A stretch of DNA of 64,000 bases, from assembly GCA_963747235.1 (NCBI GenBank), contig CAVVEU010000008.1, positions 544,001-608,000 on the forward strand. The letters are read 5' to 3'. Under the pieces are notes generated by a model. The model was given only the letters and a program-made list of their open reading frames with translations. It did not search any database and was not told the origin of the DNA. Every line of letters starts with the position of its first letter. Position 1 is the first letter of the stretch. This stretch comes from an uncultured Candidatus Rokubacteria bacterium (GTDB lineage: Bacteria > Methylomirabilota > Methylomirabilia > Rokubacteriales > CSP1-6). A program made the position numbers and the translations under genes. Shown here one piece after another: positions 1 through 64,000 of the stretch.

Positions 1-789
1 GCGACGGCACCGCCGCCCGCTCCCATCTGACCCGGCCGCGATCCAGCTCGGCCAGGGCGAGGGCGGGAGCCAGGCCCACCCCCAGGCCCCCCGAGACGTA
101 GGCGAGCAGGAGGGACACGCTCGGCACGTCGATGGTGGACGTGGGCTGGATGCGCTCACGCGTCAGGTAGTCCTCCAGCAGCCGCCGTCCCTGGCTCCCC
201 GCGCCGAGTCGCAGCAGGGGCTCGTGGGCGAGCCGGTCGGGCAGGGGCACGTGCTTCCCGGCCGGCGGGGCCCGACCCAGACGAAGGGCTGGTCGAAGAG
301 CCGCTCGGCCTCGAGCCCGCGCGGGATCTCCTGGCCGGTGACCACCGCGCAGTCCACCTCGCCGAGCCCCACCAGGCGGATGCCCTCGCGCGAGTGGGTG
401 GTGGCGATCTCGAAGCGGAGCGGCACCCGCTCCTCGAGGAGCTCGCGCAGCACCGGCACCAGCAGGGCCTTGCCGAGGTAGTCGCTGACCGCGACGCGCA
501 GGGTCGCGGGCGGCCGACCGGACAGCTCGGCCAGGTGGGCGAAGAGCGCCTCCGTCTCGGTGCCGAGCTTCAGGATGCCGGGCAGGGCGGCCTCGCCCGC
601 CGCGGTGAGCCGGACGCCGCGGCCCGCGCGCTCGAGGAAGGTCACGCCCAGATGCCGCTCGAGCTTGCGGATCTGCTGGCTGATCGCGGAGGAGGTGCGA
701 TGGTGCAGCCGCGCCGCCGCGCCCACCGAGCCGCTGCGCGCGACGGTCAGCAGGCTCAGCAGGGCGGGGAGGAGGGCGGCGTCGATCAT
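1..789 (-). CDS. LysR-family transcriptional regulator (frameshift near 245; 3' end runs off the window)
   Basis: N-terminal LysR HTH (GSVGAAARLHHRTSSAISQQIRKLERHLGVTFLER); the substrate-binding domain continues in another frame (LLRLGAGSQGRRLLEDYL...VSGGLGVGLAP). Divergent from leuC. Confidence 0.9.
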
Positions 790-796
790 TAGCGGA

Positions 797-815
797 TCTT
801 ACGGGACCGGCAAGA
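797..815. promoter_or_regulatory. Putative LysR T-N11-A box between lysR and leuC
   Basis: TCTT-ACGGGACCGGC-AAGA dyad (T800-N11-A812) overlapping the lysR -10 (TAAGAT, minus strand 801-796). Confidence 0.6.
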
Positions 816-892
816 ATATTTCACTATACTTAACGGTCTGACGGCGGGACACTCTCCCGGCCGGCCACCCTGCCGGTCACACGGAGGAGACC

Positions 893-2298
893 ATGGCGTC
901 AACGCTGCTCGATAAAGTCTGGGACGCTCACACGGTGCGCACGCTGCCCTCGGGGCAGACGCAGCTCCTGATCGGGCTCCATCTCATCCACGAGGTCACC
1001 TCGCCCCAGGCCTTCCAGGCCCTCAACGAGCTGAAGCTGCCGGTGCGCATGCCGCAGCGGACCTTCGCCACGCTCGACCACATCATCCCCACGACCGCCC
1101 AGCAGCGGCCGTTCGCCGACGCGGTGGCGGAGGAGATGGCGGTCCACATGATCCGCAACTCCCAGGGCGAGCGGGGTCACCCTGTTCGGGCTCGACAGCG
1201 GCCGGCAGGGCATCGTGCACGTGATCGGGCCCGAGCTCGGGCTGACCCAGCCGGGCATGACCATCGCGTGCGGCGACAGCCACACCGCGACGCACGGGGC
1301 GGTCGGGCGCGATCGCCTTCGGCATCGGCACCAGCCAGGTGCGCGACGTCCTGGCCACCCAGTGCCTGGCCATGGCCAAGCCCAAGCTCCGGCAGGTGCG
1401 GGTGGACGGCGCGCTCTCCAGGGGCGTCTACGCCAAGGACGTCATCCTCGCGATCATCCGCACCCTGGGGGTCAACGGGGGCGTGGGCTACGCCTACGAG
1501 TACGCGGGCGCGGTGGTGGACCGGATGACGATGGAGGAGCGGCTCACGCTCTGCAACATGTCCATCGAAGGCGGCGCCCGCTCCGGCTACGTCAACCCGG
1601 ACCAGACCACCTTCGACTACCTGCGCGGCCGCCAGTACGCCCCGCAGGGCGCGGCGTTCGACCGCGCGGTGACGTGGTGGACGGGCATGGCGTCCGACGC
1701 GAGCGCCTCGTACGACGACGTCAAGCGGCTCGACGGCAACGCCATCCCGCCGATGGTGACCTGGGGCATCAACCCGGGGCAGTCGGTCGGCGTGGGCGAG
1801 CGCATCCCGTCGCCCGAGTCGGCGCCGGAGCCGGAGCGCCCCACCTACCGCGAGGGCCTGGCCCACATGGGCTTCGAGGCGGGCCAGCCCATCGCGGGCG
1901 CCAAGATCGACGTGGTGTTCATCGGCTCGTGCACGAACTCGCGGATCTCGGACCTGCGGGTGGCCGCCGCGGTCGCCAAGGGCAACCGGGTGGCCAAGGG
2001 CGTGCGCGCGATCGTGGTGCCGGGCTCGCAGCTCGTGGCCAAGGAGGCGGAGGCCGAGGGGCTCCACGAGGTCTTCCGCGAGGCGGGCTTCGAGTGGCGG
2101 AACGCGGGCTGCTCGATGTGCCTCGGCATGAACGACGACAAGCTCAAGGGCCGCGAGATGAGCGCGTCCACCAGCAACCGCAACTTCATCGGGCGGCAGG
2201 GGAGCCCCACCGGCCGGACGCTCCTGATGAGCCCGGCCATGGCGGCGGCGGCCGCGCTCAACGGCGCGGTCACCGACGTGCGGGAGATGATGAAATGA
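893..2298 (+). CDS. leuC: 3-isopropylmalate dehydratase large subunit (frameshifts near 1165 and 1305)
   Basis: Motifs [37 protein letters not shown] and STSNRNF spread across three frames; RBS GGAGGAG. Confidence 0.93.
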
Positions 2299-2888
2299 GC
2301 GAGAGCGCGCGGCGGCAGATCGCGGGGCGGGGCATTCCGGTCCCCGGCAACGACATCGACACCGATCGGATCATCCCGGCGCGGTTCCTCAAGACGGTCA
2401 CCAACGAGGGCCTGGGGCTTCACGCCTTCGAGGACGCGCGCAAGTCCGACCCGGAGCACTCGTTCAACCAGAAGGCGTACGAAGGCGCCTCGGTGCTGGT
2501 GGGGGGCATGAACTTCGGCTGCGGGTCCTCGCGCGAGCACGCGCCGGAATCGCTCAAGCAGTGGGGCATCAAGGCGATCGTGGCCGGCTCCTTCGCCGAG
2601 ATCTTCTTCGGCAACTGCACCATCCTCGGCATCCCGTGCCTGTCCATCTCGCAGGACGACGTGCTCTGGCTGCAGCGCGCGGTGGGCCGCGATCCGAAGC
2701 AGGCGGTCACGGTGGACGTGGAGCGGCAGGAGGTGCGCGTGGGCGATCGGGTCATCCCGGCCCGGATCGCCGACGGCGCGCGCAACCAGCTCGTCTCCGG
2801 GGCGTGGAACGCCACCGGCGTGCTGCTGGACGCGGGCGACGCGATCGAGGCCACCGCGGGGCGCCTGCCGTACGTCAAGGGCTTCTGA
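2295..2888 (+). CDS. leuD: 3-isopropylmalate dehydratase small subunit
   Basis: [33 protein letters not shown]; ATGA overlap with leuC. Confidence 0.93.
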
Positions 2889-2893
2889 CCCGG

Positions 2894-3788
2894 GTGCCGA
2901 CCGTCCGCACGCCGATCCTCGAGATCGGCTACGAGGAGTGGGGCGACGCGACGGGCGCCCCGGTGGTCCTCCTCCACGGGTTTCCCGACGACGCGCACGC
3001 CTGGGACGCGGTGGCGCCGCCGCTGGCCGCGCGCGGCCACCGGGTGCTTGCGCCCTACCTGCGCGGCTACGGGCCCACCCGCTTCCTCGACGCGGACGCG
3101 CCGCGCATGGCGCAGCAGGCCGCGATCGGCCAGGACCTGCTGGACTTCCTGGACGCGCTCGGGATCGAGCGGGCCGCGCTGGCCGGCTACGACTGGGGCG
3201 GGCGCGCGGCCTGCATCACCGCCATCCTGGCGCCCGCGCGCGTGCGCGCTCTGGTCACCATCGGCGGCTACAACGTCCAGAACACGATCGCGGCGCCTCA
3301 GCCCGCCTCCGCACTGCAGGAGCGGGCCAACTGGTACCAGTGGTACTTCAACACCGAGCGGGGGCGTCTCGGCCTCGAGCAGAACCGCCGCGAGATCTGC
3401 CGGCTCCTCTGGCGGGACTGGTCGCCGGGCTGGCGCTTCGACGACGCGACGTTCGAGCGGGCGGCGGCCGCCTTCGACAACCCCGACTTCGTCCCGGTGG
3501 TGATTCACTCCTACCGGCACCGCTACCGCAACGCGCCGGGCGAGCCGCGCCTCGACGCGATCGAGCGCCGCCTGGCCGAGCGGCCGCGCCTCGAGGTGCC
3601 GAGCGCGATCCTGCACGGCCGCGACGACGGCGTGGACCCGCCGGCGCGCAGCGAGACGCACCCCGCCCTGTTCCCGGCCGGGACCGAGCGGCGCGTGATC
3701 CCGGACGCCGGCCACTTCCTCCCCCGCGAGCAGCCCGCGCGCGGTGGTGGACGCGCTCCTCTCCCTGCTGGCCCGGACGGCGCGGTAG
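2894..3788 (+). CDS. Alpha/beta hydrolase, epoxide-hydrolase-like (frameshift near 3740)
   Basis: LLHGFPD, GYDWGG nucleophile elbow, AGHFLPRE. Confidence 0.88.
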
Positions 3789-3791
3789 GCC

Positions 3792-4658
3792 ATGTGGGTC
3801 CTGCTCGCGGTGCTCGCGGCCCTGTGCCAGGTGCTGCGCAACACGGTGATGAAGCGCCTCGGCCACTCGCTCGACGAGTACATCAACGTGTGGGGGCGCT
3901 TCACGTTCCTGCTCCCCTTCGCGGGCGCCTTCGTGCTGTGGAAGGGCGTGCCCGAGATCAAGCCCGGGTTCTATCTCGCCTGCGCCTCGTTCGCGGTGTG
4001 CCAGACCATCTCGACCATGGCGCTCTCCAAGGCGCTCAAGCTCGCCGAGATCTCCATGGTCACCGCGCTGTGGAAGGTGAGCCTGCTGATCCTGGTGGTG
4101 CTGGGCTACTTCACGCTGCGGGAGCAGCCGACGCTCCTCGGCATCGCGGGCATCCTGATCAGCATGTCGGGCGTCTACCTGCTGAACGTCCACCGCGCCC
4201 ACATCGCCTGGTGGGCGCCGCTGGCCGTGCTCTTCACCGATCGAGGGATGCGCTACACCCTGCTCGCCGCGCTCTTCTTCGCGCCGTCGGTGGTCACGAT
4301 CAAGTGGGCGATGCAGTGCTCCGACCAGTACATGGGCACGCTGGGCGGCTACGTGGCCGCGAGCCTGCTCGTCACCCCGATCGTGCTCAAGACCTCGCGG
4401 CGGCACTTCGTGGAGATCCCGAAATACTGGAAGGCCTTCGTGAGCTTCGGGCTCTTCGCCTCGCTCACCACGATCAGCCAGGGCACCGCCTACCTCATGA
4501 CGCTGTCCTCCTACGTGGAGGCGGTGAAGCAGGTGGAGATCCTCTTCGCGATGGCGATCGGCACCGTGATGTTCCACGAGAAGCAGAAGGTGCGGGACAT
4601 CGCGCCGGGGGCGCTGGTGATGCTGGCGGGCGTGGTGCTGCTGAGCCTGGCGGGCTAG
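3792..4658 (+). CDS. EamA/DMT-family transporter
   Basis: About ten hydrophobic segments in two EamA-like repeats. Confidence 0.85.
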
Positions 4659-5020
4659 ATCTCCGGCCGCTTGCCGTGGGTGGCGCGGACCACCGTCTTG
4701 ATCCCGCCGCGCACCGTGAAGTCTCCGATCACCTCGATCCAGCGCGGCGCCGCCGCGGCCACGAAGTCGTTCAGGATCCGGTTGGTCACGTCCTCGTGAA
4801 ACGCCCCTTCGTTCCGGTACGACCAGATGTAGAGCTTGATCGCCTTCAGCTCGAGCAGGTGCCGGTCCGGCACGTATCGCACCCGAATAGTCGCGAAGTC
4901 GGGCTGGCCGGTGCGGGGGCAGACGCAGGTGAACTCGGGGATCTCGAGGCTGATCTCGTAGTCGCGGTCCGGGTGCGGATTGGGCACGACCTCGAGCGCC
5001 TTCGACGGCTGCGTGGGCAT
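4655..5020 (-). CDS. queF: NADPH-dependent preQ0 reductase
   Basis: [29 protein letters not shown]. Confidence 0.95.
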
Positions 5021-5026
5021 GGCCCG

Positions 5027-5055
5027 ACGCTACCGCGCCGCCGGGCAGGGGTCAA
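5027..5055 (-). promoter_or_regulatory. sigma70-type promoter for queF (probably leaderless)
   Basis: TTGACC-17 nt-TAGCGT, 6 nt before the ATG; no SD sequence. Confidence 0.6.
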
Positions 5056-5060
5056 GGCGG

Positions 5061-5969
5061 TCAGCGGCGGACGGTGAGGCCGATGCCGGCCGCGACCATG
5101 ACGCTCGAGAGGAGCAGCAGCGGGCTCAGCTCGTCCCCGGTGATCGCGGCGGCGACGAGCACGCCGAAGAGCGGGGTGGTGAGCGAGCAGGTGGCGAGCG
5201 CGCTCGCCAGGTAGACCTTGAAGAGATACGAGTTGACGATGAAGTTGAAGCCGGCCACCACCGCGCCCTGGTAGAAGAGCGAGGCGGCCAGGGCGGGCGT
5301 GTAGCGAGTGGGAGCGCCCGACTCCAGCAACACGCTCGCGACCAGGAAGCAGGCGCTTCCGATGGCGGACTGGAAGACGAGCAGCTTGAGCGGATCGAAC
5401 CTCTGGACCGCGCGCGCCATGTACACGACCCGCTCCGCGAGCAGCACCGCGCTGCCCGCCACCACGAGGTCGCCGACCAGGGTCTCGCTCCGGAGCGAGA
5501 AGTCGCGCGCGAAGAGGAGCACGATGCCGGTGTAGGCGATCAGCACGCCGCCCACCTTGGCGGGCGTGAGGCGATCGCCCGGGATCATGAAGTGGGCGAG
5601 CACCACCGTGTGCACCGCGTAGGAGTTGAGGATCACCGCGCCGTGGGAGGCGGTGGTGAGGCCGATCCCCACGTTCATGGTGCCGATCTGCACCGAGAAG
5701 ATCACCCCGAGCGAGATCAGCACACGCCACTCGCCCCGTCGCACGTCGAAGAGGCCCGGATGGCGCAGCCACCACGCGTAGGCCAGGACCACGAGGCCGC
5801 CCAGGACGAAGCGGAAGAACGCGAGGCGCAGCGGGGGCGCGTCGGCGAGGCCGACCTTCACCGCGATCGGGTTGGCGCCCCACAGCGCGGCCAGCGTGAG
5901 CGCGGTCGCGGTGCCGCGCCAGTCGAGGGGACGGAGGGAAGCCACTAGAAGGCGCGCGCGCGGCGCCAC
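5061..5969 (-). CDS. EamA/DMT-family transporter
   Basis: LWGANPIAVKVGL...PPLRLAFFRF; two EamA repeats; start codon uncertain. Confidence 0.85.
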   Translation of the reverse strand: MAPRARLLVASLRPLDWRGTATALTLAALWGANPIAVKVGLADAPPLRLAFFRFVLGGLVVLAYAWWLRHPGLFDVRRGEWRVLISLGVIFSVQIGTMNVGIGLTTASHGAVILNSYAVHTVVLAHFMIPGDRLTPAKVGGVLIAYTGIVLLFARDFSLRSETLVGDLVVAGSAVLLAERVVYMARAVQRFDPLKLLVFQSAIGSACFLVASVLLESGAPTRYTPALAASLFYQGAVVAGFNFIVNSYLFKVYLASALATCSLTTPLFGVLVAAAITGDELSPLLLLSSVMVAAGIGLTVRR

Positions 5970-6008
5970 GGGACGGCCATGTCGGCGGCTATGGTAGCAT
6001 GGCCTTCC

Positions 6009-7088
6009 ATGAAGATCGGGCTCGTCGGCCTTCCCAAGAGCGGCAAGACCTCACTGTTCAACCTGCTGACCGGCGCGACCGTCGCGACCTCGTCGTTCGG
6101 CACCGCGCGCGGCGAGATGCACGCGGGCGTGGCCCGGGTGCCCGACGCGCGCGTCGAGCGCCTGACCGCGATGTTCAAGCCGAAGAAGACGACCTACGCC
6201 ACCTTCGAGGTGGTGGACCTCGCGGGGATCGCGAAGGGCGAGCGGCAGGGGCTCGAGGCCAAGGAGTTCCGCAATGCCGACGCGCTGCTGCACGTGGTGC
6301 GCGCGTTCCCGGACACCGCGGGCACCGCCGCCGATCCGGGCGGCGACATCGACGATCTGGAGACCGAGCTGATCCTGGCCGATCTCGAGGTGGTGGAGCG
6401 GCGGCTCGAGCGGCTCGAAGCGCAGATCAAGAAGAAGCGGACCGACACCGACGTGTACGAGCAGACGGTGCTCCTGAAGGTGAAGCCCCTGCTCGAGTCC
6501 GAGCGACCGATCCGCGCGATGGGTCTCAGCGACGACGAGGCGCGGGCCCTCCGCGGCTTCACCTTCCTGTCCCAGAAGCCCATCCTCCACTGCCTGAACC
6601 TGTCCGAGAAGGAGATCGCGCGCGGGACCACGCTCGTGGAGAGCTTCGGGCTCCAGGCGGTGGCGGCGCGCCCGGCCACGCGCCTCGGCTGGGTCTCCGC
6701 GGTGATCGAGGCGGAGGTCGCGCAGCTCGCGGGGCCGGAGCAGGCCGCGTTCCTGGCCGACCTGGGCCTGACCGAGCCGGCGATCGGCCGCGTGCTGCAG
6801 GACTGCTACGCGCTGCTCGGCCTCATCTCGTTCTTCACGGTGGGCGAGGACGAGGTGCGCGCCTGGTCCGTCCCGCGCGCCACCCGCGCCCAGGACGCGG
6901 CCGGGGCCATCCATTCGGACATCGCGCGGGGCTTCATCCGCGCCGAGGTCGTGGGCTACGACGACCTCCTGGCCGCCGACGGCTCGATGGCCACCGCGCG
7001 CGAGCGCGGGCGGTTCCGGCTCGAGGGCAAGGACTATCAGGTCCTGGACGGAGAGATCTGCCACTTCCGCTTCAACGTGGGCAAGTAG
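6009..7088 (+). CDS. ychF: Redox-regulated ATPase YchF
   Basis: MKIGLVGLPKSGKT, VDLAG, AGAIHSDIARGFIRAEV, EGKDYQVLDG. Confidence 0.93.
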   Translation: MKIGLVGLPKSGKTSLFNLLTGATVATSSFGTARGEMHAGVARVPDARVERLTAMFKPKKTTYATFEVVDLAGIAKGERQGLEAKEFRNADALLHVVRAFPDTAGTAADPGGDIDDLETELILADLEVVERRLERLEAQIKKKRTDTDVYEQTVLLKVKPLLESERPIRAMGLSDDEARALRGFTFLSQKPILHCLNLSEKEIARGTTLVESFGLQAVAARPATRLGWVSAVIEAEVAQLAGPEQAAFLADLGLTEPAIGRVLQDCYALLGLISFFTVGEDEVRAWSVPRATRAQDAAGAIHSDIARGFIRAEVVGYDDLLAADGSMATARERGRFRLEGKDYQVLDGEICHFRFNVGK

Positions 7089-7096
7089 CCCACCGC

Positions 7097-7763
7097 CTAG
7101 CTCGGCAGCTTCCCCCACGCGACCCAGTGGCGGTCGCTGACCATCTCGCAGCGCAGGCGATCGAGCCCCGCCTTCGCGATCTGGGCCCGCACCTCGTCCA
7201 GGGTAAAGGCCGCGCAGAGCGAGTGGAAGAAATCGCGCTTGAGCACCTCCGGCTCGTCCGCCGAGTACGTCTCGACGATCGCGCGCGCCCGCTCGGGGGA
7301 TTCCGGGCGGTGCAGATCCATGATCAGGGCCGGGGCGCCCGCGCGGCCGAGCCGCGCGACCTCGGACCAGAACACGTCCGCGTGCGGCATGTGGTGCAGC
7401 AGGCTGTTGGAGACGACGGCGTGGAAGCCGCCCGGCGCGCGTCCGAGGCCCGGCAGGCGCGCGCGGACGAGCGCGACGCGGCTCGCGAGTCCGGCGGCGG
7501 CCACCGCACGGCGGCCGGGCGCGAGCATCACCTCCGATCCGTCCACGCCGGTCACGGTGACGGCGGGCAGGGCCCGGCAGAAGCGGATCGGGATGTCGGC
7601 CGGCCCGCAGCCGAGATCCACGAGCCGGCCGCGCGTGAAGTCGGGGAAGAGGGCGCGGAAGCGGTCCACGAAGCGCCTGATTCACCGTCGCGAAGTCTCC
7701 CGCCGCGTAGGCTTCCGCCTGGTCCGGGTCGGTCATCAGCTCGGGCTCGAGCACGCGGTTCAT
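7097..7763 (-). CDS. Class I SAM-dependent methyltransferase (frameshift near 7675)
   Basis: MNRVLEPELM N-terminus, VDLGCGPAD motif I, SNSLLHH. Confidence 0.85.
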
Positions 7764-8335
7764 CGGCGCGCGTCCTTCGTCCCCTGGCGGCACTCGATGG
7801 GCAGGGTGAGGGTGAAGCGGTCGGCGGGATAGACCCGCTGCGGATCGTGGCAGCCCACCGCGGCGCCGAGCGGATCCTCGGTGCCGCGCAGGTCGCCGTC
7901 GCGATGCGAGGCGCAGGCGGTGGTGCAGAGCTCGAGGTGCACGTGGGGCACGCCCGCCGCATTGCCCGAGGCGCCGGAGAACCCGATGCGCTCACCGCGC
8001 GCGACGGCCTGTCCGGTCGCGACCACGGCGCGCGTCAGGTGGCAGTACGCGGTCCAGCGCTTGAAGCGGGGATGCGAGAGCACCACCCCGACTCCGCACC
8101 CCGGCTCGTAGTCGATCAGCAGGCTGACGACCCCATCGGCGGCGGCCAGCACCGGCGTGCCGACCGGCGCCGCGAAGTCCACGCCGGCGTGGGGCAGCAG
8201 GCGCGGGCGCGCGTTGGCGCCGAGCCGCGAGCGGTAGGGCGAGAGGATGACCACGTCGACCGCCTCCTCGGCGGCCGAGACGACCGACGCGACGAGGAGG
8301 ACCGCGACGGCGAGTCCGGAGCGAACACCGGGCAT
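7760..8335 (-). CDS. M23-family metallopeptidase with signal peptide
   Basis: HAGVDF, GTPVLAAADG, YCHL, PHVHLE. Confidence 0.88.
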   Translation of the reverse strand: MPGVRSGLAVAVLLVASVVSAAEEAVDVVILSPYRSRLGANARPRLLPHAGVDFAAPVGTPVLAAADGVVSLLIDYEPGCGVGVVLSHPRFKRWTAYCHLTRAVVATGQAVARGERIGFSGASGNAAGVPHVHLELCTTACASHRDGDLRGTEDPLGAAVGCHDPQRVYPADRFTLTLPIECRQGTKDARR

Positions 8336-8338
8336 GCG

Positions 8339-9347
8339 CTACTGGGGCCGGAGGAAGCCGAGCTTCGGCACGCCGCCCAGGGTCTGCGCGACCTTCACCA
8401 GGGTCGCGTCCGAGGTGCCGACCGGCAGCACGCAGCCCGCGCCCAGGAAGACGCCGCGGCCGGCCGTCTGGGCGAGCGCGTCCTGGATCTGGGCGAGCGC
8501 GGCCTCGGGGCTCGCGTCCTGCAGCGCGCTCCACTGGTCGAGCCCGCCGATGACCGCGCCCGGCACGCGGGCCTGGCCCTCCCGCAGCGACGGGCCGGCG
8601 CGGCGGTCGTCCCAGTTCCAGGCGTCCGCGGGCAGGGCGGCGAGGCGATCGAACATCAGGCGCTCGCCGTGGCAGTGCAGGATCGTGAGCTTGGAACGCG
8701 GACGGACGGCTTCCAGGATGCGCCGGTCGTAGGGCTCGCCGAAGCGCCGGTATTCTTCCTCGGTGTGGAAGGCGGTGCTGGCCGCCTGCACCGAGTAGAA
8801 GATGCCCTCCGCGCTCTCCCGGAAGCAGGCCTCCATGAACGCGAGGATCGTCTCGGTGATGGCCTCGAGGGCGTCGGTGACCGCCTGCGGGTTCTCCTTG
8901 AGATCGTAGTTGAGCCGGTCGCCCGAGAGCTTGCGCGCGAGCGAGAGCGGGCTGAACACGGTCGGGATGGTGGGGCAGTCCACGCGGCGGTCCACCACGC
9001 AGCGGATGATGGTCTCGAGGTGCGAGGCCCACTCGGTGGACTCCATCTTCACCGGGCGGATCTTCTTCCAGTCCTCGGGGGCGTTGACCGCGTGCCGCGC
9101 GCACGGCCGGTGGCCGTCCGGGCAGGACCTCCGCGCTCTCGACGCATCCCCAGTCCGCCACCGCGTAGCCGCCGGTCGGCGTCACCTTGAGGAAGTCCGA
9201 CTGGTAGCGCTCGTGAAAGCGCAGGGTGGACTGCGCCAGCGCGGCCGGGTTGCGATCCACGTCGGGGAAATGGCGCCAGAAGGCGTAGGGCGGCCGATCG
9301 GTGGGCTCGCGCCGGAGCGCGGCCAGGACTCGCTCGAGCTTGGTCAT
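8339..9347 (-). CDS. Uroporphyrinogen decarboxylase/MtaA-like TIM-barrel protein (frameshift near 9120)
   Basis: MTKLERVLAAL..DRPPYAFWRHFP, DFLKV, TVFSPLS, LHCHG, LGAGCV. Confidence 0.8.
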
Positions 9348-10240
9348 GGCGCCAGCACGAGCTCCGCGTCGCGCACCGCGGGGCGGCCGTCCTCGGCGAG
9401 CGCCTCGAAGCCCACGACGGCGCCGGCCGTCGACGGCCGGGGCGCCTGCCCGCGGACCACGCAGGCGCGAGGGCATCCGCACCATGGCGCCGAAGCGGGC
9501 GGTCACCGCGCGCACCGGCGTGGCCGCGCCGCGCGGCTGCTGCCGCAGCGCCTGCGAGATGGCGAGGGCCAGCGTGGCGGTGCCGTGGAGGATGATGTCG
9601 GGGAGCCCGGCGCCGAGCGCGACCGCGCGGTCGGTGTGGATCGGGTTCCAGATGCGCGCGCATTCCGTGTAGACGTGGGCGAGGGTGGCGGCGATCGGCA
9701 CCTCCGACCACCGACCACGCCCTCACCCTGCCCTCTCCCCTGAGGGGAGAGGGTCTCGCGCTCCCTCTCCCCCTGGGGAGAGGGGCGGGGTGAGGGGCGG
9801 TCGCACTCCACGCCGAGGTACAGCGAGCCGTACTCGGTGGTGCTCACGGGCCGGCCCGCCGCGTCCACCGTCTCCATGCGCAGCACCAGATAGGCGCCGG
9901 GCGTCCGGCGCTCGAGCGCGGCGACGGTGGCGGTGGTGCTGAGCCGGTCGCCCGCGCGCGGCGGCCGGTGCAGGGTGAGGCGATGGGTCGCGTGCACGCC
10001 GCGCACCGCGACCTCGTCCGGCAGCGCCTTGGCCCGCACGTCCAGCGCGAGCGGCCACTCGTAGCAGACGGGAAAGAGCGGGTGGGCGAGGACGCCGGCC
10101 GGCCGCGTGGTGTCGAAGTACTCGGGGGCGGACTCGCCGAGCGCGGCCGCGTAGGCCATCAGCCAGCGGGCGTCCACCTCGTGCTCGCGCGGGCCGACCG
10201 TGATGCCGACGGCGGAGGCGGGAATGCGCAGGGCCGTCAT
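9344..10240 (-). CDS. MaoC-like double-hotdog dehydratase (frameshifts near 9705 and 9460; palindromic insert in the linker)
   Basis: N-terminal hotdog domain (AYAAALG..HPLFP), then WNPIHTD...ILHGTATL hydratase motif. Confidence 0.8.
9720..9796. repeat. CCCTCTCCC/GGGAGAGGG composite palindromic repeat (REP-like), inside a CDS
   Basis: CCCTCACCCTG-CCCTCTCCCC-TGA-GGGGAGAGGG..CCCTCTCCCC-CT-GGGGAGAGGG-GCGGGGTGAGGG; second copy at 16258-16330. Confidence 0.85.
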
Positions 10241-12094
10241 GGCACGCGGGGGAAGTTCATGCAGTCCACGAAGATGGTCTCGAAGTCGGGGTGCGCGGCG
10301 AGCGAGACGTGCTCGATGCGCCGAGGCGATGACCTCGGCCCGGGCGCGCTCGGCCTCGGAGACCAGCGCGAGCTGCGCGCCCAGCGCGGCCGCGTTGCCG
10401 ACGTAGCGGATCTTCGCTTCCGGGAGATCGGGCGGGATGAGCCCGATGCGCAGCGCGCTGCGCACCGAGAGGTAGTTGCCGAAGCCGCCCGCCAGCATCA
10501 GCTCCTCGATCTGCTCGGGGCCGACGCCCGCGATGTGCCGCAGCATGGCGACCCCGGAGGCGATGGCGCCCTTGCAGAGCTGCACCTGCCGGATGTCGTC
10601 CTGGGTGAGCACGATCTCGCGCTCCGCGCCGTGCTCGCCGGGACGCGCGAGCACGACCACCCGCTCCTCGCCGCGCATCTCCACGCGCGAGCGCATGGGG
10701 GCGGGGAGCCGGTCGCGCCCGTCCACGTCGATGAGCCCGGTCCAGTCCACCACGCCCAGGTCGAGCAGGGCGGCCACCGCGTCCACGAGGCCGGAGCCGC
10801 AGATCCCCTGGGCGGGCGCGTCGCCGATGGTGTGCAGGCGGAGGTCGCCGTCCTCCACGCCCACGCGGTCGATGGCGCCGATGGCCGCGCGCATGCCGTG
10901 CCGGATCTGGGCGCCCTCGAGCGCGGGGCCGGCGGGAGCCGAGCACGCCCACAGCCGCTCGCGCGAGCCGAGCAGGACTTCCCCATTCGTCCCGATATCC
11001 ACCGCGATGCGGAGCGCGGGCGATTCGTCCATGCGGGTCGCGAGCGCCACCGCCACCGCGTCCGCGCCCACGAAGCCGGCCACGATCGGGAGCAGGCACA
11101 CGCGCGCCTCGGGGGGCAGCTTGAGGAAGAGATCGCGCGCGGGCAGCGTGAGCGGGTGCCGCATCACCGGCGCGTAGGGGGCGAGGCCCACGTAGGAGGG
11201 ATCGATGCCCAGCAGCAGGTGGTGCATGCAGGTGTTGCCCACGATCACGACCTTGTAGATCCACTTGGACAGGACGCCCGACTCGCGCGCGATCTGCTCG
11301 ATGTGCTGGTTGAGCAGGCCGATGATGCGCGTCTGCAGCTTGCGGAGGTTGCCCGGGTCGAACTGGGCGAAGGCGATGCGCGACATCAGGTCGCCGCCGA
11401 AGACGGCCTGCGGGTTCAGGCTCGACGCCGACGCGAGCTGCTCGCCCGACTCGAGCTCCATGAGGGTGGTCACCACGCTGGTGGTCCCGATGTCGATGGC
11501 GAGGCCGTACTTGTGGAGCGCGGTGTCGCCCGCTTCCACGGCCAGGACCTGGCGGCCGAACGTGGTCACCGTCACCTCGCCGTCGCGCTCGCGCAGCGCC
11601 GCGGGCAGCGTCTTGAGCACCGCGGGCGGAACGTCCTCGATCGCGCCCCCCGTCGCGGCGAGCAGCGCCTCCAGGTCGGAGGTCTGGAGATGCTCGTCCT
11701 TGGGCAGGGTCACCTGGACCGCGCGCTTGCGGATCCCCGCGTCGATCGAGATCGGCGCGGGCGCGCCGGCCGGCCGCTCGCCCCCCAGGATCTGGAAGGT
11801 CGTGTCGTCGAGCGGCGGCGCGATCTGCACGGTGACCGCCTCGGTGACCGGCCACTGGCAGGAGAGCCGGTAGCCCTCGCGCACGAGGGCGTCGCCGAGC
11901 TGCAGCTCGTCCATGATGGTGGGCGGCGGCGCGGTGCCCGCGACCAGCTTGACCCGGCAGGAGGTGCAGCGGCCCCGTCCGCCGCAGATCGCGTTGATGT
12001 CCACGCCGCCGGCGTGCGCGGCCTTCAGGATGGTCGTGCCGGGCTTGGTGTCGAGGACGCGCGGGCCGGGCAGAATGGTCAGGGAAATCGCCAT
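10237..12094 (-). CDS. 2Fe-2S/ASKHA ATPase reductive activator of corrinoid proteins (RACo/DUF4445; frameshift near 10320)
   Basis: CGGRGRCTSC 2Fe-2S motif, DIGTTSV, GGDLMSRI, GFVGAD, DIGTNGE, AGPALEG, GICGSG, LAGGFG, GNAAALGA. Confidence 0.9.
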
Positions 12095-12120
12095 GCGCGC
12101 GCAGGATACCATTCTTTTTC

Positions 12121-12149
12121 TTGACTTTACGCGCGTGTTTGCCGATAGT
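12121..12149 (+). promoter_or_regulatory. Putative sigma70 promoter for the opp operon
   Basis: TTGACT-17 nt-GATAGT in an AT-rich intergenic region. Confidence 0.45.
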
Positions 12150-12201
12150 TACCTACTAACCCGTCACAGGGTTTGGGCGGGCACTGCTTCCGGGGGGTGC
12201 G

Positions 12202-13128
12202 TTGCTCAGCTACGTCGTCTATCGCCTCCTCTGGCTGGTTCCGACGCTCCTCGCCATGGCGCTCGTCACCTTCCTGGTGATGCACGCCACGCCGGGCAGC
12301 CCGCTCGATCCGGTCGCGGAGGGGGCGAACCCGCTGTCGCCCGACGCCCAGAAGAATCTGGCGGAGGTCTACGGACTCGACAAGCCGCTCTACGTGCAGT
12401 TCGGCATCTTTCTCCAGAAGGCCGTACAGGGCGACTTCGGCACGTCCTTCATTTACAAGACCCGTACCGTGGCCGAGATCATGGTCGAGACGTTCCCGAT
12501 CTCCCTGCTGCTCGGCAGCATGGCCCTGGTGCTGGCGGTGGTGGGTGGCCTCACCCTCGGGGTGCTGGCCGCCGTCTACCAGAACCGCTCGTGGGACTAC
12601 GTCTCGGTGAGCGTGGCGACCCTCGGGGTGAGCGTCCCGAACTTCGTGCTCGCCGTGTTCCTGATCGTGCTCTTCTCCTTCGTCCTGCCCATCTTCCCGA
12701 CGGGGGGCTGGAACTCGCCGCAGGACTGGGTGCTGCCGACGGTCACGCTCGCGCTGGCCCCGATGGGCATCATCGCGCGCTTCACGCGCTCGAGCATGCT
12801 GGAGGTCATCCGCTCCGACTACATCGTGACCGCGCGGGCCAAGGGCCTGGCCGAGACGCCGGTCATCCTCAAGCACGTGCTCAAGAACGGCTTCATCCCG
12901 GTGGTCACCCTGCTCGGCCCGATGTTCGCCGCGGTGGGGACCGGCTCGTTCTTCGTGGAGTCCATCTTCCGCATTCCGGGCATGGGGCGCTTCTTCGTGC
13001 TCTCGATGACCGGCCGCGACTATCCGATGATCATGGCGGTCGTGCTCATCTACGGCGCGTTCCTCGCCCTGATGAACCTCGTGGTCGACCTCCTCTATGG
13101 CCTTATCGACCCCCGCATCCGATACTAG
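12202..13128 (+). CDS. oppB: Peptide/nickel ABC transporter permease (OppB/DppB)
   Basis: GLDKPL, GDFGTS, YIVTARAKGL, RDYP. Confidence 0.88.
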   Translation: MLSYVVYRLLWLVPTLLAMALVTFLVMHATPGSPLDPVAEGANPLSPDAQKNLAEVYGLDKPLYVQFGIFLQKAVQGDFGTSFIYKTRTVAEIMVETFPISLLLGSMALVLAVVGGLTLGVLAAVYQNRSWDYVSVSVATLGVSVPNFVLAVFLIVLFSFVLPIFPTGGWNSPQDWVLPTVTLALAPMGIIARFTRSSMLEVIRSDYIVTARAKGLAETPVILKHVLKNGFIPVVTLLGPMFAAVGTGSFFVESIFRIPGMGRFFVLSMTGRDYPMIMAVVLIYGAFLALMNLVVDLLYGLIDPRIRY

Positions 13129-14021
13129 CCTGCCCACGCCGGGCGGCGCGGCGCTGGCTCTGCCTCGATCCGAGATCCGGGGCTCGAGCCTCTGGCGCGA
13201 TGCCTGGCGCCGCCTGCTCCGCAACAAGCTGGCGGTGGTGGGCGGGGTGGTGGTCATGCTGCTCGTGCCTGCTCGCCATCTTCGCCGACCTGATCGCGCC
13301 GCAGTCGTACACCAAGCCCAACTTCGGCCGGCTGTACGAGTTTCCCTCCCGGGACTACCCGCTCGGGACCGATCAGCTCGGGCGCGACGTGCTCTCGCGG
13401 CTGATCTACGGCGCCCGCGTGTCGATGCTGGTGGGTCTCGGGGCGCAGATCATCATCGTGCTGATCGGCGTCCCCATCGGCGCCCTGTCCGGCTTCATCG
13501 GCGGCCGCACCGACCTGATCCTCACCCGCTTCGTGGACGTGATGTACGCCTTCCCGCGCCTGCTCTTCGTCATCCTCGTCATGTCGATGCTGGGGGCCGG
13601 GCTGATGAACATCTTCATCGCGCTCGGCCTCACCGGGTGGGTGGGCATCGCGCGCCAGACGCGCGCCCAGGTCCTCTCCATCAAGGAGAAGGAGTTCGTG
13701 GAGGGCGCGCGCGCCCTCGGGGCCGGCTTCTTGCGGGTGATGACCCGCCACGTGCTGCCGAGCGCGCTCACCCCCATCGTGGTCTCGATCACCTTCGGCA
13801 TTCCGGAAGCGATCTTCACCGAGGCCGCGCTGTCGTTCATCGGCGTCGGCATCAACCCGCCCACGCCCTCGTGGGGGCAGATGGTGGGCGAGAACCAGCA
13901 GTTCCTCCGCTCCTACTGGCACCTCTGCGTGTTCCCCTCCATCGCCATCGCGGTGACCATGCTCTCGTTCACCTTCTTCGGCGACGGGGTCCGGGACGCG
14001 CTCGACCCCAAGCTGAAGTAA
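13097..14021 (+). CDS. oppC: Peptide ABC transporter permease (OppC/DppC; frameshift near 13265)
   Basis: SLWRDAWRRLLRNKLA, LGTDQLGRDVLSRLIYGAR, EFVEGARALGA, GDGVRDALDP. Confidence 0.88.
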
Positions 14022-14041
14022 CTCACAGGAGGACAACCACC

Positions 14042-15787
14042 ATGCGGATTCCACCGATGCGAATTCCGGACGCCCAGATGGATCTCTTCGCCAAGCGCCT
14101 CGAGTCCATCGGGGTCGGCCGGCGCGACTTCCTGAAGGTGGTCGGCGCCATGGCCGCCTTCGGCGGGCTCGGCTTCGCGAGCGAGGCCCGGGCGGCCAAG
14201 CCGTCCAAGCCCGGGGCCGGCGAGAAGCTGGCCAAGGAGCAGGTGCTCCGCTACGGCGGCGGCGGCTGGTTCCAGAACGAGCCCTCCAGCCACGACTTCA
14301 ACAAGGACCTCTACTGCTCCGGCGTGCCCGCCCTCTTCGCGGGCCTGATGGTCTTCAACGCCGACTTCGTGTCGGTGCCGTGGATGGCGACCAAGGTGGA
14401 GGGCAACAAGGACGGCTCGGTCTGGACCTTCACGATTCGGAAGGATAGTCGTTGGTCCGACAACTCGCCGGTGTCGGCGCGGGACTTCGAGTGGTCGTGG
14501 AAGCGCCAGCTCGATCCGGCCACCGCGGCGCCCTACGCGTCCTTCCTCTACGACCTCAAGAACGGCGAGGCCTACAACAAGAAGCAGATCACCGACGCGA
14601 GCCAGGTCGGCGTGCGCGCCAAGGACGACTGGACCCTCGAGGTGACGCTGGAAGGCCCGCGCGGCTACTTCCCGGTGCTGGCCGCCTACCTGGCCGCCCT
14701 GCCGGCCCACAAGGGCGCGGTGGAGAAGTTCGGCGACAAGTGGACGGAAGCCGGCAACATCGTCAGCAACGGGCCGTTCACGCTCGAGGCGTGGGAGCAC
14801 AACAAGCAGATCGTGCTCAAGAAGAACCCCTACTACTACGGCGCCAAGGACGTGCATCTGACCCGGGTGGTGATCCCGATCATCCCCATCGCCTCGGGGA
14901 CACTGCCCTACGAGAACAACGAGCTCGACCTGACCGCGCTGCAGGCGGGCGACCTCAAGCGGCTCCAGTCCGATCCGCGGATGTCGAAGGACGTCTTCCG
15001 GTACCCGTTCCCGGGCACCTGGTATCTGCTTCCGCAGGCGACGAAGCCGCCGTTCGACAACTTGAAGGTCCGCAAGGCGGTGGCGCACGCCATCGACCGC
15101 GAGAACATCGTCAAGGTGAGCCAGGGCCTCGCGGTTCCGGCCTGGTCGATGATCCCGCCCGGCTTCCCGGGCGCGATCGACGACGCCAAGATCAAGGCCC
15201 TCCAGAAGTACGACAAGAAGCTGGCCCTGGAGCAGCTCAAGGGCACGCCGTTCGAGGGCGGGAAGAACTGGCCCAAGATCACGCTCTCGATGCGCGACGA
15301 GGGCCTCGGCTCGAAGCCGCTCGCCGAAGCGATCCAGGCGGTGCTGCTCGACTCGCTCAACATGAAGACGGACCTGGAAGTCCTGGAGCCGCGGGTGTTC
15401 CGCGAGCGGCTGTGGAAGCAGGATCTCCAGTTCGTGTGGATCCGCTGGTTCATGGACTACCCGGACCCGCACAACGAGTACTTCGACACCTTCTACGGCA
15501 AGAAGACCACCGGCCGGCGCCAGGCCTGGGTCAACGACGCCTTCGACAAGGAGCTCGAGGCCGGCCGCGACACGCGCGACCCCAAGAAGCGCCTCGAGCA
15601 CTACAAGAAGGCCGAGGAGATCATGCAGCAGGACGTCGGCTACGTGCCGGTGGCGTGGGTGGTGCGCTACGCGGCCAAGAAGCCGTGGGTGGGCGGCATC
15701 GAGAAGAACAAGGCGGGCGAGTTCGTGGTGGACGGCAACATCTACGTGGACATGTTCGAGCACATCTACATCACCGAGAAGGGCTAG
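14042..15787 (+). CDS. oppA: Peptide ABC transporter substrate-binding protein with Tat signal
   Basis: RBS AGGAGG; GRRDFLK twin-arginine motif; WTFTIR..WSD..PVSARDF, SNGPF, PPFDNLKVRKA, DYPDP. Confidence 0.88.
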   Translation: MRIPPMRIPDAQMDLFAKRLESIGVGRRDFLKVVGAMAAFGGLGFASEARAAKPSKPGAGEKLAKEQVLRYGGGGWFQNEPSSHDFNKDLYCSGVPALFAGLMVFNADFVSVPWMATKVEGNKDGSVWTFTIRKDSRWSDNSPVSARDFEWSWKRQLDPATAAPYASFLYDLKNGEAYNKKQITDASQVGVRAKDDWTLEVTLEGPRGYFPVLAAYLAALPAHKGAVEKFGDKWTEAGNIVSNGPFTLEAWEHNKQIVLKKNPYYYGAKDVHLTRVVIPIIPIASGTLPYENNELDLTALQAGDLKRLQSDPRMSKDVFRYPFPGTWYLLPQATKPPFDNLKVRKAVAHAIDRENIVKVSQGLAVPAWSMIPPGFPGAIDDAKIKALQKYDKKLALEQLKGTPFEGGKNWPKITLSMRDEGLGSKPLAEAIQAVLLDSLNMKTDLEVLEPRVFRERLWKQDLQFVWIRWFMDYPDPHNEYFDTFYGKKTTGRRQAWVNDAFDKELEAGRDTRDPKKRLEHYKKAEEIMQQDVGYVPVAWVVRYAAKKPWVGGIEKNKAGEFVVDGNIYVDMFEHIYITEKG

Positions 15788-15795
15788 GGCCCGAC

Positions 15796-16237
15796 ATGAG
15801 ACCGAAGCATTCGCGTTGCGCGCGCGGCGCTGTTCGTGGTGGCGGGGTTGCTGGCGGGGCACCGGAGTGAGCCGCGGCCCAGGCCGACCTGACCAAGGCG
15901 CTGGTCGGGACGTGGAAGGGTGAGCTCCAGCAGCGGGCGCAGAAGGGGGCCGATCCCACCCTGGTGCTCATCATCAAGTCGGTGAAGCAGGAGGACGGCA
16001 AGTGGGTGGCGGACGCCCGCGTGGGGCCACCGAGGACAAGACCGCGAAAGTGAATCTCGAGATCGACACCAGCGGTAGCAAGCCGTCTCGTGCGGTGGAC
16101 GGGGGCGATCGGGCTGGTCAGTACGACCTGAGCCTCATCGACGAGAAGAACCTGGTCGGGAACGGCGACCCTGACCACGAGCCAGGCGGGAGCGGGGCGA
16201 CCGGGATCGGCCGGTGAAGCTCGAGAAGAAGGAGTAG
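15796..16237 (+). CDS. Hypothetical exported protein (several frameshifts)
   Basis: Signal-like start, then ADLTKALVGTWKGEL...VKLEKKE* with coding-like codon bias across frames. Confidence 0.5.
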
Positions 16238-16257
16238 CAGCCGAGCCGACCGCCACG

Positions 16258-16330
16258 CTCACCCTGCCCTCTCGCCCGGGAGAGGGTTTCGGATCCTCGC
16301 CCCCGAAGGGGGAGAGGGCAGGGTGAGGGG
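16258..16330. repeat. CCCTCTCCC/GGGAGAGGG composite palindromic repeat, intergenic between convergent genes
   Basis: CTCACCCTGCCCTCTC..GGGAGAGGG..CCCCC-GAA-GGGGGAGAGGGCAGGGTGAGGGG, homologous to 9720-9796. Confidence 0.85.
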
Positions 16331-16340
16331 AGCTGCGGTG

Positions 16341-17151
16341 TTACTTCGAGACCTGCACGGTGCCCTTCATGTTGGGGTGTAGCGCGCAGTTGTAGTTGAA
16401 GACGCCCTCGTCCTTGAAGGTCAGGGACGCGTTCTGGCCCTTCAGCAGGAACCCGGTCTTGAGCGGCGTCCCCGCCACCGTGACCTGGTGGGGCGAGTCA
16501 TCGGTGTTGGTCCACGTGATGGTCTTGCCGGGGGTGATCGTGACGCCGGGGGGTCCGAACGTGAAGGCGCCGATATTGACCCCGAGCGATCCTGCGGGCG
16601 CGGGCGCCGCGCTCGCCACCATGGTGCGGCCCGCCAGCGCGGGGTAGGAGATCACGTAGTCGATCTGGTCGTGCGGCTTGTGGCACTGGAAGCACGCCTT
16701 GTAGTTGGCCTTGTCGTTGAACTTGCCGTCCGCGCCGAAGACCGAGTACTCCCACTCCCCGTTGCGGATGTCGTCGCCGTACTCCGTGCCCCAGCCGGTG
16801 CGCTTCTCCATCACCGCGTAGGCGATCAGGTCGCCCTTCAGGAAGCGGCCCTTGGCGTCCTTGAGCGGGATTGCCCTGGGCGTCCACCTGGGCCTTGTAC
16901 TGGACCAGGGTGAGCACGGTGCCGCTCGGGAGCGGCTTGCCCTCCTTGGCGGCCTGGACCGCGCCGGCGGTGGCGTAGAGCTCGCGATACTGCTTGACGT
17001 CGTACCGGTCGGCGATGGTGTAGAGGACCCCGTCCTTGTAGTTGGCCGGGAACACGATCTTCTCCGGACCCGCGCTGCTGCGCGAGACCACCGCGGCCAG
17101 CGCGGCCAGGACCACGGTCACGACGACGATCCCGAGAACTCGTTTGCTCAT
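16341..17151 (-). CDS. Cytochrome P460/c'-beta domain fused to a C-terminal cupredoxin (frameshift near 16868)
   Basis: Signal peptide; FPANYK, PLPSGTVL, MEK..GWG, NGEWEY, CFQCH; then NTDDSPHQV and YNCALHPNMKG type-1 copper ligands. Confidence 0.85.
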
Positions 17152-17235
17152 ATACCCTCCGTGTGCGGGCGTGATCGGACGTTCTGCGGGAGTCTACGGA
17201 TGAGGCGGCCGCCTGGACGTCACAGCCGTGTGAAT

Positions 17236-17649
17236 TTATCGCCGGCCGTGGGCGCTCTCGGACTGGGTGGGCAGCAGGGACACGTGGCTGTGGACGGCCA
17301 GCCACCGGCCGTCCCGCCGGGCGAGGTTGAACGTGGCCCGGCCGTGCCGCGTGAAGGGCTTCCCGTCGGGACCGGTGGCCTCCGACGCCCAGGTCGCGGC
17401 GACCCAGGCCGAGTCGCCGGCGCCCGCCGCGTCGCGGTCCGCGTCGAAGCGGAAGCCGCGGATGCGCGGCCAGATCTGGCGCCACTGCTCGCGCTCGATG
17501 TTGTCGAGGCCGTGGACCGCGGTCGCGTAGGTGCCGAAGGCCACCGCGTCCGGGGCGAAGAGGCGGCGCCCCGCCGCGAAGTCCTGGCCGCGGCACGCGG
17601 CCTCGAACGTGGTCAACCACTCGAGCGCTTCCGATCGGGCGTCGGACAT
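17236..17649 (-). CDS. SnoaL/NTF2-like (DUF4440-type) protein
   Basis: 137 aa; GRATFNL..RDGRWLAVHSHVS C-terminal motif. Confidence 0.8.
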   Translation of the reverse strand: MSDARSEALEWLTTFEAACRGQDFAAGRRLFAPDAVAFGTYATAVHGLDNIEREQWRQIWPRIRGFRFDADRDAAGAGDSAWVAATWASEATGPDGKPFTRHGRATFNLARRDGRWLAVHSHVSLLPTQSESAHGRR

Positions 17650-17655
17650 GCGCGG

Positions 17656-17705
17656 ATTATGCGGCGATCCGGGGCCTTGTCAAGCCGGGGCCGAGTCGCT
17701 ATCCT
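17656..17705. promoter_or_regulatory. Bidirectional sigma70-type promoter with overlapping -35 boxes
   Basis: Plus strand: TTGTCA(17677)-17 nt-TATCCT(17700). Minus strand: TTGACA(17683)-16 nt-CATAAT(17661). Confidence 0.6.
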
Positions 17706-17714
17706 GCGGCTCCA

Positions 17715-18140
17715 ATGACGAACCTCCGGCTCGTCACGCCCTGGGTCGCCGCCGCGGCGCTGCTCGTCGGTATCGGGAGCGATCCGGGCGCCGAAGACCG
17801 CGTCCTCGTGTCCGACGATCCCGTGACGAGGATCGAGAGCGCGCTGCTGGTCTCGCCGCAGGACAAGATGGGCGATGCGCCGGAGGCTCCCGGCCTCCCG
17901 CAGGGCGATGCGGGACCGATCCGGCTCGGCGCACTTGCCGCGGTCGTGGGCCTGGCCGTCCGTCGCGGGTCCGTGAATCGGCTCGAGTCGTCGTCGTCGC
18001 GTGGGCCTCCCGGCGAACCGGGATCCGCCCATCGCTTCCTTCCCGCCCCGTCCCGTCCCGCAGCCACAACATTCCGCTCGACCCGCCCCACCGCTGGAGC
18101 ACCGGCCGTGGTCTGTCCACGTGCAGTGCACGCTTCATAA
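17715..18140 (+). CDS. Hypothetical protein
   Basis: ORF directly downstream of a consensus-like promoter; hydrophobic N-terminus; no recognisable motif; 3' half doubtful. Confidence 0.35.
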   Translation: MTNLRLVTPWVAAAALLVGIGSDPGAEDRVLVSDDPVTRIESALLVSPQDKMGDAPEAPGLPQGDAGPIRLGALAAVVGLAVRRGSVNRLESSSSRGPPGEPGSAHRFLPAPSRPAATTFRSTRPTAGAPAVVCPRAVHAS

Positions 18141-18162
18141 CCCGAACACAGGAGAACGCGCC

Positions 18163-18420
18163 ATGAGACTGCTCTCGATCGCGATCGCAACCGCCCTGGT
18201 GGGGATCTGCGGCGGCCCGGCCCTGGCCGGCGAGTGCCCCATGCTGCAGACGCAGATGGAGCGTCAGGTCAACAACCGGTTCGACAGCGCCGCCTACACC
18301 GCGCGGGAGAACATGAAGCAGGCCTCCGCCCTCCACTCGCAGGGCAAGCACGCGGAGTCGGTGGCCAAGTACGAGGAAGCGGCCAAGGCGGTGGGAGTCA
18401 CGCTGGACCGCAAGAAGTAA
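18163..18420 (+). CDS. Small secreted helical hypothetical protein
   Basis: RBS AGGAG, signal peptide ending ALA-G, ECP...LHSQGKHAESV. Confidence 0.7.
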   Translation: MRLLSIAIATALVGICGGPALAGECPMLQTQMERQVNNRFDSAAYTARENMKQASALHSQGKHAESVAKYEEAAKAVGVTLDRKK

Positions 18421-18513
18421 GCGGCGCCCGTCCCGGCGCCGCGGGCGTGGGCCCGCCGGGCACGTCCGCGGCGCCGCGTGCGGGACAGGATGGGGTAGGC
18501 TGAGCCTCGAGCC

Positions 18514-18789
18514 ATGGACGAGCCCGAGCCGGTCATCCTCCCGATCGAGGATTCGCTCGATCTTCACGCCTTCGCCCCGCGGGACGTCCGCTCGGTGGTG
18601 GACGAGTATCTCCGCCAGGCCGCGGCGCGGGGCTTCGGCGAAGTGCGCCTGATCCACGGCAAGGGCACCGGAACCCAGCGGGCCATCGTCCGGAGCGTGC
18701 TGGCCGGGCATCCCGACGTGCTGCGCTTCTTCGACGGCCCTCCCGAGCGGGGCGGATGGGGCGCGACGGTGGTGGTGCTGAAGCGCTAG
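18514..18789 (+). CDS. Stand-alone Smr/MutS2 domain protein
   Basis: LDLHAF, VRLIHGKGTG, GGWGATVV. Confidence 0.9.
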   Translation: MDEPEPVILPIEDSLDLHAFAPRDVRSVVDEYLRQAAARGFGEVRLIHGKGTGTQRAIVRSVLAGHPDVLRFFDGPPERGGWGATVVVLKR

Positions 18790-19574
18790 TCCCGGTCTGC
18801 CCGCAGCAGGAGCATCCGGTCGCTGAACGAGACGATGCGGCCCTGCTCGAGGGCGAAGTCGAAGGCCTCGCGGCAGCGGGCGGGCGCGGCCAGCACGAAG
18901 CGCTCCAGATCGGCCCGGGCCTCGGCGGTCATCCGCATGCGGCTCGTCCAGTCGTCCCAGCTCCGGCGCCGGCTCATCACCGCCTCGTCCATCACGGTGA
19001 GCCCGGCCGCGCGCAGGAACGCGGTCCACTCGAGCTGGCGGAAGGCGCGCACGTGGCTCGGATCGCGCCGCCGCTCCACCTCGGTGATGAAGGCGGCGGC
19101 CTCCTCGTCGTCGTGGCCCAGGATGTCCTGCACCAGGAAGGAGCCGCCCGCCCGCAGCACCCGCGCCACCTCACGCATCACGGGCAGGAGCGCCGGGAAG
19201 TGGTGGGCCGCGATGCGGCACGTCACCGTCCCGAAGGTGCCGCTCCGGAAGGGCAGGGCCTCGACATCGGCGGCGAGAAAATGGATCGGGCGCGCGTCCG
19301 GGCCCGCCGCCTGCGCGGCGGTGAACTCGCGGGCGGCCCGCAGCATCGGCAGGGTGAGATCCACCGCGGCCACGCTCCGGGTGAAGCGCGAGAAGGCGAG
19401 CGCGGTATGGCCGCCGCCGGTGGCGATGTCGAGCACCCGCGCGGCGCCCCGCTTGCGGCCCCACGCGAGGAGCTGCTCCAGATCCGGCCCGGCGGCGTGG
19501 CCGGGGCTCGTCACGTAGGCCGCGCGCTCGGCCCGAACTGGGCCCGTGACCTGCGCCTTCTGCTCCTCGCTCAC
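18786..19574 (-). CDS. Class I SAM-dependent methyltransferase
   Basis: VLDIATGGGHTA, DVEALPF, CRIAAHHF, RDPSHVR. Confidence 0.88.
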   Translation of the reverse strand: MSEEQKAQVTGPVRAERAAYVTSPGHAAGPDLEQLLAWGRKRGAARVLDIATGGGHTALAFSRFTRSVAAVDLTLPMLRAAREFTAAQAAGPDARPIHFLAADVEALPFRSGTFGTVTCRIAAHHFPALLPVMREVARVLRAGGSFLVQDILGHDDEEAAAFITEVERRRDPSHVRAFRQLEWTAFLRAAGLTVMDEAVMSRRRSWDDWTSRMRMTAEARADLERFVLAAPARCREAFDFALEQGRIVSFSDRMLLLRADRD

Positions 19575-19590
19575 GCCGGAATGCGGGTCC

Positions 19591-20325
19591 TCAGAGATCG
19601 CGGACCACGCGACGGGCGCGATCCACGTTCCGGCGGAAGAGGTCGAAGGAGTTCTCCATCGTGGGCTTGCGACCCTGCCCGCGGTCGAGGGTGAAGCACG
19701 AGAAGGTGATGTCGTGGGCCAGGGGGAAGTCGCGGTAGAGCTGGCCCGCCACCTTCTGCGGATTCTCCGAGCGGGTGATCTCGAAGTCCTCGAGCGCGCG
19801 CAGCGGGGGCATGCGCTCGCCGTGCTTGGTGCGCACCCACTTCATGGTGCCGCCGAGCAGGTAGGACAGGAAGAGGCAGTCCACCAGCATGGACTCGGTC
19901 CACGGGATCGCCTTCTGGTAGCCCGCCACGAACCGCGCCCCGGTGGACAGCAGGAAGTTCTTCGCGGTGTCCGGCGTGACGAAGTCGCAGGCGCCGAAGA
20001 TGTAGCCCGTGCCGGTGCTGGGCCGGCAGTGATCCACCAGGGTCTCGAGCCGGATCACCTTGTCGCCGATCCCGACCAGCTTGCGCCGCTGGCCGTGCGA
20101 GGCGATGTAGCAGACCTGGAAGGAGCGCCGGCGGCGGCGGACTTCCTCGAGCAGCAGGCCGAGGTCGTAGCTCGAGTAGAAGCGCCGGTACACGAGGTTG
20201 ACCCGGATGCCTTCCCAGGCCAGCGACTGCTTGATGGCCTTCAGGTAGGGAAGCACCGAGGGCTCGTCGTCCAGCAGACGGCCCTTCTTGTTCCACATCG
20301 ACTCCAGCACCACGACACCCGGCAT
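19591..20325 (-). CDS. Hypothetical protein with caspase/CHAT-like His-Gly...Cys dyad (DUF6642-like)
   Basis: CYIASHG and YIFGAC motifs, later VAGY..AIPW. The family name is recalled, not searched. Confidence 0.65.
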   Translation of the reverse strand: MPGVVVLESMWNKKGRLLDDEPSVLPYLKAIKQSLAWEGIRVNLVYRRFYSSYDLGLLLEEVRRRRRSFQVCYIASHGQRRKLVGIGDKVIRLETLVDHCRPSTGTGYIFGACDFVTPDTAKNFLLSTGARFVAGYQKAIPWTESMLVDCLFLSYLLGGTMKWVRTKHGERMPPLRALEDFEITRSENPQKVAGQLYRDFPLAHDITFSCFTLDRGQGRKPTMENSFDLFRRNVDRARRVVRDL

Positions 20326-20431
20326 CGGTCCATCCTCGAGTAGCGGTCGGTCTCCGGCCCTGATCTCACCCCGGCGGGAGCCCCAGGGACCCCTGGGTGC
20401 GCCATGATATCACCGGTCCGGCTCGTATGGG

Positions 20432-20500
20432 ATTGGATGATCTTGGAATCATCCAATTGGACGTTTACAGGTACCACAAACACCAAGATAATGGATGATA
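20432..20500. promoter_or_regulatory. Putative MocR/PdxR operator
   Basis: ATTGGATGAT-N6-ATCATCCAAT perfect inverted repeat (20432-20457) plus a third TGGATGAT at 20492-20499. Confidence 0.65.
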
Positions 20501-20508
20501 CTCGAGCC

Positions 20509-22044
20509 ATGAGAATTCAACTGGACCGGGGTACCGGGGGGGCGGGCAGGGCATCGCTGTCGCGCCAGATCCAGCTCCACTTCGAGCGGCTGATCAGCCA
20601 GGGCCTGCTGGCGGCCGGGATGAAGCTGCCGGCCAGCCGCGAGCTGGCCCGCGAGCTGGGGGTCAATCGCACGACGGTGGCCCTGGCCTACGACGAGCTG
20701 GTGGCGGGCGGGTGGGCCCGGGCCCACGTGGGGCAGGGGACGTTCGTCGCCGATCGCGTCCCCGCGACCGCCGGCATCACGCGGCCCGCGGCGCCGCGGC
20801 TCGACTGGACTCCGTTCCTCTCCAAGGGCGCCCAGGTGATCGCGGCGGACAGCCGCCGGCGGCGCGGCTACAGCCAGGTGCCGCAGCCCGGGCCGGGCGC
20901 CATCTCGTTCGCGGGGGGCATGCCCGACAGCGGGCTCTTCCCCACCGATGCGTTCCGGCGCGTGCTCAACCGCGTGATCCGCGAGGAAGGGCGGGAGCTG
21001 CTGCAGTACTACCCGGGGCGCGGCTATCCGCCGCTCCGCGAGTTCCTGGCCGGCTACCTGCTGCGCTTCGGGCTCGAGGTCCGCCCCGAGGAGATCCTGA
21101 TCGTCAACGGCTCGCAGCAGGGCTTCGACCTGGTCGCGCGGACCCTGCTGGATCCCGGCGACTTCGTCGCGATCGAGGAGCCGTCCTATCCGCGCGCCAT
21201 GCAGGTGTTCCGCGCGTTCGGGGCCCAGCTCCTCCCCGTACCCATGCGGGACGGGGGGCTCGATCCCGAGCACCTCGACCGGCTGCTCGAGCGGCAGTCG
21301 CCGAAGCTGCTCTACTGCCAGCCCAGCGCCCACAATCCCACCGGGCTCACGATGCGGCCCGACGCGCGGAAGCGGCTCCTGGAGGTGGCGGCGCGGCATC
21401 GGCTGCCCATCATGGAGGACGGCTTCGACGGCAGCCTGTTCTTCGGCCCGCAGCCGCCGGCGCCGCTCAAGGCGCTCGACGTCTCGGGGCTCGTCATCTA
21501 TATCGGGACGTTCTCCAAGATCCTGTTCCCCGGACTGCGCCTCGGCTGGATCGTGGCCGCCCCGGAGCTGATCGACCGCCTGGAAGTCGCCAAGGACCTG
21601 GCCGACATCCACACGAGCCCCCTCATCCAGGCCGCGGTCTACCATTTCTGCCGGCAGCGCCTGCTCGACCGTCACCAGGCAAAGGTCCTGCGCGAGTACA
21701 GCCGCCGCCGCGCCGCGCTGCTGGCATCGCTCGCCCGGCGCATGCCGGCCGGCGTGACGTGGACCGAGAACGAGGGTGGCTTCTCGCTGCTGGTGACGCT
21801 GCCCGCGGGGCTGGACGCCGCGCCGCTGCTCGAGCGCGCCGCGGCGCGCGGGGTGATCTTCACGCCCGGGAACGCGTTCTTCGTGGACGGTGGCGGCGAG
21901 CGGACGCTGCGGCTGTCCTTCTCGGCGCTGCCGCTGGCCCAGATCGACGAGGGCATCAAGCGGCTCGCCGAGATCATTCGTGACGTGCAGCGCCAGCCGG
22001 AGCCGGTGGGCCTCGTGGCCGCCCCGGCCGTGCCGCTGGTCTAG
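20509..22044 (+). CDS. MocR/PdxR-family regulator (GntR HTH plus PLP aminotransferase domain)
   Basis: KLPASRELARELGVNRTTV..Y, NGSQQG, HNPTG, GTFSKILFPGLRLGW; upstream of pdxST. Confidence 0.92.
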   Translation: MRIQLDRGTGGAGRASLSRQIQLHFERLISQGLLAAGMKLPASRELARELGVNRTTVALAYDELVAGGWARAHVGQGTFVADRVPATAGITRPAAPRLDWTPFLSKGAQVIAADSRRRRGYSQVPQPGPGAISFAGGMPDSGLFPTDAFRRVLNRVIREEGRELLQYYPGRGYPPLREFLAGYLLRFGLEVRPEEILIVNGSQQGFDLVARTLLDPGDFVAIEEPSYPRAMQVFRAFGAQLLPVPMRDGGLDPEHLDRLLERQSPKLLYCQPSAHNPTGLTMRPDARKRLLEVAARHRLPIMEDGFDGSLFFGPQPPAPLKALDVSGLVIYIGTFSKILFPGLRLGWIVAAPELIDRLEVAKDLADIHTSPLIQAAVYHFCRQRLLDRHQAKVLREYSRRRAALLASLARRMPAGVTWTENEGGFSLLVTLPAGLDAAPLLERAAARGVIFTPGNAFFVDGGGERTLRLSFSALPLAQIDEGIKRLAEIIRDVQRQPEPVGLVAAPAVPLV

Positions 22045-22053
22045 GAGGCGATC

Positions 22054-23217
22054 GTGGATTTCCACACCCTCGCGGCCCGCGGTGGCCGTGACGTGCCCTC
22101 GGCCAGCCGGCCCCTGACGCCCCCTATCTACCAGACCAACGTGTACGTGTTCGAGGACATGGACACCGTCGAGTCGGTGTGGGAGAGCAAGAAGCCGGGC
22201 TTCGTCTACGGCCGCTACGGCACCGGGAACCACGCCATGCTCGAGGAGCTGGTGGCCGCGCTCGAGGGCGCGGAGGCGGCGGTGGCGTGCGCCTCCGGCA
22301 TGGGCGCCACCACCGCGCTGCTGTTCGGGCTCTTCGCGCCCGGCGATCACCTGGTCTCGGCGCGCGATCTCTACGGCTCCACCGCCGCCTTCCTGGGCGA
22401 CGAGGGCCGCCGGCTCGGCGTCGAGACCGATTTCGTGGACGCGACCGACATCGGGGCGATCGTCAGGGCGCTGCGGCCGACCACGCGCGCGGTCTTCGTG
22501 GAGGCGATGTCGAATCCGCTGCTGCGGCTCGTGGACGTGCCCGCGCTCGCGCCCGAGCTGGCGCGCCGCGGGATCGACCTGATCGTGGACGCGTCGATGG
22601 CGTCGCCCGCGGTCTTCCGTCCGCTCGAGCACGGGGCGACCATGGTCATGCACAGCCTGACCAAGTTCATCTCCGGCCACGGCGACGTCACCGGCGGGCT
22701 CGTGGCCGGCCGCGCCGAGCCGATGGGCCGCGTCCGCAACGCGATGATCCGCGCCGGCACCAACCTGGGCCCGTTCGATGCCTGGCTGGCGACCCGCGGC
22801 GCCCGCACCCTCGCGGTGCGCATGGAGCGGCAGTGCGCCACCGCGCTGGCCCTGGCCCAGGGCCTCGAGCGGCTGCCCGCGGTGTCGCGCGTCTACTATC
22901 CGGGCCTGGCGTCGCATCCCCAGCACGCGCTCGCGGGGCGCCTGATGCCGAAGCTCGGCGGCGCCATGGTCTCCTTCGACCTGCGCGGCGGCGCGCCGGC
23001 GGTGGAGCGCTTCATGGCGCGGGCGCGGCTGCTCGAGTTCGCGCCGAGCTTCGGCGACGTGGCCACCACGTGGACCTATCCGGCCCGCACGTCGCACCGG
23101 CGCGTCTCCGACGAGGAGAAGGCCGCGATGGGAATCGGCGCCGGGCTGGTCCGGGTGTCGGTCGGGCTCGAGGACGCGGCCGAGCTGATGGCCGATCTCG
23201 AGGGAGCCGTCGCGTGA
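22054..23217 (+). CDS. Cys/Met-metabolism PLP-dependent enzyme (cystathionine gamma-synthase/lyase family)
   Basis: [38 protein letters not shown]. Confidence 0.88.
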
Positions 23218-23870
23218 GCGCGGTCGGAGTGGAGCGCGCGCCGTCGGCGGTGACGCCGGTCACCCTGGAAGGCCGCTGGGTCCGGCTCGAGCCCCTCAGC
23301 CGGTCGCACGCGGCGGGCGTGCTCGCCGCCGCCTCGGGCGCGCGGGACACCTACGGCTTCACGCTGGTGCCCGGGACCGCGGCCGAGACCACCGCGTACA
23401 TCGACGGCGCGCTCGCCGAGCAGGACGCGGGCCGCGCGCTGCCGTTCGCGACGGTGGACCGGGCGCGGGGCGTGGTCGTCGGCTGCACGCGGCTCTTCAA
23501 CATCGAGTTCTGGCCGTGGCCGCCCGGCAACGCCAATCAGCGCGGCGCGGACCGGCCCGACGTGGTCGAGATCGGCTGGACCTGGCTGTCCGGCGCCGCG
23601 CAGCGGACCCCGATCAACACCGAGGCGAAGCTCTTGATGCTGACCCACGCGTTCGATCACTGGCGCGTCCATCGCGTGAGCCTCATGACCGACGCGCGCA
23701 ATCAGCGCTCGCGGAACGCGATCCTGCGCCTGGGCGCCCGGTTCGACGGCGTGCTGCGGGCGGCCCGGCCCGCGAGCGACGGCGCCATTCGCGACACCGC
23801 GGCCTTCTCCATCCTGGACGCGGAGTGGCCCGCGGTCCGGGCCAATCTCGAAGCGCGACTTACGCAGTGA
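23214..23870 (+). CDS. GNAT (RimJ/RimL-like) acetyltransferase
   Basis: [40 protein letters not shown]; GTGA overlap. Confidence 0.88.
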
Positions 23871-23872
23871 CC

Positions 23873-23894
23873 CGAGTACATCACGAGTACATCA
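23873..23894 (+). repeat. Perfect 11-bp tandem repeat directly upstream of the pdxS RBS
   Basis: CGAGTACATCA CGAGTACATCA followed by AAGGAG. Confidence 0.8.
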
Positions 23895-23908
23895 AAGGAG
23901 ACGAGGAC

Positions 23909-24790
23909 ATGGAAAGCGGAACGCCGAGACTGAAGGTGGGGCTGGCCGAGATGCTGAAGGGGGGCGTCATCATGGACGTCACCAACGCCGAGCAGGCCAA
24001 GATCGCCGAGGACGCGGGGGCGGTCGCGGTGATGGCGCTCGAGCGCGTGCCGTCGGACATCCGCAAGGAAGGCGGAGTGGCCCGCATGTCGCCGGTCACC
24101 AAGATCAAGGAGATCCAGAAGGCGGTCACGATCCCGGTGATGGCCAAGTGCCGGATCGGCCACTTCGTGGAGGCCCAGATCCTCGAGTCGCTCGGGGTGG
24201 ATTTCATCGACGAGTCCGAGGTGCTGACCCCCGCCGACGAGCACTTCCACGTGGACAAGTTCGCCTTCAAGGTGCCCTTCGTCTGCGGGTCGCGCGACCT
24301 GGGCGAGTGCCTGCGCCGCATCGGCGAGGGTGCGGCCATGATGCGCACCAAGGGCGAGGCCGGCTCCGGCAACATCGTGGAGGCGGTGCGCCACATGCGC
24401 GCGGTGACGTCGGGCATCCGCCGGCTCACCCTGCTGGGCCCCGAGGAGCTGATGACCGAGGCCAAGAACCTGGGCGCGCCGTACGACATCGTGCGCTGGG
24501 TGGCCAAGAGCGGGCACCTGCCGGTGCCGAACTTCTCCGCGGGCGGCATCGCCACCCCGGCCGACGCGGCGCTCATGATGCAGCTCGGCGCCGAGGCGGT
24601 CTTCGTCGGCTCCGGCATCTTCAAGTCGTCGGACCCGGCGGTGCGGGCCAAGGCCATCGTGCAGGCCACCACGCACTTCAAGGATCCCGACGTGCTGGCC
24701 AAGGTCTCCGAAGGTCTCGGCGACGCGATGCCCGGCATCGAGACGTCCAAGCTGAAAGAATCGGAGCTGCTCCAGACCAGAGGCTGGTAG
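23909..24790 (+). CDS. pdxS: PLP synthase lyase subunit
   Basis: [42 protein letters not shown]. Confidence 0.96.
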
Positions 24791-25441
24791 TGGCCGAGAC
24801 CTCCACCAATCTCCACCAGCTACCGCCAAACCTGCCGGCGCCAGTAGACGACGGCGCCTGCGACCACCTCCCGGGGTCGCGGGTGCCGTCCGTCCGTCTC
24901 GCGTCGACAGGAGGGCGGGGTGGTGGACCTGGCGGAGGCCGCGGCAACAGCCCGCGGTGCTTCTTCTTCTACCCGCGGACCGGCGAGCCCGGGAAGGCCG
25001 CCGGTCCGGAGTGGGACGCGATTCCGGGTGCCCGCGGCTGCACGCCCCAGAGCTGCGGGTTCCGCGATCTCCACCGCGAGTTCACGAAGCTCGGGGTCGC
25101 CGTCTTCGGCATCAGCACGCAGGAGACCGACTACCAGCGGCGAGTTCGTCGCGCGCAACCACGTGCCCTTCGAGCTCCTGAGCGATCGGGACCTGCTGCT
25201 CACCCGCGCGCTCCGCCTGCCGACTTTCGAGTACTCGGTGGAGCGGGGCGAGTACGCGGTGGAGCGGGGCGGCCCGACAACCTTGATCAAGCGCATGGCG
25301 TGGTTCGTCGAGCGCGGATCGATCGAGCGGATCTGGTATCCGGTCTTCCCGCCGGACCGGAATGCCGAGACGGTGCTCGCGTGGCTCCACGAGCGCGGGC
25401 GCGTGCTCGAGCTCGGGCGCGGAGAGGTCAAGCTGGCGTGA
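24790..25441 (+). CDS. Peroxiredoxin, BCP-like (frameshifts near 24920, 24955 and 25140)
   Basis: DDGACDHLPG, YPRTG, WDAIPGARGCTPQSCGFRD, WYPVFPPD. Confidence 0.85.
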
Positions 25442-26016
25442 AGATCGGCGTCCTGGCCCTACAGGGGGACTTCAGCCTCCACCGGAAGTCGCTCGACCGG
25501 CTCGGGGTGGAGTCCGTCGAGGTGCGCATGCCGCGCCAGCTCGAGGACGTGGGCGGATTGATCATGCCGGGGGGCGAGAGCACCACGCTGCTCAAGCTCA
25601 TGGACGCCTGGGACTTCGTACCCGCGCTCGAGAAGTTCCACGCGGCCGGGCGGCCCATCTTCGGGACCTGCGCCGGGATGATCCTCCTCGCCCGTGAGGT
25701 GCAGAGCCCGGCCCAGTTCTCGCTGGGCTTCATCGATCTCACCGTCGAGCGGAACGCCTACGGCCGCCAGAAGGAGTCGTTCGAGGCGGTGGGCTCGGCC
25801 GATCTGGGGGCAGGGCCGCGCCCGCTCAAGATGGTCTTCATCCGGGCGCCCCGGATCCGTCGCCTCGGCCCCACGGTCACGCCGCTGGCCGAGCACCGGG
25901 AAGAATGCGTGATGGCCCGGCAGGGGAGCGTGGTCGTGGCCGCCTTCCACCCCGAGATGACCGACGAGACCACCGTCCACGAGTACTTCGCCGGGATGGT
26001 GCGCGCCACCGGCTAG
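25438..26016 (+). CDS. pdxT: PLP synthase glutaminase subunit
   Basis: IGVLALQG, PGGEST, GTCAG, RNAYGRQ, FIRAP, FHPE. Confidence 0.96.
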   Translation: MKIGVLALQGDFSLHRKSLDRLGVESVEVRMPRQLEDVGGLIMPGGESTTLLKLMDAWDFVPALEKFHAAGRPIFGTCAGMILLAREVQSPAQFSLGFIDLTVERNAYGRQKESFEAVGSADLGAGPRPLKMVFIRAPRIRRLGPTVTPLAEHREECVMARQGSVVVAAFHPEMTDETTVHEYFAGMVRATG

Positions 26017-26662
26017 GCGTCCTTCGGCTCCAGCAGCTCCACCGGGTCGCCCACCGCGATCCGGCCCCCGCTGACCACCGCGCAGTCGAGCGCCATCTGC
26101 CCCCCGAACTCGGAGGCGATCCGCCGGAGCACCGAGAGGTCTTGCTCCAGGGTGTCCGGATCGTACGTGGTCATCACGCACCGCGACCGGAGCTTGGCGA
26201 CGGACGCGACCGCGCCCCCGATCCGCAGCCGGTGCCCGGGCCAGCCGCGCTCCGCCAGCCCCTCCACCCCGCCCACGACGATGTTGGGGCGCAGCCGGCG
26301 GTGGTCCACGCCGAGCTCCGCGAAGGCCCCATCGGTGCCGATCAGGAGCGGCAGGACGTCGAACCGCTCCGGGCCGTCGTAGCGGACCAGGTGGGCCTTC
26401 GGCCCCGCCGCGGACCGGACGGCCTCCGCGATCTCAGGGTCGTCCCAGGCCTTCCCGTTGACCAGCGGCTCGCCACCGGGGCCAGGGTCGCACGCAGGCC
26501 GAGCAGGCGGGGATGGGTCCGGGACGTGATGATCCGGCCGCCGGGTCCCGCGACGAGCACGATGCGATCGCCGACGATGCCCGCCTCGGTGACCTCCGCG
26601 GTCTCGATCCGCTCGCCGGCCATGGACTTCACCGGGTATCGCCACAGCTCCTGAATCCACAT
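26013..26662 (-). CDS. MOSC-domain protein (frameshift near 26470)
   Basis: LWRYPVKSM, GIVGDR, RRLRPNIVV, RCVMTT. Confidence 0.88.
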
Positions 26663-26682
26663 GGGCCGCCCTCCTCTCGTGC

Positions 26683-26710
26683 TAACCTCTTTGAGTAGAA
26701 AAAGAGGTTA
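26683..26710. promoter_or_regulatory. Perfect inverted repeat between the divergent MOSC and CGNR genes
   Basis: TAACCTCTTT-GAGTAGAA-AAAGAGGTTA. Confidence 0.65.
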
Positions 26711-26761
26711 ATGGATTCGGGCTCGGTTCAGATATAAATTAGTCCGTCTGACCAGATACTT

Positions 26762-27379
26762 ATGGAGATAGTTCGAAGGGAAGTTCTCAAGATCGGCGGC
26801 GACCTCGCGGTCGAGTTCGCCAATACCGTCTCCTCGCCGGCGGGCTCCACCGGCGCGCTCCAGTCCTGGAGCGACCTCATCGACTTTCTCGCGCTGCGCG
26901 GAGGCCTGGCGCCCGGCGACGGAGCCATGCTCCGGGCGATGGGCGCGACGGACGCCCGCCGCTGCGCCGGGGCCTTCGCCCAGGCCCTGCGCCTCCGCGA
27001 GACGATCCGGGCCATGCTCGGCGCCATGGCCAGCAAGCGGCCCCTGCGCGCCGAGTGGGTTGCCGAGGTCAACGAAGCGCTTGCAGCCGGGGCTGGCCCG
27101 TCCCGGCTCCTCCGGCAGGATGGCGGGTGGCGGCTCGGCCTGTCGCCGGGCCCGGCCGGTCCCCTGCAGGCCCTGGCCCCGATCGCCCGCGCCATCGCCG
27201 ATCTGGCCGTGTCGGGCCGGAGCGTGGAGATCGGCAAGTGCGCGAACCCACGCTGCGTGCTCTACTTCCGTGACCGATCGCGGACCCGTCGCCGGCGCTG
27301 GTGCTCGATGTCCGTCTGCGGCAACCGGATGAAGGTGGCCGCCCACGTGCGCCGCCACGGCCGCCGCCGCTCCGCCTAG
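26762..27379 (+). CDS. ABATE/CGNR zinc-finger (DUF1470) putative regulator
   Basis: LAVEFANT; C-terminal CANPRC..F.DRSR...RRWCSM..CGNR.K. Confidence 0.92.
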   Translation: MEIVRREVLKIGGDLAVEFANTVSSPAGSTGALQSWSDLIDFLALRGGLAPGDGAMLRAMGATDARRCAGAFAQALRLRETIRAMLGAMASKRPLRAEWVAEVNEALAAGAGPSRLLRQDGGWRLGLSPGPAGPLQALAPIARAIADLAVSGRSVEIGKCANPRCVLYFRDRSRTRRRRWCSMSVCGNRMKVAAHVRRHGRRRSA

Positions 27380-27385
27380 CCTGCT

Positions 27386-27418
27386 TTGCCCTTGACAGCC
27401 CCCCGGGGGCGAGGGCAA
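27386..27418 (+). terminator. GC-rich hairpin after the CGNR gene (possible terminator)
   Basis: TTGCCCT...AGGGCAA arms enclosing CCCCCCGGGGG; no U-tract. Confidence 0.35.
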
Positions 27419-27422
27419 GGTA

Positions 27423-27433
27423 TGGTCCGACCA
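27423..27433. promoter_or_regulatory. FadR/GntR-type operator upstream of the OOR-like operon
   Basis: TGGTCCGACCA palindrome overlapping a TATGGT -10-like hexamer. Confidence 0.7.
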
Positions 27434-27477
27434 GCCGACCAGCGGCTCACCGGACGCGCGTTTCGAGGAGGAAGGGC

Positions 27478-28683
27478 ATGGCTCACTTCACCTGCGAGGT
27501 CGTCTACCGCGGCATCTTCCAGAAGAACCTGGCGGCCAGAATATGCCGGGGGATCGTGCTCTCGGCACGCAAGGCCGGCCGGTGGGGGATCGCGTTCGGG
27601 CGCTACGGGGACAGCCCCCAGCGCAACGGGATCCCCGCCAAGGACTTCGCGATCGTCGCGGACACGCAGGAAGAGCTCGAGCAGAACATGGCCCGCTACG
27701 AGCCCAAGGAAGTGGACGTCACGATCTGCGTGGACGACACCCTGTCCAAGGGCGTGGAATCCTGGGCCTGGTACGGGCTCCAGCCGATCAACCGGCTGAC
27801 CGTCTCCGGCGGCACCGTGCTGATGACCTCGCTGCAGAACCCGGCCCAGCTCCTGAAGGACATCCACAAGAAGGACGCGCCATATAACCTGGCCCTCATC
27901 CGGGCCAAGGCCTCGTTCTCCGGGCTCTGGGTCTACAAGGAAGACCACACCGAGGCGCGGATCCTGGGCGCCCTGGCCCGGATCCAGCCCGAGTTCCTGT
28001 CGCTGGACGCGGTGTGCCAGGCCATCAAGGAGGCCGAGTGGGGCTCCGATCTCAAGGTGGCCTCGGCCCGCAAGGCCCACGAGCGCCTGGAGACCCAGCC
28101 GATCAAGATCACCGAGGGCAATGCGGAGACCCCGTTCTCCTTCGAGAAGCCGAAGTGGTGGGAGATGCGCGAGGGTGTGACCATCCCGGCCATCCCCATC
28201 GGCAAGCCGATGGAGGGGGGCAAGGGCTACGTGCCCGAGCGCAACCCGTACTTCAAGAAGTTCACCACCCGCACGATGCGGCCGGTGATCGACTTCGACA
28301 AGTGCGTGAAGTGCACCCTCTGCTGGATCCAGTGCCCCGACTCCTGCTTCGACGTCACCCCGGACGGCCTCTACGACGCCAACATGGAATCCTGCTGCGG
28401 CTGCGGCGTCTGCGAGGCGGTGTGCCCGGCCAAGGAATGCGTGACCATGGTGCGCGAGGACGCCTTCGAGGACAACGCGAGCCAGTGGGAGATGTGGCGT
28501 ACCGACAAGGCCACGTACACGACGTGGATGACCGACAAGATCCACAGCAAGGAGCACATCACCCGGTCCCACGGGTTCCGATTCCGCGGCCAGTACGAGG
28601 AAGAGATCAAGCAGGAGCTGGAGTCGGGCGGCATCGAGATCACTGCGGGCATTCCCGGCGAGAACGCCGACTCGAAGAAGTAG
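27478..28683 (+). CDS. 2-oxoacid:ferredoxin oxidoreductase fused gamma/delta subunit (oxalate oxidoreductase delta-like)
   Basis: Gamma-type N-terminus (FGRYGDSPQR) plus two ferredoxin motifs CVKCTLCWIQCP and CCGCGVCEAVCP; RBS GAGGAGG. Confidence 0.88.
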   Translation: MAHFTCEVVYRGIFQKNLAARICRGIVLSARKAGRWGIAFGRYGDSPQRNGIPAKDFAIVADTQEELEQNMARYEPKEVDVTICVDDTLSKGVESWAWYGLQPINRLTVSGGTVLMTSLQNPAQLLKDIHKKDAPYNLALIRAKASFSGLWVYKEDHTEARILGALARIQPEFLSLDAVCQAIKEAEWGSDLKVASARKAHERLETQPIKITEGNAETPFSFEKPKWWEMREGVTIPAIPIGKPMEGGKGYVPERNPYFKKFTTRTMRPVIDFDKCVKCTLCWIQCPDSCFDVTPDGLYDANMESCCGCGVCEAVCPAKECVTMVREDAFEDNASQWEMWRTDKATYTTWMTDKIHSKEHITRSHGFRFRGQYEEEIKQELESGGIEITAGIPGENADSKK

Positions 28684-28698
28684 GGGAGGACTGAGACC

Positions 28699-29927
28699 AT
28701 GGCCGTCGAGACCAAGCCCGCAGGAGCAGTCGCCGACCACAAGGAGATGCTGATCTCCGGCAGCGAGGCCTGCGCCGAGGCGCTGACCCTGGCCGATATC
28801 GACGTGGTGACCGCGTACCCGATCCGGCCCTACGACACCGTCATGCAGGCCATCGCCAAGAAGATCGCCAACGGCCACCTGGAGGCGGAATACATCGTCG
28901 CCGAGGGCGAGCACAGCCAGTTCGAGATCGTCAAGCACGCCTCCACGGTGGGGGCGCGCGTGTTCTGCGGCTCCTCCGGCGTCGGCTGGATGTACGCGAT
29001 GGAGTGCCTCGTCGTCACCCCGCCGCTGCGCGTGCCGATGGTCTGCATGGTCGGCAACCGGGCGCTCGACGATCCGGGCGCCTTCGGCGTCGAGCACAAC
29101 GACGCGCTGGTCGTCCGCGACCTGGGCTGGATGCTGATCTGGGTGGATACCGCCCAGGAGATGCTCGACACCACGCTGCTCGCCTACCGCATCGCGGAGG
29201 ACCGGCGCGTGTTCCTGCCCATCGCGATCTCCGCGGACGGCGCCTTCCTCACGCACTCCCAGACCATCTGTCAGGTGCCGAGCCGGGCCCTGGTGGACAA
29301 GTTCCTCCCGCGCTACGACCGGGGCGACCTGCAGCTACATCCGGACAACCCGATCACGGTGGCGCCCCAGGCCAACGAGGACTGGGTCATCGAGATCCGG
29401 CGCCAGAACGACGAGGCGATGAAGCGGGCCAGCACCGTGATCGAGGAGGCCTACGCGGACTTCCGCAAGATCATGGGCCGCGCGCCCGAGAACCCGTGGT
29501 TCGAGGAGTACATGACCGAGGACGCGGAGATCATCCTGGTCGGCATGGGGACGATCTCGCTGCCGATGAAGGTCGGCATTCGCAACATGCGGGCGCAGGG
29601 CAAGAAGGTCGGCCTGGTGCGGCCGCGGTGGTTCCGCCCGTTCCCGACCGACCGGCTGGTGAAGGCCCTCTCGAAGGCTTCGGCCATCGGCGTCATCGAC
29701 CGCGACTATTCCTTCGGCTCGCCCTTCAATTCGGGGGTGGTCGCCAACGAGATCCGTGCCGCCATGTACAATGCGGACAAGCGCCCGCCGCTGCTCAGCT
29801 TCATCTGCGGGCTCGGCGGCCGTGAGGTCACCCTGGAAGACGTCGCCAAGGCCGCGGACATGTGCTACGCGGCCGCGAAGGCCGGGAAGTCCGACCCCAA
29901 GACGCATTGGCTCGGCGTCGAGAGTAG
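28699..29927 (+). CDS. porA: 2-oxoacid:ferredoxin oxidoreductase alpha subunit, oxalate-oxidoreductase-like (stop displaced by an indel near 29920)
   Basis: YPIRP, EGEH, GSSGVG, NRALDDPGAFG, FRPFP, GLGGRE. Confidence 0.88.
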
Positions 29928-29931
29928 CGCT

Positions 29932-29964
29932 GCGAGCCGCAGCCGCAGGCGAGGCGAGCGAATA
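29932..29964 (+). repeat. 33-nt GA-mismatch hairpin repeat, copy A
   Basis: GCGAGCCGCAGCCGCAGGCGAGGCGAGCGAATA; 29/33 identical to 61490-61522. Confidence 0.75.
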
Positions 29965-29978
29965 CTAGGGAGACCTAC

Positions 29979-30989
29979 ATGGCTGACACCGCATTCACGA
30001 ACGCGACGCAGATCCTGGAGCCCTTCAAGGGCGTCAAGAAGGTCACGATCGAGGAGTACTTCACCTCCGGTCACCGCACCTGCCAGGGCTGCGAGTCGGC
30101 CCTCGTGATGAAGCTCATGGTCAAGGCCGCGGGCCCGCGCACGATCGTGCTCGGCTCGACCGGCTGCATGTACGTGGCCAACACCACGTACTACACGACC
30201 CCGTGGGTGGTGCCGTGGATGCACACCCAGCTCGGCTCGTCGGGCTCGGCCGCGCTCGGCACCGCGGCCGGACTCAAGGCCCTCATGAAGAAGGGGAAGA
30301 TGAAGTCGGAGCCCATCAACGTCATCGCCTTCTGCGGCGACGGCGGCGGCGCCGACATGGGGCTGGGCGCGATCTCGGCGACGCTGACCCACAAGGAGTA
30401 CAACTCGCTGATCCTGATGTACGACAACGAGTCGTACGCCAACACCGACATCCAGCTCTCGGGCTCCACGCCGTACGGCGCGAACACCACGTTCAGCCCG
30501 CCCGGCTCGGTCAAGCGCATCATCCACACCCGCTGGAAGAAGAACACCGCGGGCATGCTGGCGGCCGGGCACCCGGAGTGCCGGTACGTGGCCACGGTGG
30601 ACGCCTCCTACGCGGTCGAGATGATGAACAAGGTCCGGAAGGCGCTCACCATCGGCGGGCCGACCTTCATCCACTCGCTCGACCCGTGCCCGAAGGGCTG
30701 GGACTACGACCCGATGCTCTCCCACGAGCTCGGCGAGCTGGCCGTCGAGACCGGCGTCTTCCCGCTCTACGAGGTCGAGGACGGGGTGGTGCGGCACTAC
30801 GGCAAGACCAAGGCCATCGTGGAGGGCCGTCCCCGCAAGCCCGTCCGCGAGTACCTGCTCAAGCAGGGCCGCTTCGCCCACTTCACCGAGGAAGACCTCG
30901 ACTACTTCCAGTCCAAGGTGGACGAGATGTGGGACAAGTGGGAGATCCCGGGCGTGATCCCGTTCTGGAAGGAGCGCCCCGGCAACTAA
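29979..30989 (+). CDS. porB: 2-oxoacid:ferredoxin oxidoreductase beta (TPP-binding) subunit, oxalate-oxidoreductase-like
   Basis: GHRTCQGC, TGCMYVANT, GDGG, YDNESYANT, TPYGANTTF, PCPKGW. Confidence 0.9.
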   Translation: MADTAFTNATQILEPFKGVKKVTIEEYFTSGHRTCQGCESALVMKLMVKAAGPRTIVLGSTGCMYVANTTYYTTPWVVPWMHTQLGSSGSAALGTAAGLKALMKKGKMKSEPINVIAFCGDGGGADMGLGAISATLTHKEYNSLILMYDNESYANTDIQLSGSTPYGANTTFSPPGSVKRIIHTRWKKNTAGMLAAGHPECRYVATVDASYAVEMMNKVRKALTIGGPTFIHSLDPCPKGWDYDPMLSHELGELAVETGVFPLYEVEDGVVRHYGKTKAIVEGRPRKPVREYLLKQGRFAHFTEEDLDYFQSKVDEMWDKWEIPGVIPFWKERPGN

Positions 30990-31040
30990 CGCCCGCCGAA
31001 TCAAGCAGCGAACGGCCGGCCCCGACCTCGAGGAGGGGAC

Positions 31041-32054
31041 ATGACCCGTCAATGGCGACGTCTCGCGATGCTTGTTGCGGTTCTGGTTCTTGTCGCGGTG
31101 GTCGCGACTGCCCCCGGCCGCCCCGGCCTGGGAGCCGAGCAAGCCCATCGAGTTCGTGATCCCCGCCGGCCCCGGCGGGGGCGCGGACCAGATGGCGCGC
31201 CTCATCACGTTGCATCGTCCGAGAAGCACCGGCTTTCCCCGCAGCCGATCATCGCGGTGAACAAGTCGGGCGGCGCCGGCGCGGAAGGGTTCATCCACGT
31301 GAAGGGCAAGAAGGGCGATGCCCACACCGTGGTCATCACCCTCTCCAACCTCTTCACGACGCCGCTGCACACCGGGGTGCCCTTCAACTGGAAGGACCTG
31401 ACGCCGGTCGCTCGCATGGCGCTCGACCAGTTCATCCTGTGGGTGAATACGGATCGGCCGGACAAGATGAACTTCAAGAGCGCGAAGGAGTACATCGCGG
31501 TGGTGAAGGAGCACTCCGGCGGCGCAACCGGATGAAGATGGGCGGGACCGGCTCCGCCCAGGAAGACCAGATCCTCACCATTCAGCTCGAGCAGGCGCTC
31601 GGGGTCAAGTTCACGTACGTGCCCGTTCAAGGGGGGCGGCGAGGTCTGCACCAACCTGATGGGCAACCACGTGGACTCGACGGTCAACAACCCGATCGAG
31701 TGCGCCGGCCAATGGAAGGCGGCGCGGGTACGCCCGCTCGCGGTGTTCGACACCGCGCGCATCCCGGTTCCGGAGTGGAAGGACATTCCGACCGTGAAGG
31801 AGGCGCTCGGGGCCGACATCAGCTACCTGATGCTGCGCGGCATCTTCGGCCCGCCGGACATGCCCAGGGATGCGCTCGAGTGGTACCAGGCGCTGCTCAA
31901 GAAGGTCTACGAGACCCAGGAGTTCAAGGATTACCTGAACCAGGGGGCGCTCAAGCCCGCCTGGGAGACCGGCCCCGAGTTCGTGAAGTGGCTCGGTGAC
32001 GCGGAGCAGCTGCACCGGGACCTGATGACGAAGGGCGGCCTCCTCAAGAAGTAA
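31041..32054 (+). CDS. tctC: Tripartite tricarboxylate transporter substrate-binding protein (Bug/TctC; several frameshifts)
   Basis: WEPSKPIEFVIPAGPGGGADQMAR, NKSGGAGAEG, GGTGSAQED, IPTVKE. Confidence 0.85.
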
Positions 32055-32078
32055 CCGACCCGGTCCCCGGACCTGGAC

Positions 32079-32540
32079 ATGCGCACGGCCGACCTGACGA
32101 CGGCGCTGATCCTGATCGCGGGGGGCGCCCTCGTCATCTGGGACTCCCTGCGCCTCGGCATCGGCTGGGGGACCGACGGGCCCGAGAGCGGGTTCTTCCC
32201 GTTCTGGCTCGCGGTGCTGCTCATCGTCTCCTGCGCGGCCATCGCGCTGCAGGCCTGGCGCCGTACGAGCCGCGTCCCCTTCGTCACCCGTGAGCGGCTC
32301 ACGCCCGTCCTCACCACGCTGCTGCCCGCGACCGGGTTCGTGGTGCTGACCCAGTTCATCGGACTCTACGTGGCCACCACCGCCTTCATGGCCTTCTACA
32401 TGCGCTGGATCGGCCGCTATCCGTGGCTCGCGGTGGTGACGGTGAGCGTGCTGTTCCCGCTGGTGGTCTTCGTCGTCTTCGAGAAGTGGTTCCTCGTGCC
32501 GATGCCCAAGGGTCCGCTCGAAGCCTGGCTCGGGTACTGA
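32079..32540 (+). CDS. tctB: Tripartite tricarboxylate transporter small membrane subunit
   Basis: GPESGFFPF, four TM segments, FEKWFLVPMPKG. Confidence 0.88.
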   Translation: MRTADLTTALILIAGGALVIWDSLRLGIGWGTDGPESGFFPFWLAVLLIVSCAAIALQAWRRTSRVPFVTRERLTPVLTTLLPATGFVVLTQFIGLYVATTAFMAFYMRWIGRYPWLAVVTVSVLFPLVVFVVFEKWFLVPMPKGPLEAWLGY

Positions 32541-32542
32541 GC

Positions 32543-34068
32543 GTGGGATTCGAGAACCTGCTCCTGGGCTTCCAGGTCGCGCTGCAGCCCTACAACCTCG
32601 GGCTCGCCGTCCTCGGCATCACGCTCGGCACCGTCATCGGGGTGCTGCCCGGGCTCGGCGGGGCCAACGGCGTGGCCATCCTGCTCCCCCTCACGTTCTC
32701 GATGGCGCCGACCTCCGCGATCATCCTGCTCACGAGCCTCTACTGGGGCGCCCTCTTCGGCGGGGCCATCACCTCGATCCTCTTCAATATCCCGGGGGAG
32801 CCGTGGTCGGTGGCCACCACCTTCGACGGCTACCCGATGGCGCGGAACGGGCAGGGCGGGGAGGCGCTCACCGCCGCGTTCACGTCGTCGTTCGTGGGCG
32901 CGCTCTTCTCGGTCATCCTGATCACCCTGTTCGCTCCCCTCCTGGCCGAGATCGCGCTGAAGTTCGGGCCCCCCGAGTTCTTCGCGATCCAGCTCCTGAC
33001 GTTCTCGTCGTTCATCGGCCTGGGCGGCGGCAACCCGATCAAGTCGCTGGTGTCCATCCTGCGTGGGCTTCATCCTGGCCTCGGCGGGCCTCGACATCGT
33101 GACCGGCCAGCTCCGCCTGACCTTCGGGATCACCGAGCTGATGAAGGGCTTCGACTTCATCGTGGCCGTCATCGGCCTCTTCGGCGTCGGCGAGATCCTG
33201 CTCTCGGTGGAGGAGGGGCTGTCCTTCCGCGGGGTGAAGGCCGCCATGAACCCGCAGGTGGTCTGGCAGACGTGGAAGACGCTGCCGCGCTACTACCGCA
33301 CGTTCGTCCGCAGCGCCTTCATCGGCTTCTGGATGGGCTTCAAGCCGGGCGGCGCCACTCCCGCGTCCTTCATGAGCTACGCCTTCGCCAAGCGCTTCTC
33401 CCGGCACCCCGAGCGCTTCGGCAAGGGCGAGATCGAGGGCGTGGTGGCGCCGGAGACGGCGGCCCACGCGGCGGGAGGCGCCTCGCTCTTGCCCATGATC
33501 ACCCTCGGCATCCCGGGCAGCCCCACCGCGGCGGTGATGCTGGGCGGGCTCATCATCTGGGGCCTCCAGCCCGGGCCCGATGCTGTTCCGCGAGCGGCCC
33601 GACTTCGTCTGGGGCCTCATCGCGAGCATGTACACCGGCAACGTCATCGGGGTGCTGATGGTGCTGGCCTTCGTGCCGCTCTTCGCGGCCATCCTCCGCA
33701 TCCCGTTCCCGATCCTGACCCCGTTGATCATCGCGGTGTGCGCGGTGGGCTCCTACGCCGTCCACGACAGCATGATCGACATCTGGTATATGCTGCTGTT
33801 CGGTGTGATCGGTTATGTATTCAAGAAGCTCGACTACCCTCTCGCCCCGCTGGTCCTGGCCCTCGTGCTCGGGGATCTCGCCGAGAACGCCCTGCGCCAG
33901 AGCCTGATCATGTCGCAGGGCTCGCTCCTGATCCTGTTCACGCGGCCCATCGCCGGCGCCATCAGCGCGGTGGCCGTCTTCTTCTTCGCGCTGCCGCTGA
34001 TCGTGCCCTACTGGCGCCGCCTTCGCCGGGCGCAGGCCGAGGCGCCCGAGCCGGCCGCGCGACACTAG
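32543..34068 (+). CDS. tctA: Tripartite tricarboxylate transporter large membrane subunit (frameshifts near 33062 and 33575)
   Basis: IGVLPGLG, GGAITSILFNIPG, TTFDGYPM, APETA, TLGIPGS. Confidence 0.9.
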
Positions 34069-34089
34069 CACCCGACCGGAGACGTCCGA

Positions 34090-34786
34090 ATGAACCTGGA
34101 TTTCCTCCTCGGCATCGGCAAGATCGTGCTCATCGACCTGGCGCTCGCCGGGGACAATGCGCTGGTCATCGCCCTGGCCGTGCGCACCCTGTCCCCCCGC
34201 CAGCAGTTCCAGGGCCGGATCTGGGGCACCGTCGGCGCGGTGGGCCTGCGGCTCGGCTTCATCTTCATCGTGACCTACCTGCTCGCCGTCCCCCTGCTGC
34301 AGGTCGTGGGCGGGCTGCTGCTGGTGTGGATCGCCTTCAAGCTGGTGCTCCAGTCGGATGCGCACGAGGGTGAGACGGTGAAGCAGGGCACGACCCTCCT
34401 CGGCGCCATCTGGGTCATCCTCGTGGCCGACGTCATCATGAGTCTCGACAACGTGATCGGCGGTCGCCGCCGCCGCCGAGGGTGACATGCGCCTCGTGGT
34501 CTTCGGCATCGCGCTGTCCATCCCGATCGTGGTCTGGGGGTCCGGGGTGCTGGCCCGGCTGATGAACCGCTACCCGTGGATCATCCTGGTGGCGGGCGGC
34601 ATCCTGGGCGAGGTGGCGGGCAAGATGATGCTGCACGACCAGTTCATCATCAATCGGTTCGGCGACTCGCCCGACGCGGTGGAGTTCGCCCTGCGCATCG
34701 GTCTCGCGATCGCCATCATGCTGGTGGGCTGGCTCGTCACGCGCCGGCGGGCGGCGGTGGCGGACGACGGGGCGGCCGCCCGGTGA
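34090..34786 (+). CDS. TerC/YjbE-family membrane protein (frameshift near 34460)
   Basis: IDLALAGDNALVIALA, ADVIMSLDNV, FGIALSIP. Confidence 0.88.
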
Positions 34787-35586
34787 GCTCGGCCGGCGAG
34801 GGACCGAGTCTCGAGCCGGTCCGGTCCACCCGGATCTACGAGGAGATCGTTCGCCAGGTCAAGCAGCTCATCGGGGAGGGCCGGCTCAAGTCGGGTGATC
34901 GCCTCCCGCCCGAGCGCGACCTGGCCGAGAAGTTCATGGTCAGCCGCACCTCGGTGCGGGAAGCCCTCCGCGCGCTGCAGAGCCGCGGCCTCATCGAGAT
35001 CCGGGCCGGGGAGGGCGCCTTCATCCGGGACGTCTCGGTGGAGACGCTGATCGAGCCGCTGGCCCTGGTGATCCTGCCGCATCGCGAGGCGGTGGGCGAG
35101 CTCTTCGAGGCCCGCCGGCTGCTCGAGCCCGCGATCGCGGCCCTCGCGGCCCGGCGGGCCACGCGCGAGGAGATCCAGGAGATGGAGCGCATCCTGGAGG
35201 ACCAGGCCAAGGAGGTGGCGGCGGGCCGCACCGGGATGCTCCAGGACGGCGCGCTGCACACGGCCATCGCCAACAGCGCCCACAATCGCGCCATCACCCG
35301 CATCGTCAATGCCCTCATGGATCTGCTCACCCAGAGCCGCGAGGAGTCGCTGCACACGCCCGGACGGCCGACGCGGTCCCACGAGGACCACCGCCGCATC
35401 CTGGAAGCGGTGCGCCGGCGCGACGAGGTGGCCGCCCATCGCTCGATGCTGGACCACCTCATCGCGGTGGAGACGCTCGTGACCGGCGCCCACGCCGACG
35501 ATCGGAGCGCGACGCCCGCCGCGCGCAAGAGGAAGCCGCGCCCCTGCCCCGTCCGTAAGTGCCTGTCTTGCAACATTAATCGTTGA
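34783..35586 (+). CDS. FadR/GntR-family regulator (PdhR/LldR/GlcC-like)
   Basis: GDRLPPERDLAEKFMVSRTSVREAL HTH; FCD domain with EARRLLE, LHTAI..AHN, EDHRRI, MLDHL. Confidence 0.92.
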   Translation: MSSAGEGPSLEPVRSTRIYEEIVRQVKQLIGEGRLKSGDRLPPERDLAEKFMVSRTSVREALRALQSRGLIEIRAGEGAFIRDVSVETLIEPLALVILPHREAVGELFEARRLLEPAIAALAARRATREEIQEMERILEDQAKEVAAGRTGMLQDGALHTAIANSAHNRAITRIVNALMDLLTQSREESLHTPGRPTRSHEDHRRILEAVRRRDEVAAHRSMLDHLIAVETLVTGAHADDRSATPAARKRKPRPCPVRKCLSCNINR

Positions 35587-35611
35587 CATCCGGAGTCGAG
35601 CGCCCTACCAT
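35583..35611 (+). promoter_or_regulatory. sigma70 promoter for the ppdK-ilv operon
   Basis: TTGACA-17 nt-TACCAT. Confidence 0.75.
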
Positions 35612-35684
35612 GGCTGATTAACGCAGGCCCGCCGGTGGGCCTGTGTCTTTTTCTCTGCCACCGAATTGCTCAGGGGGTCCTGTG

Positions 35685-38435
35685 ATGGCGCAGGCCGGGA
35701 GTCGGAAACGCGCGCGACGCAGCGCCGCGCGTCCATCCAGCGCGACTCCCAAGTACGTCTACTCCTTCGCCGGCGGCAAGGCGGAAGGGTCGAGCGCGCT
35801 GCGCGACCTGCTCGGCGGCAAGGGCTGCGAGCTGGCCGAGATGACGAAGATGGGCGTGCCGGTGCCCCCCGGCTTCACGATCACGACCGAGGCGTGGGCC
35901 GCCTACGACGCGGCCGGCAAGAAGCACCCCACGGGGCTCTGGGCCCAGGTGATGGCGCACCTGGCCCGCCTCGAGGCCGCCGCGGGTAGCCGCCTCGGTG
36001 ATCCGGCGCGGCCGCTGCTGGTGTCGGTCCGGTCGGGGGCACGCGCCTCGATGCCCGGCATGATGGACACGGTTCTCAACCTGGGCCTCAACGACAGGTC
36101 GGTGGAGGGGCTCTCGGCGCGGACGCGCAACGAGCGCTTCGCGTGGGACTGCTACCGCCGCTTCATCACGCTCTTCGGCGACGTGGTGCTCGCCATCGAC
36201 CGCCACGCCTTCGACGCGCGGCTGGACGCCGCGAAGGCGCGCGCGGGGGCGACGACCGACGCGGATCTCCCGGCCGCCGCCCTGCGGGAGCTGGTCTCGG
36301 AGTTCAAGAAGGTCGTGCAGGACAGGACGGGCCGGCCCTTCCCGCAGGATCCCCACGAGCAGCTCCGGCTGGCGATCAACGCGGTCTTCGAGTCCTGGTG
36401 GGCCAAGAAGGCGGTGGACTACCGCCGCATCCACCGCCTGCCCGACGACTGGGGCACCGCGGTGACCGTGATGGCGATGGTCTTCGGCAATCTCGGGCCG
36501 ACCTCGGGCACCGGGGTGTGCTTCTCGCGCGATCCCTCGAGCGGCGAGCGCCGCTTCTTCGGCGAGTTCCTCGTCAACGCCCAGGGCGAGGACGTGGTGG
36601 CGGGCATCCGCACCCCGGAGCCGATCGACGCGCTCCAGCAGCGGATGCCGTCGGTGTACGCCAAGCTCACCGCGATCAAGGATCGGCTCGAGCGCCACTA
36701 CCGCGACATGCAGGACATCGAGTTCACGGTGCAGGAAGGCCGGCTCTATATACTACAAACCCGATCCGGCAAGCGCACCGGGGCCGCCGCGGTCCGCATC
36801 GCGGTGGAGATGGTCCGCGAGCGGCGCATCGACCGGAACACCGCCCTGCTGCGGGTGGAGCCGGCCTCGCTCCACCAGCTCCTCGTGAAGACGGTGGATC
36901 CCGCCGCGCGCTACACCGCGATCGCCAAGGGCCTGCCCGCGACCCCGGCGGCGGCGGTGGGCAAGGTCGTCTTCGATCCGGAGAAGGCGGTGGACATGGC
37001 CCTCCGGGAAGAGGCGGTCATCCTGGTGCGCGCCGAGACCTCGCCGGAAGACGTGGCGGGCATGCACTCGGCGCAGGGCGTCCTGACCTCGCGCGGCGGC
37101 CTCACCTCGCACGCGGCGGTGGTCGCCCGCGGCTGGGGCAAGTGCTGCGTGGTCGGCGCGGGGGACGTGGTGGTGGACGAGGAGAATCATCTCTTCCGGG
37201 CCGGCCGCGCGGTCGTGCGCGAGGGGCAGGTGATCACGCTGAACGGCGCCACCGGCGAGGTGATCGTGGGCGCCCAGCCGCTCGTGGACCCCAAGCTCTC
37301 CGACGAGTTCCGGGAGCTCCTCGGCTGGGCCCAGGCGCACGCCACCACCACGGTCCGCGCCAACGCGGACACGCCCGCGGACGCGGTCAAGGCCCGCGAG
37401 TTCGGCGCGGTGGGCATCGGCCTGGTGCGCACCGAGCACATGTTCTTCGGGGACGAGCGCATCCCGATCGTGCGCGAGATGATCATGGCGCGCGACGTCC
37501 AGGCCCGGAAGAAGGCGGTCGACCAGCTCCTGCCGTTCCAGCGGGAAGATTTCATCGGCATCTTCCGGGTGATGGCGCCCTACCCGGTGACGATCCGGCT
37601 GCTGGACCCGCCGCTGCACGAGTTCCTCCCGAAGTACAAGGAGGTGCTCGAGGAGTACACGCGGCTCGACGCGCGCGGCTTCAACCCGGAGCGCCACGCC
37701 GAGCTGGGCGCGATCAAGGCCCGCCTGGAGATGCTGCTCGAGGCGAACCCGATGCTGGGCCACCGCGGCTGCCGGCTCGGGATCACGTTCCCCGAGATCT
37801 ACGACATGCAGGTGCGGGCCATCATGGAAGCGGCGTGCGCGGTGGCGGCGGAAGGTGTGGCGGTCGAGCCCGAGATCATGATCCCGCTCACCGGCACGGT
37901 GGCGGAGATGAAGCTGACGCGGGAGATGACGGACCGCGTGGCGAAGCAGGTGCTCGCGGAGACGGGGCGGAAGGTCGCCTACTCGGTCGGCACCATGATC
38001 GAGGTGCCGCGCGCCGCGCTGATCGCGGACCGGATCGCGGAGTTCGCCGAGTTCTTCTCGTTCGGCACCAACGACCTGACCCAGATGACGTTCGGGTACA
38101 GCCGGGACGACATCGGCAAGTTCCTGCCCTACTACCTCGAGAAGAAGCTGCTGCCCAACGACCCGTTCGCGGTGCTCGACCAGGATGGGGTGGGGGAGCT
38201 GGTGCGGGTCGGCATCGAGCGGGGCCGCCGGGCCGTCCCCAAGCTGAAGGTGGGCATCTGCGGCGAGCACGGCGGCGAGCCCTCGTCGGTGGAGTTCTGC
38301 CACCGCGTCGGGATGACCTACGTCTCGTGCTCCCCGTACATGGTGCCGGTGGCGTGGCTCGCGGCCGCCCAGGCCGAGATCAAAGATCCACACCGGAAGC
38401 AGAAGCAAACAGCGAAAAGGAGAAACACGCGGTGA
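35685..38435 (+). CDS. ppdK: Pyruvate, phosphate dikinase
   Basis: [72 protein letters not shown]. Confidence 0.96.
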
Positions 38436-40186
38436 AGCTTTCAGGCGCCCGGATCGTGCTCGAGTGCATCAAGCGGGAAGGCGTGGATCTCATCTTCGGT
38501 CTGCCGGGCGGCGCGGTCCTGCCGATCTACGACGCCCTGTACGACTTCGAGGGCCTGCGCCACGTCCTGGTACGCCAGGAGGCCGCCGCCGGGCACGCGG
38601 CGGAAGGGTACGCGCGGACGTCCGGCAAGGTCGGCGTCTGCCTCGTCACCTCCGGGCCGGCCGCGACCAACCTGGTCACCGCGCTCCAGGACGCGCTGAT
38701 GGACTCGATCCCGATCGTGGCCTTCACCGGGCAGGTGCCCACCACCTCGATCGGCAACGACGCGTTCCAGGAGGCCGACAACGTCGGCATCACCCGCTCG
38801 GCCACCAAGCACAACTTCCTGGTGAAGGACGGCAAGGATCTGGCTCCGATCATCAAGGAGGCGTTTCACATCGCCTCCACCGGACGCCCGGGGCCGGTCC
38901 ACGTGGACCTGCCCAAGGACATCCTGGTCAAGGAGTGGACCTTCGAGTACCCCGAGCGCGTGCACCTGCGCTCGTACAACCCGACGTACGAGGGCCATCC
39001 CGGGCAGATCAAGAAGGCGGCCCGCTCGATGGTGCGGGCCAAGCGGCCGGTGCTCTACGTGGGCGGCGGCGCGATCTCCTCGGACGCCTCGCCCGAGCTG
39101 CGCGAGCTGGCGGACCTGACCCAGATCCCGCTCACCCAGACCCTCATGGGCCTGGGCGCGTTCCCGATGGCCGATCCGCTGTCGCTCGACATGCTCGGCA
39201 TGCACGGCACCTACTACGCCAACATGGCGGTGCACCACTCGGACTGCCTGGTGGCGGTGGGCGCGCGCTTCGACGACCGGGTGACCGGGCGCGTGGACGC
39301 GTTCTCGCCGAACGCGGAGATCATCCACATCGACATCGATCCGTCGTCGATCTCGAAGAACATCAAGGTGGACATCCCGATCGTGGGCGACTGCAAGCGC
39401 GTGCTGCGCCGCCTGGTGGAGGCGGTGCGCGAGGAGCTGAAGGACGGGGTCCCCGCCGCGGTGACCGAAGGCCGCCGGCAGTGGGCCGCGCAGATCGCGG
39501 ACTGGAAGCGGGACTTCCCGCTGCGCTACGACTGGGACGACGACGTGATCAAGCCCCAGTACGTCATCCAGGAGCTGTCGAACCTGACCCAGGGCGAGGC
39601 CTACGTGGTCACCGGGGTGGGCCAGCACCAGATGTGGGCCGCCCAGTACTACCGCTTCAAGCACCCGCGGCGCTGGTGCACCTCGGGCGGCCTCGGCACC
39701 ATGGGCTACGGGCTGCCCACCGCGATGGGGGTGCAGGCCGCGCACCCGGGCAAGCTCGTGGTCAACATCGACGGGGACGGCTCCTTCGCGATGAACAGCC
39801 AGGAGCTCGCCACCTGCTTCACCGAGAACCTTCCGGTCAAGACCGTCATCATCAACAACAGCGGCCACGGCATGGTCCGGCAGTGGCAGCGCATCATCTA
39901 CAAGGAGCGCTTCTTCGCCATCGACCTGCCGGGCATCCCGGACTGGGTCAAGCTCGCGGAGGCGTACGGCTGCGTGGGCCTGCGCGTCACCAAGCCGAGC
40001 GAGGTGGTGCCCGCGCTCGAGAAGATGCTGAGCACGCCCGCGCCGGTGGTCCTGGACGTCTGCGTGGACAAGGACGAGTGCGTGTTCCCGATGGTGCCGG
40101 CGGGCGGGGCCAACAAGGACATGATCCTGTCGCTGCCGACCCGCGAGGCGGCGGAAAAAGCCGCCAAGTCCCAGACCGGATTCTAG
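38432..40186 (+). CDS. ilvB: Acetolactate synthase large subunit
   Basis: [44 protein letters not shown]; GTGA overlap with ppdK. Confidence 0.95.
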
Positions 40187-40195
40187 GAGCACGAC

Positions 40196-40780
40196 GTGGC
40201 CGACACGAACAAGCATACGATCGCGGTGCTGGTGGAGAACAAGTTCGGGGTGCTGTCTCGCGTCGCGGGGCTGTTCTCCGCGCGGGGGTACAACATCGAG
40301 AGCCTGTCGGTCGGGGAGACCCTCGATCCGTCGGTCTCGCGCATGACGCTGGTGGTGCGCGGGGAGCCGTTCATCATCGAGCAGGTCATCAAGCAGCTGC
40401 ACAAGCTGATCGACGTCATCAAGGTCACCGACCTCAGCGAGGAGAACCACGTGGAGCGCGAGATGCTCCTGCTGAAGGTCAACGCGGAGCCGGCGAATCG
40501 CGCCGAGATCCTCCGCCTGGGCGACATCTTCCGGGCCAAGGTGGTGGACGTGACGCCCACCGCCTACACGCTGGAGATCACCGGCGAGGAGTCCAAGATC
40601 GAGGGCATCATCGATCTCCTGCGGCCCTTCGGCATCCAGGAGATCGTCCGCACCGGCAAGGTGGCCATCGCGCGAGGCCCCAAGACCCGGCTGCGCAAGG
40701 TGGAGGAGCGGCTCGGCAAGTCCCGCGAGACCCCCCGTCCGCCGACCGACGATCCGAAGGTGGTCGGGTTCGCGGACTGA
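40196..40780 (+). CDS. ilvN: Acetolactate synthase small subunit
   Basis: [31 protein letters not shown]. Confidence 0.95.
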
Positions 40781-40819
40781 TTTCCAACGAAGGAAACCGA
40801 AAGAAAGGCACGAGGAACC

Positions 40820-41824
40820 ATGCCGGCCAAGATCTTCTACGACCAGGACGCTGACCTGGGCCTGCTGCGCGGCAAGACCGTCGCCATCATCGGCTACGGC
40901 AGCCAGGGGCACGCCCACGCCTTGAACCTGAAGGACTCCGGCCAGACCGTGGTGGTCGGCCTCTACAAGGGCTCGAAGAGCTGGGCCCGGGCCGAGAAGG
41001 ACGGGCTCAAGGTCACCACGGTGAACGACGCGGCCGCCGCGGGCGACATCGTCATGATCCTGCTGCCCGACCAGACCCAGCGGCAGGTCTTCGAGGAGTC
41101 CATCAAGGGCGTGATGACCCGAGGCAAGATGCTGATGTTCGCCCACGGCTTCAACATCCACTTCAACCAGGTGGTGCCGCCCGCCGACGTGGACGTCTCG
41201 ATGATCGCCCCCAAGGCGCCCGGGCACGTGATGCGCGACCTCTTCACCCAGGGCCCGGGCGTGCCGGCGCTGGTCGCGGTCTACCAGGACGTCTCGGGCA
41301 AGGCCCGCGACCTGGCCCTGGCCTACGGTCGGGGCGTCGGCTGCACCCGCGCCGGCGTGATCGAGACCACGTTCAAGGAAGAGACCGAGACCGACCTCTT
41401 CGGCGAGCAGACCACCCTCTGCGGCGGCGTGTCGCACCTGATCAAGGCCGCCTACGAGACGCTCGTCGAGGCGGGCTACCAGCCCGAGGTCGCCTACTTC
41501 GAGTGCATGCACGAGATGAAGCTGATCGTGGATCTCTTCTACCAGGGCGGCCTCGCCTACATGCGGTACTCGGTGTCCGACACCGCGGAGTACGGCGACT
41601 ACACGCGCGGGCCGCGGATCATCGACGACCGGACCAAGCTGGAGATGAAGAAGATCCTCTCCGAGATCCAGTCCGGCCAGTTCGCGCGCGAGTGGGTGCT
41701 GGAGAACCAGGCCCACCGCGCGGGATTCCTCGCCATGCGGAAGCGGGACGCCGAACATCCGATCGAGGAAGTGGGCGGCCGGCTGCGCAAGATGATGGCG
41801 TGGATCAAGCCGCCGCGGGAGTGA
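40820..41824 (+). CDS. ilvC: Ketol-acid reductoisomerase
   Basis: [39 protein letters not shown]. Confidence 0.96.
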
Positions 41825-41852
41825 CCGAGCCCGCGGCACCGCGGGGAATCGC

Positions 41853-42479
41853 GTGCGCGTTCCGGTAGCCGCGGAAGGCTGGCCGTTCATCCTGCCCCCC
41901 GCGGCCGCCGCATGCATCATGGCCGCGATGGGCTGGGCGATCGCGGCGGCGGTGTTCGCCGTGGTGGCGCTGGCCTTCCTCGGCTTCTTCCGGGATCCGG
42001 ACCGGACGGCGCCCGAGCTGCCCGGGGCGGTGCTGGCGCCCGCCGACGGGCGCGTGATGGTGATCACCGAGGCGGTGGACCCGTGGGTCGGCCCGGCGGT
42101 GCGGGTGTCCATCTTCCTGTCGCCGCTGGACGTGCACGTCAACCGCGCGCCGATCGGCGGACTGGTGAAGAACGTGGAGTACGTGGCGGGCAGCTTCCTC
42201 GCGGCCTACCGGCCGGAGGCGTCGGAGCAGAACGAGCGATGCGCGATGAGCCTCGACGGTGACCGGGCCCGCGTGACGGTGACGCAGATCTCGGGCGTCC
42301 TGGCGCGCCGCATCGTCTGCCGGGTGCGGCCGGGCGAGACGCTGCGGGCCGGCGAGCGGTACGGGCTGATCCGCTTCGGATCGCGGACGGATCTGGTGCT
42401 GCCGCGGGGCACGGAGCTGCGGGTGCGGGTGGGGGATCGAGTGCGGGGCGGGGAATCGGTGATGGGGGTGCTGCGATGA
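41853..42479 (+). CDS. psd: Phosphatidylserine decarboxylase proenzyme
   Basis: [33 protein letters not shown]. Confidence 0.92.
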
Positions 42480-43334
42480 GACGGAGACACGCGAGCGACG
42501 CGGGCCGCGGGCCGCGCCGGAGGAAGTGGCAGGAGCTGCGCCAGCAGCCGCGGCGCGGGATCTTCCTGCTCCCGAGCCTGCTGACCACCGGCAACCTGTT
42601 CTGCGGGTTCCTGGCCCTGGTCCTGGCCTCGCAGCAGCGCTACACGGACGCGGCGATCTCCATCTTCGTCGGCATGCTCCTGGACATGCTGGACGGCAAG
42701 GTGGCGCGGATGACCAAGACCACGAGCCAGTTCGGGGTCGAGCTCGACTCGCTCGCCGACGTGGTGTCCTTCGGGGTCGCGCCCGCCTTCGTCCTCTACT
42801 CGATGGCGCTGGCCCCGCTGGGCCGCGCGGCCTGGCTCGGGCGCGTTTCTCTTCGTGATCTGCGGCGCCCTCCGCCTCGCGCGCTTCAACGTCTACGCGG
42901 GGGTGACCGACAAGCGCTACTTCGTCGGGCTGCCGATTCCCGCCGCCGCCGGCGTGGTGGCCTCGACGGTCCTGCTGCTGGGCACCGACGACATCCCGCG
43001 CTGGCTGGGGGCCGCGATCGCGGCCGGGACCTACCTGGTGGCGATCCTGATGGTGACCACGTTCCGGTACTACAGCTTCAAGGAGATCGATTTCGCCCGT
43101 CGCCGGCCCGCCGGGGTGCTGGTGCTGGTCGTCCTCGGCGTGCTGATCGTCGCCACGCATCCCCAGTGGTTCCTGTTCCTGCTCTTCTTCGCCTACGCCC
43201 TGAGCGGCCCGACGCGCCCGCTCTGGGCGCGGCGTCGCGACGCGGTCCCCGCGGCGGCTCCCGCCGGCTCACCGCCCGCGCTGCCCGCGGAGCGGGAGCC
43301 GAGGGATACGACCGAGCGGGACCGGAGGATCTGA
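42476..43334 (+). CDS. pssA: CDP-diacylglycerol-serine O-phosphatidyltransferase (frameshift near 42842)
   Basis: DMLDGKVAR...[33 protein letters not shown]. Confidence 0.92.
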
Positions 43335-43336
43335 CC

Positions 43337-44431
43337 ATGGCGACGTACAAGATCGCGGTGCTGCCCGGGGATGGGATCGGGCAAGAGGTGACGCCGCAGG
43401 CGCAGCGGATCCTCCAGCTCGTCGGCCGGGCCGCCGGCATCGGGTTCGAGTTCGAGACCGGGCTGGTGGGCGGCTCCGCCATCGACGCGGCGGGGACCCC
43501 GCTGCCGCCCGCGACCCTGGCGCTCTGCCAGCAGGCCCACGCCATCCTCTTCGGGGCGGTGGGCGGTCCCAAGTGGGACACCCTGCCGCAGGAGCAGCGT
43601 CCCGAGCGCGGGCTGCTCGGCATCCGCAAGGAGCTCGATCTCTTCGCCAACCTGCGCCCGGCCACCTGCTTCCCCATGCTGGTGGACGCCTCGCCGCTCA
43701 AGCGGTCGGTGGTCGAGGGCACCGACATCATGGTGATCCGCGAGCTGACCGGCGGGCTCTACTTCGGCGAGCCGCGCGGGCGCGAGGAGTTCGCGGACGG
43801 GAGCGCGCGCGCCGTCAACACCATGGCCTATACCTCGCGCGAGATCGAGCGGGTGGCCCGCGCCGCGTTCGACGTGGCGATGAAGCGCAAGAAGCGGCTG
43901 GCCTCGGTGGACAAGGCCAACGTGCTGGTGGTCTCGCAGCTCTGGCGGGAAGTGGTGACGCGGGTGGGGAAGGACTATCCCCAGGTGCAGCTCGAGCACG
44001 TGCTGGTGGACAACTGCGCGATGGCGCTGGTCCACAAGCCCACCCACTTCGACACGATCGTGACCGAGAACACCTTCGGCGACATCCTCTCGGACGAGGC
44101 GGCCATCCTCGCCGGGTCCATGGGCATGCTGCCGTCGGCCAGCCTCGGCGGCAAGGGCGGTCGCATGGGGCTCTTCGAGCCCGTCCACGGCACCGCGCCG
44201 GACATCGCGGGCCAGGGCGTGGCCAACCCGATCGCGGCGATCCTGTCCGCCTCCATGCTGCTGCGCTACTCGCTCGAGCGGGGCGCCGACGCGGATCGGG
44301 TGGACGCGGCGGTCCTGCGTGTGCTGGAGCGGGGCCATCGGACCCGGGACATCCACTCGGCCGGCACCAAGCTGGTGGGCACGGCGGAGATGGGCGACTT
44401 GATCGCGGCCGAAGTCGAGAAGTCGTACTGA
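43337..44431 (+). CDS. leuB: 3-isopropylmalate dehydrogenase
   Basis: [53 protein letters not shown]. Confidence 0.96.
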
Positions 44432-44462
44432 AATAACCAAGATAGACAGGAGACGCTGAGCA

Positions 44463-45466
44463 ATGGCTTCAGGCGTGGTGGTGGCGGTGGTGGGGGCGAC
44501 GGGCGCGGTGGGGCAGACCACGCTGAAGATCCTCGAGGAGCGCAAGTTCCCGGTCCGCGAGCTGCGGGTCTACGCGTCCGCGCGCTCGGCGGGAAGACCG
44601 TCACCTTCAAGGGCGAGCCGGTGCGGGTCGAGGAAGTCGGGCCCGGCGCCTTCAAGGGCGTGGACATCGCGCTCTTCTCGGCGGGCTCCGCCCAGTCCAA
44701 GGAGTACGCGCCCCAGGCGGTGAAGGCCGGCGCGGTCGTGGTGGACAAGTCGAGCGCGTTCCGGATGGACCCGCAGGTGCCGCTGGTGGTGCCGGAGATC
44801 AATGCCCACGCGGTGCGCGGGCACCGAGGCATCGTGGCGTGCCCGAATTGCACCAGCATCGTCACCGTGATGCCGCTCAAGCCGCTCCACGACGCGGGTC
44901 GGCTCCGCCGGGTGATCGCGACCAGCTTCCAGGCGGTCTCGGGGGCCGGGGTCAACGGGGTGGACGAGCTGCGCACCCAGACGCTCGCGTGGGCCCGGGG
45001 CGAGGCGATCACCCCGAAGTTCTTCCAGCACCAGATCGCGTTCAACGTCATTCCTCACATCGACAAGTTCGGGGCCGACGGCTACACCGGCGAGGAGATG
45101 AAGCTGGTCCACGAGGTCCGCAAGATCCTCGAGCTGCCCGACCTGCCGATCTCGCCCACCACGGTGCGCGTGCCGGTCTTCACTGCCCACTCGGTGGCGG
45201 TGAACGCGGAGACCGAGGTCAAGATCGGCCGCGAGCGGGCGCGCGAGGTCTTCGCCGGGTTCCCGGGGCTCAAGCTCTGGGACGAGCCCGCCGAGAATCG
45301 GTACCCGATGCCGGTCGTGGTGGAAGGCCAGGACGACTGCTACGTTGGGCGCGTCCGCGAGGACCTGACCGTGCCGAACGGGCTCAACTTCTGGGTAGTC
45401 GGCGATCAGCTCCGGAAGGGCGCGGCCCTGAACGGCATCCAGATCGCGGAGCTCTTGATCCGCTGA
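44463..45466 (+). CDS. asd: Aspartate-semialdehyde dehydrogenase (frameshift near 44592)
   Basis: VVGATGAVG, PNCTS, QAVSGAG, RVPVFTAHS, DQLRKGAALN. Confidence 0.94.
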
Positions 45467-46242
45467 CCACACGCACCGTCCGGCTCACGCTCGCCTACGA
45501 GGGCACGGAGCTGCACGGCTGGCAGGTGCAGCCGGAGCTCGCGACGGTGCAGGGCCTCCTGATGGCGGCCGCGGCCCGGGTGCTGGGCGGGCCCGTGAAG
45601 ATCACCGGGGCGAGTCGCACCGACGCGGGCGTGCATGCGCTCCGACAGGTCGCCAGCCTCGCCACGTCCGCCGCGGTCACCCCCGCGGCGCTGCACCGCG
45701 CGCTGAATGCCCTGCTGCCGCCGTCGGTGCGCGTGCTCGACGTGCGCGAGGCGCCGGCCGGCTTCGACGCGCGCCGCTGGGCCCGCGGCAAGCGTTACGC
45801 CTACCTGATCGATCGCGGTCCGCAGGCCGATCCGTTCCTGCGGCGCCACGCCTGGCACGCGCCGTTCCCGCTCGACGAGCACGCGATGGCGGCCGGGCTG
45901 GCGCTCCTGCGGGGCAAGCACGACTTCAGCGCCTTCTGCGCGGCGGCCGGCCGGGATCGCACGCCGACCTGCACGATCATGTCCGCCCGGGTGGTGGCCC
46001 GGCGCGAGCGCCTGGCGATCTGCCTCTCCGCCGACAGCTTCCTGCATCACATGGTCCGCAACATCGTGGGGAGCCTGGTCGAGGTCGGGCGGGGCGCGCG
46101 GCCGCCGGGGTGGATCGCAGAGGTCGTGGACGGCCGGGACCGGAAGCGGGCCGGGCCCACCGCACCCGCCCAGGGGCTGGTCCTGGTCCGGGTCCTGTAC
46201 GGGCCGGAGGCGCGGCCCGGCGCCGCGGAAGATACCCCGTGA
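45463..46242 (+). CDS. truA: tRNA pseudouridine(38-40) synthase (apparent CTG start overlapping the asd stop)
   Basis: AYEGTELHGWQ, ASRTDAGVHA, GKHDFSAF, FLHHMVRNIVG, TAPAQGL. Confidence 0.92.
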   Translation: MTTRTVRLTLAYEGTELHGWQVQPELATVQGLLMAAAARVLGGPVKITGASRTDAGVHALRQVASLATSAAVTPAALHRALNALLPPSVRVLDVREAPAGFDARRWARGKRYAYLIDRGPQADPFLRRHAWHAPFPLDEHAMAAGLALLRGKHDFSAFCAAAGRDRTPTCTIMSARVVARRERLAICLSADSFLHHMVRNIVGSLVEVGRGARPPGWIAEVVDGRDRKRAGPTAPAQGLVLVRVLYGPEARPGAAEDTP

Positions 46243-46589
46243 CGCCCGACGATCTCCCGGAAGGCGGCCCACCGCCGGCGGAGGACGGGAAGGAGCGAAG
46301 CCGCGGCAAGGGCTTCAAGGCCCGGAAGCGTGAGGACCACGCCCTCGTGCTGATCCGGGACCTCCTGGCCTGCCTGGAGAATCCGGCGCAGGCCCGGCGC
46401 CTGCTGCTGGAGCTGAGCCGCTACTACGATCCGATCCTGGGGGGCGCCATCGTGGAGGTCCGCCACCAGCGGGAGATCATGGAGGCGATCGAGGCGGGGC
46501 GGCCGGGGGAAGCCGAGGCGCTGGTGCAGGCCCGCTATGCCCTCTATATCAAGGATCGGGCCCACCTGGGCCGCGGCGAGGAGGGCTGA
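46239..46589 (+). CDS. Hypothetical protein
   Basis: GTGA overlap with truA; helical ORF with coding-like codon usage. Confidence 0.6.
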   Translation: MTPDDLPEGGPPPAEDGKERSRGKGFKARKREDHALVLIRDLLACLENPAQARRLLLELSRYYDPILGGAIVEVRHQREIMEAIEAGRPGEAEALVQARYALYIKDRAHLGRGEEG

Positions 46590-46616
46590 GGCCCGCCCGG
46601 GCCGCCCATGATTGCC

Positions 46617-46646
46617 TTGACACTGGTCTGACCACCTGCCTAGAAT
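46617..46646 (+). promoter_or_regulatory. sigma70 promoter of the fdh operon with a FadR-type operator in the spacer
   Basis: TTGACA-18 nt-TAGAAT; TGGTCTGACCA at 46624-46634. Confidence 0.75.
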
Positions 46647-46696
46647 CCTCGCAACTTCACGACCCTAGACGCGGCGCAACCACAACGAGGTGTGCC

Positions 46697-49600
46697 ATGA
46701 GCCTATCGCGGCGTGATTTCCTCAAGTACGCGGGATCGACCGGCGCGGGTGTGGCCGTCGGGACCGCGGCCATCGACCTCAAGCCGGTCCAGGCGGCCGC
46801 CACGACCCTGAAGATCAAGGAAGCGAAGGTTCATCCCGGGGTCTGTCCGTACTGCGCGGTCGGCTGCATCCAGCTCATCTATTCCAAGGGCGACAAGATC
46901 ATCGATATCGAGGGGCATCCCGACACGCCCCACACGCTCGGCCGTCTCTGCCCGAAGGGCGCGGCGACCATCCAGCTCTCCAACAACCCGCTGCGCCCGA
47001 CGAAGGCGATGTACCGCGCGCCCAACTCGGACAAGTGGGAGGAGAAGCCGCTCGACTGGATGTACGAGCAGATCACCAAGCGTTACTACGACGCCCGCGA
47101 GAAGTACTTCATCGAGAAGGAGAAGAACAAGGACGGCCAGGAGGTGGTGGTCAACCGCCTCGACGCCATCGCCTCCCTCGGCTCGGCCTGCATCGACAAC
47201 GAGGAGTGCTACCTCCTCAGCAAGCTCAACCGCACCCTCGGCATCGTCTACCACGAGCATCAGGCCCGAGTCTGACACTCCGCCACGGTCCCAGCTCTGG
47301 GGACCACGTTCGGGCGGGGCGCGATGACGACGAACCTGATCGACATCCAGAACTCGGATGTCATCATGGCGACGAGCAACTTCGCGGAGAATCACCCGGT
47401 CGGCTTCCAGTGGGTGATGAAGGCCAAGGAGCGCGGGGCCAAGTTCATCCACGTGGATCCGCGCTTCACGCGCACCAGCGCGGTGGCCGACATCCACGTG
47501 CCGCTGCGGTCCGGCACCAACATCGCCTTCTTCGGCGGGCTCATCTCCTACGCGATCGCCAACAACCTTTACTTCAAGGACTACGTCGTCCACTACACCA
47601 ACGCCTCCTTCCTGATCGACCCCGCCTTCAAGACCGCCACCGACGGGGCCGGTCTCTTCACCGGGCTGGAGTCGACCGGCAAGGGCGGGGTGGATCCGCA
47701 CGTGGCCGAGACCTACAAGAAGGACACGTGGAAGTACCAGCTCGACGGCGAGGGCAATCCCAAGCGTGATCTGACCCTGCGCGATCCGAGCAGCGTGTTC
47801 CAGCTCATGAAGCGGCACTACAGCCGCTACACCCCCGAGATGGTGGAGCGGGTGTGCGGGATCCCCAAGGAGAAGTTCGTCCAGGTCGCCAAGCTGTTCT
47901 GCGAGAACAGCGGGCCGGAGAAGACGGGCTCCATCACCTACGCGCTGAACCTGACCCAGCACACCAACGGCGTCCAGAACATCCGGGCGCTCTGCATGCT
48001 GCAGACCCTGCTCGGCAACATCGGGCGCCCGGGCGGCGGCGTGGTGGCCCTGCGTGGCCACGCCAACGTCCAGGGGGCCACCGACCTCGAGCTGCTCTAC
48101 CACGAGCTGCCGGGTTACCTCCCGATGCCGCTGCGCGACGCCCACCCCGACCTCAAGACCTGGCTCGACAAGGAGACGCCGAAGGGCGGCTTCTGGGTGA
48201 ACCGGCCCAAGTTCATGGTGAGCCTGCTCAAGGCCTGGTTCGGCGACAAGGCGACCGCGGAGAACGAGTACGGCTACCAGTGGCTACCCAAGCGGGCCTC
48301 CGCCGACGCCTACAGCCACCAGCACATGTTCGTGGACATGTACAAGGGCACCATCAAGGGGTTCCTCGCCGACGGGCAGAACCCGGCGGTGGGCGGGCCC
48401 AACGCCAAGCTGGCGCGCGCCGCGCTCGGCAAGCTCGAGTGGCTGGTGGTGAAGGACATCTTCCTCACCGAGACCGCGGAGTTCTGGAAGGCTCCCGGGA
48501 TCTCGGCCAAGGACGTCAAGACCGAGGTGTTCTTCCTGCCCGCCGCGCCGGCCGCCGAGAAGGACGGCTCGCTCACCAACACGATGCGGCTGATCCAGTG
48601 GCACGAGAAGGCGGTCAACCCGCCCGGCGACGTGACGTCGGACGCGGAGTTCTTCGTGAGTCTCGCCAAGCGGCTCCAGAAGCTGTATGCCGGCTCGAAG
48701 AAGGAGCGTGACCAGGGCTTCCTGGCGGCCAGCTTCGAGTACGGGGACAACCCCAAAGAGCCGAACATGGAGCTGGTCCTCAAGGAGATCAACGGGTACG
48801 CGACCCAGGAGATCACCGACAAGGACGGCAAGGTCGTCTACAAGAAGGGCCAGGCGCTGAACACCTTCGCCCACATGACCGACGACGGCAAGACCGCCGG
48901 CGGCTGCTGGATCTACACCGGCGTCACGGTGGAAGGTCCCGACGGCAAGCTGATCAACAAGTCGAACCTGCGCAAGCCCGCCGACGACAAGGACTACCTG
49001 GCGCACGGCTGGGGGTTCGCGTGGCCGGCCAACCGGCGGATCCTCTACAACCGCGCGTCCGCCGATCTGCAGGGCAAGCCCTGGAGCGAGAAGAAGAAGC
49101 TGATCTGGTGGGACCCGGAGGCGCCCGGGCAGGAGCCGGAGAAGAAGGGCAAGTGGGTCGGCCTCGACGTGCCCGACTTCAACGCGTTCCTGGCCCCCGA
49201 CGCCAAGAACGGCGACAAGCCCTTCATCATGCGCGCCGACCTGGTCGCCGCCTTCTTCGGGCCGCTCAACGACGGTCCGTTCCCGGAGCACTACGAGCCG
49301 GTGGAGTCGCCCACCAAGAACCTCCTGTCCAAGCAGCAGATGAACCCGGTGGCCAAGATCTGGACCGTGCCGGACCAGAAGAACGACCTGGCCCCGGTGG
49401 GCTCGCCCGACTATCCCTACGTGGTCACCACCTACCGCCTCACCGAGCATCACCTCTCGGGGGTCATGTCGCGCTACCTCCCCATGCTCGCCGAGCTGTT
49501 CCACTCCCACTTCGCGGAGATCAGCCACGAGCTGGCCGCCGAGCTCGCCATCACGAACGGCGAGCGCATCACGGTCAGCACGCCGCGGGGCAAGGTCCAC

Positions 49601-49807
49601 GTGACCGCGATGGTCACCCATCGCCTGAAGCCGTTCATGATCGACGGCAAGAAGACCCACCAGATCGGCATCCCGTGGCACTGGGGCTACAACGGCATCT
49701 CCAAGGGCGACATCACCAACGATCTCTCCGCGACGGTGGGAGACCCCACGGTCTACATCCAGGAGACCAAGGCCTTCCTCTGCAACGTGAAGAAGGGGGA
49801 GGTGTAG
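46697..49807 (+). CDS. fdnG: Tat-exported formate dehydrogenase alpha subunit, selenocysteine (UGA at 47273-47275)
   Basis: SRRDFLK; CPYCAVGC..LCPKG; HQARV-UGA-HSATVPALGTTFGRGAMT continues in frame; LRGHANVQG; PEHYEP; TTYRLTEH. Confidence 0.93.
47273..47305 (+). promoter_or_regulatory. Bacterial SECIS element
   Basis: UGA, an 11-nt spacer, then hairpin GGTCCC-AGCTCTG-GGGACC (47287-47305). Confidence 0.8.
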
Positions 49808-49809
49808 CC

Positions 49810-50589
49810 ATGGCCCGCACCCTCGCGATGTTCACGGACACGTCGCTCTGCATCGGCTGCCGCGCCTGCCAGGTGGCGTGCAAGCAGTGGAACGAGCTGC
49901 CGATGGAGGAGCCCGAGTGGACCGGCGGCTACCAGAACCACGCCCACTTCACCGACAAGACCTATCGCCTGGTGCGCTTCATCGAGAAGCCGCAGGCCAA
50001 CGGCGAGCTACAGTGGCTCCTGATGTCGGACGTCTGCAAGCACTGCGCGCAGGCGGGATGCCTCCAGGCCTGCCCCACCGGGGCGATCTACCGGACCGAG
50101 CACGGCACCGTCAACATCAACCAGGACGTCTGCAACGGCTGCCGGTACTGCGTCAGCTCGTGCCCGTTCGGGGTGGTGGCCTTCAACCACGACACCGGGC
50201 GCGCCAACAAGTGCACCTTCTGCAACGACCGCATCCACAATGGGCTCGGGCCGGCCTGCGCCAAGGCGTGCCCCACCGAATCCATCCAGTTCGGCTTCCG
50301 CGACGAGCTGGCCGCGAAGGCCGAGAAGCGCGTGGCCAAGCTCAAGGAGATGGGCTACACCGGCGCCCAGCTCTACGGCGTGGATAGCAACGGGCCCCTC
50401 GGCGGGCTCAACGCGTTCTTCCTCCTGCTGGACAAGCCGTCCACCTACAACCTGCCCGAGAAGCCGCTGCTGCCGCAGCGCAATGTCCTGGTGGACTCGG
50501 TGCTGTCGGTGGGCGCCGCGCTCCTGGTCGGCGTGACCGCGGTCGTGGCGTTCCGCGAGCGAGGCGGGAAGGGGGCCGGCGATGCTTAA
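49810..50589 (+). CDS. fdnH: Formate dehydrogenase Fe-S beta subunit with C-terminal membrane anchor
   Basis: CIGCRACQVACKQWN, CKHC..AGCLQACP, CNGCRYCVSSCP, CTFC..PACAKACP. Confidence 0.9.
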   Translation: MARTLAMFTDTSLCIGCRACQVACKQWNELPMEEPEWTGGYQNHAHFTDKTYRLVRFIEKPQANGELQWLLMSDVCKHCAQAGCLQACPTGAIYRTEHGTVNINQDVCNGCRYCVSSCPFGVVAFNHDTGRANKCTFCNDRIHNGLGPACAKACPTESIQFGFRDELAAKAEKRVAKLKEMGYTGAQLYGVDSNGPLGGLNAFFLLLDKPSTYNLPEKPLLPQRNVLVDSVLSVGAALLVGVTAVVAFRERGGKGAGDA

Positions 50590-51401
50590 GAGCCCCGACT
50601 GGCACCTGCTGATCGTCTGGTACTTCTTCCTCGGCGGTATCGCGGGCGGCGCCTACTTCACGGCGGCCATCGCCGACAACTTCGGCAGCTCCCGGGATCG
50701 CGGCGTGGTGCGCACCGGCTACATCCTCGCGCTGCTGATGATCGGCGTGTGCGGCATCCTCCTGATCCTCGATCTGGGGACGCCCAGCCGCTTCCTCAAC
50801 ATGATGATGCACTTCAAGTTCTGGGACCCGATGTCCATCGGGGCCTGGATGCTGGGGGTCTTCGGCGCCTTCGCCTTCGTGTCCTCGGCCCTGTCGCTCT
50901 CCGCCGACGAGCGGCGGGCCGCCCTGCGGCGGAAGGTCAGCCTGGTGGGCACCATCTTCGGCTTCTTCCTCGCGAGCTACACCGGCGTGCTGCTGAGCGC
51001 CACCGCGCTCCCGTTCTGGAGCGACGCCCGTCTCATGGGGGCGCTCTTCCTGGCCTCGGGCGCGTCCACCGGCATGGCCGCGATCTCGCTGCTGCTCTAC
51101 CTGAGCGGCGACTCGGCGGGGGAGGGGTTCAAGAAGATCAAGCGGGCGGACCGCTTCGCCATCGTGTTCGAGATGGCGGTGCTGGTCCTGTTCCTCATCC
51201 TCCTGGGATCGGCCGGCGCGCCGCTGACCTCCGGACCGCTGGCCCCGCTGTTCTGGGGCGGCCTGGTCGTGGCCGGGCTCGTCATCCCCCTGCTGCTCGA
51301 CGTGCTGGGAGGCGCGGTGGGTGCCCGCGGTGATCCCGGCGGTGCTGGTGCTGGTCGGCGGCTTCATCCTGCGCTACGTCGTGGTGATGACGCACGCCTG
51401 A
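50582..51401 (+). CDS. NrfD/PsrC-family membrane anchor (frameshift near 51320)
   Basis: W..LIVWYFFLGGIAGG, DLGTPSRF, PMSIGAW, YTGVLL..TALPFW. Confidence 0.88.
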
Positions 51402-51425
51402 GGCCACTCCGGGTCCGGTCCGCAC

Positions 51426-51449
51426 AAGGGGCCCCGAGCGGGGCCCCTT
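51426..51449 (+). terminator. Hairpin after the NrfD-family gene
   Basis: AAGGGGCCCCG-AG-CGGGGCCCCTT perfect stem followed by a pyrimidine run. Confidence 0.6.
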
Positions 51450-51479
51450 CCCTTATACTGAGGCCGGCAGCCACCAGAC

Positions 51480-52229
51480 ATGCGGACCTACTTCCACGTC
51501 AAGGGCGGCCGGCTCGAAGAAGTCAAGGGCGAGGTCGTCCGGGAACAGCCGTTGACGGTCTACGTCAACGAGGAGCGATTTCTCACGTTGCTCTGCTCCC
51601 CCTTCCAGCTCGACGCGCTGGTGGTCGGCTATCTCTGGATGGAGAAGGTCGTGGAGGATCCGGCCGAGATCACCCGGCTCGAGATCTCCGAGGTGGACGG
51701 GCGCGCCGACGTCACGCTCTCGCATCCGGTGACGCTGCCCACCGAGCGCATTCTCACCTCGGGCTGCGGCGGCGGCATCACCTTCCGCATCGACCCGCGC
51801 CTCTTCCCCCGGCTGCACTCCTCGCTGCGGGTGACGCCGTCGCAGCTCGCGGGGCGGATCAAGGACCTCTACGGCCAGGCCGAGCGTTACCAGGTCTCGC
51901 GCGGCATCCACGGCGCGGCGCTGGCCGACGGCGAGCGGATCCTGGTGATGGCGGAGGACGTGGGGCGCCACAACGCGGTGGACAAGGTAAAGGGCGAGGC
52001 CCTGCTCAAGGGCATCGCGACGGTGGATCGCATCCTGCTCTCCACCGGACGGGTGTCGTCGGAGATGCTGCTCAAGGCCGCGCGCATGGGCGTGCCGGTG
52101 GTCGCCTCGCGGACGTCGCCGACCGAGATGGCGGTGGGGCTCGCCGAGCAGCTCGGGATCACCGTGATCGGTTACCTGCGGCCGGACGGCCTCAATCTCT
52201 ACGCGGGCGACGCGCTCGTCGCCGACTGA
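51480..52229 (+). CDS. fdhD: Formate dehydrogenase accessory sulfurtransferase
   Basis: EQPL, SGCGG, GIHGAAL, EDVGRHNAVDK, TGRVSSEM. Confidence 0.93.
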   Translation: MRTYFHVKGGRLEEVKGEVVREQPLTVYVNEERFLTLLCSPFQLDALVVGYLWMEKVVEDPAEITRLEISEVDGRADVTLSHPVTLPTERILTSGCGGGITFRIDPRLFPRLHSSLRVTPSQLAGRIKDLYGQAERYQVSRGIHGAALADGERILVMAEDVGRHNAVDKVKGEALLKGIATVDRILLSTGRVSSEMLLKAARMGVPVVASRTSPTEMAVGLAEQLGITVIGYLRPDGLNLYAGDALVAD

Positions 52230-52234
52230 CGCCC

Positions 52235-53128
52235 ATGCCCGACTATGCCGCGCTCATGGCCGACTGGGAGGCGCTGCTCGCCCGGCGCTCCGCCCTGGCG
52301 GAGCCGCTCCGCTTCTGGACCGCCATCCTCGAGGGCTGGGTGGCCTGGAAGCCGCCGGCCACGCTGATGCCGCTGGTCCTGTCGCCGGAGGACTGCCGGC
52401 AGCGCTGGCAGGCCGGCCGCTCCCTGCTGGCCGACGCCGCCCTGGAGATTCCCGCCGCCTCGGTGGAGGATCTCCTCGGCCCCGTGATGGAGCGGCTGGC
52501 CGCCGACGGTCCCGAAGCCGCGGCCGCCCTGCGCCGGTTCGCGGAGGCGTGGGACGAGGGACAGGCGGACCCGGCGGCTCTGCTGCCCTCGCTGGATGGC
52601 GACCCGACGACGACGCTCCAGGAGCGCTTCGGGCTCGGCTCGCACCTGGGCGCGTTCCTGCCGGTGGCGGCGCTGCGTCCCGCGCTCGAGACGTACTTCG
52701 AGGGCGTGCGCGAGCTGCCGGACGGCGTGTGGACGCGCGGCGGCTGCCCGTGGTGCGGGGGCGCGCCGTCGTACGGCGATCTCGTCGAGGACGGCCGCCG
52801 CCGGCTCTCCTGCCACGTGTGCGGCGGGGCCTGGATCGCGGCCCGGCTCCGGTGTCCGTTCTGCGAGAGCTGGAATTCGAAGGACCTCGTCCGGCTCGTG
52901 GCCGAGGAGCTCGACGAGGGCTACTTCATCGAGGCCTGCCGCGCCTGCCAGGGGTATCTCAAGGGGGTGGATCGCCGCCAGCGGTGGAACGCGGGCGGGC
53001 CGCTCGTGGAGGACTGGGGGTCGCCGCACCTCGACCTCTACGCGGCCCGCGAGGGTTACTGGCGCTCCACGCCATCCCTCGCGCACCTGCTGCCGCCCGA
53101 GGGGCCCCAGGGGGAGATCCGCGCGTGA
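52235..53128 (+). CDS. fdhE: Formate dehydrogenase maturation protein
   Basis: CPWCG, CHVC..W..RLRCPFC, CRACQGYLK. Confidence 0.9.
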   Translation: MPDYAALMADWEALLARRSALAEPLRFWTAILEGWVAWKPPATLMPLVLSPEDCRQRWQAGRSLLADAALEIPAASVEDLLGPVMERLAADGPEAAAALRRFAEAWDEGQADPAALLPSLDGDPTTTLQERFGLGSHLGAFLPVAALRPALETYFEGVRELPDGVWTRGGCPWCGGAPSYGDLVEDGRRRLSCHVCGGAWIAARLRCPFCESWNSKDLVRLVAEELDEGYFIEACRACQGYLKGVDRRQRWNAGGPLVEDWGSPHLDLYAAREGYWRSTPSLAHLLPPEGPQGEIRA

Positions 53129-53931
53129 ACGCGGTGCTCTACGACGTGGCGCTGACCGCCTACATCCTCGCCGCGGCGGCGGCGATCGGCTCGCTCTTCG
53201 GCCGCCGCGACCAGCTCGCGTGGATCGCCCTGCTGCTGACCCAGGCGGGCTGGATCTGCCATACCGCGGCGGTGATCGCCCGGGGCATCGAGCTGGGCCG
53301 CCTGCCGTTCATGACCATGCCGGAGGTGATCTCGCTCGTGATCTGGGCCGCGGTCCTGCTCGACTTCTGGATCGAGCGCCGTCACCGGATCCGACCGCTC
53401 AGCGCCTTCGTGCTCCCGGTGATCCTGGCCCTCGGGCTGGGGCTGCCCACCGGGCTGCGATCGATCGCGCTGGAGACGCCGGTGAAGAGCGGCTGGATCG
53501 TGGTGCACGTGGCGCTGGTGCTGGTGGGCCTCGCCGCGCTCGTGCTGAACTTCGGCATCGCGCTGATGTATCTCCTCCGCGAGCGGCAGCTCAAGCACAA
53601 GCGCACCGGCACGTTCTACCGCCGCCTGCCCCCGCTCGAGACGCTCGACCGGCTCGCGGTGGGCACGCTCACCATCGGGTTTCCCTTCCTCACCGTGGGG
53701 CTGGCCCTGGGCGTGCTCTCCGCCCCCGCCGCGTGGGGGAGCCTGCTCACGTTCGATCCGCTCGCGCTCTTCTCGCTGGTGATGTGGGTGATCTACGCGG
53801 CCACCCTGCTCGGCCGCGTGATGGGACAGTGGGGCGGCCGCCGCGCCGCCTACTACGCCATCGCCGGCTTCTGCGTGCTGCTGGCCACGCTGAGCGCGGG
53901 TGTCTTCCTCCACGGCCGGCACGGGTCCTGA
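53125..53931 (+). CDS. ccsA: Cytochrome c assembly CcsA/HemX-like membrane protein
   Basis: Multiple TM segments with WIVVHV, LPPLETLD, GFPFLT and FDP; directly before hemA. Confidence 0.8.
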   Translation: MNAVLYDVALTAYILAAAAAIGSLFGRRDQLAWIALLLTQAGWICHTAAVIARGIELGRLPFMTMPEVISLVIWAAVLLDFWIERRHRIRPLSAFVLPVILALGLGLPTGLRSIALETPVKSGWIVVHVALVLVGLAALVLNFGIALMYLLRERQLKHKRTGTFYRRLPPLETLDRLAVGTLTIGFPFLTVGLALGVLSAPAAWGSLLTFDPLALFSLVMWVIYAATLLGRVMGQWGGRRAAYYAIAGFCVLLATLSAGVFLHGRHGS

Positions 53932-53939
53932 CGGATCGC

Positions 53940-55241
53940 ATGGCCCCGGGGAGCGTCCTCTTCGTCGCGAGCCTGAACCACCGGACCGCGCCGGTGGCGG
54001 TGCGCGAGCAGCTCGCGCTCGAGGAGGAGAAGATCCGCGAGATCCTCGCGGATCTCACCGGCCGCGGGCTCCTCGACGAGGTCATGATCATCTCCACCTG
54101 CAACCGGGTCGAGGTCTACGGGGTGGCCGCGGTGCCCGGCGAGGCGCGCACCGCCGCGTTCGGGCGGCTCGGCAGCCACCGAGGGCTCCTGTGGCGCGAT
54201 CTCGAGCCGCTCGTCTACACCGCCACCGGCGACGAGGCGGCGCTCCACGCGTTCCGCGTGGCGGCCAGCCTGGACTCCATGATCCTGGGCGAGCCCCAGA
54301 TCCTGGGCCAGGTGAAGGACGCCTTCGCCCTCGCCCAGTCGGCGGGCACCGCGGGGCCGGTGCTCCACGCCCTCATGAGCCAGGCGTTCGGCGCGGCCAA
54401 GCGCGTGCGCACCGAGACCGAGGTCGGGCGGCTGGCGGTCTCGGTCTCCTACGCGGCGGTCGAGCTGGCGCGCAAGATCTTCGACGGGCTCGAGGGCAAG
54501 GCGGTGCTGCTGGTCGGCGCGGGGGAGATGAGCGAGCTGGCCGCCCGGCACCTGGTGGACCACGGCGCGCTTCCGCTGTACGTGACCAACCGGACGTGGG
54601 GCCGCGCCCAGGAGCTGGCCCGCGGGCTGGGCGGGACCGCGGTCCCGTTCGACCAGCTCGCGGCCACTCTCGCCCTGGTGGACATCGTGGTCACCTCGAC
54701 CGCCGCCCCCGAGCCCATCGTCACCGCGGCCCAGGTGCGGGCCGCGCTCGAGAAGCGCCGGACGCGTCCGCTCTTCTTCATCGACATCGCGGTGCCGCGC
54801 AACGTGGAGCCCGCGGTGAACGATGTCGAGAACGCCTTCTGCTACGACATCGACGACCTGCGCTCGGTGGTCGAGGCGAACCTCAAGGAGCGGCAGCGCG
54901 AGGCCCTGCGCGCGCAGGCCCTGCTCGAGGGCGAGGTGGTGAAGTTCGCCGGGCGCCTGCAGCAGCTCGAGGTGGTGCCCACCATCGTGTCGCTGCGGGA
55001 GAAGCTCGAGGCCATCCGTCGCGCCGAGCTGGAGCGGGCGCTCGGGCGCCTGCCCGGCGCGGGCGAGGAGACGCGGCGGGTGATGGAAGCGCTGAGCCAG
55101 GCGATCGTGAACAAGGTGCTGCACGCGCCGATGGTCAAGCTGAAGGACTCCTCGCGCGCCGGCCACGCCCGGCGCTGGACCGAGATGATCTCCGAGCTGT
55201 TCGGGCTGCGCGGCCCCGGCCGGCCCGACTCGCGCGAATGA
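53940..55241 (+). CDS. hemA: Glutamyl-tRNA reductase
   Basis: HRTAPVAVRE, STCNRVE, LDSMILGEPQILGQ, GAGEM, DIAVPRNVE. Confidence 0.95.
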   Translation: MAPGSVLFVASLNHRTAPVAVREQLALEEEKIREILADLTGRGLLDEVMIISTCNRVEVYGVAAVPGEARTAAFGRLGSHRGLLWRDLEPLVYTATGDEAALHAFRVAASLDSMILGEPQILGQVKDAFALAQSAGTAGPVLHALMSQAFGAAKRVRTETEVGRLAVSVSYAAVELARKIFDGLEGKAVLLVGAGEMSELAARHLVDHGALPLYVTNRTWGRAQELARGLGGTAVPFDQLAATLALVDIVVTSTAAPEPIVTAAQVRAALEKRRTRPLFFIDIAVPRNVEPAVNDVENAFCYDIDDLRSVVEANLKERQREALRAQALLEGEVVKFAGRLQQLEVVPTIVSLREKLEAIRRAELERALGRLPGAGEETRRVMEALSQAIVNKVLHAPMVKLKDSSRAGHARRWTEMISELFGLRGPGRPDSRE

Positions 55242-56149
55242 AGATTCGCCTGGGCACGCGGGGCAGCCGCCTCGCGATGGTGCAAAGTGAAGCGGTGGCG
55301 GCGGCGCTGCGCGCCCGCGGCGCCCTGGTCGAGCTCGTGGTGATCAGGACCTCCGGGGACCGCCTCGCTCAGGTCGCGCTCGCCGACTTCGGCGGCAAGG
55401 CGCTCTTCGTGAAGGAGATCGAGGAGGCGCTGCTGGCCGGCCAGGTGGACGTCGGCGTGCACAGCCTCAAGGACATGCCCTCCGAGCTGCCGGCGGCCCT
55501 CACCCTCGGCGCGTTTCCGCTCCGCGAGGACCCGTGCGACGTCCTGCTCGGCCGCCGCGACGGAGGATGGGACGCGCTGCCCGCGGGCGCGGTGGTGGGG
55601 ACGTCGAGCCCCCGGCGCCGTGCGATGGTCCTCGCGCGCCGCCCGGATCTCCGCACCGAGCCGATCCGGGGCAACGTGGACACGCGCCTCGAGAAGCTCC
55701 GCGCCGGTGCCTACGATGCGCTCATCATGGCCGCGGCGGGGCTCAAGCGCCTGGGGCTCAGCCCGTCGCATGCCACGCCGCTCGATCCGGCCGAGTTCGT
55801 GCCGGCGGTGGGGCAAGGGGTGCTGGCTGTCGAAGCCCGCCAAGCCGACCGGGAACTGCTTGAAGTTCTGCGCGCCCTGGACGACACTCGGACGAGGCTG
55901 GCGGCCCTGGCCGAGCGGGCATTCCTGGCCCGGCTCGGTGCGGGATGCCATACGCCCGTGGCGGCCCACGCCCGCCTGGACGGCCCAACCCTGGTGCTGA
56001 CCGGGGTGGTGTCGAGCCCCGACGGGGTGACCATGCTGCGGGCCACTGCGAGCGCGCCCGCGGTGGACGGTGAACGGCTGGGCGTGACGCTGGCGGATGA
56101 TCTCTTGGCCAAGGGGGCGAAGGCGGTTCTCGATGCGAGTCGCGGGTGA
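55238..56149 (+). CDS. hemC: Hydroxymethylbilane synthase
   Basis: GTRGSRLA, GKALFVKEIE, HSLKD, GTSSPRR, RGNVDTRL, GCHTP. Confidence 0.95.
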   Translation: MKIRLGTRGSRLAMVQSEAVAAALRARGALVELVVIRTSGDRLAQVALADFGGKALFVKEIEEALLAGQVDVGVHSLKDMPSELPAALTLGAFPLREDPCDVLLGRRDGGWDALPAGAVVGTSSPRRRAMVLARRPDLRTEPIRGNVDTRLEKLRAGAYDALIMAAAGLKRLGLSPSHATPLDPAEFVPAVGQGVLAVEARQADRELLEVLRALDDTRTRLAALAERAFLARLGAGCHTPVAAHARLDGPTLVLTGVVSSPDGVTMLRATASAPAVDGERLGVTLADDLLAKGAKAVLDASRG

Positions 56150-56156
56150 TCAAGTG

Positions 56157-56954
56157 ATGGCCGAGGCGAGGGGCGGTAAGCCCCTGTCCGGACGAGTCGT
56201 TCTGGTGACCCGAGCGCGCGAGCAGGCCGGCGTGTTCGCCGCGCTGCTCGAGGCCGCCGGGGCCCGGGTGATGCTCGTGCCGACCATCGCCATCGAGCCC
56301 CCCGATTCCTGGGCTCCGCTCGACGCCGCCCTGGCGGCGGAGCACGACTGGGTGGTGTTCACGAGCGTCAACGGCGTGGCCATGGTCCGCCGCCGTGTCG
56401 AGGCCACCGGACAGGGCCGGGCGCTGCTCGAGCGGAGCCGCCTGGCCGCCATCGGCCCCGCGACGGCCGCCGCGCTGCGCGAGTGGGGGCTGACCGCCGA
56501 GGTGGTGCCCGGCGAGTACGTCGCGGAGGGCCTCCTCGATCGGCTGCGTCCGCTGGTGGCACCGGGAGCCCGCGTCCTGCTCCCTCGCGCGGCGGAGACC
56601 CGCGACGTGCTGGTGCGCGAGCTGACCGCGCACGGGGCGCACGTCACCGAGGTGGCCGCCTACCGCACGCGCGCGGCCACCGAGCACGCGGCGGGACTGC
56701 GCGAGGCGCTCGCGGAAGGCCGGGTGGACGTGGTGACCTTCACCAGCTCCTCCACGGTGCGGAGCTTCTGCGCGCTCTTCGACCCGGCCGACTTGCCGGG
56801 GCTCCTCCGGGGCGTGACCGTCGCCTGCATCGGCCCCATCACGCGGGCCACCGCGGAGGGCTGCGGGCTCGCCACCCAGATCGTCCCCGACGACTACACG
56901 ATCCCGGCCCTGGCCCGCGCCATCGTGACCCACTTCGAGCCCGCAAGGAGCTAG
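56157..56954 (+). CDS. hemD: Uroporphyrinogen-III synthase
   Basis: LVTRAREQ, FTSVNGV, AIGPAT, FTSSSTV, CIGPIT. Confidence 0.92.
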   Translation: MAEARGGKPLSGRVVLVTRAREQAGVFAALLEAAGARVMLVPTIAIEPPDSWAPLDAALAAEHDWVVFTSVNGVAMVRRRVEATGQGRALLERSRLAAIGPATAAALREWGLTAEVVPGEYVAEGLLDRLRPLVAPGARVLLPRAAETRDVLVRELTAHGAHVTEVAAYRTRAATEHAAGLREALAEGRVDVVTFTSSSTVRSFCALFDPADLPGLLRGVTVACIGPITRATAEGCGLATQIVPDDYTIPALARAIVTHFEPARS

Positions 56955-56957
56955 CGC

Positions 56958-57941
56958 ATGCCGTTCCCCGTCTATCGTCCCCGCCGGCTTCGAGAGTCGC
57001 CCTTGATGCGCGCCATGGTGCGCGAGACCTCGCTGCGCATCGACGACTTCGTCTATCCGCTCTTCGCGGTCCACGGCCGCGGGGTGCGCGAGCCGATCGC
57101 TTCCATGCCCGGGCAGTACCGGCTCTCGATCGACGAGCTGCTCAAGGAGTGCAAGGACGCCGCGTCCATGGGCATCCCGGCGGTGCTCCTCTTCGGGCTG
57201 CCGCGCGACAAGGACCCGCGCGGCACCGAGGCCTACGCGGAGGACGGGATCATCCAGCAGGCGGTCCGGGCGGTGAAGGACACGATCCCGGACCTGCTCG
57301 TGATCACCGACGTGTGCCTCTGCGAGTACACGAGCCACGGGCACTGCGGGGTGGTGGAGGACGGCCGGATCAAGAACGATCCCACCCTCGAGCTGATCGC
57401 GCGCACCGCGGTCTCCCACGCGGAGGCCGGCGCGGACCTGATCGCGCCGTCGGACATGATGGACGGCCGGGTCGCCGCGATCCGGGAGGGGCTCGACGAG
57501 TCGGGCTTCCCGGAGACGCCGATCATGGCCTACTCCGCCAAGTACGCCTCCGCGTTCTACGGCCCCTTCCGCGAGGCGGCGGACTCCACCCCGCAGTTCG
57601 GCGACCGGCGCTCCTACCAGATGGATCCCGCCAACGCGATGGAGGCGATGCGGGAGGTCGCGCTCGACGTGGACGAGGGCGCCGACATCGTGATGGTGAA
57701 GCCCGCGCTGCCCTACCTCGACGTGATCGCGCGCGTGAAGGGCGAGTTCGGGCTCCCGGTGGCCGCCTACTCGGTCTCGGGCGAGTACGCGATGCTCAAG
57801 GCGGCCGGCCAGCTCGGCTGGCTCGACGAGGACCGCGCGGTGCTGGAGGCCCTGACCGGCATCCGGCGCGCCGGGGCCGACATCATCATCACCTACTTCG
57901 CGAAGGACGCCGCCCGGCTCATCGAGCAGGGCCGCGCGTGA
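56958..57941 (+). CDS. hemB: Porphobilinogen synthase
   Basis: [38 protein letters not shown]. Confidence 0.96.
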
Positions 57942-58375
57942 GGATCTCGGCCAAGGGCGAGTACGCCATCAAGGCGATGGTGGATCTCGCCCTGCACGAC
58001 GGCCAGGATCTGCAGCCCATCCAGGACGTCGCGTCCCGCCAGGGCATCCCGCAGCGCTATCTGGAGCAGGTCCTGCTCCAGCTCAAGCGCTCCGGATTCC
58101 TGTACGCGCGGCGCGGGTCGGCGGGTGGCTACCGGCTGAGCCGGCCCGCGGACCAGGTCACGGTGGGTGCGCTCCTGCGGGCGGTGGAGGGCCCGTCCGC
58201 CGCGCCCGATTCGCCGCGACGGGGCGGCCGCGGGGAGGACGTGGCGGGCCTGCACGAGCTGTGGCAGGAGATCGAGGACGCGGTCGCGTCCGTGGTGGAT
58301 CGCACCACGCTCGACGATCTGCGCCGGCGCGCCCTCGACCGGCGGCGCTCCACGCGCCCGATGTACCACATCTAG
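57938..58375 (+). CDS. Rrf2-family regulator (CymR-like, no Fe-S cysteines)
   Basis: [26 protein letters not shown]-terminal MYHI; upstream of cysK. Confidence 0.88.
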
Positions 58376-58386
58376 TTCGCTTGGCC

Positions 58387-58458
58387 AGGCGCAGCCGCGG
58401 CAGGGCGAGGCGAGCCGGAGGCGAGCGGAGCGAATGGAACGATCGAGCCGAACGGATA
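58387..58458 (+). repeat. GA-mismatch hairpin repeat, copy B (apparently nested)
   Basis: Inner unit GCGAGGCGAGCCGGAGGCGAGCGGAGCGAAT (58405-58435) flanked by half-units AGGCGCAGCCG and GAGCCGAACGGATA. Confidence 0.65.
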
Positions 58459-58471
58459 TGAGGATGGGATC

Positions 58472-59417
58472 ATGACGACCAAGCGAGCGACCGCGCCGTC
58501 GCGGCCGAAGATGGCGGGCTCGGTGCTGGAGCTGGTGGGCGGCACGCCGCTGGTGCGCCTCAATCGCATCCCGAAGGCGGGCGGCGCCATGCGTGCTGGC
58601 CAAGCTCGAATCGCTCAACCCGGGCGGGAGCGTCAAGGACCGCATCGCGCTCGCCATGGTCGAGGACGCCGAGCGCCGTGGGGTGCTCAAGGCGGGCGCG
58701 ACCCTGGTGGAGCCCACCAGCGGCAATACCGGCATCGGGCTCGCGATGGTGTGCGCGGTGCGGGGCTACCGCCTGATCCTCACGATGCCCGACGACATGA
58801 GCGCGGAGCGGCAGCGCCTGCTCGCCCGCTACGGCGCCGAGATCCACCTGACCCCGGCCATCGAGGGCATGACCGGCGCCGTCTTCGCGGCCCAGGAGAT
58901 CTGCCGCGAGCATCCCGAGTACTACATGCCGATGCAGTTCGAGAATCCCGCGAACCCCGAGGCGCATCGCCGCACCACCGCGCTGGAGATCCTGGACGCC
59001 ACCGAGGACCGCCTGGACGTCTTCGTCGCGGCGGTCGGCACCGGCGGCACCGTGACCGGGGTGGGCGAGATCCTGAAGGAGCGGCTGCCCGGGGTGCGCG
59101 TGATCGGAGTGGAGCCGGCGCGGTCGCCCGTGCTCTCCGGCGGGCGCTTTCGGCCCCACGGCATCCAGGGGATCGGCGCCTCGTTCGTGCCGGGGGTCCT
59201 GAATCGTTCCGTGCTCGACGACATCATACAGGTGCGCGACGAGGACGCGACGACCATGGCCCGTCGGCTCGCCCGCGAGGAGGGCCTGCTCGTGGGCATC
59301 TCGTCCGGGGCCAACGTGTTCGCCGCCTGCCAGGTCGCGGAGACGCTGCCCGCCGACCAGGTGGTGGTCACGGTGCTGTGCGATACTGGCGAGCGTTATC
59401 TGAGCGTCACCTTCTAG
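58472..59417 (+). CDS. cysK: Cysteine synthase (frameshift near 58590)
   Basis: GGTPLVRL, KLESLNPGGSVKDR, EPTSGNTG, QFENPAN, GTGGT, PHGIQGIG, GISSGA, DTGERYLS. Confidence 0.92.
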
Positions 59418-59427
59418 GAGAGCGGCC

Positions 59428-60204
59428 ATGAGTGTCCAGGTTTACATCCCGACGCCGTTCCGCCGCGCGACCAAGAACATCGACCGGGTCGCCGTCGAGG
59501 CGCCCGACGTGAAGGGCATGCTCGACGAGCTGGAGGATCAGTTCGGCGGCCTGAAGGGCCTGGTCCGCAACGACCAGGGCGAGGTGCACCATCACGTGAA
59601 CATCTACGTGAACAACGAGGCCATCGAGGCGCTGCAGGGGCTCGAGACCACGCTCAAGGACGGCGACGAGGTCTCGATTATCCCTGCCCTGGCGGGCGGC
59701 GGGCCGGCCCTGGCGCGGGCGGCCGAGGGTGATCGCGGCGGGATGATCCTGACCCCCGAGGAGCTCGCCCGCGTGCGCGCGCAGGCCGAGACCGAGTATC
59801 CCGCGGAATGCTGCGGTGTGCTGCTGGCCCGCTCGGCGCCCGCGTCCGATCGGGCGCTCATGCCCTGCCGCAACATCCAGGACGAGCTCCACGCGCAGGA
59901 CCCCGCGCGGCATCCGCGCGATTCGCGGACCGCCTACTTCATCGACCCGAAGGATCTGCTCGCCATCGGGCGGCGCGAGTCGCAGGGCTACCGGGTGGCC
60001 ACCATCTATCACTCCCACGTGGACACCGGCGCGTACTTCTCGCCGACCGACCGGCAGAACGCCCTCATCAACGGTGAGCCGTCCTATCCCGACGCGGTCT
60101 ACGTGGTGCTCTCGGTGCTCGCGGGGCGTGTCGCCGACGCGGCCGCGTTCGTCTGGGATGTCTCCGCTCGCGATTTCGTCCCCACCGACTTCCCGAAGCC
60201 CTGA
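59428..60204 (+). CDS. MoaD/ThiS/CysO ubiquitin-like sulfur carrier in frame with a JAMM/Mov34 (Mec-like) peptidase
   Basis: [28 protein letters not shown], a linker, then MILT..YPAECCG..YHSHVD...FSPTD (internal ATG at 59743). Confidence 0.85.
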
Positions 60205-60212
60205 CCGACCCC

Positions 60213-61537
60213 GTGCCCGACTCCGACGCTCTGTTCAAGGCCGCGCAGCGCCTGATGCCGGGCGGCGTCAACAGCCCGGTGCGCGCCTTCCGCGGCGTGG
60301 GCGGCACGCCCTTCTTCGTGGCGCGCGCCGAGGGCGCGCGGCTCGTGGACGTGGACGGCCGGTCGTACGTGGACTTCCTGGGCTCGTGGGGCCCGCTGAT
60401 CCTGGGGCACGCGGCGGCGCCGGTGGTCGAGGCGGTGAGCGAAGCCGTCCGGCGCGGCACCAGCTACGGCGCCCCCACCGCGGGCGAGGTGGAGATGGCC
60501 GAGCTGATCCAGCGCGCGGTGCCCTCGATGGAGATGATGCGGCTCGTCTCCTCCGGCACCGAGGCGGCCATGAGCGCGCTGCGCGTGGCCCGGGGCGCCA
60601 CCGGCCGCGACTTCATCCTCAAGTTCGAGGGCTGCTACCACGGCCACGCCGACAGCCTCCTCGTCAAGGCGGGCTCGGGCGGCGCGACGTTCGGGGTGCC
60701 CGACAGCCTGGGCGTGCCGCCCGCGCTCGCGGCGCTGACCCTCACGGTGCCGTTCAACGACCTGGACGCGGTCCGGCGGCAGCTCGAGGCGCATCCGGAC
60801 CAGGTCGCGGCGGTGATCGTGGAGCCGGTGGCGGGCAACATGGGCGTGGTGCCGCCCGCGCCGGGTTTCCTCGCCGGGCTGCGCGACCTCGCCACGCGCC
60901 ACGGCGCGCTCCTGATCTTCGACGAGGTCATCACCGGGTTCCGCGTGGGCTGGGGTGGGGCCCAGGCCCTCTACGGGGTGCGCCCGGATCTCACGTGCCT
61001 CGGCAAGATCATCGGCGGCGGGCTCCCGGTCGGCGCGTACGGCGGATCGCGCGCGGTGATGGAGCGCGTCTCGCCGCTGGGCGGCGTCTACCAGGCGGGC
61101 ACGCTGTCCGGCAATCCGCTCGCGGTGGCCGCGGGCCTGGCCACGCTCCGCGCGCTGGAGCGGCCGGGCGTCTACGAGCGGCTCGAGGCGCTGGGCGCTC
61201 GCGTCGAGCGCGACGTGGCCGACGCCGCCCGCGCGGCGGGCGTCCCGGTGCGGATCAACCGGGTGGGGTCGATGCTCACCGTGTTCTTCACGGACGGCCC
61301 CGTGACCGACTACGCCTCGGCGAAGCGGGCGGATACCGCGCGCTATGCGCGGTACTTCCACGCGATGCGGGAGGGGGGCGTGTTCCTCGCGCCCTCGCAG
61401 TTCGAGGCCGCGTTCGTGTCCCTGGCGCACGGGGAGGAGGACCTCGCGGCGGCCGCGCGGGCTTGCCGGGGGGCGATGGAGGCTGCAGGGCGAGGCGCAG
61501 CCGAAGGCGAGCCGAGCGGATACAGAAAAGAAGCTAA
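60213..61537 (+). CDS. hemL: Glutamate-1-semialdehyde 2,1-aminomutase (3' end uncertain; as sequenced the ORF runs to 61751)
   Basis: [50 protein letters not shown]. Confidence 0.93.
61490..61522 (+). repeat. 33-nt GA-mismatch hairpin repeat, copy C
   Basis: GCGAGGCGCAGCCGAAGGCGAGCCGAGCGGATA at the 3' end of hemL. Confidence 0.75.
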
Positions 61538-61608
61538 GGGTCGGCAGCCCACGGCGGCCGCCCCGTCCTGGATCGCGGCAAGCTGCCCCGCTTTTCGCCA
61601 ACCGGTTA

Positions 61609-61644
61609 TTGACACCCGGATTTTCCACGTGATAGGGTTCACAA
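61609..61644 (+). promoter_or_regulatory. sigma70-type promoter overlapped by a Rex/CRP-like box
   Basis: TTGACA-18 nt-TAGGGT; ACGTGA-TAGGGT-TCACAA at 61627-61644. Confidence 0.55.
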
Positions 61645-61747
61645 GGCTGGAGCCCGGAAACACGTTTCTTGCCCCGGTCTTCATCCTCAGCACGCCTCGT
61701 CGAAGGAGTCTGTTCACCCGGCTGCGCCGAGCAGGGCGGAGGAGTGG

Positions 61748-64000
61748 ATGAGCGGGATGGATCGCCGGTCGTTCTTCAAGATCGTGGCCACCACGGGCGC
61801 CGCGGCGGCCGCCGGGGGCTGCGGACAGTCGGCCGAGCAGCTCATCCCGTACGTCATTCCGCCGGACAACATCGTCCCCGGCGTTCCCGCCTACTTCGCG
61901 AGCGTGTGCCGTGAGTGCCCGTCGGGCTGCGGCGTCATCGCCAAGAACCGCGACGGCCGCGTCATCAAGCTCGAGGGCAATCCGGATCACCCGTCCAATA
62001 CCGGCGCGCTCTGCGTGCTGGGGCACGCGGGCCTGCAGGCCCTCTACCATCCGGATCGCTTCCGCGGCCCGCTGAGCGGGGGCAAGCCCGTCGCGTGGGC
62101 CGACGCGGAGAAGCAGGTCGCGGACAAGCTGGGCGCGCTCGCGAAGGGCAAGCAGGGCGCGCGCATCGCGGTGGTGAGCGGGCTCGAGACCGGCAGCCTC
62201 GCCCGCCTCATGGACGAATGGGTGCGACTCCTCGGCGCGCGCACGCGCATCGCCTACGAGCCGCTCGGCTACGAGTCCCTGCGCGCCTCGAACCGGATCG
62301 CCTTCGGCCGCGACGCGATCCCCGATTACGCGATCGGCGAGGCCACCTACCTGGTCTCCTTCGGCGCGGACTTCCTCGAGACGTGGCTCAACAGCGAGGG
62401 GTACACCGCCGACTTCGCGCGGATGCACGCCTTCTTCCAGGGCAAGCAGGGCACGTTCGTGCACGTCGAGCCGCGCATGTCGCTGACCGCGGCCAACGCG
62501 GACGAGTGGCTGCGCAACGCGCCCGGCACCGAGGGCGCGCTGGCGCTGGCGATGCTCAAGGTGATCGTGGACGAGGGCCTGCAGGCGCCGGGCGCCGATC
62601 TCACCACGCTGCGCGCGGCGGTCCGCGCCGCCGACGTGGAGGCGGCCGCGACGGCCTCCGGCGTCCCCGCGGAGACGATCAAGCACGTCGCGCGCGATCT
62701 CGCCAAGGCGAAGGCCGGCCTCGTGCTGGGCGGCGGCATGGCCGCGACCTCGACGGCGTCCACCGACGCGCTCGTGGCGGTCAACCTGCTCAACGCGGCG
62801 ATCGGCGCGGTGGGCACCCGCGTGCGCTTCGGCTCCGCGTCGCCCTTCAGCCGGGTGAGCCCGTACTCGGACATGGTGGCGCTGACCCAGGCGATGGCGG
62901 CCGGACAGATCGAGGTGCTGGTGCTGGTGGACGTCAATCCGGTGTACGCGATGCCGCCCAAGTCGGGCTTCGCGGAGGCCCTGGCCAAGGTCCCGCTCGT
63001 CGTCTCGCTCGCGAGCCGGCCCAACGAGACCACCGCGCGGGCGCACCTGGTGCTGCCGACGCTGCACGCGCTCGAGTCCTGGGGCGACTACGCCTCCGAG
63101 GAGGGCGTGCTCGGGCTCATGCAGCCCACGATGGGCCCCGTGCAGATCGACGGCAAGGCGGTGGACGGCAAGGCCACCGGCGACGTGTTCCTCCACGTCG
63201 GCCGGCAGGCGCTGGGGCTCGAGGCCGGGAAGGGCCCGCTCCGGTGGGCCAGCTTCCAGGACTTCATCCGGGAGGAGTGGCAGAAGACCGCGAAGGACCT
63301 ACGGCAGCACCGGGCCGTTCACGGATTTCTGGGAAGCGGCCCTCCGGCGCGGCGGTGTGTGGCGCGCCGGCGCGGCCCCGGCGGTCTCGCTTCGTCCCGA
63401 GGCCGGCCGCATCCAGGCCGCCGCGCCGAAGCTCGAGGGCACCGGCTCGCACGCGCTGATGATCTATCCCTCGAGCCGCTTCTACGACGGCCGGGGCGGC
63501 GACCTGCCGTGGCTGCACGAGGTGCCGGACGGGATCACCCAGGTCGCGTGGGACTCGTGGCTCGAGATCCCGGCCGAGACCGCCAAGCAGATGGGAGTCG
63601 CGCGCGGCGATCTGGTCAAGGTGACCTCTCCGCACGGCGCGATCGAGCTGCCCGCCTACCCGACCGAGCTCGTCCACGCCGGCGTGGTGGCGGTGGCGAT
63701 GGGGCAGGGGCACAAGTACCCGGGCGCCTTCGCGCAGCAGGGCAACGCCGCGACCGGCACCCAGAGCCAGGCCAACTACCTGAACGTGGGCGTCAACCCG
63801 ATCGAGCTGCTGCCCGCCGCGCCGGACCCGGCCTCGGGCGGGCTCCCGCTGCTCGCGGTGAAGGTCTCGCTCGCCAAGACCGGCGGCCGGCGGCCGCTCG
63901 CCATCCCGCAGGCCCAGTTCGACCAGGACGATCGCGAGATCGCCCAGTGGGTGCAGCTCGGCGCCGCGCGCGAGCTCGAGCTGCGCGGCAAGCCGCCCGA
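61748..64000 (+). CDS. Tat-lipoprotein molybdopterin-oxidoreductase-like subunit (ActB/QrcB type), partial; frameshift near 63296
   Basis: [75 protein letters not shown]. Absent from the ORF track, apparently because this frame has no stop inside the window. Confidence 0.85.

Follow-up and report, generated by a model that had tools for sequence, protein, structure and literature searches.

A putative FadR-subfamily operator shared by an oxalate oxidoreductase-like operon and a formate dehydrogenase operon in an uncultured soil rokubacterium

Introduction

Two copies of the palindrome TGGTCnGACCA, one at the promoter of an operon encoding an oxalate oxidoreductase (OOR)-like enzyme (OFOR) and a TTT transporter and the other within the promoter of a formate dehydrogenase (fdh) operon, are probably (with a probability of roughly 0.7) the operators of a FadR-subfamily regulator encoded at 34783-35586, which would control both operons. 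Conservation in relatives supports the two palindromes as cis-elements, and an initial sequence-only reading, in which one repressor acts through a shared operator, appears well supported by the conserved sites, by the linkage of the regulator gene to the operon in all 46 long loci and by the DNA-contact residues that the protein shares with FadR. The broader proposal of that reading, a C2/C1-acid regulon, stands in part: the operator is shared, but an RRM RNA-binding-protein gene and a KorAB-type enzyme are also putative targets and the fdh site is confined to one genus.

Members of the Rokubacteria are abundant in soil, and as none has ever been grown in culture, sequence is the only means of reading their gene regulation. 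The analysis described here provides a well-supported candidate regulator-operator pair with four putative target promoters and marks the OOR-like/TTT operon as probably ligand-controlled; through its enzyme, oxalate in soil may be turned over in a way that has been overlooked. How a local autoregulator may grow into a small regulon is suggested by the fdh and RRM sites, both gained in this one genus. If this holds, it would give this uncultured phylum its first reconstructed transcriptional network and would illustrate how operators are recruited within a short evolutionary span; if, in addition, the regulator senses oxalate, surveys based on frc and oxc would miss a CoA-independent oxalate route.

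Source of the DNA

The window, i.e., the whole stretch of DNA that was analyzed, comprises 64,000 nt (CAVVEU010000008.1, positions 544,001-608,000, forward strand; assembly GCA_963747235.1) and derives from an uncultured soil Candidatus Rokubacteria bacterium (GTDB Methylomirabilota; Methylomirabilia; Rokubacteriales; CSP1-6), whose genome was scanned for sites over 5.57 Mb. The assembly carries 1-nt indels which, by comparison with relatives, break tctC, tctA, and terC. The features discussed are listed in Table 1.

Table 1. Features of the window, with positions counted from its first letter.
Feature	Position	Strand	Remarks
Likely promoter of the OOR-like operon	27392..27421	+	TTGACA 27392-27397, 18-nt spacer, weak -10 CAAGGT 27416-27421
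Putative composite operator TGGTCCGACCA-GCC-GACCA	27423..27441	+	11-bp palindrome and third half-site 3 nt on, directly after the -10
OFOR subunit 1, 401 aa	27478..28683	+	domain III-like N-terminal part fused to 2x[4Fe-4S] ferredoxin domain (domain V)
OFOR alpha subunit (domains I-II)	28699..30108	+	POR_N 182 bits, PFOR_II 102 bits
OFOR beta subunit (TPP-binding domain VI)	29979..30989	+	TPP_enzyme_C
tctC (TTT periplasmic binding protein)	31041..32054	+	frame-split; TctC 27.6 bits on one fragment
tctB	32079..32540	+	TctB 71.6 bits
tctA	32540..34068	+	three frames; two 1-nt indels near 33063 and 33579
TerC-family membrane protein	34090..34786	+	two frames; profile positions 2-119, 130-177; indels near 34192, 34461
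FadR-subfamily GntR regulator (wHTH + FCD)	34783..35586	+	GntR (PF00392) 75.7 bits, FCD (PF07729) 93.3 bits
Terminator-like hairpin and T run after the regulator gene	35621..35646	+	probable operon end
fdh promoter TTGACA-18-TAGAAT	46617..46646	+	promoter scan, 11/12 matches
Putative operator palindrome TGGTCTGACCA	46624..46634	+	within the -35/-10 spacer of the fdh promoter
Sec FDH-N-type alpha subunit, TAT signal	46697..49807	+	in-frame TGA 47273-47275; TAT_signal and molybdopterin domains
Remaining fdh operon	49810..52229	+	approximate bounds; Fer4_11, NrfD, FdhD-NarQ matches
fdh 4Fe-4S subunit	to 50589	+	
NrfD-type membrane subunit	from 50582	+	
FdhD	51480..52229	+	

Conserved Palindromes at Several Promoters

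The pattern TGGTCNGACCA has exactly two matches in the window, TGGTCCGACCA at 27423-27433 and TGGTCTGACCA at 46624-46634, where the sequence-only reading had placed them, against 0.05 expected (two or more were obtained in 0/100 shuffles). Over the genome the 11-mer is not enriched (5 sites in 5.57 Mb vs. 6 for a reversed control pattern), and the signal therefore depends on position and conservation. When the genome was scanned with a frequency matrix built from 69 distinct OFOR sites, the top places were OFOR (33.5), korA (19.9), and fdh (19.4), the next best scoring 14.9.

Upstream of the OFOR genes the site was found in 79 Rokubacteria loci (those titled Rokubacteria or Methylomirabilota, a set that overlaps that of the relatives), exactly in 57, with one mismatch in 21 and with two mismatches in one, and it stands among otherwise divergent flanks. 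It was seen in 19/19 of the relatives' loci, which span three families, and its third half-site, GACCA, is almost invariant in the matrix. A consensus promoter scan of positions 26600-27600 called 0 promoters; TTGACA and a -10 at the same place (CATAGT, TAGGGT, TATTCT) recur in relatives of the OOR-like operon. Because these -10s directly precede the palindrome, the site likely covers the start region, CAAGGT being the likely -10, and does not lie over a -10-like box as initially proposed, the TATGGT box of that proposal requiring a 23-nt spacer.

The fdh promoter was the only one called by the scan, and the palindrome does lie inside its -35/-10 spacer as had been supposed. Within the genus it is present in 12/12 loci, without mismatch in 9 and with a single one in 3; these loci come from closely related genomes, so that shared ancestry explains part of this conservation. 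Outside the genus it is present in 0/17 loci. Since the site is limited to one genus, the tie to formate is, as far as the compared loci indicate, a recent recruitment and not part of a conserved pathway. Both palindromes are kept upstream of orthologs in relatives, the fdh copy within the genus. The alpha subunit encoded downstream is of the FDH-N type by score (TIGR01553 1124.6 bits with TGA read as U; cut-off 814.2), selenocysteine and TAT signal (TAT_signal 25 bits).

Two further promoters carry the motif, and with them the regulon would be wider than C1/C2 acids. At the RRM gene, GGTnnnACC adjoins the -35 in 16/18 genus loci. A composite site lies just upstream of the -35 of the putative promoter of korA, whose product is a KorAB-type 2-oxoacid:acceptor oxidoreductase (TIGR03710 649 bits), in 15/16 genus loci and in 1/1 locus of a sister genus, and this position fits activation as well as repression. 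As the promoters of OFOR, korA, and RRM were not called by the scan, the operator positions proposed there come from our own reading and from conservation. The partial site GTCTGACCAG, noted earlier at 26746-26755, is present in the sequence but is kept before the CGNR gene in 0/8 relatives' loci, and it is treated here as a chance occurrence.

The Candidate Regulator

The regulator gene had been assigned to the FadR subfamily, and its product does contain GntR and FCD domains with scores above the Pfam cut-offs (27 for PF00392, at residues 88-150 of the long ORF; 24.3 for PF07729). It lies downstream of the OFOR genes and on the same strand in 46/46 loci that extend 9 kb or more beyond the start of the alpha gene, and one locus keeps OFOR and regulator without any Tct genes. 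The NCBIfam equivalogs matched are all below cut-off (NanR 150.7 bits, cut-off 260; LldR 124.9, cut-off 311; PdhR 108.1, cut-off 330; GlcC 95.4, cut-off 301). Residues R45, R55, R59, and G76 correspond to FadR R35, R45, R49, and G66 when numbering is shifted by the +10 that separates query (29-184) from chain (19-174) in the HMMER match to 1hw1_A, on the assumption that the stretch has no gaps, and these four FadR residues are described as indispensable for DNA binding in PMC2602784. The same paper gives TGGTN3ACCA as the FadR consensus and TGGTCTGACCA as the best Corynebacterium glutamicum LldR site, and the Escherichia coli LldR box reads AAnTGGTCnGACCAnTT in PMC10272880; the earlier identification of TGGTCnGACCA as a FadR-subfamily operator core thus agrees with the published FadR/LldR core. 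As in the subfamily, the TGGTN3ACCA-type palindrome stands at or after the promoter.

Only three FCD-domain matches were found in the genome. The FCD paralog on C30 has no GGTnnnACC palindrome upstream, and one FCD regulator appears frameshifted in the assembly. Three genus genomes that carry the fdh site, G004, G009, and G017 (80-86% complete), yielded no match to the regulator at E<=1e-25, and in G009 the OFOR gene was not found either; in two of these three genomes the OFOR operon is cut at contig ends.

The OOR-Like Enzyme and the TTT Transporter

The OFOR subunits follow the three-chain plan of OOR (III-V fused, I-II, VI). OOR is the top NCBIfam model for each of them despite scores below the equivalog cut-offs (alpha 361.2 vs. 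500; beta, NF045792, 347.3 vs. 590; delta 81.5 vs. 230), and the best PDB matches of alpha and beta are OOR alpha (5c4i_A, 1.3e-92) and OOR beta (5c4i_C, 2.9e-88). In subunit 1, Pfam recognizes only Fer4 domains (residues 270-324) and gives no match in residues 1-260; the best fold match of its AF2 model (pLDDT 76.8) is the OOR delta chain 5c4i_E (E 9e-21, TM 0.70 on target), to which it aligns over ~340 columns, PFOR gamma chains covering the first domain only. In alpha, OOR homology ends near 29920, and the remaining tail of the ORF, which runs into the beta gene, is probably an artifact of an indel.

In the alignment of alpha to 5c4i_A, YPIRP (Arg31, vs. YPITP) and Arg109 are kept, and YPIRP occurs in 74/74 relatives; this motif is unique to OOR, other OFORs having Thr (PMC5020499). 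Asp116 is replaced by Ala, and the plug/switch loop NRALDDPGAFGVEH is found in 74/74 relatives (LDDPGAF here vs. LDPPGDF in OOR). The enzyme is OOR-like in YPIRP and in the III-V fusion but scores below the equivalog cut-offs and has lost Asp116, and oxalate is a candidate substrate. OOR yields two CO2 and no formate (PMC5020499), so FDH is not a downstream step.

The TctCBA components are all encoded together, and TctA occurs in 45/46 long loci. The tctC gene is intact (360-366 aa) in G029 and G038, its indels in the window being seen against G013; the tctA gene of G013 is intact (506 aa), and the three tctA ORFs of the window cover profile positions 1-159, 156-331, and 331-423.

Regulatory Model and Alternatives

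The sites themselves, the degree to which relatives keep them, the linkage of the genes and the regulator's family are observed here, whereas the binding protein, the sign of regulation and the effector are inferred. A dimer of the regulator would bind TGGTCnGACCA via its winged helix-turn-helix, and the third half-site at its own operon (GACCA, 3 nt further) probably recruits a further subunit or dimer. With the OFOR site directly after the -10, an operator arrangement found throughout the sampled Rokubacteria, binding would block initiation and the operon would be autoregulated. In the genus, the palindrome would have been added inside the -35/-10 spacer of the promoters of the Sec FDH-N and RRM genes; at the family level, the composite form also lies just upstream of the putative KorAB-type promoter. 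The repressor would leave the DNA once its FCD domain has bound a small carboxylate, for which oxalate and other 2-oxo or dicarboxylic acids taken up through the TTT system are candidates. The most specific form of this model, in which the regulator senses oxalate or a related small dicarboxylate and switches on a CoA-independent route of TTT and OOR-like enzyme and, in one genus, also KorAB, Sec-FDH-N, and RRM, is tentative and rather doubtful.

The regulator may instead be a PdhR-like sensor of a central 2-oxoacid (pyruvate, 2-oxoglutarate) that tunes the OOR-like enzyme, KorAB, and FDH-N, the OOR-like enzyme then not acting on oxalate. This possibility, which has some weight even if it is on the unlikely side, leaves the shared operator in place and differs only as to the effector and how the regulon is to be understood. 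It would suit the composite operator at a second OFOR (KorAB), the presence of PdhR among the best NCBIfam matches of the regulator, the position of ppdK after the regulator gene in 42/46 loci, the sub-cut-off scores of all three subunits and the Ala at position 116 in 74/74 relatives; YPIRP argues against it, as do the best matches of all three chains, which by sequence and fold are to OOR, the large PFOR-type gene that the genome carries separately on C42 and the terminator-like hairpin that appears to separate ppdK from the operon.

Other explanations concern the fdh site itself. It is improbable that two regulators are at work, the FadR-type protein reading the composite sites (OFOR, korA) and another GntR-family or unrelated protein reading fdh and RRM, in which case the OOR-like operon and fdh would not be co-controlled. 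Such a division would agree with the third half-site, which is near-invariant at OFOR and present at korA but absent at fdh and RRM, with the RRM sites, which frequently read TGGTAGGACCA or CGGT...ACCG and could be read by a second regulator, and with the failure to detect a regulator ortholog in three genomes of the genus carrying the fdh site. However, those genomes are incomplete and two have the OFOR operon cut, the 11-bp fdh core is identical to that of OFOR, LldR and FadR bind single palindromes (PMC2602784, PMC10272880), and the other two FCD regulators of the genome either lack the palindrome upstream or are apparently frameshifted. Far less probable still is a functionless fdh palindrome, arisen by chance in the spacer and kept by recent common ancestry: the lack of genome-wide enrichment and the closeness of the genus (FDH N-termini 90-96% identical) would allow it, but only 3 changes in total are seen at the 10 specified bases across the 12/12 loci while the flanking spacer bases vary by locus (cctgcc, gcgccc, gtccc, aaaacc, others), the leader ranges from 73 to 135 nt, and the core is met again in two other conserved promoter settings.

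Comparison with Known Systems

The E. coli repressor PdhR, a FadR-subfamily member that senses pyruvate, is encoded in pdhR-aceEF-lpd; it is autoregulated, has an operator core of the GGTnnnACC type and a regulon that reaches respiratory enzymes. The regulator described here is likewise encoded, and presumably autoregulated, in an operon with a 2-oxoacid-oxidizing enzyme, has a GGTnnnACC-type core and would have a regulon that likewise extends to a respiratory enzyme, but its NCBIfam score for PdhR (108.1 bits) is below the cut-off of 330, its gene is the last and not the first of the operon, and its partner is a ferredoxin-type OFOR instead of the PDH complex. The C-terminal domain of FadR is different, being of the acyl-CoA-binding type, whereas that of the regulator is an FCD domain like those of LldR and NanR. 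Overall similarity to FadR is weak (43.4 bits, cut-off 189), the likeness lying in the TGGTN3ACCA consensus (PMC2602784) and in the four conserved DNA-contact residues.

The LldR proteins of C. glutamicum and E. coli, repressors of lactate utilization, share with the candidate regulator the operator core (TGGTCTGACCA and AAnTGGTCnGACCAnTT; PMC2602784, PMC10272880), a site that overlaps or follows the promoter, the wHTH and FCD plan and, presumably, a carboxylate effector, and LldR is its second-best NCBIfam match. However, 124.9 bits is far below the cut-off of 311, so that the regulator is not an LldR equivalog; its putative targets are the OOR-like OFOR, TTT, FDH-N, KorAB, and RRM rather than lldPD, and a third half-site is present at its own operon.

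The OOR of Moorella thermoacetica (PDB 5C4I, 5EXD, 5EXE) is the best sequence match of alpha and beta and the best fold match of the III-V chain, YPIRP (Arg31) and Arg109 being kept. The enzyme described here differs from it in scoring below the equivalog cut-offs, in the change of Asp116 to Ala and in the N-terminal 260 aa of subunit 1, which are unrecognizable by sequence. A further difference is the coupling of this predicted enzyme, in soil bacteria, to an importer of the TTT type.

Gene order and probable operator sites in the window

The gene order of the window was derived from Pfam and NCBIfam scans (see table) and places about 11 kb of housekeeping genes between the operon of the OOR-like (oxalate oxidoreductase-like) 2-oxoacid:ferredoxin oxidoreductase (OFOR) and that of the selenocysteine formate dehydrogenase (fdh). 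In the source assembly (5.57 Mb, 42 contigs, about 70% G+C, 88% complete) tctC, tctA and terC are each split by 1-nt indels (31041-34786). These genes are intact in the close relative G013, where the OFOR alpha gene is split instead, and all operon genes are intact in more distant relatives. The breaks look like scattered indel errors of both assemblies and not like pseudogenes or gene decay. Records of near-identical loci are titled Candidatus Rokubacteria, Rokuibacteriota or Methylomirabilota.

Features of the window and operator sites elsewhere in the source genome (unprefixed coordinates are window positions; C-numbers denote contigs)
Feature	Position	Strand	Basis or remark
MOSC-domain gene	26013-26660	-	Pfam/NCBIfam
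CGNR/ABATE regulator	26762-27379		Pfam/NCBIfam
Three OFOR genes	27478-30989		Pfam/NCBIfam
tctC, tctB, tctA	31041-34068		Pfam/NCBIfam
TerC-family gene	34090-34786		Pfam/NCBIfam
GntR/FCD regulator	34783-35586		Pfam/NCBIfam
ppdK, ilvBNC, psd, pssA, leuB, asd, truA	35643-46242		Pfam/NCBIfam
Small ORF	46239-46589		adjoins fdh promoter
Selenocysteine FDH-N operon (alpha, 4Fe-4S, NrfD-type subunit, FdhD, FdhE-like C-terminal domain)	from 46697
RRM site	C20:127642	-	reads TTGACAgg-TGGTCGGACCA-tcag-TAGGGT; exact, third promoter-like site
korA site	C8:644671	-	reads TGGTC-tgg-CGGTCCGACCG; composite operator, opposite orientation

The window has exactly two matches to the palindrome TGGTCNGACCA, at 27423 and 46624, as the sequence-only reading had reported (0.05 expected; at least two in 0 of 100 shuffles). 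Genome-wide, five sites were found versus six for a reversed control pattern; as the 11-mer is not enriched at this scale, the case depends on position and conservation. The operator sites are very probably functional (probability about 0.9).

Conservation upstream of OFOR orthologues was found in 19 of 19 loci with a gene start and upstream DNA among 40 same-order relatives. A wider scan covered the best 80 of 547 confirmed loci (subunit 1 75-98% identical). For the 79 with a gene start, the best match at most 250 nt upstream was exact 57 times, had a single mismatch 21 times and two mismatches once; the loci are kin and partly shared with the relatives' set, so that these counts do not represent independent events. 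The flanks of the site are thoroughly divergent. A frequency matrix of 69 distinct OFOR sites reads T-GGTC-n-GACCA, three bases (mostly GCC) and a nearly invariant GACCA, so that the OFOR operator is predicted to be a composite of three half-sites.

In the source genome the OFOR palindrome lies 3' of TTGACA (27392-27397) and a poor -10 (CAAGGT), the two being 18 nt apart, and a consensus promoter scan called no promoter at this locus. Loci of relatives have a better -10 (CATAGT, TAGGGT, TATTCT) at the same place, 1-2 bases 5' of the palindrome. Because the -10 directly precedes the palindrome there, the OFOR site is read as covering the transcription start region and not, as had been proposed, the -10-like box.

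The fdh palindrome does lie where it had been placed, inside the spacer of TTGACA-18-TAGAAT (46617-46646). Next to the -35 it is kept in 12 of 12 same-genus loci with upstream DNA (9 exact, 3 with one mismatch), while the remaining spacer bases vary and the leader measures 73-135 nt. The closest extra-genus orthologue (G024, 91% identical) keeps TTGACA and TACAAT and has no palindrome, which is also absent from 16 more distant homologues. From this distribution the operator link to formate oxidation appears real, yet a recent gain within one genus. The small ORF (about 116 aa) directly 5' of the fdh promoter adjoins fdh also in distant Rokubacteria without the operator (33-43% identity); it matched no Pfam family, BLASTP against the regulator found no similarity, and the atlas gave only a weak lead (score 0.90), to short proteins with an FCD domain.

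The partial site proposed at 26746-26755, 5' of the CGNR gene, is kept in none of 8 relatives' loci and was rejected as an operator. The DNA that separates the divergent MOSC and CGNR/ABATE genes contains an inverted repeat, TAACCTCTTT-N8-AAAGAGGTTA (26683-26710), which 8 relatives retain with changes that match between the arms (e.g., TAACCTGTCT...ACACAGGTTA); the CGNR regulator, or else another factor, probably uses it as an operator.

Further candidate targets

A genome scan with the OFOR-derived matrix set three matches well apart from all others: the OFOR site at 33.5, the korA site at 19.9 and the fdh site at 19.4, the next best match reaching 14.9. The korA site stands about 150-170 nt 5' of the alpha gene of a two-subunit 2-oxoacid:acceptor oxidoreductase (TIGR03710, 649 bits) and, by reading, just 5' of a conserved putative promoter (TTGCTT...TAGCAT). 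Of the genus loci 15 of 16 have it, as does the single sister-genus locus; it is absent from 12 other loci with a gene start (one from a further genus of the family, 11 from other families).

The RRM site precedes the gene of a 113-aa RRM glycine-rich RNA-binding protein. GGTnnnACC is present there in 16 of 18 genus loci (4 exact, 6 with one mismatch, 6 with two) and in 0 of 12 loci outside the genus; the third half-site is absent here, as at fdh. The consensus promoter scan called no promoter at either korA or the RRM gene. The leader of the RRM gene (L063-L080; G000:C20:127178-127660 in the source genome) is about 130 nt long and highly conserved in the genus, and that of other families differs and carries a conserved CCCTCAAAGAG...CTCTTTGGGGG hairpin; post-transcriptional control may be at work here.

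Other matches in the source genome include an exact site inside a coding region (C29:248186), probably due to chance, and an exact TGGTCCGACCA overlapping the ATG start of a gene for a DedA/VTT-domain membrane protein (G000:C24:555091-555101, minus strand). Sites with at most one mismatch number 68, of which 11 pass a crude non-coding filter by which the OFOR site itself was missed. Two of the one-mismatch sites were judged unconvincing, one close to groES (C24) and one 5' of an ABC transporter of the amide/urea type (C13).

The regulator and its proposed action

In each of the 46 loci with 9 kb or more beyond the start of the alpha gene, the gene of the FCD regulator lies downstream on the same strand; 45 of these long loci encode TctA, and in 42 ppdK follows 3'. 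One locus combines OFOR and the regulator with no Tct genes. At 35583-35646 in the source genome, the regulator gene ends within a promoter-like TTGACA-17-TACCAT, after which come a terminator-like hairpin and T run and, immediately behind these, ppdK. Only three FCD-domain matches occur in this genome: a paralogue by a peptide-type ABC transporter (C30) has no GGTnnnACC palindrome upstream, and another copy (C40) looks frameshifted in the assembly. No regulator orthologue was detected in three same-genus genomes that have the fdh site (G004, G009, G017; 80-86% complete).

This regulator probably binds the sites, and repression is its likely mode of action, held with slightly less assurance. 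A dimer would bind the palindrome and block RNA polymerase, over the start region at its own operon and within the promoter spacer at fdh and the RRM gene; at korA it would bind 5' of the -35, where regulation could be of either sign. A carboxylate bound in the FCD domain would release the regulator from DNA. That this effector is oxalate seems rather unlikely.

The enzyme and the oxalate question

The best solved relative of the enzyme is the OOR of Moorella thermoacetica (alpha 1.3e-92, beta 2.9e-88), followed by archaeal PFOR (e-62/e-59). No Pfam family matched residues 1-260 of subunit 1; an AF2 model (30 sequences; pLDDT 76.8) aligns with the OOR III-V chain over about 340 columns (E 9e-21, TM 0.70-0.75 on the target), and PFOR gamma chains align only with its first domain. 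The enzyme is best described as OOR-like, with oxalate as a candidate substrate only. A large PFOR-type gene is also present (C42).

The observation of the sequence-only reading was confirmed, and its interpretation is supported in part. The product speaks against an oxalate-to-formate pathway: OOR yields two CO2, without CoA (excerpt of PMC5020499), and since it makes no formate, FDH is not the downstream step of the OFOR enzyme. No Oxc or Frc scored over its cut-off in the 88% complete genome, the best Frc-like protein reaching 483.5 (cut-off 504.2) among 58 Frc-model matches. An oxc/frc-like pair below cut-off lies at G000:C29:139391-142239, where a TPP enzyme split over two frames (Oxc model, 126.7 and 230.7 bits) is directly followed by a CoA-transferase of family III (Frc model, 424.7 bits against a cut-off of 504.2). 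Given this pair and the near-cut-off Frc-like genes, the Frc/Oxc route may be present.

For TctC, the best PDB relatives gave no hint of a substrate, being either uncharacterised proteins or binders of unrelated acids. Six RNA-recorded runs of the 24 listed share 0.20-0.24 of sampled words from 27300-31000, a match of words and not evidence of transcripts. A literature search, supplements being outside its scope, found no description of this regulon, and neither Rokubacteria nor oxalate appeared in any title or abstract retrieved for the two terms.

Comparison with known systems

The enzyme shares with Moorella OOR the YPIRP motif (Arg31), described as unique to OOR, and Arg109, common to other OFORs (excerpt of PMC5020499). 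The plug-loop mechanism of OOR works through Arg31 and Asp116 according to the same excerpt; position 116 is Ala here, 74 of 74 relatives have LDDPGAF as the plug loop, and none of the three subunits reaches its NCBIfam OOR cut-off.

The best NCBIfam models of the regulator are NanR, LldR, PdhR, UxuR and GlcC, yet each score is below the equivalog cut-off, so that the protein is best placed as an unnamed member of the carboxylate-sensing branch. The FadR consensus TGGTN3ACCA and the highest-affinity LldR site TGGTCTGACCA (excerpt of PMC2602784), together with the E. coli LldR box AAnTGGTCnGACCAnTT (excerpt of PMC10272880), bear out the FadR-subfamily operator core given in the sequence-only reading. 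Four residues indispensable for DNA binding by FadR, R35, R45, R49 and G66 (excerpt of PMC2602784), are common to both proteins, being R45, R55, R59 and G76 of the regulator by the offset of its match to 1hw1_A.
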